NCBI RefSeq assembly: GCF_004010195.1
Contig: NC_057719.1
Coordinates: 9,649,112-9,713,111, forward strand
Length of the DNA: 64,000 nt
Direction: 5' to 3'
DNA from: Chiloscyllium plagiosum
Taxonomy: Eukaryota
Shown: positions 1 through 64,000 of the stretch, one piece after another
How positions within the stretch are numbered: the first letter of the stretch is position 1
Layout: every line of letters starts with the position of its first letter
Notes under the pieces: generated by a model
What the model was told of the DNA's origin: nothing
The model's database searches: none
What the model saw: the letters and a program-made list of their open reading frames with translations, nothing else
Program-made: the position numbers and the translations under genes

Positions 1-1472
1 CAATGAAACATCAAAACTTTACCTCTACTCCCTTCAGGCCTGACTTCCACTGGCAATAAATACAGTGGCCAATACCTATACATTTCCAATTGAATCCTTG
101 CATCCATTTCCTCTATCAAGCTTGACACATAAGCCTCAGTGTTGCAGAGGCATTTTCAGTGGGATGAGGCATGCACAACGTTCTAGCGTGGAACGTGCTG
201 TGGTTTATTGCTGTCGCTCTGAAAATGCTGAAGCCTGGCGTCTATGGATCACACAAAACAAAAGTGAGAACCAGATGCATCAGGCACTTTCACATGGATA
301 GGACATCAATTAAGATAAACAGGATGACACATGGTGAGATGGAATTGGGGGGGCAAACTACATGGGAGAGCGACTTTTCACTCTCACCATGAATTATACT
401 GAAACTCTCTTAGTCTTCAATGGACAAATTCAGTTATTAATTGGGTTTGTAGTCATCATGGTAATGAAGTGCTTTATTGGAGTGAAACAGTGGAGGAGAT
501 TGAAAGGGTTTCATGAAAGTTAAAGCTGATACCACAAGCTGTTCTCCCCTAACAATAAAACAGACAGTCTCCACAGCACAGAGGGGCACCACTCAGCCCA
601 CTGTGCCTGAGCTGCCTCTGAGAGTGAGCTATCCAATTTGTTTCATTCATTTGCCATTTCCCCACAGTCCTGCAAAGGTCCCCCCTCCATTCATTTTTGA
701 AATGCACTATTGGACAGATACCAGCACCTGTTCAGGCAATGCTTTCCTGATCTAACAACTCACTGTATAAAAAGGACTTCAGATTGTGTTTGGCTCCTTT
801 AGTCGATTACCTTCACAGAATCAGAGAACGATGATATTGCAGAAAGAGGCCATTTTGTCCATCCTGGTTCTGTTATCTAATCTGGCTCTATTACCACGAG
901 TGCTAATCTCGTGTCTTTTCCCCAAATCCTTGCACACCATTACTATCTAAATGCCCTCAAATGAATCTGCATCCTCCACATTTCCAGGGAGAGCATACCC
1001 TCACTCCTTACTTTGTGAAAACATTTCTTTTATCGTCTCACCCTTACTCTGTTTGCACATCACTTTAAACTTTCAATCTGTGCTCTTTCTCTGACACTCC
1101 GGCTGGTGGAAAAGGTTTCTCTTTCTTTCCTTAAGGAAAAGGTCCATGATTTTGAATGTGCCCTTTGAGTCTCCCTTTAACCTTCTGTGCTCCAAGGGAT
1201 GTAAGCACAGCTTTGCATGTCTCTCCTTGTTCCTGAGATCCAGCAGTCCCAAGAGCATTCCAAGAAAACTCTTCAACAGCCTCTCTACAGCGCAGTGCTT
1301 GGAATTAGCAAAATACCCTCACCAGAGCCTAGCCCCAGTGATGTATGATAGTTTAACATCATTTCCTCACTTTTTGTATAAATTGTTTTTTTTTAAATTG
1401 TCCAGAAATGAAAACAGAAGCTGTGGTTTCTCCTTGGACACCACCCTACCAATCTCATTGAAACTTACAGAA

Positions 1473-1785
1473 CACCGAGAGGCCTGGATAGACTGGACAT
1501 GGAGAAGATGTTTCTATCAGTAGAATAGACTAGGTCATGAGGGCACAGCCTCAGAGTGAAGGGACAACCCTTTAGAACTGAGATGAGGAGGAATTTCTTC
1601 AGTCAGAGGATGAAGACTATGGAGGCCAAGACATTGAGTGTATTTATGAAAGGGACAGATAGGTTCTTAATTAGGTGGGGGATCAAGAAGGCAGGAGTAT
1701 GGAGTTAAGAAACATATCAGCCATGATCGAATGGTGAAGCAGACTCAATGGGCTGAATGGCCTAATTCTGCTCCTATGTCCTACA
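1473..1785 (+). mobile_element. CR1-type LINE 3' fragment
   Basis: gagaagatgttt...gggcacagcctcagagtgaaggg...gaggaggaatttcttcagtcagagg...ggctgaatggcctaattctgctcctatgtc resembles a CR1 ORF2 C-terminus plus 3' tail. Confidence 0.8.
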
Positions 1786-2009
1786 GATACTCAACTCATT
1801 ATAGTCTAATTGTTCAGGCAAATGATAATATTTCAAATCAATCTGTTCAGAAATGCTCTTGCATGCCTTTGGAGCAGGTGAGACTTGAACCTGGCCTCAG
1901 GGCTAACTGCAGTAACCCTTAAATTCTGCCAGTCTCCATTGTGGGATTTCAATGTATTACACACGCCCCCACCCCACCCAGAGTGTTAGCCTGACCGCTA
2001 AAGTGCTAG

Positions 2010-2126
2010 GCGAAAATGACTACTGCAGATGCCAGAGATTAGAATCGAGAGTGTGGTGCTGGAAAAGCACAGAAGGTCAGGCAGCATCCGAGGAGCAGGA
2101 AAATCGATGTTTCGGGCAAAAGCCCT
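2010..2126 (-). mobile_element. Penelope-like element terminal fragment, hammerhead truncated in stem II
   Basis: Reverse strand reads agggcttttgcccgaaacatcgattttcctgctcctcggatgctgcctgacc, the same family as 22179, 23755, 28189 and 49962. Confidence 0.8.
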
Positions 2127-2889
2127 GCTAGCCCAGTAACATCACTACTACGCCTACAAGAATAGGCAGTGACACTGAGTATCCTGCCCACACGTTGGTG
2201 GACAATCCATTGGTTGAGGCCCGGTCCTTGGGGTTTCAGCAGCGAGTCTTTGTCTCCTTCTTCCTTTGCTGTGGCGGTTATAGTCAGAGGCAACGCAGTA
2301 AAGCAGCTTTCAGAGGCCACTCCCTTCTCCTCCTCACTTGACACCCAAACCCCCAAATCTCCCTGCCTCTGAATGACCCCAGATTGGAGAAATTGGACAA
2401 ACACATTCCCTCTCGCAACCCAGAAGGGAGGTTGCTCCTGGTTTCCCATTGAAGGAGCTGGCCTCCTCTCTTGTCTGCCAAGGGAGGCAGGTGATCGAGG
2501 AGGGAGTAATGAGTCCCTTGGAGATCCATTCTTTGGCAATGTGAGGGCTTTCATAGCTGACAAGCCCATAAAGTCAGCCTAGGACTTTCTTACCCAGGAC
2601 TCAATTGTAGAAGTGGTAAGTTGGGAATGAGTTTCTCTTGGAGGACAAAATACTCAGTGACTTCCTGGTCCATTACAGAGTCCAGTTCCATCCTTCCTTG
2701 TCCAGCTCTGCTGTTAGATTTTCAGTCTATACCTCTGTTTGTAAGCAGATACCATATGCTGCTTTTGAAGAGCTCTCTCAGGCAGTATTGCCATCTACAA
2801 AGACATGTATATAAACACATCAGGTCTCCCTGTTCCTGCACCCCTATAACATATTGCACCATTTAGTCCCTGCTGCTTTGAAACACAGA

Positions 2890-3218
2890 ATTCCTGCAGT
2901 GAGTACAGAAGCCACTCAGCCCATTGAGACTGCATCGACCCTCCAAAGAACATCCCATCCGGACCCTCTCAAAGCCCACATTTCCCATGCCTAATACACC
3001 GAGCCTGCACATCCCTGGACACTACGGGGCAATTTAGCACGGCCAATCCACCCTAACCAGCACATCTTGGGACTTGGTGGGGGCGAGGTGGAAACCGGAG
3101 CACCCCCTAGTAGAAGCCTATACAGAGAACGTGCAACTCCATACCGTCAGTCACCCGAGGCTGGTATCAAAGCCTGAACCCTGGTGCAGTGCGAACCACT
3201 GAGCCACAGTGCCACGCC
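2890..3218 (-). mobile_element. HE1-type V-SINE (diverged)
   Basis: Reverse complement matches the HE1 head (ggcactgtggctcagtggtt), body (ccgtgctaaattgcccc) and CR1-like tail. Confidence 0.75.
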
Positions 3219-4629
3219 TCAATCTTCCTACCAAATTCCACCACCTCACAAAGTCTTGAGTCCTGGGTTAGAAGAGAATTTTATTCGATTGCCTCCAAAG
3301 GGCTAGGATCAATTTTATTACTGCTGTCTCAGAAGGGTGGTTGCATGCTTGGACTTCAGATTACACACAGGCTGACAGCTAAACCCTCCAAGTTCAAGGC
3401 TTAAAGTAGTTCATTCTTAATATGATGCTCAATAAAAATAAAGTATTTTCCCAGTCTTCAAAAGAAATGATAGGCAGAATTGCAGCCTTATCAAGGGTTC
3501 AGTAAAGGTTACCAGAAAGATTGTTTGGCTGCAATCTATTTGATGTAATATAGAGTGAAAAATATTAGATGTTGTTCTGGGTTCAAGGCATTTATAACAG
3601 GCTAGGACAAATAAAACGTACGGAAAATGATTTTACAGTCAGAGTGATAGTGAAACTATTTGCTATTCTTGTTCTGTAAAACTTACTGAAACCACCTGCA
3701 ATCGCAGTTACATCGAAAGTCATGCCGTGGGATTCCCTTTCCCCCTCAGTTGACGATCTTCAAAAATCACTAAACTTAACAGAACCTCCCTTTCGACTCT
3801 GAAATACCATTGATAAAATTCTGCGTCTCATTAACAAGATGAATCACAGAATTGTTATAACACAGAAGATGACCATTTGGCCTATCTTGCTTCCACCAAT
3901 GCTTCAGCAGTACATCAATATCTCATGGAAATCTCCTGCCTTTTCTCCATACCCTTGCAGATAGCTTTTAATCAACTTGTTCAGATTATTATTCCTCACC
4001 TCTGGAGCAGGTAGGGCCTGAAAATGGGCCTCCTGGCTCAGAGGGGCACTACCACTGTACCACAGGAGGCCTCTCTATAAACCTGTACATTGGGTTTTCA
4101 GTAACTTCTGAAGTTATGACTACTCCTGAATAATCTCTCTGGTCCAGGAAAAGTAATGCCAATTTTTCATCACAATAAAATCCCACAAAGTAACATTTTA
4201 ATTCTTACACAGTGAAATATTTTAACATATGCTTCCAATCAAACCATCCCCTAAATGTGTTCCGTTGTGCGGGCGTGTTCATTTCAGTAAGTTGGACCCT
4301 TAAGCTTTCTTACTCATGCACACACACATATATATGTAGGCCAAGCTAAATTTCAACTGCCAAACTTCAACCACAAAAGCCTGCAGCAGGACAAGAATAG
4401 TTGTCAAAGATCCCTGCAGATTAGGAAATCATGAGGAAATTGGGATATGGGAGCAGAGTAGGCCATTTTTGTCCCTGGGACCTGCTCCTCCATTTAATAA
4501 GATCATGGTTTTTCTGTTTATGCTTTGAATTCCATGTTCCCCATTTACCCTCAGTAACCATTGATTCCGTTGCCTAACAATGGCATTGCTGACTAATGGA
4601 GGTAACTTGAAGTATCACTGAAGGTCTCC

Positions 4630-4790
4630 TCAAATTCTCCAACATTAAGGGCATTTAAATGGTCATTGGATAGACATATTGATGATAATGGAATAGTACA
4701 GGTTAGATGGGCTTCAGATTGGTTTCACAGGTCGGCACAACATTGAGGGCCAAAGGGCCTGTACTGCGCTATAATATTCTATATTCTATG
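4630..4790 (+). mobile_element. CR1 3' tail fragment
   Basis: gcatttaaatggtcattggatagacat...gggccaaagggcctgtactgcgctataatattctatattctatg. Confidence 0.7.
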
Positions 4791-5094
4791 TACCTGAAGA
4801 ATAAAGGATAAAGTTTATAAACAGCTTGGGTGGTACCTCCTGGGTTGTCGAATGGCCTTGCAAGTGTGTGGTTTACAGGGAATATTGACCCAAATTTTTA
4901 TTTCACACTGTCTACATTTTTTGTAAAGTGAAAAATAATCAGTGAAGTTTATTGATTGGGGGGAGCAGATGGTGTATTAGTAATGTCACTAGGCTAATAA
5001 TACTGCAGTGATGCTTCACAGACGTGGATTCAAATCCCACCACAGCTACTCTGGGAGTTAAAAGTCATTGATAAAGCTGTTCTCAACTTTCATC

Positions 5095-5445
5095 AGGGAG
5101 GTGAAGGCCTAGTGATATTATTGCTAGACTGTTAATCCAGAGACTCAAGTAATCTTCTTGCGAACTGGGTTTGAACCTCGGCATGGCAGGTCGTGGAATG
5201 TGAATTCTACAAAAATCCAGAATTAAGAATCTAACCATGAGTCGATTGTTGTAAAAACCCATCTGAGTCACTAATGTCCTTTATAGAAGGAAACTGCCAT
5301 CCTTACCTGGTCTGCCCTACATATGACTCCAGACCCACAGCAATGTGGTTTACTTTCAACTGCCCTCTGGGCAATTAAGGATGGGTAATAAATGCTGGCC
5401 TAGCCAGTGACACCCACATCCTGTGAGTGAATAATAAAAAAAACA
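5095..5445 (+). mobile_element. tRNA-derived SINE sharing body and tail with the LINE at 48612-52285
   Basis: tRNA-like head, body aaaaacccatctgagtcactaatgtcc...gactccagacccacagcaatgtgg, tail ggcaattaaggatgggtaataaatgctggcc...gaataataaaaaaa. Confidence 0.8.
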
Positions 5446-5866
5446 CCTCTTTGGTTTATTGTCTGTGAAATGCTGTCTGCCCTTGCCTGCTGACATCACT
5501 GCTATCAGGTCAATCAATCTGACTTGGTGCTCATGCAAACTGTACATAGAAAAGGTGAAATCCATCCTGCAGGTATGGTTTAATCTTTGTGAGCAACTTT
5601 TACCGAGGTCAGCAGCGAGTATTGCCAATTGCTTACTGACCACAATGTACAGGCCAATATACCAATAACTATTTGATTTTGCAGAGCATTTTAACACAGT
5701 GAAACATCCAAAGGCACCTCACAGCTCAACACAGTGTAACACCAATAAATTGATACTGATTTATATCATCGAGATTTACAGGCCAATAAAGAAAACTCTT
5801 TGGCCCATCACATCTACTCCAGTCAAAAGCAAGCATCTAACGATTCTAATCCCATTTTCCAGCACT

Positions 5867-5945
5867 TGGCTTTTGCCCGAAACGTCGATTTTGCTGAAGC
5901 TCCTCGATGCTGCCTGAACTGCTGTGCTCTTCCAGCACCATTGAT
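5867..5945 (+). mobile_element. PLE terminal fragment (partial hammerhead)
   Basis: ggcttttgcccgaaacgtcgattttgctgaagctcctcgatgctgcctgaactgctgtgctcttccagcacca. Confidence 0.75.
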
Positions 5946-5959
5946 CCATAGTCTTGTGT

Positions 5960-6570
5960 GCCTGCACATTGAAATACTTCTTATGTGTTATGCAGGTTTC
6001 TGTCTCCACACCATTACAGGTAGAGAGTTCCAGATTCCTACCACCCTCTGCGTGAAAAAGAATTTCCTCACATCTCCTCTAAACCTTCTGCCCCTGCCCT
6101 TAAATCGATGTCTCCTAGTAACTGATCTCTCCACCAAGTGGAAAGGATTTCTTTTCCTGTCTACACCTCTCACAATTTGAGAAATTTAAAACAGACATGA
6201 GAGGCATTTTTATTTTTACACAGAGGGTAGTTCGCGTGTGGAATGAAAATCCTGAGGAAGTGGTGGATGTGCATATAATTACAACATGTAAAAGACATTG
6301 GATAAGTATATGAAGAGGAAAGGTCTGGAGGAATGTGGTCCAGGATAAGGCAGGTGGGACTAGTTTTGTTTGGGATTATGTTCAGCATGGACTGGTTGGA
6401 CTGAAGTGTCTATTTCCGTGCTGTATGACTCTATGCCCCCTCTGAATCTTATCTGCTCTATGGAAAACAACTCCAGTCTGTCCAATAACTCTCCAGCCCA
6501 GGCAATATCCTGGCAAATCTCCTCTGCACCCTCTCCAGTGCTGTCACATCCCTGCTACAATGTGGGTTCC
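5960..6570. mobile_element. Nested CR1 fragments: minus-strand CR1 (5960-6175, 6436-6570) interrupted by a plus-strand CR1 3' end (6180-6435)
   Basis: ORF 5988-6173 (-) TRRHRFKGRGRRFRGDVRKFFFTQRVVGIWNSLP is the CR1 ORF2 C-terminal motif; the inner piece ends in ccgtgctgtatgactctatg. Confidence 0.75.
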
Positions 6571-7149
6571 AGAACAGCTGTGACCTTAGTAACGTTTTAT
6601 ACAGTTCTGACACCTAGCTCAGAGGAAACTCTAAAAACGTTCCCAAATCTGATGGTAGTCTTGCTTTGCGACTTTTTAAGTAAAGTCAGGATGGGGAAAA
6701 TCCTGCAAATAGTTGCCAAGCCAAACTCAGGAAGCCCACTCGGTTGGAAGCTCACAGTTTGAGTGTGTATCACGCTGGGAGAAATGCACATACACAGCAG
6801 TCTTCAGTATCACGTTGCATTGAAATGAGACCGAAAGCAACATCATTAATTAATTTTAGATTATTAATTAGATAATAGGATGGGACCAACTTCTTCAGGA
6901 GGGACATTTGAAAGTAAGTCAGGTGTGGGAAATATTCCTCGGGGAAACACATCACTGAGATGGCAGAAGCAATTGAGCCTGAAATTTGGAAATGCGACTC
7001 AGTACAATGATGTTTTCCAACAAGTGGAAGTCAAAACTTTCAGGACTGTGACACTATCAAATGTGATGCAGTTGTTAAAGTTTACAATGCATTTTAGTAT
7101 ATCGTAATTTGAAGAGTATTCTGCAGTAATCTATAATATGTCAATGTCA

Positions 7150-7490
7150 CAGTGGCAGGAAAAGACGCAGTAGGTAAAGTATTTCCACTGGTTAGGGATT
7201 CCAGAACTAGGGGGCATAGTCTGAAATTTAGGGCCAAAGCATTCAGGAGAGATGTTAGGCAGCACTTTGACTCACAGAGGATGGTAGATGTTTGTCTCTT
7301 CCACAAATGACAGTGGATGCTGGATCAGTTGTTAATTTTAAATGTGAGGTAGATGAAATTTCATTAGGGTGATGTAATGAGGGATATAGGCCAAAGGCAG
7401 GTATAGGGGAATTAGGCCACAGATCAGCCATGATCTCATTGAATGGCAGAACAGGCCCGAGAAGCTGAATGGCCTACTCCTGTTCCAATG
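7150..7490 (+). mobile_element. CR1 3' fragment
   Basis: agaactagggggcatagtctgaaatt...aggagagatgttaggcagcac...ctgaatggcctactcctgttccaatgtt. Confidence 0.8.
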
Positions 7491-7611
7491 TTTGGGTAAA
7501 ATTCTGATTTTCAACTGGTTGGGCTGGTTGCATTTGGGGAAGAGTTGGATCCAATGGAGATAGTCAAGCACATTATGGAATAAGCTATACTGGAGCACAC
7601 AATTCTCTGAA

Positions 7612-7850
7612 GAGTCATAGAGATGTACAGCACGGAAACAGACCCTTTGGTCCAACCCATCCATGCCGACCAGATATCCCAACCCAATCTAGTCCCATTT
7701 GCCAGTACTTAACCCATATCCCTCCAAACCCTTCCTATTCATATACCCATCCAGATGCCTTTTAAATGTTGTAATTGTACCAGCCTCCACCACTTCCTCT
7801 GGCAGCTAATTCCATACACTCACCACCCTCTGCGTGAAAGAGTTGCCTTT
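7612..7850 (-). mobile_element. HER1/CR1 LINE 3' end
   Basis: gagtcatagagatgtacagcacggaaacagaccc...ctccaccacttcctctggcag is the reverse complement of the tail at 10380-10590. Confidence 0.85.
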
Positions 7851-8219
7851 CCTGTTCATAGCCATTTTGTGTGCATGTGGGAGTTGTTGAGGGTGTGCTG
7901 CAGACAGTGGGGAAGGGCACTTGTGGTAGAAGTGTGCACCATTCTCTCAGAAAACCTAATGGATATCAGCTGACTGAATCATGCAAAATGTGAGATCAAT
8001 ATTTCTCTTTATGCGAGTACAACCTTATAAAGGATATGGAGACACAGCAGGTAGGATAGAGCTTAGACCCAGATCAGCAACCATTTCTGTAAATGAAGGA
8101 ATAGTCTCAAGGGTTTGACCTTCAACATCAGTTGCTAAGGAATGCTGAATAAGAATGGAGTATCGTCTCTGAAAAGGCAGGGCTTACAGTACTCAGTGTG
8201 TAGCTCTGTAGAATGGAAA

Positions 8220-8528
8220 TGATTAGATTAGATACCCTATAGTATGGAAGCAGGCCCTTTGGCCCAACAAGTCCACACCGACACACAACCCACCCAGACC
8301 CGTCCCCCCCACCCTATATTTACCCATGACTAATGCACCTAACACTATGGGCAATTCAGCATGGCCAATTCACCAGGCCTGCACATCTTTGGACTGTGGG
8401 AGGAAACCCATCCAAAAACAGGGAGAATGTGCAAACTCCACACGGACAGCCACCCAAGGCAGGAATTGAACCTGGGTCCCTGGTGCTGTGAGGCAACAGT
8501 GCTAACCACTGAGCCCCCGTGCCGCCCA
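8220..8528 (-). mobile_element. HE1 V-SINE
   Basis: Reverse strand gggcggcacggg...agtggttagcactgttgcctcacagcaccagggacccaggttcaattcc (tRNA head), V-domain, tail gggcctgcttccatacta...tctaatctaatc. Confidence 0.9.
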
Positions 8529-8754
8529 CTGGTGGCGTTGTAAGAATGTTGTAAATGTGATAAGAACATCAGCACTTAAGAAATAGGAAGACCACACTGC
8601 CACTTGAGCCAACTCTGTCACCCCATATGATAATGATCAATCTTCAGCTTTAACTATGCATGGCTGCCTGTTCCTCACATCTCCTGAATGCTTGAAAGAT
8701 TAAAAATACGCTATGACAGTCTCTAGTCCAAAACTGAATAGAAGAGATCTAAGG

Positions 8755-9005
8755 ATGTTATAATTGAAAGGAGACCGAAGAGGCAACTTTTTTGCACAGA
8801 GGGTGGTGCATGTGTGGAATGAACTGCTGGATGAAGTGTTGGAGGCTGGTACAAATACAACATTTAAAAGGCATCTGGATGGATACATGAATACGAAGGA
8901 CATAGAGGGATCTGGACCAAGTGCTGGCAAATGGGACTAGACTAGGTTAGGATACCTGGCCGGCATGAATGAGTTGGACCGAATGTTTTTGACTTCATGA
9001 CTCTA
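8755..9005 (+). mobile_element. HER1/CR1 3' fragment
   Basis: aggcaacttttttgcacagagggtggtgcatgtgtggaatgaactgc...catttaaaaggcatctggatgg. Confidence 0.85.
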
Positions 9006-9639
9006 AGTACAGTTAATGATGCAGCCTGCCCATTTTCCGCCATCAAGAAAATGTAAAGTTTGAGAACTCTCTGAGTGAAAAAATTACTCAGAGATATTTC
9101 AAGTACTTCACCAAAGTGACGGAAGTCTTAAAGCCCCATCGATACTTCTTTCAATGTTCATACAAAAAAAAGACCCAGAACCGGTGTGAGAATTCAAGGA
9201 AACACAATTATGAGGAATGGAGAGTACCATCGGAATAATGATAATGATGGGAAAGGCTGCGTTTGGTAAAAGGAGAGAGTTGCTGAATAAACAACGTGAG
9301 GAGTGACTTCTAAAGAGGTTTGATGGAGTGTTGCCTTCTCTGGACGTGTGGTGAGGACCTTACGAAGATGGAGATCGACCTTTGTCAATAACTTTAAAGC
9401 CAGGGTTCGGAGGAGGAGAGCAGAAAGGAACTGCTGGGCAGAGAAAAAGTAACATGTGAAGTGAACAAACTAAGAAATTTGCTGGACATAATTGGGAATG
9501 GACAGAGAGTCTTGGCAGGGCACAAGCTAAGAGGATGTTGACTTGTATGGAGGCATGATTTCCAGAAATTAAATCAGAAGCAGAAGGACAACAGGGGGTT
9601 TTGAAACTGAAGTGAGTTGCTGACAAATGAAAAGAGTGG

Positions 9640-10592
9640 ATGTGAGCATAAGAGGTACAGTTAGTAAGTTTGCAGATGACACCAAAATTGGAGGTGTAGT
9701 GGACAGCAAAGAGGGTTACCTCAGATTACAACAGGATCTTGACCAGATGGGCCAATGGGCTGAGAGGAGTGGCAGATGGAGTTTAATTCAGATAAATGCA
9801 AGGTGCTGCATTTTGGGAAAGCAAATCTTAGCAGTACGTATACACTTAATGGTAAGGTCCTCGGGAGTGTTGCTGAACAAAGAGACCTTGGAGTGCAGGT
9901 TCATAGCTCCTTGAAAGTGGATTTGCTGGTAGACAGCATAGTGAAGAAGGCGCTTGGTATGCTTTCCTCTATTGGCCAGAGTATTGAGTACAGGAGTTGG
10001 GAGGTCATGTTGCGGCTGTACAGGACATTGGTTAGGCCACTGTTGGAATATTGCGTGCAATTCTGGTCTCCTTCCTATCAGAAAGACGTTGTGAAACTTG
10101 AAAGGGTTCAGAAAAGATTTACCAGGAAGTTGCCAGGGTTGGAGGATTTGAGCTATGGGGAGAGGCTGAACAGGCTGGGGCTGTTTTCTCTGGAGCATTG
10201 GAGGCTGAGGGGTGACCTTATAGAGGTTTACAAAATTATGGGGGGCATGGATAGGATAAATAGACAAAGTCTTTTCCCTGGGGTCGGGGAGTCCAGAACT
10301 AGAGGATATAGGTTTAGGGTGAGAGGGGAAAGATATAAAAGAGACCTAAGGGGCAACTTTTTCACGTAGAGGGTGGTATGTGTATGGAATGAACTGCCAG
10401 AGGAAGTGGTGGAGGCTGGTACAATTGCAACAGTTGAAAGGCATTTGAATGGGTACATGAATAGGAAGGTTTTGTAGGGATATGGGCCGGATGCTGGCAG
10501 GTGGGACTAGATCGGGTTGGGATCTCTGGTCGGCATGGACGGGTTGGACTGAAGGGTCTGTTTCCATGCTGTACATCTCTATGACTCTATGA
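9640..10592 (+). mobile_element. HER1/CR1 LINE, 5'-truncated (RT C-terminal half and 3' UTR)
   Basis: SKFADDTKIGG motif, then MEFNSDKCKVLHFG...LYRTLVRPLLEYCVQFWSP...RLRGDLIEVYKIM...RGNFFT; tail gtttccatgctgtacatctctatgactctatgac. Confidence 0.95.
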
Positions 10593-10619
10593 CACAGTTA
10601 GGAGAGAACATTAGTGACC

Positions 10620-10925
10620 AAGGACTTGCCATTTCACAGAATAAGGGGATACTCATTTGAAACTGAGAATGTGGAGGAATTTCTTCTCCAGAATGTAGTG
10701 AATTCTGGAATTATCTACCTTAGAGGGGTGTGGACATGAAAGTTGTGGAGGCACTGAAAGTATTTAAGTAGGAGGGAGGTAGATTTTTGAAAAATCGTTG
10801 AGTTAAGGGCTACAAGGAGCTGGTACAAGAGAGGAGTTGAGGCCTGGAACAGATCAGCCATGATTTTATTGAATGGTGAATGAATCTGAAGGCCTATTTC
10901 GGTCCCTATTTCTTGTATTCTTGAT
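10620..10925 (+). mobile_element. Older CR1 3' fragment
   Basis: aactgagaatgtggaggaatttcttctcc...tggaattatctacct...agatcagccatgattttattgaatgg. Confidence 0.7.
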
Positions 10926-11829
10926 GATGTTGATTGACAGCAAAGTTTACAGGGCCCTGTAATCAGGTTTCTTAGCATCTTGGTGAGGGATTTCCATATA
11001 GAGTCATAATGAGCGGAAACAGGCCCTTCAATCCAACTTGTCCATGCTGACTAGGTTCCTGAAACTAATCTAGTCCCACTTGCCAGCATTTGGTCCACAT
11101 CCTTCTAAACCTCTCCTATTCATGTACCTCTCCAAGTATTTTTTTTTTAATGTTAAAATTGTGTCCACATGTCAAGCAACACGAACAACAGCAAAGATCC
11201 CTTTCCCTTTCCAAAAAGAGAGCAAAACAATTCGTTGTTTGAAGAGGCTCCTCATGTTGCAATGCTGGCTCAATCAAACTGACTCTCTTCTTACTGCTCC
11301 CATTCACACTCATGGGTTAAAAAGTAAATTCCAAGCAGGTTATTTTGAATTTTCACTGTGAGCAAAGTGATAACAGTCAGCTATTGTGCTTCATACAGAA
11401 TAGAAACGAGCGTGTAAGGGATTCTGAAACCAGCAGAAAACCTGTTGGTAAGCAAATACATGCAAAGCCAAGTCTCTGGTTCATAAGTTATTGGATTCAT
11501 GTCACACACTTATTGCCCAGACAGTCCATAGATTACTGCAGTCCCTGGCAAGAGAAATGCTCAGCATAAAAATAACATATTTTAATGGAAAAAGTGATTG
11601 ATTTTTGCACCATGACATCCATTACTGGGCAAAATGCTGACTTGGGCTACTGTGAAGCAGACAGCCTCCATGTAAACGTGAGAAAGGGAATATCGTAACT
11701 TTCCTTTCCAAAATAATGGCTAGTCTGTACAGTGTAAATAGGGCAAACAGCTAACACGGTTTAAACTTGGACGAGGAGAAACGCAAACAGCTACACACCC
11801 ACATTCTTATGTTTGTTGTTATTTGCACA

Positions 11830-12040
11830 AGTAAAGGTAAAATAGCCATAGTCCTACCAGACCATAGCACTGCTCTCTCATTAGAGAGAGACAACTGGTG
11901 ATCGTTTAACCTGAGGGTCAGAACGCCTCAGAGGTCGAGATGGGGAGTCCTTCATTGGGACCTCAGCTGGTGCTGGAATTGAACCCATGCTCTTGGTATT
12001 ACTTCACACCACAAACCAACTACCCAGCTAACTGACACGA
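11830..12040 (-). mobile_element. tRNA-derived SINE (second copy at 18005-18225)
   Basis: Shared ctgctctct(c)attagagagagacaa(c/t)tggtgat..tttaa(c/t)ctgagggtc; B-box-like gggttcaat(t)cc on the minus strand. Confidence 0.6.
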
Positions 12041-12560
12041 ACAACTGCCTGATCAAGACCTTCATTAACACAGCATCAAAGAAAACTCTACCTTTTAAGT
12101 TCCTTACTATAATAGGACAGTTTGCACACAATAAGTGTATTTAAGCACGTTATCATTCTACCCCAATGGACAGAGATTGACAGCTGTCCCTTCACAATTG
12201 AAACCATTGTCGAGTGTTGGAAAAACCCACCTGGTTCACTAATACCCTTTTGGGAAGGAAACTGCCGTCCTTACCTGGTGCAACCTACATGTGACTCCAG
12301 ACCCACAGCAACACAGTTACCTCAACTGCCGTCTGGAAAATTAGGGATGGGCAATAAATGTTGGCTCAGCCTGTGACGCCTACATTCCATTAATGAATGA
12401 AAATAAAATTCCACCTCATTAATATTCTGTTATTTCCATCGCGATATATTTTGTTATTAGAGAGATGATATTGGGCACATATTTCCTTCCTCCATGTTCC
12501 CCATCCTCCCCCACCCAGCCTCATTGATTCTGACCCCAGGGGTGGAATCTTCCCGAGGTA

Positions 12561-12775
12561 CAGGTCGTTCTGCTAGAACGCGTGTTTTGTTAACATGAAT
12601 TCGCTGTAACCCAGCGAACTGGGGATGCTGTTTCTAAACCGCAAACTTCTAAAACATGCGTTGGCTGTAACGTGACTACATCGCCAACACTTTAAGCATT
12701 GTTTCTAAGGCGCGATTTTTCTATAACGCGGGGTTGCACAAGAACGCAACCATCACATTGTAGAAGAACTATCTG
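12561..12775. mobile_element. Tigger/pogo-like MITE
   Basis: Imperfect TIRs: ta|caggtcgttctgctagaacgcg versus cacattgtagaagaactatctg|tg, where the duplicate at 13371-13379 has ctg|ta; CAG...CTG ends with a TA site. Confidence 0.6.
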
Positions 12776-13957
12776 TGTCAGGGGGTCTTATCTTCTGGCT
12801 GCACAGCTAATGAGAGACCCTCTAGCTCCACCTCCCAACACTGCCAATAAGTCAGCAGTAAGGCCACCAGCGGGAATTAGGACCGTGGGAGATGTCCTGC
12901 CATTGTGTCAAGGAAGACATCTCAACTCACCCCCCCACCCCCTTTCCATCCCTCAAGAGAGCCACATGACCGACCTGTTGAACAAGCTGCATTGTGATAT
13001 ACCAGCTGGGTATTCCCAGCGACTGCGGAACGAGGCCCCCGAGGTGCTCATTCACTGGCCTCCTTTCAGGCCACCCCATCTCCCGGAGCAGAAAACCAGG
13101 CCTGAACATAGAACCGTACAGCACAGAACAGGCCCTTCAGCCCACGATGTTGTGCCGACCACTGATCCTCATGTATGCACCCTCAAATTTCTGTGAACAG
13201 ATGCATGTCCAGGAGTCTCTTAAATGTCCCCAATGACCCTGCCTCCACAACTGCTGCTGGCAACGCATTCCATGCTCTCACAACTCTCTGTGTAAAGAAC
13301 CCACCTCTGACATCCTCTCTATACTTTCCTCCAACCAGCTTAAAACTATGACCCCTCCATTGTAGAAGAACTATCTGTATCAGGGGGTCTTATCTTCTGG
13401 CTGCACAGCTAATGAGAGACCCCTAGCTCCACCTCCCAACACTGCCAAAAAGTCAGCAGTAAGGCCACCAGCGGGAATTAGGACCCTGGGAGATGTCCTG
13501 CCATTGTGTCAAGGAAGCCATCTCAACTCACCCCCCAGCCCCCTTCCATCCCTCAAGAGAGCCACATGACCGACCTGTTGAACAGGCTGCATGGTGATAT
13601 ACCAGCTGGGTATTCCCAGCGACTGCGGAACGAGGCCCCCGAGGTGCTCATTCACTGGCCTCCTTTCAGGCCACCCCATCTCCCGGAGCAGAAAACCAGG
13701 CCTGAACATAGAACCGTACAGCACAGAACAGGCCCTTCAGCCCACGATGTTGTGCCGACCACTGATCCTCATGTATGCACCCTCAAATTTCTGTGAACAG
13801 ATGCATGTCCAGGAGTCTCTTAAATGTCCCCAATGACCCTGCCTCCACAACTGCTGCTGGCAACGCATTCCATGCTCTCACAACTCTCTGTGTAAAGAAC
13901 CCTCCTCTGACATCCTCTCTATACTTTCCTCCAACCAGCTTAAAACTATGACCCCTC
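12756..13957 (+). repeat. About 600-bp direct tandem duplication (12756-13357 / 13358-13957)
   Basis: Two near-identical units starting cattgtagaagaactatctg and ending aaaactatgacccctc, with roughly ten differences; each includes a minus-strand CR1 tail. Confidence 0.95.
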
Positions 13958-14699
13958 ATGTTAGTCGAGGGAGGAGGAGGGAGGCCTAGCTCTCCAGGCT
14001 GAGAAGTTTAGAAAACTGGAATTCTTTACCCAGTGAGGCAGAGAGGGTTACAAACCTTTCCAGGGAAACTGGATTCACATTTGAAGAGGAAGCTACTGGA
14101 TTGTGAGATGAGAATGGAACAACGAGATGGATGTTTGGATAGTTCTAGCAATGACTCAACCGAGTTACAATGGCCTCTTCAGGTAATATTCTCAAATACC
14201 AATTCCCAGGAATCTTGAACTACTGCTGAAGCGAATGATCATTACGTTTTACTGGTTGACAAAGCACAGGCTGTATGTTAAATGAGAAATTGGGGCAGGA
14301 AGTGATAGAAACATTTATCTCTCATGAGGGCCCTGTGATGTAACCGATGGTAATTGACAAGCATTAATTCAGGTCGACTTTCCATCTCATACGGTAGAAG
14401 CTAATTATTACCACCGAGCTGTCGCTGGCAAATCTGGTACGGGGGAGCATCAAACAGAAGGTCTTCCTGCTGGAAGGCCAGTTAGCCCCAATGAGCAGGA
14501 GCCCTTCTCCTCTCTGAAAGGGTTGTGACTCATCCTCTGTAGTTTCGCAACTTTCGCAACTGTGGGGGGAATAGCGACACTGTGTGCTATTGTCGGCTGG
14601 ACTGGTCATCCACAGAGTTCTGAGGAAGGATCACTGGCCCGAAGCACTAACACTTGATTTCACTCCGCAGCTGCTGCCAAACCTGCTGAGCCTTTCCAG

Positions 14700-15150
14700 C
14701 AATTTCTGTTTTCATTAGTAATCCAGGCTAATGCTCGGAGGGAGAGGGGAGGGAAGATGGAGGAGAGGGTGAGGAGAGGGGGTTGGCAAAAGAGATTGGG
14801 AGAGTGAAGAGCAGAGGGCTGGAGGGGAAGGAAGGCGCACAGGTTCAAATCCTACCAGGGCAGCCAGTAGAATGTAACTTCCATTAATAAAACGTGGAAT
14901 TGAAAGCTGGTCTCCGTAACACAAACATGAAGCTATCATTGATTTCCATAAAAGCCCATCTGATTCTCTCAAATGCTTGAGGGAACAAATAAGCTGCCCT
15001 GACCTGTCCTGGCCAGACCCAGAGCAAGGTGGCTGAATCTTAGCTGCCATTTGAAATGGCCTTGTGAGCTACATGGTACAAGAATTATTAGAAGGGCAAC
15101 AAATATTGGACTTCCCAGTGACAGCTACCTTCCCAAGATGAACAAAAACA
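14700..15150 (+). mobile_element. Diverged copy of the 5095-family SINE, interrupted by a purine-rich insert at about 14738-14835
   Basis: agtaatccaggctaatgctc...aggttcaaatcctacc...aagcccatctgatt...gccatttgaaatggcc...gggcaacaaatattgg. Confidence 0.6.
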
Positions 15151-16379
15151 TATTAATGGAGCTAATAGATGTGCAGGAAGCCAGGGTGAAGGATAGGACC
15201 AGCATCATCGGAGGTGCTGGTAACCCAATAATACTTGATGTTACAAGATATCCAATGATTGAAAGTGTCCCTGGGGTTCACATTGTTGTCTGTGTTATTG
15301 TGAAGGCTCAAATTGTATAGAGCTATCCTACCTGATCTCACTGTCACCCAAACAGATGTTTTAATGGAATCAAGACATGGAACACTCAGTTGTGAACCCG
15401 TGTCTCACCCGCTTTGAGCTTTATCCTGCAAGTTCTTTTCATCTCTTTCTTCTCCAGTAAGTCAGAAAAGTAATTGAATAGAGTAAAATAGCCTTTAAAA
15501 TGTCCTTCCCTTAACTTGCTGGAGCAGGTGCGACTTGAACCCAGCTGACCTGGCTCAGAGATAGAGACACATCCACTGCACTACAAGAGCCCTTGGGCCC
15601 TTCACAGACTGTTGAAGGAGAAGACAGTTAAATGGACAAATTTCTAAATTAAGCTGTCATTCCACACTCTCCAGCACTTCAGGGGAGGTGGCTGTTTGGT
15701 GGTAATTTCACAGGACTATCTGTCCAGGATTCATGTTCTGGGGCATGGGTTCAAATCAAAGTTTGAAATTTGAATTTCAAATTCCAAATTTGAATTCAAT
15801 GATGGGGAAAAAAGCATTAGCTTAATGGTTACAATGCAACCATTGTTGTTAAAAAAAAATCCAGCTGGTTCACAACACAGCAATGTGGCTGGCGTTTAGC
15901 TGCTCTCCGGGCATTTGAGGATGGGCAATAAGTGTTGGCCATTTCATGAACTAATTTGAAAGATCTTGCCTGTCATTCAGGCTGAGATTTCTGGTAATAT
16001 CTTACTGAGCAGGGGGCTCTTTACTCAGAGAACCTTTACTGCTGAAGATTTACAAATGGAGAGTGCTGAGCCATTTTAGACAGCGAAAACCACCGGTTAT
16101 TAGCCCGGTCTTAAAGAACCTGAGTTTGATGGCTTGGTTGCATCTGCTCAATGACTGTTTGAAAGATGACTGCTTCTAAATCTCTAGTTGAACCTCAATC
16201 CTATGGTTCTAACATACATTTACCATGTGTGCTGGAGAGAGTGCAAGTTGGAGAAACCTCTTTGCCAAATTAGCTAGTCGTAGGTTTGAAAGAACTTAGA
16301 ACTTCCTACACAGAAATAAGTCAAACAATATAGTCTCCCAGGAAATTGGCGCCAATGACAGCTAAGCACTCAAGAAAGA

Positions 16380-16660
16380 CTTGAGGTTCTTAAACTTTAT
16401 TTCTTTATCTTTTTAGCTTATATTAAGAAGGCCTTAAATGTTAACTATTACCTTATTTCTTTACTTTTTTTACTTACGATGTGATGGTCTGTAATGCTTA
16501 ACTTTTTAAAGCTTTTTCTCTTACTACTTTCTATCTAGGTTTTTGTACTAAGGTACCTTTATATCTAAGATGGCGCAGTGTGTGGCAATATTGTATCCTT
16601 TTTCACTGTACTCCTGTACATGAGTACACATGACAATGAAAATCTAAATTTAAATCTTAT
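16380..16660 (+). mobile_element. Non-autonomous retroelement 3' part with Rex/Babar-like terminus
   Basis: aagatggcgc...ttttcactgtactcctgtacatgagtacacatgacaatgaaaatctaaat; similar end at 27900-27940, 61030-61115 and 62925-63005 (-). Confidence 0.55.
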
Positions 16661-17379
16661 GTATGCCAGTATTCATTCTCCTTAAGAGTGTCTGATGTTA
16701 CCACCCCTAATGTTTGGTAAGGGGATGAGGACCCTGAAATAACCTAGTGATGATTTAATGGAGCTGTTTCCTGAAGGGTGTAGATAGACAGAGTAGGTGG
16801 ATCTCACTCGTTGAAAAACTCTCCAGTCTAGTCCAGACTCCTGATAGACCAGACTACAACATACGTATGAACATACTGATCAAGTGGATAGATTAATCCT
16901 TCCCCAATATAGCTATAAATCAGAGGCCGGTGTAACTATGTGCACCATGCATCACAATATCTTGTATTAATGTACAATAAATTACTTTGAGGCCTGAGGT
17001 CTTGGCTGTCATCTCCTTAATCAGTCTATAAAGTGCCCAAGGGGTCTTGTAGTACAATGGTAATGTCCCTACCTCTGAACTAGGACATCTGGGCTCAAGT
17101 TGTACCTGATCCAGTAGGTTAAGGGAAGGACATTTATTTAGTCCAGTGTACATGTGACTCTCAACCCACAGCAATGTGGCTGCATTTGGGGTTGCTCTCT
17201 GGGCATTAAATGATGGGCAATAAATGGAGGTCTAGTCAGAGATGCCATTCATTGCATGAACTAATGATGAGATGAGAAAATATCTATGAAGAATCCAAAG
17301 ATTGTTGTGTGGCATCAACCCCTGCAATAAAAGACCAGGCAGCATATTTTCTATCCCTTGCAATCCCATTACTTTTTTT

Positions 17380-17550
17380 TAGATTAGATTAGATTACTTA
17401 CAGTGTGGAAACAGACCCTTCAGCCCAACAAGTCCACACCAACCCTCTGAAGAGCAACCCACCCAGACCCATTCCCCTACATTTACCCCTTCACCTAACA
17501 CTACGGGCAATTTAGCATGGCCAATGGACCTGACCTGCACATCTTTGGAC
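17380..17550 (-). mobile_element. HE1 SINE 3' half
   Basis: agattagattagattacttacagtgtggaaacagaccc...ggcaatttagcatggcc. Confidence 0.85.
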
Positions 17551-19596
17551 CAGCTTCCTCACAAATGTATCCATGATATCCTCCAAATGTAGCCCCCGTC
17601 TTCCATTTTCTATCAACTCTCCGGGTAAAGATACTTCTCCTGAATTGGAGCAGAACCTTTTTCTCTTTGTCCACTTTTTTGCCATTTTCAAAGACCTCTA
17701 TCTGGTACCTTCAACTCTTCTGGAGCACAGAGTCTTGGCTTGTGCAGACTTTCAGAATGAGAACAACCCTCTCCTACCATGGCTGTCAGATTGCAATTTT
17801 ATTTTTAGTTTTCCCTGCGCTGGACCTTTTGCAATGTGCAGTTTGTTCAAGGTGCCCTGTTTAGAGTGACCAGGTACAGGTGGTTAACCGACAAAAATAA
17901 TCCTGCTGCAGTACCAAAGACTGACTTACTCAATAACTAACTGGTTAATGACTGCATTCCAACCAGTGAGCAATCAAGACAAGTTTGTAAGCATGTCAGA
18001 GACCGAAGGTAAAGTCACCAGAGTCTTAACAGACTATAAAACTGCTCTCTATTAGAGAGAGACAATTGGTGATAGTTTAATCTGAGGGTCACCACTCCTC
18101 GGGTGAAGGGAGATTTACAAAGACAGAGTCTTTCATGGTAGCCTCAGTGAGTGCAGGGATTGAACCCAAACCAGTGGTCTCACTCTACATTAGAGACGTT
18201 CTGTCCAACCAACTGAACTAACCAAACATTTATCAGAGATGATAAGGTGAAAACAAGCAAAGTGCTACTTTAAAAACTGCAGAAGTGAAAACTGAAATAA
18301 AGTTGCTTTTTGCAATATATTGCTGCCATTTGATCAACAGAAAGAAGCTTCTGTCTCATTATAATGTTTGTGTAAGTATGCATTAATAAAACTCCAAGTC
18401 TTTCCTTTCAACATTTCACCTTTGTGAACCTTTACACAGTAAGACTCTCTGTCAATTGTAACTGGAACATTGTTATACATTCAGCTTTGTTTCAACAACC
18501 ATCATTATAGAGCTGCAGACTTAAGCTTCCAGGTGGTTATGTAGAACGCGTCTGTTTAATCTCGTTTTCTCCCCAAACACTAATTCAAATTGGCCTGTTG
18601 GGGGAAATTAAAACCTGCACTGAAGTGGACAAAGGATGGTCCCACGGCACGTTTACTTGACCCCATAGGCAATACTCAAAGAAGAGTTGGGGAATTCTCC
18701 AACCCCTGGTCAACATTGCTCCTGGGTCAGTGGACTTGAAATGTTAACTCTGCTTTCTCTCCGCAGATGCTGCCGGACCTGCTGAGTTTCTCCAGCAATT
18801 TCCGGAGGGGTGGATGTGGGTCTCATGTGAAAGCAGATGAGTTCTGGTCTGCTGAGGTGTCCCCAGTGAGCTTCCTGCTTGAGATGGTGGTGATTTACGG
18901 TGGGAAGGCCACACCATTGCCTCCATGGAAGGCAGTGTTGGCCAGCTAATGGCAGAGCCTCGATCTATCCCTCTCTCACATTAATTAAAGTGTTCTCCTA
19001 CTGGTGGACACAACTGGAGGCTATCTCAGCGCAGTGTTTTGAGAGGGTCAATACTGAAAGCTATTTCTTCTGGTTAGGGAGTTGAAGATATTTAATGCAA
19101 AATTGCATCTTTGGAAATGCGAAGTAATCCAAAGATGTGCAGGTTAGGTAGATTAGCCATGGCAAATGCAGAGTTATAGGTGCAGGGCGAGGGGGGTGCT
19201 GGGTCAGGATGGGATGCTCTTCAGAGGGTTACAGCAGACTCGATGGGCAGAATGGCCTCTTTCTACAATTCAAGCAGCATAGAAGAAAAAAATGCTTTAC
19301 TGTGAGCACGAAATATCCCACTGTTATGGGATGCCTGATGGAGAGCTCACTGCATCTTTGAACGGAGGAATGGAAAGGCCCATGCTAAGATACCAGGCCC
19401 CTGTCTATGCTGTTAACCTGTGAGGTTCAATAGTATCCCAGTTACAATGGCAATGTTGCTCACATTCACAATAGCAATCTCTGTTCAAGAAGAACTACCT
19501 TTGCAGTTTGTAAATGTTCACTCCTTTGTTATCTTTATAGAGTCATCTCAGTCAATGCTCCCTAGGCCGGTCACCCTCTCGTTCCCCCTCAATTTC

Positions 19597-20000
19597 GAAC
19601 ATAGAACATTACAGCGCAGTACAGGCCCTTCGGCCCTCGGTGTTGCGCCACCCTGTCATACTAATCTGAAGCCCATCCCACCTACACTATTCCACGTACG
19701 TCCACATGCCTGTCCACTGACGACTTAAATGCACTTAAATTTGGCAGATCTACGACCATTGCAGGAAAAGTATTCCATACCCTTACTACTATCTGTTTAA
19801 GGTCTACATATAAAAGGATAGTAGAGGTTTGGAACTCTCTCCCACAAATGGCAGTGGATGCCTGATCAGTTGCTAATTTTAAATTGGAGATAGATTCCTT
19901 TTTGTTGAACAATGATGTGAAGGGATTTGGGCCAAAAGGTATATGGGGTTGGACCACAGATCAGCTTGAGGGGCTCAATGGCCGACTCCTGATCCTATGT
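19597..20000. mobile_element. Two CR1 3' tails in opposite orientation
   Basis: gaacatagaacattacagcgcagtacaggcccttcggccc (-) and ggtttggaactctctcccacaaatggcagtgg...ctcctgatcctatgttc (+). Confidence 0.7.
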
Positions 20001-20004
20001 TCCA

Positions 20005-20345
20005 GTGTCATACAAAATAACACACACCAACTCCTGTTCCTCCATTGCCTTGTACACATTGACCTGCACTGACTCCTCGTTCATCAGCATTTCAATTATG
20101 GAATATTCGCTTTTGCTTTCAATTCCTAGCAAGGCCTCATGTCTCTGTGACACTGTTACCCCTCCAGCCCTATCACCACACAAGGGTGTCTCGCCAATCG
20201 CTGATATTAAACACTTTCACAACCCAGCCCCTACACTCTGGAATTCCATTCCCAAACCCCTCCTCCTCCTCTCTCCCCACACCTCACTTCCTTTAAGACA
20301 GTCGTTAAGACCCATCTCTCTGACTGAGCCTTTATCATCTGTCCT
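20005..20345 (+). mobile_element. Old L2-type LINE 3' fragment
   Basis: Degenerate LHWL-like motif (ctgcactgactc), PAPTLWNSIP and tttaagacagtcgttaagacccatctc (FK..LKT.L), typical of the L2 ORF2 end. Confidence 0.55.
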
Positions 20346-22178
20346 AAAAAATGCCCTCTGAAATAACTCCACAGAGGCTGGTATTCAGCACTCTGGGCAT
20401 TGCCCACCAACACAGCTCTGTCTACACCCAATCCTGGCCACCAGACATAACGTCTTGCCAACAGCTTCCCGTGGATAAGCCTGGTGGAGTTCAGACAGAA
20501 TCTGGTGCAGACCTTTGCTTGGTACAAATACTCTCGCTCCTCATAAATAATATGCTGTCCTCTACGGTGAGCTGGTCTCACCGTATCCACAAAGGGTTCA
20601 ATTCTTTCAGATCCCCTATCACCACCAGCTATTGTAGTTTTGCCAGGGCTGAATCTTTTTGAGTCCACATTCTTATATTGCCAGGGGTGACCGGAAGGGT
20701 GTCCAGAAAGTTTAAAACCAGAACGGAGTCTTCCAGTGACAGCACCACCAGTGGTGTATCTGTCAGCAGGAAGATAGTAGTAGAACTTTCTCACACCAAG
20801 TATTACTACCAAAGCTTCCTTCTCTACCTGGGCATACTTGCACTCTGTATTAGCCAAAGTCCAGGAAACAAATGCTTTTGGTGGTTCTCTCCATTGGGCC
20901 ATCTGTGAGCCAACATTACCCTGATACCATACAGGGAGGCATTGCATGTCAGCATCAGATCTCTCTTGGGATCATACTGTGCCAAAACCTTTGATGATGA
21001 TCGCAGCTTCTTCACTTCCCTCATGCCAATGTCTTGGCTACGTGACCATTTCCAACAATGACCCATTTTTAGGAGTTAATGCAAAGGTGCTAGGATGGAA
21101 GCCAGGTTATGTATTAACTTTTTGTTGATAAGTCATCAATCCAAGACGCAAGCTCCAGTATACATGTGGGAGCTTGGGTACCTTTGGTCACCCTCACTTT
21201 ATCTTCCAACGGGTGTAACCCGGTCTTATTGACTCTGTACCCTAAGCAGGTCACTTGTGGTGCCGGGAACACACATTTTTCCCTTCTAAAGTGTACGGTC
21301 ACCTGGGAGAAATGTTTAAGCACTATGACCAGGTTCCCTAAGTGTTCTTTTATTGCTCCTCCATGTTACTAGCATGTCATCCAGATAAGTGGCGATTTGG
21401 GGTAGACCTTGAAAATGTTCTCCATCATCTGCTGACAAATGGCACAGGTTGATGATACCCCAAAAGGCAGTCTCTTATATTGGTATAAAGTCTTATGGGT
21501 ATTAATTGTAGCATACTGCTGGGAATCCTCATCTGACTGCAATTGCCGGGGTGCAGCTCATCTCCAGCTTTGTGAAGGATCGATCCCCTGTCAGCTGCAT
21601 GTATAAGTCCTCAATGAGAGGGATTGGGTATTTATCCAGCTGCAAAAGGCAGTTTACCGTTCATTTAAAATCCCCACAAAGCGAACAGTCTCACCGGGCT
21701 TCACGATCAGGAGCAATGCTGCTCATTCTGCAAACTAGTCTGGTTTGATGATTCCTTTGCTTTCTAGCCTCCTGATTTCTACCTCTACTTTTGCCCGTAA
21801 GGCAAATGGCACTGGGTAGACATTGCAGAATCGTGGAATTGCTTCCTTGTCAACATGCAAGGTGGCCTTGGCTCCTTTGACAGTCCCGAGACCTTCCTGA
21901 AAAACTTCCAGGTATTTAATTAGGACTCCACTCAGGCAACACTTTCTCACGAAAAATGTTGTGTCAGTCAAGGTGAACCTTTCTCAACCAGTTTTGCCCT
22001 GTCAAGCCTGTCCAAGCCTTTTACTGTGATCAGTAGGAACTGAATAAGCTGCTTCTCATACAAACCAGAACTAAAGGTTGTACCCTTAAGCTGTAAAGGT
22101 TCCCCAGTGTAGGTTATCAATCCAGCTGAGGTCTTATGCAATCTTAAGGGTTTGAGTCCAGAGTGAAGTTTGTTAAAG

Positions 22179-22603
22179 CTGAAAATGTGTTGCTGGAAAA
22201 ACGCAGCAGGTCAGGCAGCATCCAAGGAGCAGGAGAATCAACGTTTCGGGCATGAGCCCTTCTTCAGGAATGAGGAAAGTGTGCCAAGCAGGCTAAGATA
22301 AAACGTAGGGAGGAGGGACTTGGTGGAGGGCGTTGGAAATGCGATAGGTGGAAGGAGGTTAAGGTGAGGGTGATACGGTGAGGGTGATATGCTGGAGTGG
22401 GGGTGGGGGCGGAGAGGTCAGGAAGAAGATTGCAGGTTAGGAAGGTGGTGCTGAGTTCGAGGGTTGGGACTGAGGCAAGGTGGGGGGTGGGGAAATGAGG
22501 AAACTGGAGAAATCTGAGTTCATCACTTGTGGTTGGAGGGTTCCTAGGCAGAAGATGAGGCACTCTTCCTCCAGCCGTCGTGTTGCTATGGTCTGGCGAT
22601 AGA
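22179..22603 (-). mobile_element. Penelope-like element 3' fragment (GIY-YIG C-terminus, UTR, hammerhead) inserted in Gypsy pol
   Basis: Minus frame RQTIATRRLEEECLIFCLGTLQPQVMNSDFSSF; core ctgaagaagggctcatgcccgaaacgtt; TSD tgaagtttgt(t/g)aaag at 22164-22178 and 22604-22618. Confidence 0.88.
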
Positions 22604-23754
22604 TGAAGTTTGTGAAAGACTGGTTCTGTGATCACTGATACAGCCATACTAGTATCAATCTCCATTAGATCATTTAACCGTGCTTTTATTTTGACTGGTT
22701 CTGATTTAGATGCTGCTAAACAATTTAACTGCTTCAAGGCACATGTAGGTGGGTCTTCCAGGGTGTGCACTCTCCTGGATACTGGCCTATAAGTTCTCTT
22801 ACTCAATCAGGCCCTAGTCGAGACTCTTTTGCTGTCTCGAGTCCGCACACCGAGAGCAACTACAATGACTTGCCAGCCAGGATCGTGAAGAAAATATGAA
22901 TCATTTGGCCAAAGCTTGGCTTTGTTTTGGGGATTTGCTGTGGGCTGACCTAGAGTCCCTTCTCCTGAGTGAGGCTATGCAATTGCCTTCTCTAAAGTGG
23001 TGTCCCCCAAGCTCTTTTGGCCTGGTGAGGGAGTCCACTTCCATCGTAATACCCTGTAACTTATATTCTCCACTTGCCGTATTTTCCATTGACAAAGCCA
23101 ATTGAAGTGCCTGTTTGAAGTCCATGTTAAGCTTCAAATGGTCGGCACATTTGCATGGTTACATCATTAATCTCACGTACCAAATGGTCTCTCAGCATCT
23201 CTTGAAGGGTTGAAACAAAGTCACAAGCCTCTGCCAATAATCTTAACCCTCTTGCCAAAACTTCCAGAATGGATTCCACACGTTCTCGAATTGCTGAGAA
23301 AAATCAATAGCATCTCAGAATTCAAGGAGGTTTGGGATTGTAATATTCCTTAACTAAATCTGTCAACTCTTGAAACGTTTTGCCTTGGGGAAAGTTAGGC
23401 TCCTAATAACAGAAAAAGCTGTGGGTCCACAAGCCACCAGGAGAATTACTCATTGCTTTTCATCTGCCCCAAAGTCATTTGCTCGGGAAAAAATAATGCT
23501 TTCTTTTTACATAGTGGACCCTGTCTTCAATGGCAGAATCAAACGAGTTAAGCTTCACAAATAATGCCAGAGATGCTCTCCCTAACTCAAAGACGACTGT
23601 TGCAACCAAATTTCTTCAGGAGTGTATTTTTTTTTCTCTTAGCACCACTGAAATAACTCCACAGAGGCCGGTATTCCATCATCAATTCACCCGTTATTTA
23701 CATGTGCATATTACTTGACGCTGGTCTGGATTCCTCAGAGCCAGCTCTCAGAGT

Positions 23755-23886
23755 CCTCCTGAAGAAGGGCTTTTGCCCGAAACGTTGAGTTTCCTGCTCC
23801 TTGGATGCTGCCTGACCTGTTGTGCTTTTCCAGCACCACTCTAATCTAAACTCTGGTTTCCACCATCTGCAGTCCTCACTTTTGCT
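23755..23886 (+). mobile_element. 132-bp PLE-derived insertion in the Gypsy LTR
   Basis: Perfect 13-bp TSD cagctctcagagt at 23742-23754 and 23887-23899. Confidence 0.9.
23756..23789 (+). ncRNA. Minimal type I hammerhead ribozyme motif
   Basis: CTC-CTGAAGA-A-GGGC tttt GCCC-GAAA-CG-TT-GAG; stem I CTC/GAG, 4-bp stem II, palindromic ACGT stem III. Confidence 0.75.
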
Positions 23887-24559
23887 CAGCTCTCAGAGTG
23901 AACAGAACCTCTGACACTCCTGTTTATATCTGTCAGCCAGGGCTCCCTGATTGGACCAGGTTAACTGCCTCAATCTGGGAACGCATATTCTATGAGGTCC
24001 ACCTGGCTGACCTTGTTACAATCTCTATAACCTCTTATAGTTTGGTGTCGCGAGTGTTGCAAACTGGATTAAATGCATTCTTGGGGGTTTAGTCACCCGC
24101 AGCCCCTTCTCTCGTCTCCAACTATTAGTTAACCAACACATTTATCCACGTAACACATGGCCTTTCGACACCAATCAGAAAATGAAAAGACTAATTTGTC
24201 AATTAGATGATGATTGACAATCAGCCAAACAGTCTATTTGTCTCTTATTTTCAATAATTTTGCCCCCTAATGAGAAAGCTACAGAAAATGGCCTTGGATA
24301 TATAGCCCTACATACCTTTGATGAGCAAAACCTATGCCTCTCAACTTTAAAAAAACATTAATTAAGCTAACATCAAATGCATATTGTGAGAGGCAATTCC
24401 ACAATCCTTCTGCCTGATAGAGGTGCCAAAGCGTGTGTCTGGGATGGATGAGGAGTAATTACTTTGACCAACAGGAAGACTAGAAATCAGATGTAAGATA
24501 ATTGACAAAAAACATCCAGTGGAGAGATGAGGAGAATGTTGTTTTAAAGAAAATATAAC

Positions 24560-24880
24560 TATTGACTCACCACAATGCAGAAGCGGGCCATTCAGCCCAT
24601 CAACTCCACACCGAACAGTATCCCACCCAGACCCATCTCCTCTTAACTTTGGTCCCTGTATTTCCCATGGCTAAACCACATATCCTGCACATCCCTGGAC
24701 ACTATGGACAATTTAGCATGGCCAATTCACCCAACCTATACATCTTTGGACTGCGGGCGGAAACCCACACAGACACGGGGAGAACGTACAAATTTCACAC
24801 AGTCACCCAAAGCTGGAACTGAACCTGGGTCCCTGATACTGTGAGATAGCAGTGCAAACCACTGAGCCACTATGCTGCCT
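24560..24880 (-). mobile_element. HE1-type SINE
   Basis: ggacaatttagcatggccaattcaccc...ggagaacgtacaaatttcacacagtcacccaaagctggaactgaacctgggtccc. Confidence 0.8.
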
Positions 24881-25004
24881 GAGGTTGTGTGACATGGAGG
24901 TAAACACGTTAAAAACTCCCAAACATGAATCAGATAAACATATGGTACTGGAAAAAGATCTACAGGAGTACATGGAGGAGAGAGGCAGGGTCATTTTATC
25001 TTTT

Positions 25005-25705
25005 TCTTATTCACTCATGGCATCACTGGCTGGACCAATATTATTGCCCATCCCTAACTGACCAGATGGCATCAAGGGTTAACCACATTGCTATGGGTCT
25101 GGAGTCGCATGTAGGCCAGATCAGGTGAGGATGGCAGTTTCCTTCCCTCAAGCAGGTTGGTGAACCAGATGGGCTTTTTCCTGACAACCAGCAAATGTTT
25201 CATGAACATCATTAAACTCTGATTTACAAATTATTATTGAATTCAAATGCCACTGTCTGCCAAGGTGGGATTCAAACCCAGGCCCCCAGAACACTACTTG
25301 GGGTCTCTGGATTAATACGGTGCCTCAGTGGTTAGCACTGCTGCCTCACAGCGCCAGGGACCCTGGCTTGAATCCAGCCTCGGGTGACTGTCTGTGTGGA
25401 GTTTGCACATTCTCCCTGCGTCTACGTGGGTTTCCTCCAGGTGCTCTGGTTTCCTCTCACAGTCCGAAGATGTAGAGGTATGGTGGATCAATCATGCTAA
25501 ATTTCCCATAGTGTACAGGGATGTACAGGTTAGGTAGATTAACCAAGGGGAAATGTAGGTCTAGGGTGACAGAGTCAAGGTAGGGTCTGGGTGGGATGGT
25601 CTTCGGATGGTCAGTGTGGGCTCGATGGGTTGAATGGCCTGCTTCCATACTGTAGGGGTTCTGTGAAAATAATTCAGAGATAATACCACTCAGCCGTCAC
25701 CTTCC
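25005..25705. mobile_element. Minus-strand 5095-family SINE with a plus-strand HE1 (25318-25665) nested in its head
   Basis: ttattgcccatccctaactg...ggtctggagtcgcatgtaggccaga...ctctggattaata, then HE1, then gataataccact. Confidence 0.8.
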
Positions 25706-26261
25706 CTACATAGGAGAAGGAGGCCATTCAGCCCATTGAGTCTGCTCCACAACTCAATGAGATCATGGCTGATCTGATAACCTTCAACTTTCCTGCCTTA
25801 TCCTCATAACCTTTGATTCCCTAACTGATTAAAAATCTGTATTTGTCTTGAATATACATAATGATACAGCTTCAACAGCCTTCTGTGGTAAAGAATTTGG
25901 CAGATTAGTGTGACTAATTGAAAAGCTTTTTCTAAGGAGTGGAATTCCCATGAATACACTCCATAGGATATGAAGAGATAAGATTGACATCTCAAGTGAC
26001 AGGAAGTAGCTGTCTGTTTTAAAAGTGGCACTGCAGGATATTTCATTTCATCGTTACACATTCCCTCTCCTCACTCTCTCTCTCTCACTGCAGACTCCCA
26101 ATCCTCCCTTCAGTCTCAGGTGAAAAGGTTAACTCTTGATACAGGCCTACACCTAACACACTCGAGACTTCACCAGTTCCCCTACCAGCTGCAGCACTGT
26201 ATTCCCACCTCACTATATCTAGCTTCTCCCCCCCCCAACTACTCCCAGCACCACCCTTTAC

Positions 26262-26400
26262 CACACTCCAGCTTGGGCCGAGCCTCTGTCTGACATTTCC
26301 GACTTGGGTTGTACGCACAGAATAGCCCCGCAGCCTGCCCTGTTTTGCCATGTGACATCACTGGCCACCTCTGTGCGTGTGGCGGCCATGTTGTGTTTCA
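26262..26400 (-). promoter_or_regulatory. Candidate promoter / first exon
   Basis: Non-repeat, locally CpG-richer stretch; YY1-like caacATGGCCGCC, CRE-like tgatgtcac, ETS-like cggaaat, possible donor gtgtg|gtaaag. Confidence 0.3.
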
Positions 26401-26514
26401 GATAATCACTCCACATTCAAAAGGTTGGCACAGGCACAATGGGCTCCTTCTACCTTTTTCTGATGCTACATTTTGATACAGTACCCAAGGTTCTCCAATA
26501 AAAATTGGCTACTT

Positions 26515-26840
26515 TCTTTTCATTCACTCACAGGATAAGGGGGTGGCTGGTTAGGCCAACATTTATTGCCCATCACTAATTGCCCAGAGGGCAGTTAAGA
26601 GTCAACCACAACGCTGTGAGTCTGGAGTCACATTTATACCAAACCAGGTAAGGATGGCAGTTTCCTTCCCTGAAGGACATTCGTGAGCCACATCGGTCTT
26701 TCTAACAATTGATAACGGTTTCCTGGCCATCGTTAGATTCTTAATTACAGATTCTTTTGCAATCAAATTCCATCACCAGCCACAGCAGGGTTCAAACCCG
26801 GATACCCAGAACGTTAGCTGGCTCTCTGGATTAATCATCT
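26515..26840 (-). mobile_element. 5095-family SINE
   Basis: atttattgcccatcactaattgcccagagggcagttaagagtcaaccac...gggttcaaacccgg...ctctggattaat. Confidence 0.85.
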
Positions 26841-27647
26841 CGTGGCGTGAAAACACTTCTTTTGATATTCGGAAAAGGGACAATTCTCAACAAGCAATTA
26901 AGCACAAAAGTTGGTATCATTTTGCAATTTATTTTTTTTTCCTCAGTTCCGACATCCTTTGACATTTCAATTTTCTCAGTGGATGGTTTCAATGCCCCAA
27001 AGGCATTCTAGCTCTGTAATTTTAATTAACTAGGTGGCAGAGGCAGTGTAAAAATAGAAGCCACAATCACACTGCAAACGGAATGCTTGCAAAGCGCCGG
27101 AATATTTGAATAATACATCCTTCATGGTGTGCAACAGCGCAGGCTTTCAAAGCGACTGAAGGGGAAATGTGACAGCACCGTCCACAAGGAGAAACTAATC
27201 AAGGCTCTCCATTTCTCAGCTTTGCGACTATTTACTTATATTCAAGCAAAACTTCGAACTGCTCCTCATGAGAAACTGCACCATGATTTTGCATTCTACT
27301 CAGGGAGACCACATCTTTTCATCGCATGTTTGAGCAGCTGACATCTGCCATCCCAAAATTTAAGATGTGGACGTAAAAGTAAAAGAAATGTGTCACCTCA
27401 GAAGTCTGGAGAGAAAAGCAAATGACAAGCCAGTCAACATTGTGGCAATAAAAAAAATTAGGGCTTCCTCTGGCGTTCTGTGTCCAGTTCTGGTCCTGTT
27501 ATAGGAAGAGGGCTGGAAAGGATTCAGAAGAGATTTACCAGGATGTTGCCAGCAGTGGAGGGTTTGAGTTATAAGGAGAGGTTGGACAGGCTGTGATTTT
27601 TATCACTGGAGCATAAGAGGTTGAGAGCCGACCTTACACTGGTTTAT

Positions 27648-27940
27648 ACTCTCTTCCAACCTCTTCCGTCAGGCAGAAGATACAGAAGGTTGAACATATG
27701 TACCAACAGATTCAGGAACAACTTCTTCCCTGCTGTTATTAGACAGTGAAATAGATCTCTCTAACTTCAAATCTAATGTTGACCTCATTTTGTGCACCTC
27801 CTGTACAGCCTTGTATGCTCGCTCTGTCTGAGAACCCTGTGTGTGATCTGTATGTCCTTATTTGCTATGATCTGCCTGTACTGCTCGCAGAGCAAAGCCT
27901 TTCACTGTACTTAGGCACATGTGACTACAATAAATCAAAT
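27648..27940 (+). mobile_element. Rex1/Babar LINE 3' end
   Basis: LFQPLPSGRRYRRLNICTNRFRNNFFPAVIR motif; tail ttttcactgtacttaggcacatgtgactacaataaatcaaat. Confidence 0.8.
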
Positions 27941-28188
27941 CATGAGGGGTACAGATCAGGTGAATGGTGGATGTCTTTTCCTGAGGGTGGGACACTTCAA
28001 GACTAGGGGGCGTATTTTAAAAGTGAGAGGAGAAAGATTTAAAAAAGGACATGGGGGGAATTTCTTTTACACAGAGAGTGATTCATGTGTGGAATGAACT
28101 GCCAGAGGAAGTGGTTAATGCAGGTACAGTTACAATGTTTAAAGGACAATTTGATAAGTGCATGAAAAGGAAAGGTTTGGAGGGATAT

Positions 28189-28395
28189 CGAGAGAAAGTG
28201 AGGGCTGCAGATGCTGGAGGTCAGAGCTGAAAATGTGTTGCTGGAAAAGCGCAGCAGGTCAGGCAGCATCCAAGGAACAGGAGAATCGATGTTTCGGGCA
28301 TAAGCCTGAAGAAGGGTTTATGCCCGAAACGTCGATTCTCCTGCTCCTTGGATGCTGCCTGACCTGCTGCGCTTTTCCAGCAACGCATTTTCAGC
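28189..28395. mobile_element. Palindromic PLE-derived insertion with a hammerhead core at its centre (28306-28333, +)
   Basis: Inverted arms at about 28225-28304 and 28312-28396; 12-bp TSD ttggagggatat at 28177-28188 and 28396-28407. Confidence 0.9.
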
Positions 28396-29567
28396 TTGGA
28401 GGGATATTGGCCAGGTGTAGACAGGTGGGACGAGATTAGTTGGTGATTATGGCCTGCATGGACTGGTTGGACGGAAGCATCAGTTTGCGTGCTGAATGCC
28501 TCTCCAATTTCATTGCTGTGGATGTTGGAAATCAGAAACAAGAACTGAAATTACTGGAACGAGAAAGGGTCACTAGACTTGACACGCAAACTCTGCTTTC
28601 TCTCCACAGTTGCTGCCAGACCTGCTGAGTTTCTCCTTTGCTGGCAAGCGCACAGCAAAGGAGACCATTTGTCTTTTGTGCTAGCTCTCTAAAATCCACT
28701 TCGTCCCATTTCCTCACTCTTTTGAGTTCTGTTGAGGCTTCTCATCTTGTACTCATCAGGGCAATTTGCAAGAAAGATCGAAGCAAGTCAATGTATAGAA
28801 TGTAATAAACAGACCCAAAAACTGCTGGAGAAACTCAGCATGTCTGGCAGCATCTGCAGAGTGAGAAACAGAGTCAATGTTTTGAGTGTGGTGACCCATC
28901 TTCAGAACTGGACTCGACTGGTCTCAAAAATTACCTCTGATCCTTTCTCCACAGATGCTTCCTGATCTGCTTTTGTTTGTTTCAGATCATCAGTATCAGC
29001 AATTCTTTATTTTATAATGTTATTAGTAGCCAATTCACTGATGAAATTTGACTGAATGTGTTTTCAGGTGGAGCATTCCAGTTTATAACAACTCGATGTA
29101 AGGAATAAAGAAAAGCTTCACTTCACCATTCCTAATGCTTTGCCAACATATTCAACCTCTATGCTTTGCGTATCCTTCATTAACTCAGCTGTTTCTCCCA
29201 TTTATTCTGCCAAATGCACCCGAGTATAAAATTCAGTGTCTGAGCAGGTTAACATCTGTGGTTAACAGAAGTTGCTGGAAAAGCTCAGCATGTCTGGCAG
29301 CATCAGTGAAGAGAGATCAGAGTTAATATTTTGGGTCCAGTGTCCCTTCCTCAGAACTTTAATAACTGTGGAATTCACTGCTCCAAAACGTGAGGGATGC
29401 TGAGACACTGAATAAATTTGAGGGGGAGATAGATAGATTTTCAAAATAATAACAGGTTAAAAGGTAATGGAGAGCGGGCAGGAAAGTGGAGCTGGGTCCA
29501 GGATGAGATCAGCCATGATCACATCAAATGATGGAGCAGGCTTGTGGGATTGAATTGTTCATATGTG

Positions 29568-30218
29568 GGCGGCACGGTGGCACAGTGGTTAGCACTGCTG
29601 CCTCACAGCGCCTGAGACCCGGGTTCAATTCCCGCCTCAGGCGACTGACTGTGTGGAGTTTGCACATTCTCCCCGTGTCTGCGTGGGTTTCCTCCGGGTG
29701 CTCCGGTTTCCTCCCACAGTCCAAAAGATGTGCAGGGTCAGGTGAATTGGCCATGCTAAATTGCCCGTAGTGTTAGGTAAGGGGTAAATGTAGGGGTATG
29801 GGTGGGTTTCGCTTCGGCGGGTCGGTGTGGACTTGTTGGGCCGAAGGGCCTGTTTCCACACTGTAATGTAATCTAATCTAATCTAATATGTCCTAACATT
29901 TTAGGTACGGTGGCACAGTGGTTAGCACTGCTGCCTCACAGCACTAGAGACCCGGGTTCAATTCCCACCTCAGGCGACTGACTGTGGAGTTGGCACGTTC
30001 TCCCCGTGTCTGCATGGATTTCCTCCGGGTGCTCCGGTTTCCTCCCACAGTCCAAAGATGTGCAGGTCAGGTGAATTGGCCACGCTAAATTGCCCATAGT
30101 GTTAGGTAAGGGGTAAATGTAGGGGTATGGGTGGGTTGCGCTTCGGCGGGGCGGTGTGGACTTGTTGGGCCGAAGGGCCTGTTTCCACACTGTAGTCTAA
30201 TCTGTAGTCTAATCTAAA
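29568..30218 (+). mobile_element. Two young HE1 SINEs head-to-tail (29568-29886, 29906-30218)
   Basis: ggcggcacggtggcacagtggttagcactgctgcctcacagc...gggttcaattccc...gggccgaagggcctgtttccacactgta(atcta)n; CpGs intact. Confidence 0.95.
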
Positions 30219-30649
30219 CTATTCATTAGTCCTGTTTCACTCACAGGAGGCTATGCAGTTTCTTCTTCCTGGCCTTACTAGTTTTGATGATGGGCCGCAT
30301 CAAGAAAAATACCAGCCAATCCTTTCCCTTCAAGTCTTGCTGGTGGGTGTTTCCAATGTATGTTTCTCTTGCAGTGTATTTCTACTCACATACATGGCAC
30401 AAATATACACTCAGTGGCTCCTCAATGTGATATGCCTATTCTCAGCCAGAACAAAGATGATTGGATAAATCTCCTGCCAATGACCTTGAGACCACAACGC
30501 TGTGATCAAACTCATGTACATGCCTCGAATTTTGTTATTATCCTGCACTGACTACATGTTGCTGGAGAAATTTTCTTGCTTTCATTGGGTGAAAGTATCT
30601 TCGTCTGTTTCCTCTATGTTTTGTACAGAAGTTTGTAATTGACTAGATT

Positions 30650-31910
30650 CCGTAGTAGGCTGCTTGACTTGACTCTGTTAAAATAAAAGCCAACATTCCC
30701 ATTTACCTCCTTTATTACCTGATGAACATGGATGCTAGCTTTTTGTGGTTCATATAAGATAGCTCTTTTATCTGCAGTCTTTCTCCATTTAATAATTTTC
30801 AGCTCTTCTATTCTTCCTGCCAAAGTGCATAACCTAACATTTCCCCATATTGTATTCATTCTCCTAAGTTTTTACCCACTTACCTCTGTCCATACCCCTC
30901 TTTGTGTCATCCTCATTCTCTGTCTTCTCATCTATCTTTTGTCTCATCTGCTAACTTGGCTATAATACATTCACCTTTCTATTCAAATCATTAGCATACA
31001 TTTTACTTTTTTAAAAAATCACTCATGACAGCTGACTGGCATTTATTGTCTGTCCCTAGTTGCCCTTGAACTATGTGGCTTGTATGCCAATTCAGAGGGC
31101 AGTTGAGAGACAACCACATTTCTATATGCAAGCCAGACCAGGTGAAGATGGCAGATTTCCTTCACTGAAGGACATTAGTGAACCAGATGGGTTTTTTCGA
31201 CAATTGTCAACCAGTAGCTTCTTAATTCCAGACTTATTCTTTAATTTGAATTCCACCAACTGCCACTATGGGATTCAAACTTGGTTCCACAAATCGTTAG
31301 CTGAGTTCCTGGGTTAATAACCCCGCGTGCTAATACCACCAGGAGAAAGTGAGGACTACAGATGCTGGAGATCAGAGTCAAAAAGTGTGGCACTGGAAAA
31401 ACACAGCAGGTCAGGCAGCATCCGAGGAGCAGGAGAGTTGACTGTTCGGACACAAGCCCTTCATCAGCCTCTCCTGCTCCTCTGATGCTGCCGGATCTGA
31501 TGTGCTTTTCCAGCAGGCCATCACCTCCCCCAAATAATTATGGTCTTAGCACCAATCCCTGTGGTAATCCAGTAGCTTGGAAATGCCTACCTTATTCAAA
31601 CTGTCTGCTTTCTATTGGTTAGCAATCGTCTGGCCATGCTCATATACCAACTCCAACACCAAGGCAATTACATTTTTAAGTAACCTAAAGTTTGGTACCT
31701 TACCAAACACTTTCTGAAAATCCAAATATATTACTTCCCCTTTATCTAACCTACTTGTTACTTCCTCAAAAAATTCTAGTAAATTTTTCAGGCATTATAT
31801 CCCCTTTGTGAAGTCACACCCGAACTGCTTGATCGTATAATGCATTTCAAAATGCTCTGCTATTAAAGCCTTTTTAACAGATTCTAAAATTTTCTCAGTA
31901 ACAGATGTTA
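30650..31910 (-). mobile_element. Old CR1 RT-region fragments interrupted by a SINE (31015-31340) and a PLE palindrome (31341-31515)
   Basis: ttcttcctgccaaagtgcataacc (reverse of V(M)HFGRKN); ccaatccctgtggtaatcc (reverse of G(L)PQGLVL); aaacactttctgaaaatccaaatat (reverse of YLDFQK(V)F). Confidence 0.65.
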
Positions 31911-33721
31911 AATTCCTAGCCTATCCTGCTCCTTGGATGCTGCCTGACCTGCTGTGCTTTTCCAGCACCTCACTTTTTGACTCTGATCTCCAACATCTGC
32001 AGTCTTCACTTTCTCCGAGATCTTGACAGGCAATGGTCACATGGGTCAGGTATCAACTTTCAAATCCTTCCAACAATTATCAATGACAGCCTGTAAGAGT
32101 GGTGGGGGGGGACTCTTTATTAGCCTTTGGATGTGAAGAATCTGCAAGCCCCTACCACAGTTCCAAGATACATGCATTTTGAAATGTGTGTTACTGCAGT
32201 GACTCAGACTCCCTGGGTGAACTGCAACACACCACCATATTGGTTGATCAGTTCATTTGAGCTGCTAACTTACCTTGTCCTTCAATATATTTTGGTCTTG
32301 CATTTGTTGGAAATCCTGACTAACAATGGAATTAACTTTTCTTCCATCAACTCTACTTTGCCCAACCCTAAACTACCAATTACCTTCCAACGCCTCTGCC
32401 CCACCCTGAACCAAATCAAATTCTCTTGATGCAGGTGCCATTAGACTTTCCTCTTATCTGAATGACCCTGTCAACCTCAACTCTATATCAGTATGCCCCT
32501 CCCTTGAGGTAGCAAGAGTAGCAAGTAGTGAGAGGCAGAAATATTGGATCCATCATCTCTGACTAGATAGACATTCCCTTCTCACCATCTTACTAAATGA
32601 GTTCTGAGTGACAAGGTCCATGGGAGACTTGCCGAGCCTGACACCAATGAAGCCATTTAAGTGATCAATTAACTGCCACCTAGGGGTCTCAATTTGCCCC
32701 TGCCCTTCTCCAACTAGTTATCAGCCTCCCCCTTGGCTACTACCCCCAACTGGAAGACCAAGGGGATTTACCTGATTGGGGAATGGAGTCTTCAATTACA
32801 TGAGTCTTGTGGAGGGCTAAAGGGGTTGGCCTCTGAAAGCCAGTCCTTGTCCTTGCCTCCAAAATCCCAGACTATCTCGAAGTGGACCCCAACCTCAGAC
32901 AATAGAAACAACTTCCCTTCCCACCATTGGAGCTCCCAAGGCGTCGACCCTAACCCAGAAGCTGCCAAGACCGGGAGCACTGGTGTGGAGTTCCCCTAAT
33001 CTAACAGGAGATTCGCCTGAGCACGAGCTGATTGGAGTGTGAGTGGTCTGTGGCGGAGGAGGTTGGTGATTTGCTACCTAACACACCCAATCCCAGAGGA
33101 TAAAATAGATCATAAAGTCAATGTCCTGTCTCAAAGCAAGAGTCTCTAGAATGGTCTTTAGGATGATGTGTTAGGCTTATTGATATTCTGATTGATGCAG
33201 ATGGCTCAGAGTGTATATTATGGAAGTTAGTGGGAAACCTTGAGCAAGTTGATGAATCAATCTAATCAAAAACAGAAACTGCTGAAAAAGCTCAGCAAGT
33301 CTGACAGCATCTGTGGAGAAAAATCAGAATTAATGTTTCAGGTCGAGTGACCCTTCCTCAATCCAATCTCCTAAACCAAGCACCAGGGAGGATTTGGGAT
33401 GTGTCCTGTCACGCACATTCCGCACCAATTATTATCAAGTGTAGATTGGCAGCAGGGAGGAGAATAAAACAGCGTCAGACATATCTTTGGAAAATACTTC
33501 AGAATCAGAATGGTTACAGCACAGAAGAGGGCATTCGGCCAACTTTGTCAGCAGTGCTCCTGCCCATAATCCTGCACCTTCCTCCTTTTCAGAAGGCAAT
33601 CCACTTGTCTCTTCAATGCCTCGATTGAACCTGCCTCCATTACAGTCTTGGGTAATAAATCCCAGATCCCAATCACTTGCTGGACAAAAGTTTCACCTCT
33701 TGTCGCGTTGCCAGTGTTCGC

Positions 33722-33820
33722 AATTCCTGATGAAGGGCTCCGGCCCGAAACGTCGATTTTCCTGCTCCTCAGATGCTGCCTAATCTGCTATGCTTTTCCA
33801 GCAACACACATTCAACTCTG
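33722..33820 (+). mobile_element. PLE terminal fragment with intact hammerhead core (33727-33754)
   Basis: aattc-CTGATGA-A-GGGC tccg GCCC-GAAA-CG-TC-gattt. Confidence 0.8.
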
Positions 33821-35284
33821 TTGCCAATTTTGCCAAGTGCCTTAAATCTAAGCCCCCTGGTTTCTAATTTCTCAACCTAAGGGAACAGCTTTTCCCTGTC
33901 GACTCTGTTCAGACACCTCATAATTATATACGCATCTATCAAACTTGGAATGAAAATGAAAACAAAACATTCACATTTAGCTTCATATTAGAGCCCATAA
34001 GGACATAAGTCATTTAATGGAGGGGAAGACCTTCTCCAGGAAACAATACCATGATGCGAAAAGCTGTTTTTGTTTGGCTGATGGAAGGTAAAGTTCCCCA
34101 ACTCCCTGCCTATTTACAATTTCCGAAGATCTTGGCAATATTAATTCACTGATGTGAACTTCTCATTTCATACTGTTGTTCACGAGCGATTAAGGTTGGT
34201 GGAATCGTGCCTAAAGTTGTGCAGTCATATCCAACGAGGCTGGGATTACTGAAACTCATCAGATTCTTCCCAGGAAAAAGGATTTTCACCACTTCTGACC
34301 TATTGGAGCGCCAAGCTCAACCCATAGATCTCAATCTTAATATCTAACAGCAGCTACAATCCAACTGCACACATTGCATTAATTAATTAAGGCCATTAGA
34401 TAACAAGACTAAGCAGCAGTTTTTTATATGAGTGCTAAGCTTTAAGACAAAACTGTTCTTGATTCTAATTGCTCCTTCAGTGGCTACACTTACCTGGGTC
34501 TATGTTCTGGAATTGCCTCCCTCAACCTCTCTGCTTCTCAGCATTGTTATCCTCTTCAATACACTCCTTAAAATCCATCTTGTTGAACAAGCTTTCGTTC
34601 ATCTGGCCAGATATCTCTTTCATTTAGTGCTCCCTCAATGACAAAGGGCAAATTGGAACCAATAGGCACTGAGCACACTGCCTACCCATCTGCCACTGCC
34701 CCCTGCTGCAATTTTACCAGTGGCAGGGTGGGCATCAGGTTCTCTTCCCATCCATGAACCAATTGAAGCCTTTAAGTGGTCAGTAAACACCCACCATCCA
34801 TCCCCATCAGGGTTTAATGAGTGATAAGGGAGGGCCACATGAAGTGACCAGTCTGTCAGGGTTTTCCTATGAGACCTGATGAACAGCACAAGTGACTCTC
34901 CTTAAACAGCACCCCTCTCCCAGGTCCTGTTTGACATCCCACAACACACCCCTAACCCCTCGTATGCACACATCCTACCCCTCCACACCAGGGCCTACAC
35001 ACTTGGCTCTGTGAGACACCAGTCTTTCCTACCGGGTGTGGCTCCAGCATTACACACAAACACTTGGCCTTGCTGCAACATTGACAACAGACATTGGATG
35101 CAAGTGTCTGAATGGTTGGCAGTTCTTTGAGGTAGGATGGCCTGTTTCAAAGCAGTCCTTCCTCAATTCATTACCAAATCCTAGCCTCGGACAGGTGCAG
35201 GGATCTTAGTGACCTGTCTCAGTTATGTATTTTTGCGTCATACTTTGTTTCATGACGGTCTTGTGAAGCACTTTTGGAGATATT

Positions 35285-35605
35285 TATTTTATTCATACAG
35301 GATGTGGGCATTGCTAACTAGGCCAGCATTTATTGTCCATCCCTAATCACCAGAGGGCAGTGTAGAGTCGACACATTGCAGTAGTCCAGAGCAGGTAAGT
35401 ACATCAAATTTCATTCCCTGAGGGCATTCCAGAAGAAGTTGGGTATTTAAGAAACTCACCAGTGGCTATAAGATCTTCATTTTATTCCAGGATTTTTACT
35501 CAATTGAAATTGTACCGTCTGCCGCAGTGTGATTAGAATCTTGGATTCCCGCAACCCATGAACCTGGATTATTTGTCCAATGATATTATGCCAATGCTGC
35601 CTTCT
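35285..35605 (-). mobile_element. 5095-family SINE (diverged)
   Basis: ggatgtgggcattgctaactaggccagcatttattgtccatccctaatc. Confidence 0.7.
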
Positions 35606-35689
35606 CTTGATTACATTATAAATGCTACACTAAAAGACTCGTTACTGTTGTTGTACTCATCATGGTCAGAGGTAGCAACGTTTGCATGA

Positions 35690-36010
35690 ATGTCCATCCT
35701 TGCACTTTTAAAGTGTCAAAGAACTTCACTCAAGGAATCACTTCAAAGGGTGGTGAACTTATTACTGTCATCACAATCCAACAGTTATCCCACAGCAGTA
35801 ATGAGAGAATTTTTTTTTTGTCTTGGGTGAGGATGAAGCTGGTGAAGTTTATTGGGGGATTATTGGTTAGCCCTCTTATTGCTTTGAAATAAATTATGGT
35901 CCCACTGAGTCACTTCAGCAGATACATCAGACTTCCTCAGAAAAACAATATCTCTCACATGAGAACACTACCTCAGTACTGCAGTGAAATATAAACCTGG
36001 ATTATAGATA
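35690..36010 (-). mobile_element. DeuSINE-like relic
   Basis: aacactacctcagtactgcagtg and cccacagcagtaatgag match the reverse of Deu-domain motifs seen at 47005-47330. Confidence 0.45.
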
Positions 36011-36032
36011 CTTTCCGACTCCATCTATTCAG

Positions 36033-36320
36033 ATGAGTTGTTGTTCTGTTCGCCGAGCTGGGAATTTGTGTTGCAGACGTTTCGTCCCCTGTCTAGGTGA
36101 CATCCTCAGTGCTTGGGAGCCTCCTGTGAAGCGCTTCTGTGATCTTTCCTCCGCCATTTGTAGTGGTTTGAATCTGCCGCTTCCGGTTGTCAGTTCCAGC
36201 TGTCCGCTGCAGTGGCCGGTATATTGGGCCCAGGTCGATGTGCTTATTGATTGAATCTGTGGATGAGTGCCATGCCTCTAGGAATTCCCTGGCTGTTCTC
36301 TGTTTGGCTTGTCCTATAAA
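36033..36320 (-). mobile_element. Penelope-like element 3' end (second family): GIY-YIG C-terminus plus hammerhead
   Basis: IGQAKQRTAREFLEAWHSSTDSINKHIDLGPIYRPLQ, typical of the Penelope endonuclease C-terminus. Confidence 0.88.
36073..36112 (-). ncRNA. Minimal type I hammerhead ribozyme motif
   Basis: GCA-CTGAGGA-T-GTC a CCT agac AGG g GAC-GAAA-CG-TC-TGC. Confidence 0.8.
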
Positions 36321-36504
36321 AGTAGGACACCACCCTCTGTGTGAAGTACTTGCCGCGTGTATCCCCCTTAAACTTTCCACACCTCACCTTGAAAGCATAA
36401 CATCAGCTGCTCCAAAATATCTTAGAAAAGTTGCTATAATCAGCTCCTAAATAGGCAATGACTTCCAGCATGTGTTATCACCACTTCATCTTTATATTAG
36501 GTTA

Positions 36505-36795
36505 TTTATTAGATTCCCTACAGTATGGAAGCAGGCCCTTCGGCCCAACAAGTCCACACTGACACACAACCCACCCAGACCTAACCCCTACACTTACCCC
36601 TAACTAATGCACCTAACACAATGGGCAATATAGCATGGCCAATTCATCTGACCAGCACATTTTTATGAAAGTGGGATGAAACCCACACAGACATGGGCAG
36701 AATGTGCAAACTCCACACAGAAAGTCACCCGAGTCTGGGATCAAACCCAGGTCCATGACGCTGTAAGGCAGCAGTGCTAACCACTGAGCCACCAT
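36505..36795 (-). mobile_element. HE1 SINE
   Basis: attagattccctacagtatggaagcaggcccttcggcccaacaagtcc...gcagcagtgctaaccactgagccacc. Confidence 0.9.
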
Positions 36796-37196
36796 AATAG
36801 GTAGGGCATAAAATATATCTCAGATTTTACTGAAGGTGATCTTGGAAAAATAAATAAAATCTGTTCTTTATTAAAATAGAGAAACAGGAGTAAAGGACCA
36901 ATGAGCTTGAGGCAATATGAACACCAAAAAGGGCAGAGAAAGCAAGGACAGCAGATGCTGGAGATCAGAGTCAAACCGTGTTACATTCCTGATGAAGAGC
37001 TTATGCTTGAATCCTGCTCCCCCGACGCTGCCTGATCGGCTGTGCTTTTCCAGCACCACACACCAAAAACAGCAGGCCAGGGGATGAGAGAGAACAGGGA
37101 AAATGTGTGAAAAAGTGCAATGGCATGTAGCTCTCAGGTGATTCCAAGCAGATATGGATGGTACTGGTGTGGTGGTAATGTCTCCAGACTAGCATC

Positions 37197-37932
37197 GAGT
37201 CATAGAGATGTACAGCATGGAAACAGACCCTTCGGTCCACCTGTCCATGCCAACCAGGTATCCCAACCCAATCTAGTCCCACCTGCCAGCACGCGGCTCA
37301 TATCCTTCCAAACCCTTCCTATTCATATACCCATCCAAATGCCTCTTAAATGTTGCAATTGTACCAGCCTCCACCACTTCCTCTGGCAGTTCATTCCATA
37401 CATGTACCACCCTCTGCGTGAAAAAGTTGCCCGTTAAGTCTCTTTTATATATTTCCCCTTTCACCCTTACCCTATGCCCTCTAGTTCTGGACTCCCCGAC
37501 CTCCAGGGAAGAGACTTTGCCTATTTATCCTATCCATGCCTCTCAACATTTTTTAAACCTCTATAAGGTCACCCCTCAGCCTCCAACACTCCAGGGAAAA
37601 CAGCCCCAGCCTGTTCAGCTTCTCCCTGCAGCTCAAATCCTCCAACCCTGGCAACATCCTTGTAAATCTTTTCTGAACCCTTTCAAGTTTCACAACATCT
37701 TTCCGATAGGAAGGAGACTTGAACTGCACGCAATATTCCAACAGTGGCCTAACCAATGTCCTGTACAGCCGCAACTCCCAACTCCTGTATTCAATATTCT
37801 GACCAATAAAGGAAAGCATACCAAATGCCTTCCTCACTATCCTATCTACCTGCGACTCCACTTTCAAGGAGCTATGAACCTGCAGTCCCAGGTTTCTTTG
37901 TTCAGCAACACTCCCTAGGACCTTACCATTAA
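37197..37932 (-). mobile_element. HER1/CR1 LINE, 5'-truncated
   Basis: ORF 37553-37978 (-) LNGKVLGSVAEQRNLG...LYRTLVRPLLEYCVQF...RLRGDLIEV is close to the copy at 9776-10369; tail at 37197. Confidence 0.95.
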
Positions 37933-38304
37933 GCAATTCACAACTCCAGGTTGAATGCTCCAGGGGACAAGAGCTCAATTATCATCATGGCAGATAATAA
38001 CATTTTCAATCAAAATTCAATCCGGAATGAAAACGCTGATAATGTAACCACTGCCAATTGTTGCAAAAGGTTCTGATGAAAGGTCACTGGATTCAAAATG
38101 TTAACGCTGCTTTCTCTCCTCTGATGTTTCCAGACCGGCCAAGTTTTTCCAGAAATGTGTCCATTTTGTTTTTGTTTCAGATTTCCAGCATCTGCAGTTC
38201 TTTATTTTATTTTTAGGTAAAAGAAATCTATCTCATTCACTCACGTGTTTTTGTGAAGGAAGTTTACCATCCTTATCTGATCTGAGACAAAAAAAAACTG
38301 CAAA

Positions 38305-38700
38305 ACATCCTTTGCCTCCTCCATTGCCACAACGAACCACACCACAAATTGGAGGAACAACACCTTATCTTCCGCCTGGGCATCCTGCAGCATGGAGGAC
38401 TCAAGGCTGAGTTCTCCAATTTCAAATAACCTCCTTTCCCATACTCTGACTCCCCTCCCAGCCCCTCCCTCTCCCCTTCACTCCTCCCTGCCACCAACCA
38501 TATTCATTCCTCCCATTGACTAACCACATCGTACCCTCTACCTGTCTTCACCCATCACCACTTCACCACCCTTCCCCTGCCACCCCTTTATCTGCAGCTC
38601 CCCCTACACCCATCCCCAGTCCTGAAGACGGGTTACACCCGAAACATTGACTTCTCCACCTCCTGATGCTGCCTGGTTCTTCCAGCGTCCTGCCTGCCTG
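38305..38700 (+). mobile_element. Penelope-like element 3' fragment (GIY-YIG C-terminus, UTR, hammerhead 38618-38652) inside a 5095-family SINE
   Basis: LLHCHNEPHHKLEEQHLIFRLGILQHGGLKAEFSNFK*; AGTC-CTGAAGA-C-GGGT tac ACCC-GAAA-CA-TT-GACT; atccttatc repeated on both flanks. Confidence 0.85.
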
Positions 38701-39917
38701 ATATCCTTATCAGGTCTGGCCTACATGTGACTCCAGACTCACAGAAATGTGGGTGACTCTTAACTACCCTCTCGGCAATTTGGGATAGGCGGGCCTGTTT
38801 CCACACTGAAGGGAATCTAATCTAAATATTGGCTTAGACCACGATGTGCACATTCCATGAATGAATTTAAGAAAAGTACAAATTTAAATAGCATTCACAT
38901 TGTGCCTTTCACACTCAATGTTTTGAAGTGATTTGTCGCTATGGCAGTAATTTTGAAGTGTAGCTGCTATTATAACAGCAGAAGGGGCTGAATTTGCAGT
39001 TCATTTGCAGTTCCAGTGGCGAAAAGTCAGAATGTTTGACAACCCATATCAATAAGACGCTGTGAGAGACCTCAACAAGCAAAGAGGTGGACTTCTGTCA
39101 CCTGCTGGAAGGGGATTTCATACTCGAGAACGTACAGCCCATGGGAGTGACTGGAAATGTATTTGGTCCCAATGCTGGAACTCAGAGGGGTTCCCAGCTT
39201 GGACTGTGAGCAGGCTCACAAAGTAGTGTCGCTACAGGCATAAGGACCAGGGCTTTTAGATTTTGGAGATGTGCAGAAATCAGGCACCTAGGCAGGTGAG
39301 GGATGGATTTGGCGCCTCGATTTGAAGATCCACCAGGGAGGCAAAATGAGTGGAGGAAGGGGGTTGGTACGACCTCTGAAGAGATGCTCCCAATGCACAT
39401 CAGTAAATGAGGTCCTCTCACCTTACCTCAACTCCACTTGCCCCACCCTCCTCCCCTCCATTTACCTCTCCACCTTTTCAACAGCAACTTTCTTACCTTC
39501 CACTGCCCAGTCTATTATGTCAATGGAAAAAGACTGAGGGCAATAATGTCCCACGTCAGGGCCTCAGTAGGATGAAGAGCTGGTCAGTACTTTGTTCAGC
39601 ACCAAATATTTGGGGCAGTGGTCACTAGGATAAGCAGGATGGCTGTGGGCTCGCATCATTATGTACTTTACAAGCTTCCTCATGCCCCTCGCTGTAAGTA
39701 CGGGAGGATTCAGGGACCTATAAAATCAAACTCAGCAGATTTCCACAAACAGCATTCCTTCAATACCATGCTACTGGGAAATATTGCCCGAATCTGAGAA
39801 AGCAGATGGGGTCTCACACCTCATCGAAACGGTAGTAGCACAGATACCGTGAAGGAGAGTCAGCCTTGATTCTAGCGCTCAGCTCCTGCAGTGGGAACTG
39901 AAACTGGAGACTTACAG

Positions 39918-40378
39918 AGTGGCACGTGGCTCAGTGGTTAGCACTGCTGCCTCACAGTGCCAGGGGCCTAGGTTTACATACTCTTCCCGTGTCTGTGTGG
40001 GTTTCCTCCCCACAATCCAAAGATGCAGGTTAGATGAATTGGCCCTGTTAAATTGCCCATAGTGTTCAGGAATGTGGAGGATAGGTAAATATAGGATACA
40101 GGAAGGGATCTGGGTGGGTTACTCTTCGGAGGGTCAGTGTGAACTTGTTGGGCAAAAGGGCCTGTTTCCATACTGTAGAGGCAGTGCTAACCACTGTGCC
40201 ACTGTGCTGCCCAAAGATGCAGGTTAGATGAATTGGCCCTGTTAAATTGCCCATAGTGTTCAGGAATGTGGAGGACAGGTAAATATAGGATACAGGAAGG
40301 GATCTGGGTGGGTTACTCTTCGGAGGGTCAGTGTGAACTTGTTGGGCAAAAGGGCCTGTTTCCATACTGTAGAGATTC
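39918..40378 (+). mobile_element. HE1 SINE with duplicated 3' half
   Basis: 40017-40180 is repeated at 40211-40374 with a 30-bp inverted head fragment between them. Confidence 0.9.
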
Positions 40379-40849
40379 TGTGCTTTATCTCAGGGACCAA
40401 ATGGACAATGACTGACACAACGGTGTAAGTGGCCCCTTCCGTCTCAATCGGCAAACTCGAGATTAAGGATTATTCAACATCTACGGCTTATGGACCAGCA
40501 ATTAGTCATTGACTGAGCAGCAAATCTGAAAGCTTATACAAAAAATAAACTAACACGAGGCATTCAAACACCAGAGGTGATGCAGAGAAAAAGCTGATTT
40601 CAAAACAGTAGCTTTTTAATAGCGACATAGAACATCTGAGTGGGAGCTACCACAAACGTGTTGGAGGTAAATATGGAAAATTATTTTAATAAAACCATGG
40701 AGTAGGACAATGGAAAAGAATGCACGTCTCAATTTCCATTGCTTTGAGTACAACATGAAGATTGATAAATCTTTCCACTTCTTGGGGAAGTGAATGGACT
40801 TCTGGGTAGTGTTGGAGCCCAAAATTTCAGCATCAATTATGTATGAAAC

Positions 40850-41375
40850 AGAGGCTGCAGTGAGGGTAGGGGATGGGGTGGTGGAAAGAGAAAGATAGGA
40901 GAAGGAAGTTGGAGAGGAGGAAGGGGATAGGATGAAGTGCAGGGAAGAAGAATGGGGATGGGGTGGAAGGCAACACAGGAGGGTTAGATGGCACAAGAAG
41001 GGGACAAGCATGGGAATGGGGGAAAGAGAAGTGAAGTTCAGGAAGGAGGGATAGATCAAGGGAAGGCAGGAGGAAAGGCGAAGAGAAAGAATGGAAGAAG
41101 GAGCAGATATCAGAGGAAAGGTTGGAAAGAGAAAAAGGGAACATAGGAAAAAGGAAAGGAGAAAGGGGGAACANNNNNNNNNNNNNNNNNNNNGAGGAGG
41201 AAGGGGGATGGAGGAAGGGGAGAAAGGAAAGGGGGATAGAGGAAAGGAGGAAAGGAGAGGAGAAGGGGGGATAGAGGAGGGGAGATGGGGAAGGGAGATG
41301 GAGGAAGGGAGTAAAGGAGAGTGGAAGCAGGGATGGAGGAATCAGGGTCAGAAGAAGAGAAGAAAGGAAGGACAG
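40850..41375 (+). repeat. GA-rich low-complexity tract containing an assembly gap (N run 41173-41192)
   Basis: Nearly all-purine strand. Confidence 0.85.
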
Positions 41376-42059
41376 CGAATTGAACGTTCTTTCTACTTAG
41401 GTGAATGAAAGTGAAAGAAACAATCTTCCACATTGATGACTTTCTTTCCTATCTGCTTATTGTAAAACACACATTTTCAAATTTCTGCTTCTTATTTTAA
41501 ATTACTATGTTGTGGGAGTTTCACTTGATGTCCTTTTAATAAATTGGCTTATATAATTTTGCCCAAACACAACAGAAATATGAAAGTAAATAATTGTGCT
41601 AAACTTCATAAAAATTCCCAAAGTATTTTAACTTTGTTATATATCAATGAACTGGAATTTAAGGGTATATATAAACAACTCATGTTGTGAATAATATCAC
41701 ATATCTGGTTCTAGTTAGTTAAACTTTGCATTAACTTTGTAGAATAAAATTAACTTCATTCATGCACCTTTTGATTGATTCTCATCCTCATCCCACCCAT
41801 GTTATTGCACAATTTATCCCTATACCCTTTAATCCCAATGCCACTAAGGTTAGCCCACCCTCTGTCACACAGTTGCTCTGCTCCCTCCATTCTCTTCAGT
41901 TTCTATTTTCCAGTTGCTCCCTCCCTACCCACTCCTGCATGCACTCGCATGAACAACTCTCCCCACTCCTTCCCTCTCCCAGTAACCTCACCAGACTACA
42001 CCCTTACTCACCTCATCACAGGTTGGCCTCCATCTGTCCCAGTTACCCTTCATTAAGAT

Positions 42060-42360
42060 GGAGGTGTGGGTAACAGTTTAAAGATACAGGGTAAGCCATT
42101 AAGGAGTGAAATGGGGAGAAGTGTCTTCACTCTAGGGGTGGTGAGCCTCTGGAATTCTCTGCCTCCAGAAAGAAGTTCAGGCAAAAACACTGAATGTTTT
42201 CAAGAAGGAGTTAGGTACAGTTCTTAGGGTGAAAGAAATCAAAGGGTATGAGGAGAAAGTGGGAACTGAGATGAATGATCAGCCATGATCATATTGAACA
42301 GTGGAGCGGGCTTGATGGGCTGAATGGCCTACTCCTGCCCCTATTCTTCCTGTTTCTATC
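42060..42360 (+). mobile_element. CR1 3' fragment
   Basis: gtggtgagcctctggaattctctgcc...gatcagccatgatc...ggctgaatggcctactcctgcccctatt. Confidence 0.8.
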
Positions 42361-43203
42361 TTGGTCTCTGAGGTGAGATACTTCATCATGACCAGTAAGT
42401 ACCTGAGGAGTGTTACAACAATCCCAATGAGGCCTGAGATTCAGTACTGAATTTTAGGTCACAGTTTAATGATATGGGGTAGGCCACTGAGGACTGAGGT
42501 GAGGAGAAATCTCTTCACCCAGAGCCTGTGGAATTCACTACCACAGAAAGCAGTTGAGGCCAAAATACTGAATGCAAATATAGGAAGAACGTTTTGATGA
42601 CCAGGAGGTATCCAAACCCAAAGGATGCAATTTAAGGTTGCGGAGTAGACCATTTAGCACTGACATAAGGAGAGGTTTATTCACTCGGGGAGTGGAATTC
42701 TCTGCCTTAGGCCTAATTAATCCAACACATGGCATCTTTTATCCCCAGCCAGCACTTCGACTGCTTTAAACAAAAATCTGAGGCTCACTCTTTGTGCATT
42801 CCTTAAATGGTGTTAGATGTGATGCAAGTGCAACATGGGAATAATCCATATTAGCACTTATTTCATTCATATTGTATGAGAATTTAATTCATTGTGTGCT
42901 GAACATGAAATGAATCCTCACAGGGCCAGTAGAAAGCTTAATTGAAACAAGTCTGCTTAGATTATAGGGACACATTCCAGCCCCGAAGCCTCAAGATAAA
43001 ATATCCCATTCCCTCATGCTATTTCAGATAAAAATTTATCAAAAAACACCCAAAGGCAAGTTAACAAGGGTTGAGTGATCCTAGAATCTGGGAATTTTGA
43101 ATTTTATAGGAGGTCATGGTTTTTTTTCAGCAGATAAACTGGCAAGATTTCATTCATTTTAAGCTACAGCTTGCTCTGCTGTCGTTCCTTCTTGTATCCT
43201 CAC

Positions 43204-43369
43204 CGTTTCAAAAAGCTTAAGTGGGTAACCATTCGGAATAAATGTCCTGACGGGGCTAAAGAAAGGGAAGCAGAAGGGGAGTGCAGTGATTGGAACAAGG
43301 ATGCCCAGGTGAATCTCACAGAGTATGAGTTCCCTGATTGTCCCAACAGCTCCAATTAAGGAGCTCTGG
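43204..43369 (-). other. Candidate internal exon, product unknown
   Basis: tttatctctgttag|ccagagc...gaaacg|gtgagg; one frame open (QSSLIGAVGTIRELILCEIHLGILVPITALPFCFPFFSPVRTFIPNGYPLKLFET); no family recognised. Confidence 0.3.
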
Positions 43370-43389
43370 CTAACAGAGATAAACAGGAG

Positions 43390-43548
43390 ATCAGGCAGCA
43401 TCCGAGGAGCAGGAAAATCAACGTTGAAGGGATTTTGTCCGAAGTATCAATTTTCCTGCTCCTTAGCTGCTGCCTGACCTGCTGTGCACTTCCAGCACTA
43501 CTCTAATCTTGACTCTAATCTCCAGCATCTGCAGTACCCACTTTCACC
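43390..43548. mobile_element. PLE-derived inverted-repeat insertion
   Basis: tcaggcagcatccgaggagcaggaaaatcaacg / caattttcctgctccttagctgctgcctga; flanked by gagat(at)aaacagga. Confidence 0.75.
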
Positions 43549-44144
43549 GAGATATAAACAGGAATCTCAGGGATTCTCCTGAGATGAAAACACGCCCTTC
43601 AGTCCAACATTATAGTTGGTCAGAGTCCATGTACTGTGCATGTGTAGTAAAGGGTGACTTGGTGATGGTATTTCAGCCCCTGTGGCATTCTTTCAGGGAG
43701 GAACCCTATAAAATAGTGGACACGGCCTAACAAAGATGTGGCTGTCTTGTCCCCGTGTGTCTGTTTCATGACTGCTCTGTCTATGGTTGTAGGGAGCTAT
43801 ATGATTGGACTTTAACTCAGAAAGGCTTCCAGGTAGGTGTGAGGGCAAAACAAAAAGGCATTCAGTTTCAGGCCCAAGTTTTTTAATGCACCTCTTCAAT
43901 GCAGTTGGTCTCCCTGAACCCTATCCAAACGGAGTGGCATCTGGCAGGTGAAGAATGGGCAGTCTTTGAAAACCTCTGAGCCTCCGAACAAGTGATTGAA
44001 AACATAAGAAGAAAGGAGAAGGAGGAAGCCATTCGGCCCTTCACACCTGCTGTGCCATTCAGTGAGATCATGGCTGATCTGGTTGTGGCCTTCCCTTCAC
44101 TTTCCTGCCTTTTCCCCTACCCAGCCCCATAACTGTGCAACTAA

Positions 44145-44342
44145 AAAACAAATAATTGCGGATGCTGGAAATCAGAAAAAATACAGAAATTCCTGGAGGA
44201 ACTCAGCAGGTCTGGCAGTGACTTCGGACAGATAGCAGTGTTAACGGTTTGGGTCCCTTCATCTGAAGAAACGTTAAGTCTGCTTTCTCTCCACAGATGC
44301 TGCAGGACCGACTGAGTTTTTCCAGCAAATTCTGTTTTTTTT
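44145..44342. mobile_element. PLE-derived inverted repeat (gttaac family), hammerhead core collapsed
   Basis: cagaaattcctggaggaactcagcaggtctggcag...gttaacgg / aacgttaag...ctgagtttttccagcaaattctg. Confidence 0.7.
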
Positions 44343-44504
44343 TCCCATAACTCTCTTACCGATTAAAAATCCGTCTAATTTAGCCTTCAATAATATTCTA
44401 TGACCCAACCTTCAATGCTAACTTGGGGAGAAATTTCTAAACACTAGTCACTTACTGAGAGACAAAATCTCTATCTTAAGTGTGTCCCCTCATTCAAACA
44501 GGTA

Positions 44505-45245
44505 TACAGTCATACAGCACAGAAACAGACCCTTTGGTCCAACCAGTCCATGCCAACCATAATTCCAAGCTAAACTAGCCCCTCCTGCCTGAACTTGACC
44601 CATATCCCTCCAAACCCTTCCTATTCATGTACTTAACTGAATGCCTTTTCAATGTTAAAAATCACACAACACCAGGTTATAGTCCAACAGGTTTATTTGG
44701 ATGGAGTAGCTTTGGAAGCTGTGTAAAAACATTGCCCTTCATTTCTGTTTTAAATCTTCTTCCTCTCACTTTAAACCTATGCCCCTTACTCTTGAAATCT
44801 CTCACCCTAGGTAAAAGACACCTGCCATTCACCTTATCTATATCTCTCATGATTTTATAAACCTCTTTAAGATCACCCCTCAACTTCTTACAGTCCAGAT
44901 AAAAAAAGTGCCAGCCTATCCAGCATCTCCTTATAACTCAAGCCCTTCATTCCCAGCAATGTCCTGGTAAATCTCTTCTGAATCCTCTCCAGCTTAATGA
45001 TATCCTTCCTATAACAAAGTTAAAAATCATACAATAGCAGGTTATAGTCCAATGGGTTTATTTGGAAGCACTTGCTTTCAGAGCACTGCTCCTTCATCAG
45101 GTGGTTGTGAAGGAGCAGCGCTCTGAAAGCTAGTGCTTCCAAATAAACCTGTTGGACCATAACCTGATGTTGTGTGATATTCAACTTTGTACACCCTAGT
45201 CTATCACCGGCACCTCCAAATCATGACTTCCTATAACAGGGATGC
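44505..45245 (-). mobile_element. HER1/CR1 3' fragment with two insertions of a third PLE family (44654-44720, 45017-45225)
   Basis: RGDLKEVYKIMRDIDKVNG...SKGHRFKVRGRRFK (-); insertions share ttaaaaatca(c/t)acaa..caggttatagtccaa. Confidence 0.85.
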
Positions 45246-45564
45246 ATAATGTAGGAGACAATCCAAATTGTCAATTACCACATATTGGAGACAGTAAGAA
45301 TGGTTCAGATTACAAGCAGATTAACAACCTATTTGATTTTGCTTGCTCAGTGTCTGTATTGGGACAGAAATGCTGTGTTGCTAACTGGGCACCCTCTACA
45401 CTGACTAGAGAACATGACTCAACACAAATTGTAGCTTCCTGTTTAACTTGGTGAATCTTGTACCATAGGGGGTTACGGCTGTTAAAATAATAATTGGAGT
45501 GCAGCACCAGTGGTGTCAGATTACATGGCACTGACATGAGGATAGAATGTTTGTTGGCAGCCAT

Positions 45565-45950
45565 AGAGGTTTAACAGCATGAAAACAGGCCCTTCAGTCC
45601 AACATTATTAGTCCAGTCCCCTTTGACTGTGTTTGGTCCATATCCCTCCACACCTATCTCATCTATGTACCTCTCTAAATGTTTCTTCAATGGCAAAACT
45701 GTACTCGCCTTCATTGCTACCTGTGACAGCGTGTTCCAGACATTCACCATCCTCTGTGTGAAAACACTGACTCTCTGGACCTTTTTATATTTCTCCCCTC
45801 TCACCTTAAACTTACGGCCTCTAGTTTTAGACTCCCCTATCATGGGGAAAAGCTGTTGGCTACCTACATTATCTATGCCTCTCGTGATTTTGTAGGCCTC
45901 CGTAAGGTTACCCCTCAGTCTCCTACGCTCCAGGGAAAGAAGTCTCAGCT
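45565..45950 (-). mobile_element. CR1 3' fragment
   Basis: SLERRRLRGNLTEAYKI...SKTRGRKFKVRGE...FTQRMVNVWNTL. Confidence 0.9.
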
Positions 45951-46315
45951 TAAATATGCAATGTATGTTCAATAGTATGGCTTCCAGTCTTTGTCTGTCA
46001 AAAGCATCTTATACCCTGTCACTATATTTACCTAAATCATGAATTTGAAAGATTTACATAAATGTGAAGGTAAAGGGTGTGTTCGGTTAATTGCATGCCC
46101 CACTATTTTGTAAAGGATTATTTATGAAACTTATCGGTCACTGACATCTGCTGTGGTGTTTTACTGTGGTATGTGGATTTAAGGCAACAGCATTTAATTG
46201 TTCCATTTGAACAGGGCATGATATTTTAGCAGTACTTTAACATATGACCAACTCTGGTTTGAAAATTGCTTTTGGGAGAAAGAATTAACATAAATGATTC
46301 TGTAATATGTTAGTA

Positions 46316-46905
46316 AGGTCATGTTGTGGCTGTACAGGACATTGGTGAGGCTACTATTGGAATACTGCATTCAGTTCGGGTCTCCCTGTTATAGAAAAGA
46401 TGCTGTGAAACTTGAAAGGGTTCAGAGAAGATTTACAAGGATTTTGCCAGGGTTGGAATGTTTGAGCGATAGGGAGAGGCTGAATAGGCTGGGGCTGTTT
46501 TCCCCGGAGCATCGGAGGCTGAGGGGTGACGTTATAGAAGTTTATAAAATCATGAGGAGCATGAATAGGGTGAAAACTTATGTCTTTTCCCTGGGGTGTG
46601 GGAGTCCAAACTAAAGGGCATAAGTTTAAGGTGAGAGGGGAAAGATTTATAAGGGACCGAAGGGACAATGTTTTTATGTAGATGGTAGTGTGTGTATGGA
46701 ATGAGCTGCCAGAGGAGGTGGTGGAGACTGGCACAATTACAACATTTAAAAGGCATCTGGATGGGTTGATGAGTAAGAAGGGTTTAGGGGGATTTGGGCC
46801 AAATGCTGGCAAATGGGACAAGATTAATCTAGGATATCTGATCAGCATGGATGAGATGAACTTAAGGGTCTGTTTCTATGCTGTACATCTCTCTGACTCT
46901 ATGCT
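46316..46905 (+). mobile_element. HER1/CR1 3' fragment
   Basis: LYRTLVRLLLEYCIQFGSP...RRLRGDVIEVYKIM; tail atgctgtacatctctctgactctatg. Confidence 0.92.
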
Positions 46906-47004
46906 TACAGTGTATGCTGTGGATCAGCAGGTAGCATTAATGCCCTTTGGGTCAGTTGATTTTGGAATCACATCTAGAGTAAGGAGTGCAAAAACCTTGG
47001 TTGA

Positions 47005-47330
47005 AACTCCAGAACAGTACTGAGGGAGTGCTGCACTGACTTTGGTACCACCTCCTAGTTAAGCAATTGGACAGAGCCTTGGTCTAAGGTTGACATACCA
47101 GTAATTACTGAAATTACTTAGATTTAGAGCAAGTAGAGAGGAGTTATCCTGATATCTTCCCATCAATATTACAAATAGACCACGTGGACACTGCCACTTG
47201 CTTTATTTTGAGATCTTGCTGTGCAGATTGGCTGTCATATTTCCTACAACACTGACAACACTTCAAAGTCACTTCACTGGACACCCTGAGGTCAGGAAAG
47301 GTGCCACATATCGCAAGTTTTCCTTTTATA
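47005..47330 (+). mobile_element. DeuSINE (SacSINE1/AmnSINE1-like) relic
   Basis: cagtactgagggagtgctgcactg...gatcttgctgtgcagattggctgtcatatttcctacaac...cacttcaaag...cctgaggtcaggaaaggtgc resembles the Deu-domain and L2-type tail as I recall them. Confidence 0.65.
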
Positions 47331-47502
47331 ATAACTGAGTTGTTGAAGTGGAAAGAGAGTCTGAAATAGATTTGTGTTAATACAAAATCAGTGGTTTAAT
47401 GGAATTTGAAAGTGAATTTGGATTTTGAATGAGTTAGACTGGCTGTTTGAGGCTCTAAAGGTGGACTTCTGAGAGAGTGATCTATGTTACTGCTATTATT
47501 CT

Positions 47503-47800
47503 GGGCGGCATGGTAGCTCAGTGGTTAGCACTACTGCCTCGCAGCACCAGGAACCTGGGTTCAATTCCACCCTCAGGTGACTATCTGAGTGAAGGTTGCA
47601 CATTCTCCCCATGTCTGTGTGGGTTTCTTCCAGGTGCTCCGGTTTCTTCCCACTGTCCAAAGATGTGCAGGACAGGTGGATTGGCCATGGGGAATAGAGG
47701 GTAATGGGATAGGATAAGGGGTGGATGTGGGTCTTTGGAGCGCCAGTGTGGACTCGACGGGCCAAATGACCTGCTTCCACACGGTAGGTATTCTATGATC
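47503..47800 (+). mobile_element. HE1-type SINE
   Basis: gggcggcatggtagctcagtggttagcactactgcctcgcagcaccagg...gggttcaattcc. Confidence 0.88.
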
Positions 47801-48159
47801 AATCCTTGGAAGTGATACAGAAAATGTATTGGGAGTTCAGTTAATGTTCCTTATCTTAGATCCCAGTAATTTACCCCAAACTAACCTTAGAGCAGCTCCC
47901 CATTATGCTTAATCACTCAATGTGGCACCTCCAACACAACCACATCATGAACTTCCAAACAGCAAGTGTACCTATTTGGAAATTTATAATTGACAAAAAA
48001 TATGTTTCTTTGGGATCAGTTTACTTGAGGCCTCAACTGTTGTTTGAATAAAGGTAAAAGGAGAATGTGCAGTGCTCAATCTCGAATAGTTCCCAAAAGA
48101 ATGGGTATAAGAAAACCATTCAGAATCGGGCATAGTGCCGGTGGGTGAGTTAATGCAAA

Positions 48160-48395
48160 AAAACAAAGGACTGCAGAGGCTAGAATCATGAAACTAAACC
48201 AGAAATTGCTGGAGAAACTCAGCAGGTCTGGCAGCATCTGTGGAGAAAGAAACAGAGTCAGCATTTCAGGTCCAGCGACCCTTCCTCAGGAACCGTCTGA
48301 AGAGGGGCACTGGACGGGAAACCTTAACACTGTTTTTCTCTCTCCACAGATGATGCCAGACCGGCAGAATTTCTCCAGCAATTTCTGCTTTTGTA
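48160..48395. mobile_element. PLE-derived inverted repeat with decayed hammerhead cores on both strands
   Basis: ttcaggtccagcgacccttcctcaggaac / tctgaagaggggcactggacgggaaaccttaac. Confidence 0.75.
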
Positions 48396-49961
48396 TTAGG
48401 TTGGTGCACATGTGACTCTTCCAGTATATGACCTAAAATATTTGTTCACTAGTGAAGTCTGACTGCGGTCCCAATTAAAATTAGAGTGAAGAATTGCAAT
48501 TAGATACACCAGACTATGCAAACTTTGTGCAAATGAAAGAGATAAAAGAAAGCTGATGAATGAGGAGAGAATAAAATACATTTTTCACAAATACTTTTTT
48601 TCACATGTATATTTTTGTTCAATTGCGGGACTTGGCTGCCCAGTATTGATAGCCCATCCCTATTTGCCCTTGAGGGCCCTTGAGGGTGGTGAGTTGCCTT
48701 CATGAATCGCTGCAGTCCACTTGCTGTGGGTTGACCCACAATGCCACTGGGGAGGGAATTCCAGGATTTTGACCCAACGACTGTGAAGGAATGGCGGTAT
48801 ATTTCCAAGTCAGAGTGGTGAGTGGCTTGGAGGTGAACTTGCAGGTGGTGGTGTTCCCAAGAATCTGTTGCCCTTGTCCTTCTAGATGGACAGGCGCTGT
48901 CTAAGAATCTTTGATGAATTTCTGCAGTGCATCTTGTAGATAGTACACACTGCGGCTAATGAGTGCCAGTGGTGGAGATATTGAATGTTTGTAGATGTGG
49001 TGCCAATCAAGCAGGTTGCTTTGTCCTGGATGGTGTCAATCTTCTTGAGTGTTGTCAGAGCTGCACCCATCCAGGCAAGTGGAGAGTATTCCATCACACT
49101 CCTGACTTGTGCCTTGTAGATGGTGGATGGACTTTGGGGTGTCAGGAGGTGAGTTACTCGCCACAGTATCCCTAGTCTCTGACCTGCTCTTGTAGCCACT
49201 GTGTTTATGTGGTGAGTCTAATTGAGTTTCTGGTCAATGGTAACCCCAAGGATGTTGACACTGAGGGATTCACTGATGGTAATACCGTTGAATGTCAAAG
49301 GGTGGTGGTTAGAGTGTTTCTTGTTGGTGATGGTCATTGTCTGGCATTCATGTGGCATGAATGTTACTTGCCACTTGTCGGTCGAAGCCTGGATTTTGCC
49401 CAGATCTTGTTGCATTTGAGCACAGACTGCTGCAGTATCTGAGGAGTTCTGAGTGGCGGTGAACACTGTTCAATCATCGGTGAACATCCTGACTTTTGAC
49501 CTTATGACAGAGGGAAGGTCATTGATGAAGCAGCTGAAGATTGTTGGGCCTAAGACACTACCCTGAAGGACTCCTGCAGAGATGTCCTGAAGCTGAGATG
49601 ACTGACCCTCCACATCCACAACCACCTTCCTTTGTGCCAGGTGTGACTCTAACCAGTGGAGTGTTTGCCTCCTGATCCCCATTGATTCCAGTTTTGCCAG
49701 GGCTCCTTGATGCTACACTCGGTCAAATGCACCCTTGATGTCAAGGGCTGTCACTCTCACCTCACCTCTGGAATTCAGCTCTTTCATCCATGTTTGAACC
49801 AAGGCTGTAATGAGATCAGGATCTGGGTGACCTTGGCGAAGCCCAACCTGGGCGTCACTGAGCAGATAGTCGCTGAGCAGGTGCTGCTGGATAGCACTGT
49901 TAATGACCTCTTCCATCAATTCACTGATGATGGAGAGTACACTGATTGGCTTGTAATTGGT

Positions 49962-50177
49962 TGGAAATGTGTTGCTGGAAAAGCGCAGCAGGTCAGGCAG
50001 CATCTAGGGAACAGGAGAATCGACGTTTCGGGCATTAGCCCTTCTTCAGGAACCTGAAGAAGGGCTAATGCCCGAAACGTCGATTCTCCTGTTCCCTAGA
50101 TGCTGCCTGACCTGCTGCGCTTTTCCAGCAACACATTTCCATCTCTGATCTCCAGCATCTGCAGACCTCACTTTCTC
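49962..50177. mobile_element. Young palindromic PLE-derived insertion in the LINE RT
   Basis: Perfect 89-bp inverted arms (49962-50050 / 50053-50141); 15-bp duplication cttgtaattggttgg at 49950-49964 and 50178-50192. Confidence 0.95.
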
Positions 50178-51729
50178 CTTGTAATTGGTTGGGTTGGATT
50201 TGTCTTGCTGTTTGTGTACAGGACATACCTGGGCAATTGTCCACATTGTTGGGTAGATGCCAGTGCTGTAACTGTACTGGAAGAGCTTGGCTAGGGGAGC
50301 AGCATGTTCTGGAGCACGCCTTCAGTACTACTGCCGGAATGATATCAGGGCCCATTACCTTTGCAGTAACCAGTGCATTCAGTCGTTTCTTGATATCACG
50401 TGGAGCGAATCAAATTGGCTGGAGACTGGTATCTGTGATGCTGGGGACCACCGGAGGAGCCCAAGATGGAACAGCCACTCGGCACTTCAGAATGAAGATA
50501 TTTTTGAATGTATCAGCTTTATCTTTTGCACTGATGTGCTGAGCTCCTCCATCATTGATGATGGGGATATCCGTGGAGTCTCCTCCTCCAGTGAATTGTT
50601 TAATTGTCCACCACCATTCATGACTGGATGTGGAATGACTGCAGAGCTTCAATGTGATCCGTTGGTTGTGGGATCGCTTAGCTCTGTTAATCACTTGCTG
50701 TTTAAGCCATTTGGCATGCAAGTGGTCCTGTTTGGTACCTTCACCAGGTTAACACCTCATTTTTAGGTGCTCCTGGCATGCCCTCCTGCACTCTCCATTG
50801 AACCAGGGTTGATCCCCTGGCTTGATGGTAATGGTTGAGTGGGGATATGCCAGTCCATGAGGTTACAGATTGTTCTGGAGTACAATTCTGCTGTTGTTGA
50901 TGGCCCACAGCACCTCATGGATGCCCAGTCTTGAGCTGCTAGATCAGTTTGAAGTCTGTCCCATTTCGCACAGTGATATTGCCACACAGCACAATGGAGG
51001 TTATTCTCAATGTGAAGGTGGGACTTTGTCTCCACAAGGACTGTGCAGTGGTCACTTTTACCTATATTGTCATGGACAGATGCTTCTGCAGCCAGCAGAT
51101 TGGTAAGGATGAGGTCGAGTATGTTTTTACCTTTTACTGGTTCCCTCACCATCTGCCCCAGACCCAGTCTGGCAGTTATATCCTTTAGGACCCAACCAGC
51201 TCGAACAGTAATGCTGCTGCCAAGCCACCCTTGATGGTGGACAGTGAAATCCCCCACCCAGAGTACGTTTTGCACCCTTGCCAGCCTCAGTGTTTCCTCT
51301 AAGTGTTGTTCAACATTGAGGAGCACTGATTCATCGGCCGAAGGAGGATGGTACGTGGTAATCAGTAAGAGGTTTCCTTGCCCATGTTTAACCTGAAGCC
51401 ATAAAACTTCACTGGGTCCAGACTCGATGTCAAGGCCTGCCAGGGCAACTCCCTCCAACTGTATCCCACTGTGCCACCACCTCTGCTGGGTCTATTCTGC
51501 CGGTGGGACAGGACATATCCAGGGATGGTAATGGTGGTGTCTGGGGTGTTATCTGTAAGGTATGATTCTGTAAGAATGACTATGCTGGGCTGTTGCTTGA
51601 CTAGTCTGTGAGACAACACTCCCAATTTTGGGACTAGCCCCCAGGTGTTAGTAGGGAGGACTCTGCATAGTCAAAAGGGCTGTTTGTGTTTTTGCCATGG
51701 TCATTTTCGGTTCCGAGGTCAATGCTAGG

Positions 51730-52160
51730 TGGTCCATCCAGTCTCATTTCTTTGTTGTGACTTCCGAACGATTGATACAATTGAGTAGCTTGCTAGGCCA
51801 TTCAGAGGGCAGCTGAGAGTCAACCACATTGCTATGGCTCTGGAGTCACATGGAGGCCAGATCAGGTAAGGATGGCAGATTTCCCTCCCGAAAGAACATC
51901 AGTGAATTAGATGGGTTTTTCCGACAATTGACAATGGTTTCATGGTCCATCCAGTCTCATTTCTTTGTTGTGACTTCCGAGCGATTGATACAATTGAGTG
52001 GCTTGCTAGGCCATTCAGAGGGCAGCTGAGAGTCAACCACATTGCTATGGCTCTGGAGTCATATGGAGGCCAGATCAGGTAAGGATGGCAGATTTCCCTC
52101 CCGAAAGAACATCAGTGAATTAGATGGGTTTTTCCGACAATTGACAATGGTTTCATGGTC
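51730..52160 (+). repeat. 213-bp tandem duplication in the LINE 5' region
   Basis: Units 51730-51942 and 51943-52155; identical ORF starts at 51829 and 52042; TGGTC microhomology. Confidence 0.95.
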
Positions 52161-52364
52161 ATCAGTCGATCCTAAATTCCAGATTTTTAAAAATTTAATT
52201 CAAATTCCACCATGTGCCGTGACAGGATTTAAATCCCCATAATATTATACTGGCTTTCTGGATTAATTGTCGAGCAAATAAGATGCGACGAGGAACAACC
52301 CTGTAATTGTTTTGATATTCTGTTGGTCTTATATATTTTCTAATCAACCTGTGTAGGAATATTT

Positions 52365-52580
52365 ACTGAAGACAACAAATGCTGGAGATCACAGCAGGTC
52401 AGGCAGCATCCATGGAGAGACAGCGAGCTAATGTTTCAAGTCTAGATGACTCTTCATCACAGCACGTTGAAGCTCCAATGAACAGTCATCTACACTCGAA
52501 ATGTTAGCTGGCTGTCTTTCCACAGATGCTGCCTGAACCGTTGTGACCTCCAGCATTTATTGTTTTCAGTACAGATTGCA
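52365..52580. mobile_element. PLE-derived inverted repeat (GAGTC-stem family)
   Basis: Minus strand gtgatgaagagtcatctagacttgaaacattagc; plus strand atgaacagtcatctacactcgaaatgttagc. Confidence 0.75.
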
Positions 52581-53724
52581 GTAATTTGCTCCGACTTGCT
52601 CAGGTCCATAATTACATATCTCTGGAGCTGGGAGAACTTGAAGCTGGGCCTCCTGGCCCAGAGATAGGGACAGTACCACTGCAAAACAAGAACACTTCTG
52701 TACGTTTACTTAATGTCTTTTTTCTAAACTTTACCCATTTATCTCATGATTCTTTGCTCTGCTTGGCTCCCGCTGAAACCCCTGACTGTTTGCGGGTTAT
52801 ACTCCATTGTTGTACATTCTTGTATGGCTGCTGCTGCTATGATTTCTACAAAGACACCTCATCCAAAATCAAATACGTCTTAAATTACAGTCAACCTGAA
52901 AATTGGGAATTTGCTGATAAATAATGCTTTTTTTCCCTGAAAATTAAAACAAAGGTTCTTGCGACAGTGTCATGCTCTGAAACCCCTCTGAAAGAATGTT
53001 GCTACAAAGGCTGACAGGGGAATGAAATTGGCTCTGTACACAGTAAAATTCTAATTTGCAGAATGTTTCAGTAGTTGCAGAGAAACAAAGTGTCTTACTT
53101 TTTCACATGTGCCTACAAATAGCATTGCCTAAGGGAAACTGGAGCATTTAAGGTGCCTCTCACAAAGAAAACAGTTCATCTGAATAATAAGCATCAAGGT
53201 TTTAATTGCTTTCTTTGCCTTGTTTAACTCTCACCTACTGCAGTGATTTTACTGAATAACTTTGGATGAAGGGATCATCAGTTCAAATCCCCTTTGACAT
53301 TTTGGGGAGGAACCACTTGATCAGGTTCAACAGAATAAGCGTTTAAAAGCATTTTATCGTGGGAAAGTTTTTTGAGGAAAACAACGTTGGCCCAAGGCAC
53401 AGAAGCCACCAATGATGGTAATTCATTTGTTTTAGGATGTCCAAGAGGCATTTTCCTCATATACCGACATACATCCTGATTTACCTTTACGTTTTGGTAC
53501 TTTTTGCAAATTGCCCTGATGAGAGCAGGGCAAAGGCCTTTGATAAAATGAGTCTTCTTTCAGCAACGTTCAAGTATTGGTCTGAAGAAAGCAGCTGAGG
53601 CCAAAACATTGAATGCTTCAAGAAGGAGTTCAATATAGTTCTTAGGGCTAAAGGGATTGTACGGTATGAGGAGAAAGTAAGAGCAGGGGACTGAGTTGAA
53701 TGATCAGCCAGTGTTTTTTATGCA

Positions 53725-54200
53725 CTTTTTTTATTCACGAGTGGGACACGATATTGTTGGCAGGCCAGCACTTTATTGCCTGTCCCTAGCTGCCCATGAG
53801 AAGTTGGTACTGAGTTGCCTTCTTGAATTGCTGCAGTAGGTAGACTCATAATGCTGTTAGGGAGTGAATTCCAGGATTTTTGACCCAGTGACAGTGAAAG
53901 AATGGGGACACATTTGCAAGTCAGGATGGTGAATGGCTTGGAGGGAAACTTCAGGATGATAGTTTTCCTATGTATCTGCTGCCCTTGTCCTTTAAACGAA
54001 AATGGTCATGCATTTGGAAGGTGCTGCCTAAGGATCTTTAGTGAATTTCTGCAGTGCATCTTATAGATAGTACACACTGCTATCACTGAGCATTGTTGGT
54101 GGAGGGAGTGGATGTTTGTGGATGTGAGGTCAATCAAAGGGGGCTGCTTTGTCTTGAATGGTGTCAAGCTTCCTGAGTGTTGTTAAAGCTGCTCACATTG
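53725..54200 (-). mobile_element. 3' fragment of the same Zenon-like LINE family
   Basis: gaattccaggatttttgacccagtgacagtgaaagaatgg...gaatttctgcagtgcatcttatagatagtacacactgc parallels 48750-49060. Confidence 0.85.
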
Positions 54201-55004
54201 AGAATATCCACCCATGTTTCTATGTTTGCCAAGTGTTAAGTGTACCAAGTTACCAGTCTTAAGCGATTATAACCTCTTACAGAGTCATACAGCACAGAAA
54301 CAGACCCTTCGGCCTAACCAGTCCATGCCGTACATAATCCCAAACTCAGCTCATGCCTTCTAACCTTTCCTATTCCTGTACTTATCCAAATGTTTTTTAT
54401 CTTCCCATTTTGTATGTTTCTGTGTTACCAAATGACAAAACAATAAATAATAGTTTTGTCTGACTTAAACTTTTCCAGAATGGTTTTGAGGAATGGAACA
54501 TTTGTGGTAAATATTCTCCAAGTCGTGGAGATTTCTTAGACCTTTAAAAATGATAGACCGGACCTGGACGTGAAAACTACAACCAATCCCATTTCTGGTC
54601 ATAAAGGGGAAAAGAGCAGGACGTGAACCCTCACGTGAGGGGATCTCAATTTCAGCAGGCTCATTTGAATCCGGTGTTGCGAGGAAATTTCCTGACTCGA
54701 GCGAGCTGCCTCAGGAGGGAAAATCCAGCGCATATTGTTGCACACACAAGGCAGCTCTCAAAATATGCAGTGTGTGAATTTGTACCTGAAAGGCCCCGAG
54801 ATGTCCATGGAAAGTTAATCATGAGGACAACCTCCGAAAACAGAGTGACAGAATAGGTGAGAAATCTGCTCACAGGCTGGATGTTGCCCACAGGTTTGAG
54901 TCATATTCCAAGACCAAAGCTGCCTATGGGTGGTTGGGCCTCTGGCAGAGCTAGGGCCAGGTTGGGTTGTGGGTGGGGGGGGGGGGAGGATTGGGGAAGA
55001 GAAA

Positions 55005-55272
55005 GTTGTGAACACAGCCCGTTCCATCATGCAAGCCAATCATCCATCCATGACTCCATCTACACTTCTCATTACCTTGGCAAGGCAGCCAACATCATCA
55101 AAGACCCCTTCCATCCTGGTTATAATCTCTTTCAACCTCTTCCTAGAGGCAGAAGATACAAAATCTTAAACACACTCATCAACAGGTTCAAGAACAGCTT
55201 CTTCCCGCCGTTATTAGACTGCTGAATGAACCTCTCAAATTTTTATGTACCTGTGACAATAATAAATCAAAT
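55005..55272 (+). mobile_element. Rex1/Babar LINE 3' fragment
   Basis: LGKAANIIKDPFHPGYNLFQPLPRGRRYKILNTLINRFKNSFFP; tail tgtgacaataataaatcaaatt. Confidence 0.85.
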
Positions 55273-55444
55273 TAAAAGAAAAAGAGTCTCTAAGGAACAA
55301 ATAAGCTGTGACCTCAACATAGAAAGTAAGAGTAGGAAGAGGCTATTCAGCCCTTCCAACTCATTTCCTGCTTAATCTGCGGAAGTTGCATTTTGAGTAA
55401 TGCTTTTATGTGATAGAAGATTGTGTCAGTTGCTTCAAAAATAC

Positions 55445-55697
55445 CTTGTTTGCTCTTTTTTTTCTGCTGTATTCTTAAGAATTCATGCTTCCCTTGTGTG
55501 CTGTGCTTTATGTCCAATGGAGGGTTGGTAATTGTTGAGAATAATGATGCACATTTCTGACTCTCCAATTCTGCTGTCAGTCCAAGTACCTGATATGTCA
55601 ACCCAAATAAAAAGCTCTTGACATTACAGGATGGTATCACCTCATCAATAAGTTTGCAAAAATGAGATAGCAACCCCATAAAATCCATAAGCAACCC
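55445..55697 (-). other. Candidate exon, product unknown
   Basis: ttttggtttgattttcag|gggttg...aaacaag|gtattt; open frame GLLMDFMGLLSHFCKLIDEVIP...QQKKKSKQ; no family recognised. Confidence 0.25.
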
Positions 55698-56149
55698 CTG
55701 AAAATCAAACCAAAAGGTCACCCTCAAAAAAATCAAAGTAGCATCAACAGGATACAAAACACTAAAAACCAAATCTCAGACCTGGTGATCAGAATGAGAA
55801 AGCAACTGAATATGCTGGCCGCATAAAAACAAAAATAATAGAGTCCTTTCCCAGGTTAGATTTCTTGCTGTGGGAGAATACTGGTTGTGCAGATTTAACT
55901 ATTTGTTGCGTAAAATGCATATAGACTTTCAGATCTATATAAAGCCATTTGTTTGGAAAATAACTGGTATGTGTACCAGCCATAAAGTAGAGGATAAAAA
56001 TATATATATTTGAATGCAGTCATGGAATGGAAATGAAATGGACTACTCACACCTTGAAGATACGTGGATTCTGGGTCACTTGCAATTTCCAGGCAGGAAT
56101 CCCAATGAGACTGTTTTACTTGCTGAGTCTCCTACAAAAACACCTTCCA

Positions 56150-56440
56150 CCATTTCTACCTTCAAAGCTTCTACCACCACAAGAGCCAAAGCTAGTGGAT
56201 GCACAAGAACATCGACACTACAGTTTCCTTTCCAAACCCCACCCATCTCCCTAAATTGGAACTATGTCATCACTCTTCCACTGTCGCTAAGTCAAAATCC
56301 CTCCCTAACAGCACTGTAGGTGCAGCTGGATTGCAACAGTACAAATCGACAGCTCATCGTTATCTCCTCAATACCAATTAGGGATGGGCGAGCGATGTTA
56401 ACCTTACCAGTAACACTCAGGTCCCATGAGTAACCTTTTT
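56150..56440 (+). mobile_element. Old 3' fragment of the Zenon-like LINE family
   Basis: cactgtcgctaagtcaaaatccctccctaacagcactgtagg...caattagggatgggc. Confidence 0.6.
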
Positions 56441-57061
56441 AAGATGTTGCAGATTGTGTTATACGTGGTTTGATGGAAAATCGAGTAGAACCTTTTCCAG
56501 CAATGAACATTCAGTCACCCTCAATGGCCCAGATACAGGTAAGATTATCATAAATTTTCTCTAATCCTTTGATTTACTGCTTTTACATTGCTCGTGAAAG
56601 GGCTATACCTATTTATTTGTTTTGTGACTGCAGAAACCTTCAGCATTTTGTTACCCATTCAGCCATTTAAGGCATGCAGATAATTACTACAGCACAGTCA
56701 AATGCCATTAAACTTTCATCTGATGAAGAACACAGTGAATTTTCAGTGACACAGCTTACTAGTGGTGTGATTAGCACCACATAACAGAATTTCAAAATCG
56801 AGATCCATCGGTTTGGTATCCAATAACTTTTCTGTATGGAAGAGTTGAACAGACAAAGGAGATTAGAACTTTGCACATTTTACTGGTTTTTGTTAATGAT
56901 ATTTGACTGCGGGGTTATTGTAACTCAGATCTTTGGCATATTCAGAAAGTTAACCTCTGCAGTCTTTTCCCCAGTGTATCTAAGGACACAACAACAGACA
57001 TATTAAGCAATTCTTTTAAACATGATAAAAGCATTAAGAAACAAAATGAAACTTGAACAAT

Positions 57062-57500
57062 GACTTACTGGAGTTACAGTTAATCCTGATACAGTCTAGA
57101 CGGGGAAGAATAAATGAAAGATGAAATCGTATCCTTCAAGGTAACAGCTGCAGACATCCAATAACAATAAGTCCACCCTTCCGGGGACAGACACACGCAA
57201 GGAGGTGGCCATTTTACTTCACCCTTCATATGACATAGACATCAACGATCTTCATACAATGAGACTCAAACATAGATTTGTACCCTCCATACAACAGAAT
57301 TCTCACTGCAATTTTGCACATGATGCTATACTTATTTTCTAGCCCCACTGCAGTAGCAGAAGCTTATGTCTCTCCAGGGAAAAAAAATGAACAACGTTTT
57401 TTCAACATTTGTTTGCACGCTCTTCACCTGCACCCCCCTCCCGCCCACCCACACACCCCTTCAGCTTCCCCCCACCACCTCTAGCTATAAAATGGCCACT
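57062..57500. promoter_or_regulatory. Candidate bidirectional promoter with a minus-strand first exon ending at cca|gtaagt (57069)
   Basis: YY1-like aaaatggcc on both strands (about 57207-57215 -, 57489-57497 +), ETS-like ccggaag, consensus donor site. Confidence 0.3.
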
Positions 57501-59989
57501 TGCAAACAGCTAACCAAATGAACATCCAAACCGAGATTTCGTGGAGATCGTTTCAATTGTCAGTATCAAAGGTGACTGGCTCAACCATTTCACAAACTCA
57601 TGACCAACTAGCCTGCCAAATACGGACTAAGGAAGCTGTCGAAGAGAGCATTTAGCAAGAAGATGGGTGAGCAGTGTTCTGGCAGGGCCAGTAATCTTTG
57701 AAAGGTCTAGCCGGTTTCTCAAGGACTTTGTTGTGTTGAAAGTGTTAAGTACACGAGAAAGCAAATATGAGAATTATGCCAATCTTACTTGCAGATCAAA
57801 GTCAGAAGTTAAGAGCAGTAGATTGTTGTTTCAGATTGTTATGTCCAGCAGAAGTATTGATACAGGTGAGATGCTTTCATTGATTATCAAATGGATTACC
57901 ACCACTTTTATTTTCGTAAGAGAATGATCTTTGTCATTCCTTACACTCAATTTTGAAGCATTTCTTAATCCAATTAAAGTTGTTGAACCTGTACTTCCCT
58001 CACTTTTGTTGTTTTCGACGGACAGGTATTTTTGTTTTGCAAACTTGGTTAAGCGTCATTATTGATTTTCATGAAGCATTATGAATTTCAATAATATGTA
58101 TTAAGTCTATCTCACTTCCAGCTCCCAAAATTTGGACTCTGCTGAGAAATCCTTGAGAAACAACAAGGAGGAAAGCTACATCAACAATCTGGGTTCGGTT
58201 TCATGTGGCCAGGTTTGTCATGTGTCGTCAACCGCAACAGAAAAGTGGGTGCAAACAGCCGCGGACCATTCGGCACAATCACCATACAGAGGCCGTGATA
58301 CCTTTTGGGAGTGGGGGCTACGTAACTTTCCTTCATCATTGTATGCCCCTATCTGAAACCCAACTGTTCAACAACAATGATAAAGGAGCGCTGTTCCTTA
58401 ACTCAAAATGTTCCGTGTGTGTGCAGGGAGTTATGATGGGCTCCCAGGTGCTATGAGGTGCAGGTACCTGAGCAGAAGTTGGATATCACTGGTGATTATG
58501 GAACTCCATCAGATTTGTCGGATTTTAAAGCAATTATGGTGTTAGCATTTCCAAACTCAGAGAATAAAGCATTCTTTATTATACCAGCAACTTCAATCAA
58601 GCGAAATGATATCACATACTTGGATTCCTATTTAATTATGAGATTAAAGGAAAGCTGTTTTTATTCTTTGTGACTTTTCTGTCAGCCATTAAGTACCTGT
58701 TTTTGCAAGATTCCCAGTGGTTCAGTTGGTAGATGGACAAATATGGTAGTGATTTACATAAGTGCATGTTTTGCAAAGTTTAATCTTGCATGCTGAATTC
58801 AGTGATTTCAAACTGGGTGTCAACAGGGAGGTCTTAGAGTTAAGTTCAATGCTCACAACAGAAATGTAGAGGATGGGAAGGGACAGAGCACACTTGTTCA
58901 GGGTGATTGTTTCTGATCACTTGCCTGGGATGGATCACCTGAGGAACCTCGGTGACTGGATGAGACAGAAGTGCTCAGGAACTGACCACATGAGAAAGGG
59001 AGCAATGTTCACAATGGCTGAGATCTTGAGAGGTGGAGATATGCAAAGGGAAATCTTTCATTTCTTGTTTCGTCAATCAAATTCTTGGAATACGAAGACC
59101 TCCCGATCCTGAATTTTTGGATCTGATGGACCCTGAATGCAAGGAGCTGTGACAGTGATGAGGAAAAGGACAATTATTAACATTGCATTGACAGAAGACT
59201 GTCTGGCTGGCTAAATCTGAAAGCCTGGGCTCCTTCTCAAGGACACAGGCATTTATTACTGCACTCTGTAAATCATTCCAAGTTTAACATTTGGAGCCTT
59301 GACCTGACCACAAAGTGTGTCCAATTCTCAGTCAGATCAAACAAACAATCATGTGCCTGATGGAAACGAACAGACAACTACAAAGGAAATTAAAAATTGG
59401 TTCAGAATTAATTTCAGTAGCCATGCTGAATGGATAAATGAATTTTGAAAGAATTATTTATTACAGAGAGCCAAATAGAGATTTTATAGTGAAAAATGTG
59501 ATCAGATGTGGCCTAACATTTGACTCCTTAGACTCGCTTTGAGACTCAATGCTACATATTTCCACTCCAGTCCCATGAAATAAGCTAAGCAATTATTTTC
59601 ATCTATTTAAACGAGCCCTTAACTGCTTCAGAAGCTGCACTGATCTACAGTGCAGGTGATGGGAACCTTGATCGAAGATCCAGTAGACACTGAAGTTCTT
59701 CTCCTTAAAAGCTCCAGCAACCTGTATTATAAAGTAACATGCTTAGGGACTACCTCGCACGGTTGCCGGAGCTAACAGCGGTGGAGTTTGGTGCCTGGGG
59801 TGGGTCTGTGGTAAGCCTACAGCGAAGGCAGATGGGACATTGGCTGCTGCAGTTTCTGATGCTCAGTGCAGGTCATTGCCTGCGGTGGACCCGAAGTGGG
59901 GCTGTGTCCTTTCTAAGATATAAGGCTGAGTTCAGCATGGTCTGGTGATGAGGTTCTGTGCTGTATATCTTTACCATTCTATGAGGTTC

Positions 59990-60945
59990 CGGCGCAGTCT
60001 GGAGGCAAGGTCGGCACAGTCTCGCAAGGGTGGGGGAAGGAGGGGTCTTGGTGCAGTCTGGAGGGAAGGACCCAGTGCGTCTAGAGAGGAGGTCTCGGTG
60101 TAGTATGGAGAGGAGGTCTTGGTGCGGTCTGGAGGGGCAATGTCGTTGTGGTCTGGAAGGGAGGACCTAGTTACTCTGGAGAGGAGGTCTCAGTACAGTC
60201 TGGACGGGTTCTCAGTACAGTCTGGAGGGAAGGTCTCAGTGCGGTCTGGGCGGGGACCTCAGTGTGGTCTGGGCAGGGGGTCTCAGTACGGTCTGGATAT
60301 AGGGTCACAGTGCGATCTAGGCAGGGGGTCTCAGTACAGTCTGGAGGAGCTTTACAGTATGGTCTGGGTGGGGGTCTCAGTACAGTCTGGGCGGGGGCCT
60401 CAGTACGGTCTGGGTGGGTGTCTCAGTACAGTCTGGGTGGTGGTCTCAGTACAGTCTGGGCGGGGTCTCAGTATGGTCTGGGCAGGGGTCTCAGTGCGGT
60501 CTGGAGGGAGGGTCTCAGTGCGGTCTGGGCGGGGGTTTCAGTGTGGTCTGTGCGGGGGTCTCAGTACGATCTGGGTTGGGGTCTCAGTGCGGTCTGACTG
60601 GGGGTCTCNNNNNNNNNTGGGCGGGGGTCTCAGTGCGGTCTGGAGGGAGGGTCTCAATACGGTCTGGGTGGGGGTCTCAGTACAGTCTGGGTGGGGGTCT
60701 CAGTACGGTCTGGGCGGGGGGTCTCAGTACAGTCTGGGTGTGGGTCTCAGTGCGGCCTGTGCGGGGGTCTCAATCCGGTCTGGGCGGATGTCTCAGGGCG
60801 GTCTGGGCGGGTGTCTCAGGGCGGTCTGGGCGGGTGTCTCAGTGCGGTCTGGGCGGGTGTCTCAGTGCGGTCTGGGCGGGGGTCTCAGTGCGGTCTGGGC
60901 GGGGGTCTCGTTACAGTCTGGAGAGGAGTGTGTTGGTGCAGTCTG
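59990..60945 (+). repeat. G-rich minisatellite, about 23-bp unit GGGGTCTCAGT(G/A)C(G/A)GTCTGGGCG
   Basis: Dozens of tandem units, most homogeneous at 60760-60910; N gap at 60609-60617. Confidence 0.95.
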
Positions 60946-63900
60946 CTTGAAGGACTGTAATGCTGATCGTTTAATTCTTAATTTCTTTCTAATATAGTCC
61001 TATGACACTGTACCTATGTAGCTTTGTACCTGAGATGGTGCCATAAGTGCTGACTTGTGAACTTTTCACTGCACTCATGTGAGTACATGTGACAATAAAG
61101 CCAACTCTAATTCTGATGGTAATCTTGACAAATACCCTGATGATTGGGAAGGCAGCTGACAACATACCACATGGCAGGAGATAAAAGGGTTCAATTGCTT
61201 GTTTTGACTCCAGTCTGAATGGGAATGGATTCTTGACCCTGCCTGAACGTGACACATTTTCTGGAATCAGACAGGCGCTCACTCAGGCCCAGTTTTACGA
61301 AGGTTTTCAGATGTAAGTCTATGTCAGCCAATGGTAGGTGCAACATGGCCTGTTGCTGGTCCAGCAAAAACATGATTGGCCACTTCAACATGGCCTGAAG
61401 GAAAAAAAAGGTTCATTAAAGTTTTTGTCGACCTTATGCCGAAAAGGTTAGGTGTTTTGTGGCACCTTGTGGTGGACTTATTTGACACTCTCTGCATTCA
61501 GGAATTTCAGCTCCTTACCACTATTGTCCTTGATGGTCTTGGGGAGCAACAGTAACTGGGATGGGGGAAGGGGAGTGGAAGGAAACAGGCTGTGTCCGCC
61601 AACACCAACGACAGTGGGGAAGTGGGGAGAGGACATTGTGGGTGAGAGCAAGCATTCTGTCCAGAATTGTGTTATATTTTCCCCTTCTATCCTTTAGAGA
61701 TCGTGAAGGTGTGGTGATGAAACAAAATGCTCCTGATGTTTTAAAGATATTATTGATTGAAATAATTTGATACATGCAATAAGTTAATTAACCTATTTTG
61801 TGTAAATACCTCAACTTGGCTTAAATGCATTTATTTTATAAACAGAATTAACTGACCTGAATCAATGTTGTCAGAGACAGTGAAGTTAATTGTACTTGCA
61901 AGCAAATTCGTGGAGGGACAGTAGGTGAACTGGTTTTAGAGTTGAAATGTTTGTCAATGGATTATCCATGCCAAGTAGCACTCTCCTTCATCTCCATGGA
62001 TATCTCCTTATGTTCTACGGAGGTCCCTTCGCCAGAAAAGTAGGCAATAAGGAAATGTTGAAATCTGCGCAAAGACTTCACTGTAACTGAAATCTGGACT
62101 TTGTGTGTCCACATATCTTCCATTGATTTGGTTTTTGTATCTGATTGAGAACAGAATACTCTTAGGTTTCAGAGTCAACTTGGCTTTATTCGCAAGGCAA
62201 CTACCAATGACCAATCTTGTCTTACCTTTAGCTTAAAAGTAAATGAGAAATGCAAAGTCTAGGTGCCTAAACTGGCAGACTTGAATTGCTACTCCCAATT
62301 TACACTTGACATCAACAGGAAGCATTCAGTTTATGTCGCACAGTGATCACTAGATAGCATAACCACTATAATGGATACAATGATGAAGGAAAGCTTTGAT
62401 AGGATTAAACATTGACTGACGGTACTGGGACTCATTGAAAATTAGTAGGTTCAGTAAGACTCCTCTTCTGGGGTGGGCCAGAGGAGCAACAACATCTGCA
62501 TCATAAAACAATGTTAATTTCTTTTCTACTTTCTTCCCCCATTAGAAAATCAGTACAGACCTTGATTTTGTTTCGTCTTTCAAAAGTGCATCCTTTTTTT
62601 TTGTGAAATGTCCAAAATAATCCAATATGTTTTTCACAATATCAACACTTATTTGCAGCGTTGAAAAGGGTGAGGTTGAACCGTGAATTTGTATTTTAAA
62701 GAATGATGGGTCCATCTATTTGCCTAAACACATCAACACTGACCTTTCCAGCCTGATCAAATAATTAATTAACATTCTCAAAGGGGAGAGTCACTTTGTC
62801 CCCAAAGCTCTCACGAGCACATTTTTAAATTTGAAACTTTAATTTTTCCTTTATCATATGAAGCAAATGGAAATCATAAGAATTATGCAAATATATCTCT
62901 AATTACCAGCTTCCTTGCACTGGAATTTAGAATTCAGAATTAGGTTTATTAGAATTAGATTTACTGTCACATGTACTCAAGTACAGAGTACAGTGAAAAG
63001 TTTACAAAAGCCAAATTTCAGAACAAATGGTGTTAGTGAACATGCGAACTATGTTTTACCTCTCATCAACATGTTCAAGGAAGTCATTGCACACCTCTGG
63101 AGCTGAGGAGGGATGGGAAATTGAACACTGGGACTTACGGTCCAGAGGTAGGGACATTACTGCTGCACCTCAAGAGGACCGTCTCAGTGGAGATTTGAAG
63201 CAGCTGTTACAACAACAACAAAAAAAAAGCTGATGCACAATTGAACTCTCCTTCGATGTCCACTCTGGTTGAATTGTTTTGATGTGGAGAGCAGATATTG
63301 AGGTTCCAAATTTTGTTGGGGGAGGGGTGGTCGGATTTTGTGTGAGGAAGTGACACGAGGGAAGGCGCTCAAGGTGAGGTAATGCGAGCCAGCTGCAGGT
63401 TAGGTTAGTGCACTCTGTTCTCAGGGCTGTTTGCCAAGCGGGCCGCAGGCTTCAGGCCTTTGAAGGGTTGATAGCCATCTTTTGACTGATGACTCATGAA
63501 GCAATTTGGAAAACAAAAATTCAAGCGACAACTTAAAAGAAGCAATTACGTTTTATAAAACTACAAAATTTTACTCAAATGAAGAACGAACACCACTATC
63601 AAAAAACACGCACATTTACAAAATATTCCTTAAAACAGTTTCATATACGTATGAAACCCACCTGAGTAGGTCACAGCTCTTTCTTTTAAAAGAAGGAATT
63701 GTTATGGGAGCCCCATTACATTTGAGTGATTTCACCACGTCTCTGTAAGTATTTTACTAAAGAGTAGCTGTGACCTACTTGGCAGTGCTGACAGATATGG
63801 TTGCAAAAAACATGGTAGTTGCTCAAAAGATGGTCCATTTAAACATGGATTTCAAATCCAACATTTCATAGTCATCTCATATTGGAGAATAATTCCATGC

Positions 63901-64000
63901 ACGCTTTGCACAATACTCAAACGACTGACTAATTAACTTTTACTGTTGTCGCGAAGTAGGTGCAGGATAAATTAAGATCAAGTATTTACTGCACCGAAAT

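Follow-up and report, generated by a model that had tools for sequence, protein, structure and literature searches.

What the hammerhead ribozyme does in Penelope-like elements (PLEs) and how inverted PLE ends arise are questions still debated in the literature (PMC8557442, PMC11167929), and they are raised again by a 64,000-nt stretch of the Chiloscyllium plagiosum genome (NC_057719.1, positions 9,649,112 to 9,713,111; hereafter the window). What are its many hammerhead-like motifs, and why do the copies that carry them end where they do? PLE hammerheads are already known, and as a catalogue entry those described here are ordinary. The footprint of the 5' ends of the short copies is less so, and subscription papers, Repbase/Dfam entries or supplements may already list the families.

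A scan with a strict descriptor (CTGANGA, stem II of at least 3 bp, GAAA, palindromic 15.2/16.2, TH and stem I of at least 2 bp) gave 11 cores in the window, 8 of them with the TH triplet, and 5 complete motifs. In 200 dinucleotide shuffles the means were 0.87, 0.16 and 0.01, respectively (maxima of 4, 2 and 1). The descriptor is short and degenerate, and about one loose core per 64 kb is expected from the shuffles, but chance matches have a negligible probability, refuted as they are by the complete motifs, by the family structure and by the linkage to ORFs. The motifs are minimal type I hammerheads, far above chance, which bears out an earlier note on this DNA that reported such cores, with the right coordinates. 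Intactness is another matter, as over half of its 11 sites are mutated. Five are complete, with C3 at 22267 (-), 23759 (+), 33727 (+), 36109 (-) and 50049 (-); at 38622 (+) CG has decayed to CA, the triplet is broken at 45100 (-) and 48289 (-), and the core itself at 52460 (-; C3 to G), 29354 (-; G12 to A) and 38073 (+; GAAA to CAAA). Position 2010, where the earlier note began its motifs, holds only a tail lacking CUGA, and a further core with triplet, which it did not name, lies at 28306 (+). No hammerhead family of Rfam matched the window at E up to 1, and the 12 rows returned, sub-threshold miRNA models sitting on palindromes, were rejected. An extra nucleotide stands between 9 and 10.1 in 108 of 112 motifs. 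In the same set, the first stem II pair (10.1-11.1) is G-C in 78, G-T in 28 and A-T in 6, and positions 15.2/16.2 are palindromic as CG (60), GC (13) or TA (2); CA (16) and TG (14) fit CpG decay. The copies in the window are as follows.

2012..2129 (-): family A stub, starts at +4, CUGA absent
22177..22606 (-): family A 5'-truncated PLE end with ORF C-terminus, 3' UTR, complete hammerhead and short tail
22236-22271 (-): hammerhead of that copy, C3 at 22267, predicted cut between 22240 and 22239
22464-22610: ORF C-terminus remnant of that end (tblastn E 2.7e-23)
23757..23882 (+): solo stub of family A that begins 2 nt upstream of C3 (23759), with the motif complete and a long tail
28194..28396: head-to-head stub of family A with a long tail, a short one and a flanking target duplication; core with triplet at 28306 (+), stem I lost
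28807-28971, 36938-37061, 43383-43534 and 44184-44339: other head-to-head stubs
29264..29356 (-): solo stub of family D carrying a G12-to-A change
31345..31515: family A head-to-head stub, unnamed in the earlier note
33723..33820 (+): solo stub of family A beginning precisely at A(-4), with the motif complete (C3 at 33727)
36037..36300 (-): family B (Poseidon-like) PLE end, upstream boundary followed to 36300 only; motif complete at 36073-36112 (C3 at 36109), with an ATG in its core
38071..38189 (+): solo stub of family D with CAAA in place of GAAA and a disrupted stem II
38286..38652 (+): family E PLE end, ORF C-terminus remnant 38286-38423
38618-38652 (+): motif of that end, 4-bp stem I AGTC/GACT, CG decayed to CA
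45014..45212: family C head-to-head stub; minus arm with core (C3 45100) and broken triplet, plus arm with triplet kept, starting at +4
48193..48394: head-to-head stub of family D with decay in both motifs (C3 48289 -, about 48297 +)
49962..50175: family A perfect 89-bp palindrome, cores at 50049 (-, complete) and 50054 (+, 1-bp stem I), with one tail long and the other short and with a target duplication
52358..52577: head-to-head stub of family F with decay in both cores (C3 position 52460 -, 52475 +)

For this genome, the window holds an ordinary number of intact motifs. In 120 arbitrary 10-kb stretches (1,150,826 non-N nt), 53 complete motifs and 104 with the triplet were found, or 2.9 and 5.8 per 64 kb (window versus sample, Poisson P = 0.18 and 0.23), so that the population previously called dense is dense only if decayed arms are included, with 35 in the window versus 20.7 expected (bootstrap P = 0.011; the window itself supplied 3 of the 12 query arms). 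Extrapolated to the whole genome, the sample gives about 160,000 complete motifs.

At least six PLE families carry these hammerheads. Stem I reads ATTC/GATT with a U.U mismatch in family A (58 copies), AGTC/GACT in E (9), AGCT/AGCT in F (7), CAC/GTG in C (33) and GCA/TGC in B (36), and the GTT/AAC type of family D was classified in 2 copies only; in families A, E and F its pairing ends at A(-4). Helices I and II covary across families, in family count tables that are not tree-aware, and family A retains its U.U mismatch. The stem covariation formerly proposed thus stands between families and fails for CTC/GAG at 23759, a single-copy coincidence at a place where family A has T.T in 42 of 58 copies. 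The motifs belong to PLE pLTRs, because GIY-YIG remnants precede families A, B, C, E and F, five of the six named, and one family has been traced into a full-length element with RT and GIY-YIG, which supports the earlier reading of the motifs as PLE termini. The element in question, L031 of family A, is a 3.87-kb partial tandem (pLTR-ORF-pLTR) with the motif in both pLTRs (556-1073 and 4193-4425, 94% alike); its ORF, from 1147, is broken, and its RT stretch matches Pfam RVT_1 below the curated cut-off (E 2.2e-5), as does GIY-YIG in the family A copy L016 (E 0.033). GIY-YIG motifs were read upstream of B (about 350 nt away in sister copies), C, E and F, a sister copy of F (L230) showing remnants of both RT and GIY-YIG. 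No upstream ORF remnant of family D was found among 43 D/F/H arms, and the shared tail is the only link of this family (GGGTC/GACCY) to PLEs. A linker CNRKKCKTC, read in L008 and L016, matches the CX2-5CxxC signature that precedes GIY-YIG and defines the Neptune and Nematis clades (PMC8557442), and family A would accordingly be of Neptune/Nematis type, clade names being given here by motifs only.

Most copies are stubs of 100-220 nt, either solo or head-to-head, with target duplications and with tails of which one is long and the other short; the copies in the genome are for the most part dead and in decay. The window holds 10 head-to-head pairs, that is, 20 of its 35 arms. Among 118 pairs in total, C3-to-C3 distances are short: at most 30 nt in 51 of 66 family A pairs, at most 37 in 23 of 29 of family C and at most 8 in 8 of 12 of family D, and likewise short in 2 of 2 pairs of F and in 1 of 6 of B. 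Counted by eye, 47 of those 51 family A pairs combine a long with a short tail, 3 have two short and 1 two long tails, and 28 show a target duplication of 10-17 nt near the alignment ends; tails end at about +121/124 and +85-92. Junctions are copy-specific, frequently with filler, and either arm may reach -4. The idea that self-complementary stems set the junction was dropped, as junction sums vary. Where arms are long, they frequently reach an assembly gap. Since close pairs lie on opposite strands, they cannot provide a tandem dimer within one RNA and would fold as a long hairpin instead, predicted at -185.9 kcal/mol for the palindrome at 49962..50175. No same-strand adjacent core pair was found in the scan of the window, none of its tandem arrays carries the motif, and it contains no run of at least two head-to-tail hammerhead units, by which non-LTR retrozymes are recognized.

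A further regularity concerns where the stubs begin. Positions were counted from C3 and, as a reference-free start analysis overextends by several letters, subfamily-matched references were used. In families A, C and D (in D placed without a long reference copy) the 5' ends pile up 3-5 nt before the core and not at the cut site: 81 of 207 family A arms start between -12 and 0, 9 between -44 and -13, and 42 reach -45 or further, while 2 start at the cut site, +28. Family B has no pile-up, with 0 of 16 arms ending between +44 and -30. For the A1 core (29 nt, at least 32,971 exact genome copies as the sum of the counted classes, which omit the class breaking at -7), the first non-element letter falls at -4 in 7,594 copies, at -5 in 7,516, at -6 in 3,495 and at -8 in 697, and 13,669 copies still match at -8. 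These exact counts imply losses of at most 23, 30 and 20 per cent at -4, -5 and -6, and of 4.9 per cent at -8. The number of copies lost at -4 comes close to that at -5, which speaks against a single sharp start. A start at -7 with a G at -8 was dropped, given 697 matches versus 7,516.

An extra G marks capped full-length L1 insertions (PMC11702581), and G stands at -5 in 60 of the first 100 copies listed, versus 26 expected from base composition (binomial P 2e-12). This excess is only partly specific: among the copies listed, the G:A ratio is 60:26 at -5, 22:21 at -6 (Fisher P 0.052) and 34:17 at -8 (P 0.71), and 4 of 20 inspected G's at -5 were simply the end of an inverted arm. Solo copies have G at -5 in 8 of 16 cases (P 0.037), and in a small random sample the cap-G test was flat (G 5, A 4), so that the excess appears only in the genome-wide list. 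Some 33-38 nt before C3, TATAAA is present in 10 of 12 long copies of family C, in the D copy L047 and in H, CATAAA or the like in F, and TTTATC in A and E, and an initiator-like motif occupies the pile-up spot, about 30 nt after the TATA-like box. By the general TATA and initiator consensus, TTTATC departs from the canonical TATA box. In a related organism, the 3,407 single-cell poly(A) reads that matched L031:700-1400 had no common start or end point, and 93% of them ran on into unlike sequence in both directions; a second read set gave no match. The 144 reads with mixed loose ends before L031 position 981 (= -4) fit transcribed genomic stubs or other subfamilies and are not evidence of an RNA start.

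Taken together, most copies in these PLE families, at least six in number, are stubs that probably arose as an RT, primed 90-125 nt downstream, ran off an uncut RNA whose predicted first letters are those of stem I. Following this pathway, a pLTR promoter would start the RNA at A(-4) in families A, D, E and F, and at about -8 in C. The two fixed tail ends would correspond to the pair of internal sites at which RT starts on the Anolis element, priming would occur on each of the nicked target strands, and the two short cDNAs would be joined head to head. The template would be mostly uncut and probably capped, and cleavage would matter only in transcripts of long tandem copies, from which it would remove the first ~32 capped letters. 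The start layout is not universal, because in D. virilis the start lies upstream of helix I, by 46 nt plus a 75-nt intron (PMC2377424, PMC4209133).

A pile-up at the 5' edge of the motif in A, C and D, with losses spread over -3 to -5, could also result if the RT stalled or switched template just past a folded or protein-bound hammerhead on a long read-through RNA starting elsewhere, the more so as the Anolis hammerhead needs PLE protein (PMC11167929). However, family B has an equally good motif and no pile-up, the sole stable stem by prediction, stem II, is passed without a peak, and both the upstream box at 30 nt and the G excess at -5 would be left unexplained, which makes stalling unlikely. 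Arkhipova and colleagues proposed for inverted pLTRs that a single cDNA folds back and primes itself, an endonuclease then trimming one arm to give a one-sided tail; self-priming is argued for in PMC3846280 and EN-mediated resolution in PMC8557442, and the strict pairing of long and short tails (47 of 51) fits one ordered event. Against it, junctions often contain filler, either arm can reach -4, solo stubs with target duplications stop at the same place, and an antisense template would be needed (PMC3846280), so that we consider it improbable; it deals with the second arm and leaves room for an RNA start at -4.

The very high copy number, the assembly gaps into which long arms run and the arms of three families, all about 100 nt or less, might instead suggest that the short palindromes are a self-propagating non-autonomous element, similar to retrozymes or MITEs, or remnants of deleted or mis-assembled long palindromes. 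Both options are largely refuted by the copy-specific junctions and deserve very little credence: no motif sits in a tandem array of the kind that defines non-LTR retrozymes (bioRxiv 10.64898/2026.07.22.740005), solo stubs share the stop position, and deletion would not be expected to act with single-letter precision at -4/-5.

In the preferred run-off reading, the base-level statistics, with insertions stopping before the motif and not at the cut site, point to one RNA start. The chances are about even that in shark PLEs of Neptune type a capped mRNA begins with the hammerhead itself, with initiator and stem I sharing the same four letters, and that the stubs, in hundreds of thousands, are run-off copies of the uncut end, with priming at two fixed sites and from both cut target strands. 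If so, cleavage would take the cap off the element's own mRNA and not release a template, and the ribozyme would serve as a self-decapping switch, outside reverse transcription or after it, and not as a template-preparing enzyme. The stubs would then map the PLE start site and explain inverted ends genome-wide, and those head-to-head would supply host transcripts with hairpin RNA on a very large scale.

The motifs resemble the minimal hammerheads of metazoan PLEs (Cervera and De la Pena 2014, PMC4209133) in their type I fold with no helix III loop, the extra nucleotide after A9, G at 10.1, palindromic 15.2/16.2, short helix I and U3-A8 variant, as well as in the several families per genome, mostly solo, with some close opposite-strand pairs. 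They differ in a helix II of 4-5 bp in most families and in number, about 160,000 complete motifs by extrapolation versus 4,000 in coelacanth and 9,000 in Xenopus, obtained with different descriptors; the available text of that paper names no shark and does not relate the motif to an RNA start. Dimers of such motifs are reported to have low activity (PMC4209133; see also Lunse 2017, as cited in PMC6765202). EN+ PLE insertions (Arkhipova 2013, PMC3846280; Craig 2021, PMC8557442) likewise have head-to-head inverted pLTRs, a one-sided tail of 30-40 nt (~34 nt at one end here), target duplications (10-17 nt), frequent 5' truncation and a promoter with start site inside the pLTR. Unlike them, the dominant product here lacks any ORF and turns at a fixed place before the hammerhead, features on which the available sections of both papers contain no statement. 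With the Anolis Poseidon element PAc (Frangieh 2024, PMC11167929) the elements share two internal RT start sites matching the tail ends, the same layout being proposed here, with both strands extended and uncut RNA as template, and family B shares an ATG at the start of stem II; families A, E and F differ in their cysteine-rich linker and in an ORF beginning ~160 nt after the core (L031). The PAc assay found no strand bias in the start site and thus does not predict the strict long/short pairing observed here. Finally, animal non-LTR retrozymes, in a survey that sampled one cartilaginous fish (bioRxiv 10.64898/2026.07.22.740005), also contain type I hammerheads derived from PLE pLTRs, but they form head-to-tail arrays, whereas the copies described here are solo or inverted.

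A strict descriptor scan of the window, with positions counted from C3 (the first C of CUGANGA, set at 0), found 11 cores, of which eight carried a TH triplet and five were complete motifs, that is, with core, stem II, palindromic 15.2/16.2, TH and a stem I of at least 2 bp. The corresponding means over 200 dinucleotide shuffles of the window were 0.87, 0.16 and 0.01, so that the hammerheads claimed in the earlier note are real, and their origin by chance is scarcely credible. Five of its 11 named sites hold complete motifs, whereas the other six have decayed (family letters are our own; A comprises the GGGC/GCCC and D the GGGTC/GACCY stems, and H, with U3-A8, is located outside the window):

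22267, minus strand: complete motif
23759, plus strand: complete motif
33727, plus strand: complete motif
36109, minus strand: complete motif (family B)
50049, minus strand: complete motif
38622, plus strand: palindrome lost (family E)
45100, minus strand: triplet lost (family C)
48289, minus strand: triplet lost
52460, minus strand: one core letter lost (family F)
29354, minus strand: one core letter lost
38073, plus strand: one core letter lost

Rfam did not recognise the motifs in the window. Among the 112 triplet motifs of the window and a genome sample, 108 have a letter added after A9 and 106 a G at 10.1; positions 15.2/16.2 are palindromic in 75 and read CA or TG in 30 more, as expected from CpG decay in dead copies. 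This sample (120 stretches of 10 kb at round coordinates of large contigs, 1,150,826 non-N nt) contained 53 complete motifs, 104 triplet motifs and 388 arms, an arm being one stretch of the end of a PLE terminal repeat (pLTR). The supposed unusual density of intact motifs in the window was not borne out, since five complete (P 0.18) and eight triplet motifs (P 0.23) are ordinary against the sample; arms exceed expectation (35 vs 20.7, bootstrap P 0.011, a value inflated because three queries came from the window). Extrapolation to 3.56 Gb puts the genome-wide totals near 160,000 for complete motifs and 1.2 million for arms.

Regarding the carriers, the element reverse transcriptase (RT) best matches a protein of Stegostoma tigrinum, at 74% identity, which makes a shark the likely host. 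The copy at 22177-22606 has thousands of genomic matches and a sharp 3′ end, and its sister copies run on upstream into a GIY-YIG domain (Pfam E 0.033) with a cysteine linker. A sampled locus (L031:556-4425) is a partial tandem made up of a truncated pLTR, an ORF that opens at 1147 and is broken by stops and frameshifts, an RT stretch (RVT_1, E 2.2e-5), an assembly gap and a second pLTR; each pLTR carries a motif on the same strand, 3.35 kb apart, with G12 changed in the second. GIY-YIG remnants lie upstream of families B, C, E (in the window at 38286-38423), F and H, and a search upstream of family D found none. Family H occurs at L148 (C3 position 4825, plus strand) and L220 (two arms), where U3-A8 replaces C3-G8, with TATAAA upstream and a remnant of the GIY-YIG C-terminus. 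A further Poseidon-like family with a helix II of 6-7 bp (L061, L047, L168) has 17 arms in the sample and none in the window. Family C (44654-44713, 45014-45212 and other loci) shows AATAAA or ATTAAA 8-10 nt past the predicted cut site, both of which have the form of a poly(A) signal. A protein of 158 aa assigned to Proteus mirabilis (P0050, from a 474-nt contig) shares 90% identity with the family A RT across half of the query, and is probably host DNA inside a bacterial assembly.

The claim that stem I covaries held between families, where it is paired yet different: ATTC/GATT with U.U in A, AGTC/GACT in E, AGCT/AGCT in F and H, CAC/GTG in C and GCA/TGC in B, in plain counts that are not tree-aware, A, D, E, F and H having a common tail. 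The CTC/GAG stem cited at 23759 is not the family state.

When the starts of 207 A arms were read against subfamily-matched references, 81 fell between -12 and 0 (28 at -4 or -3) and nine between -44 and -13; 42 extended to -45, five more were cut by gaps, and the remainder started within or past the motif, two of them at +28, the predicted cut lying between +27 and +28. Family C is similar (26/80 between -13 and 0, 13 extending to -45), whereas B arms lack such a pile-up. For the A1 core, exact matching over the whole genome puts the first letter foreign to the element at -4 in 7,594 copies, -5 in 7,516, -6 in 3,495 and -8 in 697, with 13,669 matching on at -8 and the -7 class outside the count; the -6 and -8 figures include point mutants of long copies, because the A1 upstream box is kept there (9/30 and 10/30 loci, against 0/30 at -5). 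Among the first 100 matches listed, read by eye, the letter at -5 was G in 60, A in 26 and T in 14; in the other classes G made up 17 per 100 at -4, 22 at -6 and 34 at -8. The inverted arm accounts for part of this excess and -8 has a similar G:A ratio, so the sign of a cap is suggestive only.

Most copies are stubs of 100-220 nt. Head-to-head pairs within 4 kb number 118 (236 of 423 arms), ten of them in the window. The C3-to-C3 distance is at most 30 nt in 51/66 family A pairs (two of these, both from L071 and 30 nt apart, seem mis-paired but remain in the count), with none at 31-88; at most 37 nt in 23/29 of C; and at most 8 nt in 8/12 of D, while B pairs do not cluster (1/6 close). Close A pairs join a long (~+121/124) and a short (~+85-92) tail in 47/51 cases, two short in three and two long in one. 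Counted by eye, 28/51 have a target duplication of 10-17 nt, also seen around some solo stubs, and the inspected junctions are copy-specific; each head-to-head pair is therefore one fresh insertion. Long arms frequently end at assembly gaps (L036, L038, L053, L078, L090), and the assembly probably under-represents long PLE palindromes as a result.

Long copies carry a box 33-38 nt upstream of C3, namely TATAAA in C, D and H, CATAAA or like in F and TTTATC in A and E, and a TCATTC, TCAGTY, CCAGTC or TCAGCT with its A at -4; by their consensus these look TATA-like and initiator-like. Stem I pairing in A, E and F stops exactly at A(-4). RNA reads of a related organism aligned to L031 revealed no shared molecule start. 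Start sites within the pLTR are reported for Penelope of D. virilis and Chlamys-3 (PMC2377424, PMC8557442).

We infer that the stubs are rather probably run-off reverse transcripts of uncut PLE RNA starting at about -4. The pLTR promoter would drive this start, making stem I the first four letters of the RNA; the PLE protein would bind downstream and initiate cDNA synthesis from two fixed internal positions, as PMC11167929 shows for PAc, the Poseidon element of Anolis. At the 5′ pLTR, no more than 90-130 nt would separate these positions from the RNA start, and the cDNA would therefore run off. If both nicked strands are primed, a head-to-head union of two short cDNAs would result; a single primed strand would leave a solo stub, and read-through RNA primed at the 3′ pLTR would give the long copies. 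The template would be uncut, because stubs cross the cut site and end 30 nt beyond it. Any cleavage would require a second same-strand motif or protein help, and would strip off the cap together with the first 32 letters. In the computed folds, stem II alone forms in the monomer, and the palindrome at 49962-50141 makes a single hairpin.

The 5′ ends could instead come from stalling at the motif, which we consider unlikely, and the second arm from fold-back, which seems slightly less likely still. A self-propagating mini-element or the erosion of palindromes is very improbable.

Elsewhere the window holds a minisatellite (60040-60945, about 39 copies of a 23-nt unit) with long open frames on the plus strand, five open stretches (9764-10369, 20231-20971, 37553-37978, 45571-46008, 50763-51491) that by eye read like fragments of CR1/L2-type LINEs and of one LTR element, and three local tandem duplications, the first presumably resembling a tRNA-derived SINE:

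29574-30217: period 329 nt
40017-40374: period 194 nt
51730-52167: period 213 nt

In openly accessible papers, our search turned up nothing on hammerheads of sharks or on insertions that end at the motif. The hammerheads are of a known kind and ordinary density, their members new and from what is likely a shark genome; what makes them valuable is the statistics of the stubs, through which both the start site and the ribozyme's role can be tested directly. The motif class, its pLTR location, many families per genome, opposite-strand pairs and the U3-A8 variant (PMC4209133), inverted pLTRs with tail and target duplication (PMC3846280, PMC8557442), and internal priming with an uncut template (PMC11167929) were already described, with related work in PMC2377424, PMC6765202, PMC6155905, PMC11702581 and bioRxiv 2026.07.22.740005. 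In family B the ATG opens stem II, as it does in the Anolis Poseidon element, and family A has the CX2-5CxxC linker described for Neptune/Nematis (PMC8557442).

Follow-up and report, generated by a model that had tools for sequence, protein, structure and literature searches.

A tRNA-like head at the 5' end of Zenon LINEs of sharks and rays, and its counterpart in a tRNA-headed SINE

The LINE copy analysed here begins with the head and body of a SINE, and this architecture is real, recurs throughout the known Zenon family of sharks and rays and has apparently gone unremarked there. The locus itself, located in the window (the whole stretch of 64,000 nucleotides from Chiloscyllium plagiosum that was analysed), is an ordinary decayed copy. 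Taken as a whole, the explanation that we prefer, i.e., a tRNA-headed LINE family that would be made by Pol III and would be the parent of SINEs, has about an even chance of being right (roughly 0.5). In the literature searched, which lay outside Repbase, Dfam, SINEBase and subscription journals, no coding LINE family was reported to carry a tRNA-derived head. The caveat of the preliminary description, that such an architecture might already be on record, applied in part: the family consensus is in print as Zenon, and the available text carries no remark on the head (PMC13343379).

Anatomy of the locus copy and of the window SINEs

The LINE copy lies on the minus strand from about 52285 to 48612 and is a decayed endonuclease and reverse transcriptase (RT) element without ORF1; collinearity with published consensuses, judged by eye, places its real 5' end at an expected position of about 52300. 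Its parts, and a second copy nearby, are as follows:

52200..52285, minus strand: tRNA-like head, decayed, with an anticodon-arm remnant and a B-box-like motif at 52235-52225; A box unrecognisable
52016..52199, minus strand: body common to LINE and SINE, stopping at the short SINE junction (ctgccctctg)
51943..52155, minus strand: tandem duplication unit 1, 213 bp, covering the greater part of the body and 73 nt of the LINE-specific leader
51730..51942, minus strand: tandem duplication unit 2, with 11 of 11 private changes in common with unit 1
51665..51802, minus strand: LINE-specific leader from the SINE junction to the endonuclease, in the endonuclease frame, with four stops in the locus copy
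50829..51664, minus strand: apurinic-type endonuclease region with one frameshift near 51455; Pfam Exo_endo_phos_2, E 6e-9
50178..50844, minus strand: linker up to the RT start, with frameshifts near 50835 and 50300
49965..50177, no strand: palindromic insertion, unrelated and young, 213 bp with 89-bp perfect arms
48704..49964, minus strand: RT and C-terminal region, Pfam RVT_1, interrupted by another frameshift and, within 49964-48897, by three in-frame stops
48612..48683, minus strand: 3' tail common to LINE and SINE, with a short A-rich end
53700..54198, minus strand: second LINE copy, 5'-truncated, matching the locus copy at 73% over 459 nt and sharing its tail

The homology from endonuclease (EN) to RT extends from 51664 to 48704 in five frame segments (tblastn) and is collinear over residues 25-949 of a 962-aa relative, with the frames broken in the locus LINE. 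The Pfam hits, the collinearity with the consensuses and the lack of any ORF of ORF1 size upstream of EN bear out the earlier assignment to a Zenon-type, ORF1-less element, and by these features and its sequence identity the copy is classed with elasmobranch Zenon (CR1 group). Its closest protein relative is a Rhincodon typus (whale shark) protein with 68-69% identity, and a hand count against the RhiTyp_Zenon-1 consensus gave 22 differences over ~180 nt (~88%). The palindromic insertion, not noticed in the preliminary description, is framed by a 15-bp target duplication (49950-49964 and 50178-50192) and breaks the ORF, as do the frameshifts and stops, because of which the copy is dead, i.e., neither coding nor autonomous, contrary to its first portrayal as a coding element that may be autonomous. 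A candidate target-site duplication around the LINE (at best 9/10 in AT-rich DNA) lay ~28 nt too far upstream and was rejected. The A-run at the 3' end comprises five residues in the locus LINE, seven in the second LINE copy and eight in the SINE at 5095.

The two duplication units (51730-51942 and 51943-52155) differ at three positions. Since both have all 11 private changes, scored against the SINE majority, in common, the duplication is local, recent and younger than the copy's decay. It had been overlooked in the preliminary description, which put EN within about 200 bp; in fact, the head lies ~350 nt from EN via the first body copy, and the EN match begins at 51664, 139 nt past the second body end (51803). 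The passage from body to EN without SINE tail, poly-A or ORF1, however, was observed as claimed. Subunit arrays exist in some ORF1-less elements (PMC13343379). A reading of the 213-bp repeat as such an array of the family was discarded on account of the common private changes and also of the seven consensus starts, none of which has a 213-bp repeat within 400 nt.

The LINE 5' part finds matches in seven or eight SINE-like repeats of the window. These repeats have the traits of SINEs, i.e., a tail common with the partner LINE, no coding sequence, a length within 100-700 bp and a high copy number, and include the following:

5095..5442, plus strand: SINE, most complete, short junction, about 350 bp
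26515..26835, minus strand: SINE, short junction; others of the short type near 12199, 25063 and 38703
31030..31330, minus strand: SINE, long junction, young-type copy (31075)
about 14840-15150, plus strand: SINE, long junction, older, old-type copy 15013

That the minus-strand LINE begins with the SINE head and body was confirmed by alignments of LINE 52277-52016 with SINE 5121-5369 (72% over 268 nt, E 4e-36) and SINE 26835-26585 (72% over 258 nt). Over head and body, LINE and SINE are 74-78% identical for five of six copies, as compared with 72-81% between SINEs, and the copy 15013 is an older outlier with 54-62% to all others. At the opposite end, the alignment of LINE 48683-48633 with the SINE tails beats all 300 shuffles in five of seven copies, consistent with the proposed identity of both tails, the exceptions being 15013 and 38703. 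The SINEs at 5095 and 26515 indeed join ctgccctctg directly to ggcaatt. In form, the SINE corresponds exactly to the first ~290-320 nt and the last ~60 nt of the LINE. Among the seven junctions visible in the window, five are short, joining body directly to tail, and two are long, extending ~30 nt further into the LINE 5' region.

The claimed tRNA-derived 5' end stands for the family, with seven of seven consensuses, whereas the locus copy retains only a B box with two mismatches (52235-52225), its A box being beyond recognition. Searches with ARAGORN and Rfam gave no tRNA call in its head or in the SINE at 5095. SINE heads of the window have a B box with 0-2 mismatches in all five scanned and an A box only at 2-3 mismatches. 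Hammerhead and HDV-like ribozymes, sought in the body by eye against known motifs, were incomplete or not conserved. A consensus fold of the body, based on six decayed copies, consisted of small hairpins only, and 2 of its 27 pairs covaried.

The head across the family and in raw reads

Zenon LINEs have been reported from elasmobranchs, coelacanth and hagfish; all of them lack ORF1 and end in poly-A, and the elasmobranch ones are in no repeat repository according to the authors (Stuart et al. 2026, PMC13343379). The supplement of that paper provides ten consensuses, including seven elasmobranch ones of 2.9-3.3 kb, and its Table S3, in which one cell is garbled, lists near-full-length copy denominators of 2313, 1419, 612, 396, 294 and 59 with 0-3 intact ORFs each. 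The term "tRNA" occurs nowhere in the portions available of the paper, its supplement text and its preprint.

We compared the first 400 nt of each published consensus by eye. All seven elasmobranch consensuses, from white shark, whale shark, catshark, dogfish (three) and stingray (CarCar_, RhiTyp_, ScyCan_ and HypSab_Zenon-1, SquAca_Zenon-1/2/3), have a head with A box and B box, followed by the same body, the leader and then EN, and the tRNA-like head is almost certainly a family-wide trait of elasmobranch Zenon. By eye, the B box is near-perfect (GGTTCRAATCC) in three of the seven and has one or two changes in the others. The white-shark consensus features a 5-bp stem with a 7-nt loop at the anticodon-arm position, followed by a long variable region, an arrangement that may point to a class II (Ser/Leu) tRNA. 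Moreover, the EN frame of the consensuses runs upstream via an arginine-rich stretch towards the body, and the lack of a common in-frame AUG, checked by hand, hints at an unconventional initiation, a reading that depends on the A-run lengths in the consensuses.

None of the three hagfish and coelacanth Zenon starts has an A/B-box head (by eye). Three distant relatives used as queries led to 16 metagenome loci at 23-37% identity, which are too distant to represent a sister lineage; a tRNA was found in none of the 16, and their upstream regions gave no BLAST match to head or body. Because an A/B-box pair was likewise missing from all ten upstream regions scanned, the head is best read as a lineage-specific acquisition. 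Further searches returned no stretch with the junction pattern in viral and prokaryote contigs, no relative of the close EN protein in metagenome or viral contigs and no homolog among longer proteins.

Raw genomic reads of the best-matching organism (1.93 Gb) were placed on 50200-51942 at 80% likeness; the choice of runs was guided by a sequencing-run list, in which 20 of 24 rows, under four organism labels, contain part of the stretch. Since this stretch is without the head, the reads cover body-to-LINE continuity only, and the linkage of head and LINE is based on the locus copy and the seven consensuses. Read depth was ~900-2400 over most of EN and linker and ~8,500 over the SINE-shared body, and fell to 115-255 in the LINE-specific leader (51675-51792) as compared with ~870 at the EN start. 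This dip may reflect the locus copy's divergence, or else 5' truncation or other 5' ends; no alternative 5' end appeared among the 24 loose ends listed out of ~9,850. If a genome of 3-4 Gb is assumed, these depths would put the LINE at thousands of copies and the copies that carry the body at more than ten thousand. At 51803, 2,839 reads depart into the SINE tail, i.e., the short join, and 364 reads cross 51800 into LINE-type (or long-junction) sequence.

These 364 reads, which stem from other copies, and the order of head, body, leader and EN in seven independent published consensuses both speak against a one-off chimera at the locus, in which a SINE would have inserted at, or recombined with, a 5'-truncated LINE. 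Such an origin could be suspected from the other local accidents in this copy (duplication and insertion) and from the lack of a convincing target-site duplication around it. We consider it extremely improbable and, by these comparisons, effectively refuted. The refuting case named beforehand, in which other long copies would lack the head, fails on the same seven consensuses.

Direction of descent and the transcribing polymerase

The anatomy does not fix the LINE as parent of the SINE, since a LINE capturing the 5' half of a SINE would give the same result. By eye, the young SINEs of the window carry whale-shark-type head variants and the old copy 15013 is dogfish-type, so the 5' ends of SINE and LINE appear to have evolved together. 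On balance, we lean towards a derivation of the SINE from the LINE and not the reverse. As an alternative, which we hold to be possible at clearly lower odds than even, a pre-existing tRNA SINE with a Zenon tail could have been the source of the LINE 5' end. Template switching in the shark/ray stem would have put the SINE's 5' half in place of the LINE 5' UTR, and both could have kept swapping 5' parts afterwards, a scenario compatible with either polymerase. A head followed by a 190-nt body is how SINEs are typically built, such a head is missing from other Zenons and the distant relatives, the same long breakpoint occurs in one SINE of the old type (15013) and one of the young type (31075), and module exchange is common in SINEs (PMC5499810), all of which would suit a capture. 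It is at odds with the young SINEs, which carry lineage-specific head variants of the whale-shark-type LINE and are as near to the LINE as to each other, as would simply be explained if SINEs re-derive from the current LINE. The existence of two junction types also argues against it, as do moth Zenons, which spawn internal-deletion derivatives repeatedly, with at least four origins (PMC6740152).

Repeated deletion from the current LINE explains the co-evolution of the 5' ends in SINE and LINE, with the moth Zenons as precedent. The long breakpoint in old and young SINEs is compatible with repeated deletion and also with a persistent SINE lineage that trades heads with the LINE.

In the reading that we prefer, with the LINE as parent, Pol III would start at the head of the Zenon LINE and read 3.3 kb through a T-run-poor template, and the resulting RNA, lacking a cap, would rely on cap-independent translation. 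The Zenon protein would then insert this RNA through target-primed reverse transcription that begins at the shared tail, and a template jump or recombination could drop the ORF, leaving promoter and tail as a ready-made SINE. As to whether Pol III drives the LINE, the scales are evenly poised in our view. The furthest-reaching form, in which elasmobranch Zenon would be an autonomous coding Pol III retrotransposon with a tRNA-derived internal promoter and cap-free translation throughout shark/ray history, giving rise to tRNA SINEs in one step via ORF loss, is offered tentatively and is rather doubtful. The shark-ray split dates back roughly 270-300 million years.

A role of Pol III is suggested by the A and B boxes, which persist in all seven consensuses from sharks and a ray, and by the consensus starts, which lie 5-10 nt ahead of the A-box motif in every case, i.e., about where a tRNA gene would begin. 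Both features fit less well with a LINE that has the head family-wide but is transcribed by Pol II, with the promoter situated in the conserved body or the flanking DNA. Here, the head could be a passenger, a TFIIIC-binding insulator or a 5'-end-fixing processing signal, and only the SINEs would use it as a Pol III promoter. This we regard as a realistic possibility that falls short of even odds. It is consistent with the better conservation of the body than of the head among the seven consensuses (by eye) and with the unusual translation that a 3.3-kb coding Pol III RNA would need. Furthermore, published descriptions assign the transcription of every characterised LINE to Pol II (PMC5786205, PMC10886601), as they do for non-LTR elements in general, and the processivity of Pol III is held to limit length to ~1.3 kb (PMC10886601).

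Additional evidence comes from T runs, for the same two readings. T runs terminate Pol III. Over the whole locus element, three sense-strand T runs compare with 6.2 (P 0.11) or 3.9 (P 0.43) expected, a non-significant depletion in line with Pol II. In the coding span (2,733 nt), by contrast, one sense-strand T4 run was found against 4.7 expected, and the O/E of 0.21 is the lowest among all comparisons, with values of 0.39-1.71 in the nine headless distant relatives and 0.66-1.84 in the 42 window tiles, for a span picked afterwards in one copy (~P 0.05 by Poisson, by hand). This T4 run is broken in 582 of 657 reads, and the three T runs look copy-specific, one being broken in the reads and two absent from the consensuses (by eye). 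T-run scarcity is a weak hint of Pol III transcription.

Two further points run counter to the Pol III view: without a cap, the RNA would have to reach the ribosome in some other way, and the locus copy's own head scores as no tRNA.

Significance and comparison with known systems

According to the prevailing view, LINEs are coding and transcribed by Pol II, and SINEs are non-coding Pol III chimeras of a small RNA and a LINE tail. A coding LINE family with a SINE head and thousands of copies across sharks and rays blurs this line, and a headed LINE would offer a one-step route to SINE birth. In this context, it becomes testable whether translation of a 3.3-kb Pol III RNA can be efficient enough to keep a retrotransposon going, and from which source SINE bodies originate. 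In addition, many "SINE" matches in elasmobranch repeat annotation would represent LINE 5' ends.

The published elasmobranch Zenon (PMC13343379) resembles the locus element in its collinear 5' 400 nt, in its length of 3.2-3.3 kb, in EN and RT, in the lack of ORF1 and in its A-rich end, and the available description is silent on a tRNA head, Pol III and a partner SINE; the locus copy differs by being degenerate, with a local duplication and an insertion. Among lepidopteran elements, the Persaeus SIDE, like the window SINE, is a short element consisting of Zenon 5' and 3' ends, brought together there by internal deletion (Wang et al. 2019, PMC6740152). Persaeus and its Zenon, however, are described there as having neither tRNA homology nor a Pol III promoter, whereas in the shark, where the head is already present on the LINE, a deletion would yield a tRNA-headed SINE. 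Zenon tails are also used by SINEs of bivalves and butterflies, and the LINEs concerned are not described as headed in the accessible parts of these reports (PMC11481361, PMC6685494).

Other tRNA-headed shark SINEs, i.e., SacSINE1 (a Deu-SINE) and HE1 (a V-SINE), were compared on the basis of published accounts (PMC5499810, PMC2746220, PMC3747384, PMC7245038). SacSINE1 measures 463 bp and has a Deu domain and an L2-type tail (L2-2_CM / CR1-4_DR-like), in contrast to the ~350 bp and the Zenon tail of the window SINE, and HE1 pairs with HER1, whereas the window SINE pairs with Zenon. The 12-nt Deu core motif had no match at up to one mismatch in the window, shorter motifs occurred at scattered places, and a published Deu alignment, compared by eye, revealed nothing beyond a faint likeness over ~35 nt. 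An identification of the window SINE as SacSINE1 was rejected, as the Deu motifs tested are absent and tail and length differ.

SINEs with bipartite bodies related to RTE and Vingi elements show the same match of body and tail to the 5' and 3' ends of a partner LINE (Kojima 2018, PMC5786205; Kojima 2020, PMC7245038). In the model proposed for them, a small-RNA head is added later to a non-autonomous derivative and the LINE is headless and transcribed by Pol II, while in sharks the coding element itself is headed. Finally, a Pol III promoter derived from a small RNA, which the Zenon head may be, occurs outside the classic SINEs in the TRIMp3 retroelements Cassandra, Helenus and Ajax (Kojima 2024, PMC10886601). 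These are non-coding LTR elements of at most ~1.3 kb, whereas the shark Zenon codes.

SINEs and unrelated repeats in the window

Apart from the SINE copies joining head and body directly to the LINE tail, the following SINE-like features stand out:
14840-15150 (+), old SINE copy with the long junction, which keeps about 30 nt more of the LINE 5' region
25320-25380, tRNA-like SINE head of a different type, opposite in orientation to SINE 25063 and adjoining its 5' end

The former shares 54-62% identity with the other SINE copies and resembles the dogfish-type Zenon head; it may mark an ancestral subfamily. The latter presumably resembles the shark HE1 head. Other repeats are:
9764-10441 (+), 37277-37918 and 46354-46875, pieces of the 3' region of a canonical CR1-type LINE, probably HER1-like
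20231-20971 (-), resembling part of a Gypsy-type pol in a decayed state
60050-61000, array resembling a minisatellite, rich in G and containing N gaps

Duplications in the LINE copy and distant relatives

51730-52155, tandem duplication of local origin, two 213-bp units that differ at 3 sites
48693-48674 (-), 10-bp tandem duplication ccctcaaggg immediately ahead of the LINE tail

The 213-bp duplication, whose boundaries are marked by a short tggac/gac-catg likeness, postdates the decay of this copy. The ccctcaaggg duplication is missing in the second, 5'-truncated copy.

The distant ORF1-less relatives L002 (1-554) and L003 (1-584) have in common a conserved non-coding 5' UTR stretch around GGCCCGAACCC...GGGAGGCTGCC...TGTATAATCCCG, possibly a structured RNA, for which Rfam gave no match.

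A palindromic insertion and its family

49965-50177, palindrome inside the Zenon LINE, 89-bp arms, 15-bp target duplication
Relatives near 2008-2129, 22177-22270, 23757-23882, 28192-28396, 31338-31467, 33724-33820, 48193-48394 and 52358-52577

Because its arms are 100% complementary and its target duplication is perfect, the copy within the LINE must be very young. The family is very abundant.

Rfam returned only hairpin-type noise for the palindromic repeat. Each arm carries a CTGAAGA...GAAAC spacing similar to that of a hammerhead ribozyme core, and we suspect a Penelope-like origin. The arms also resemble the nurse-shark NSRE1 probe.
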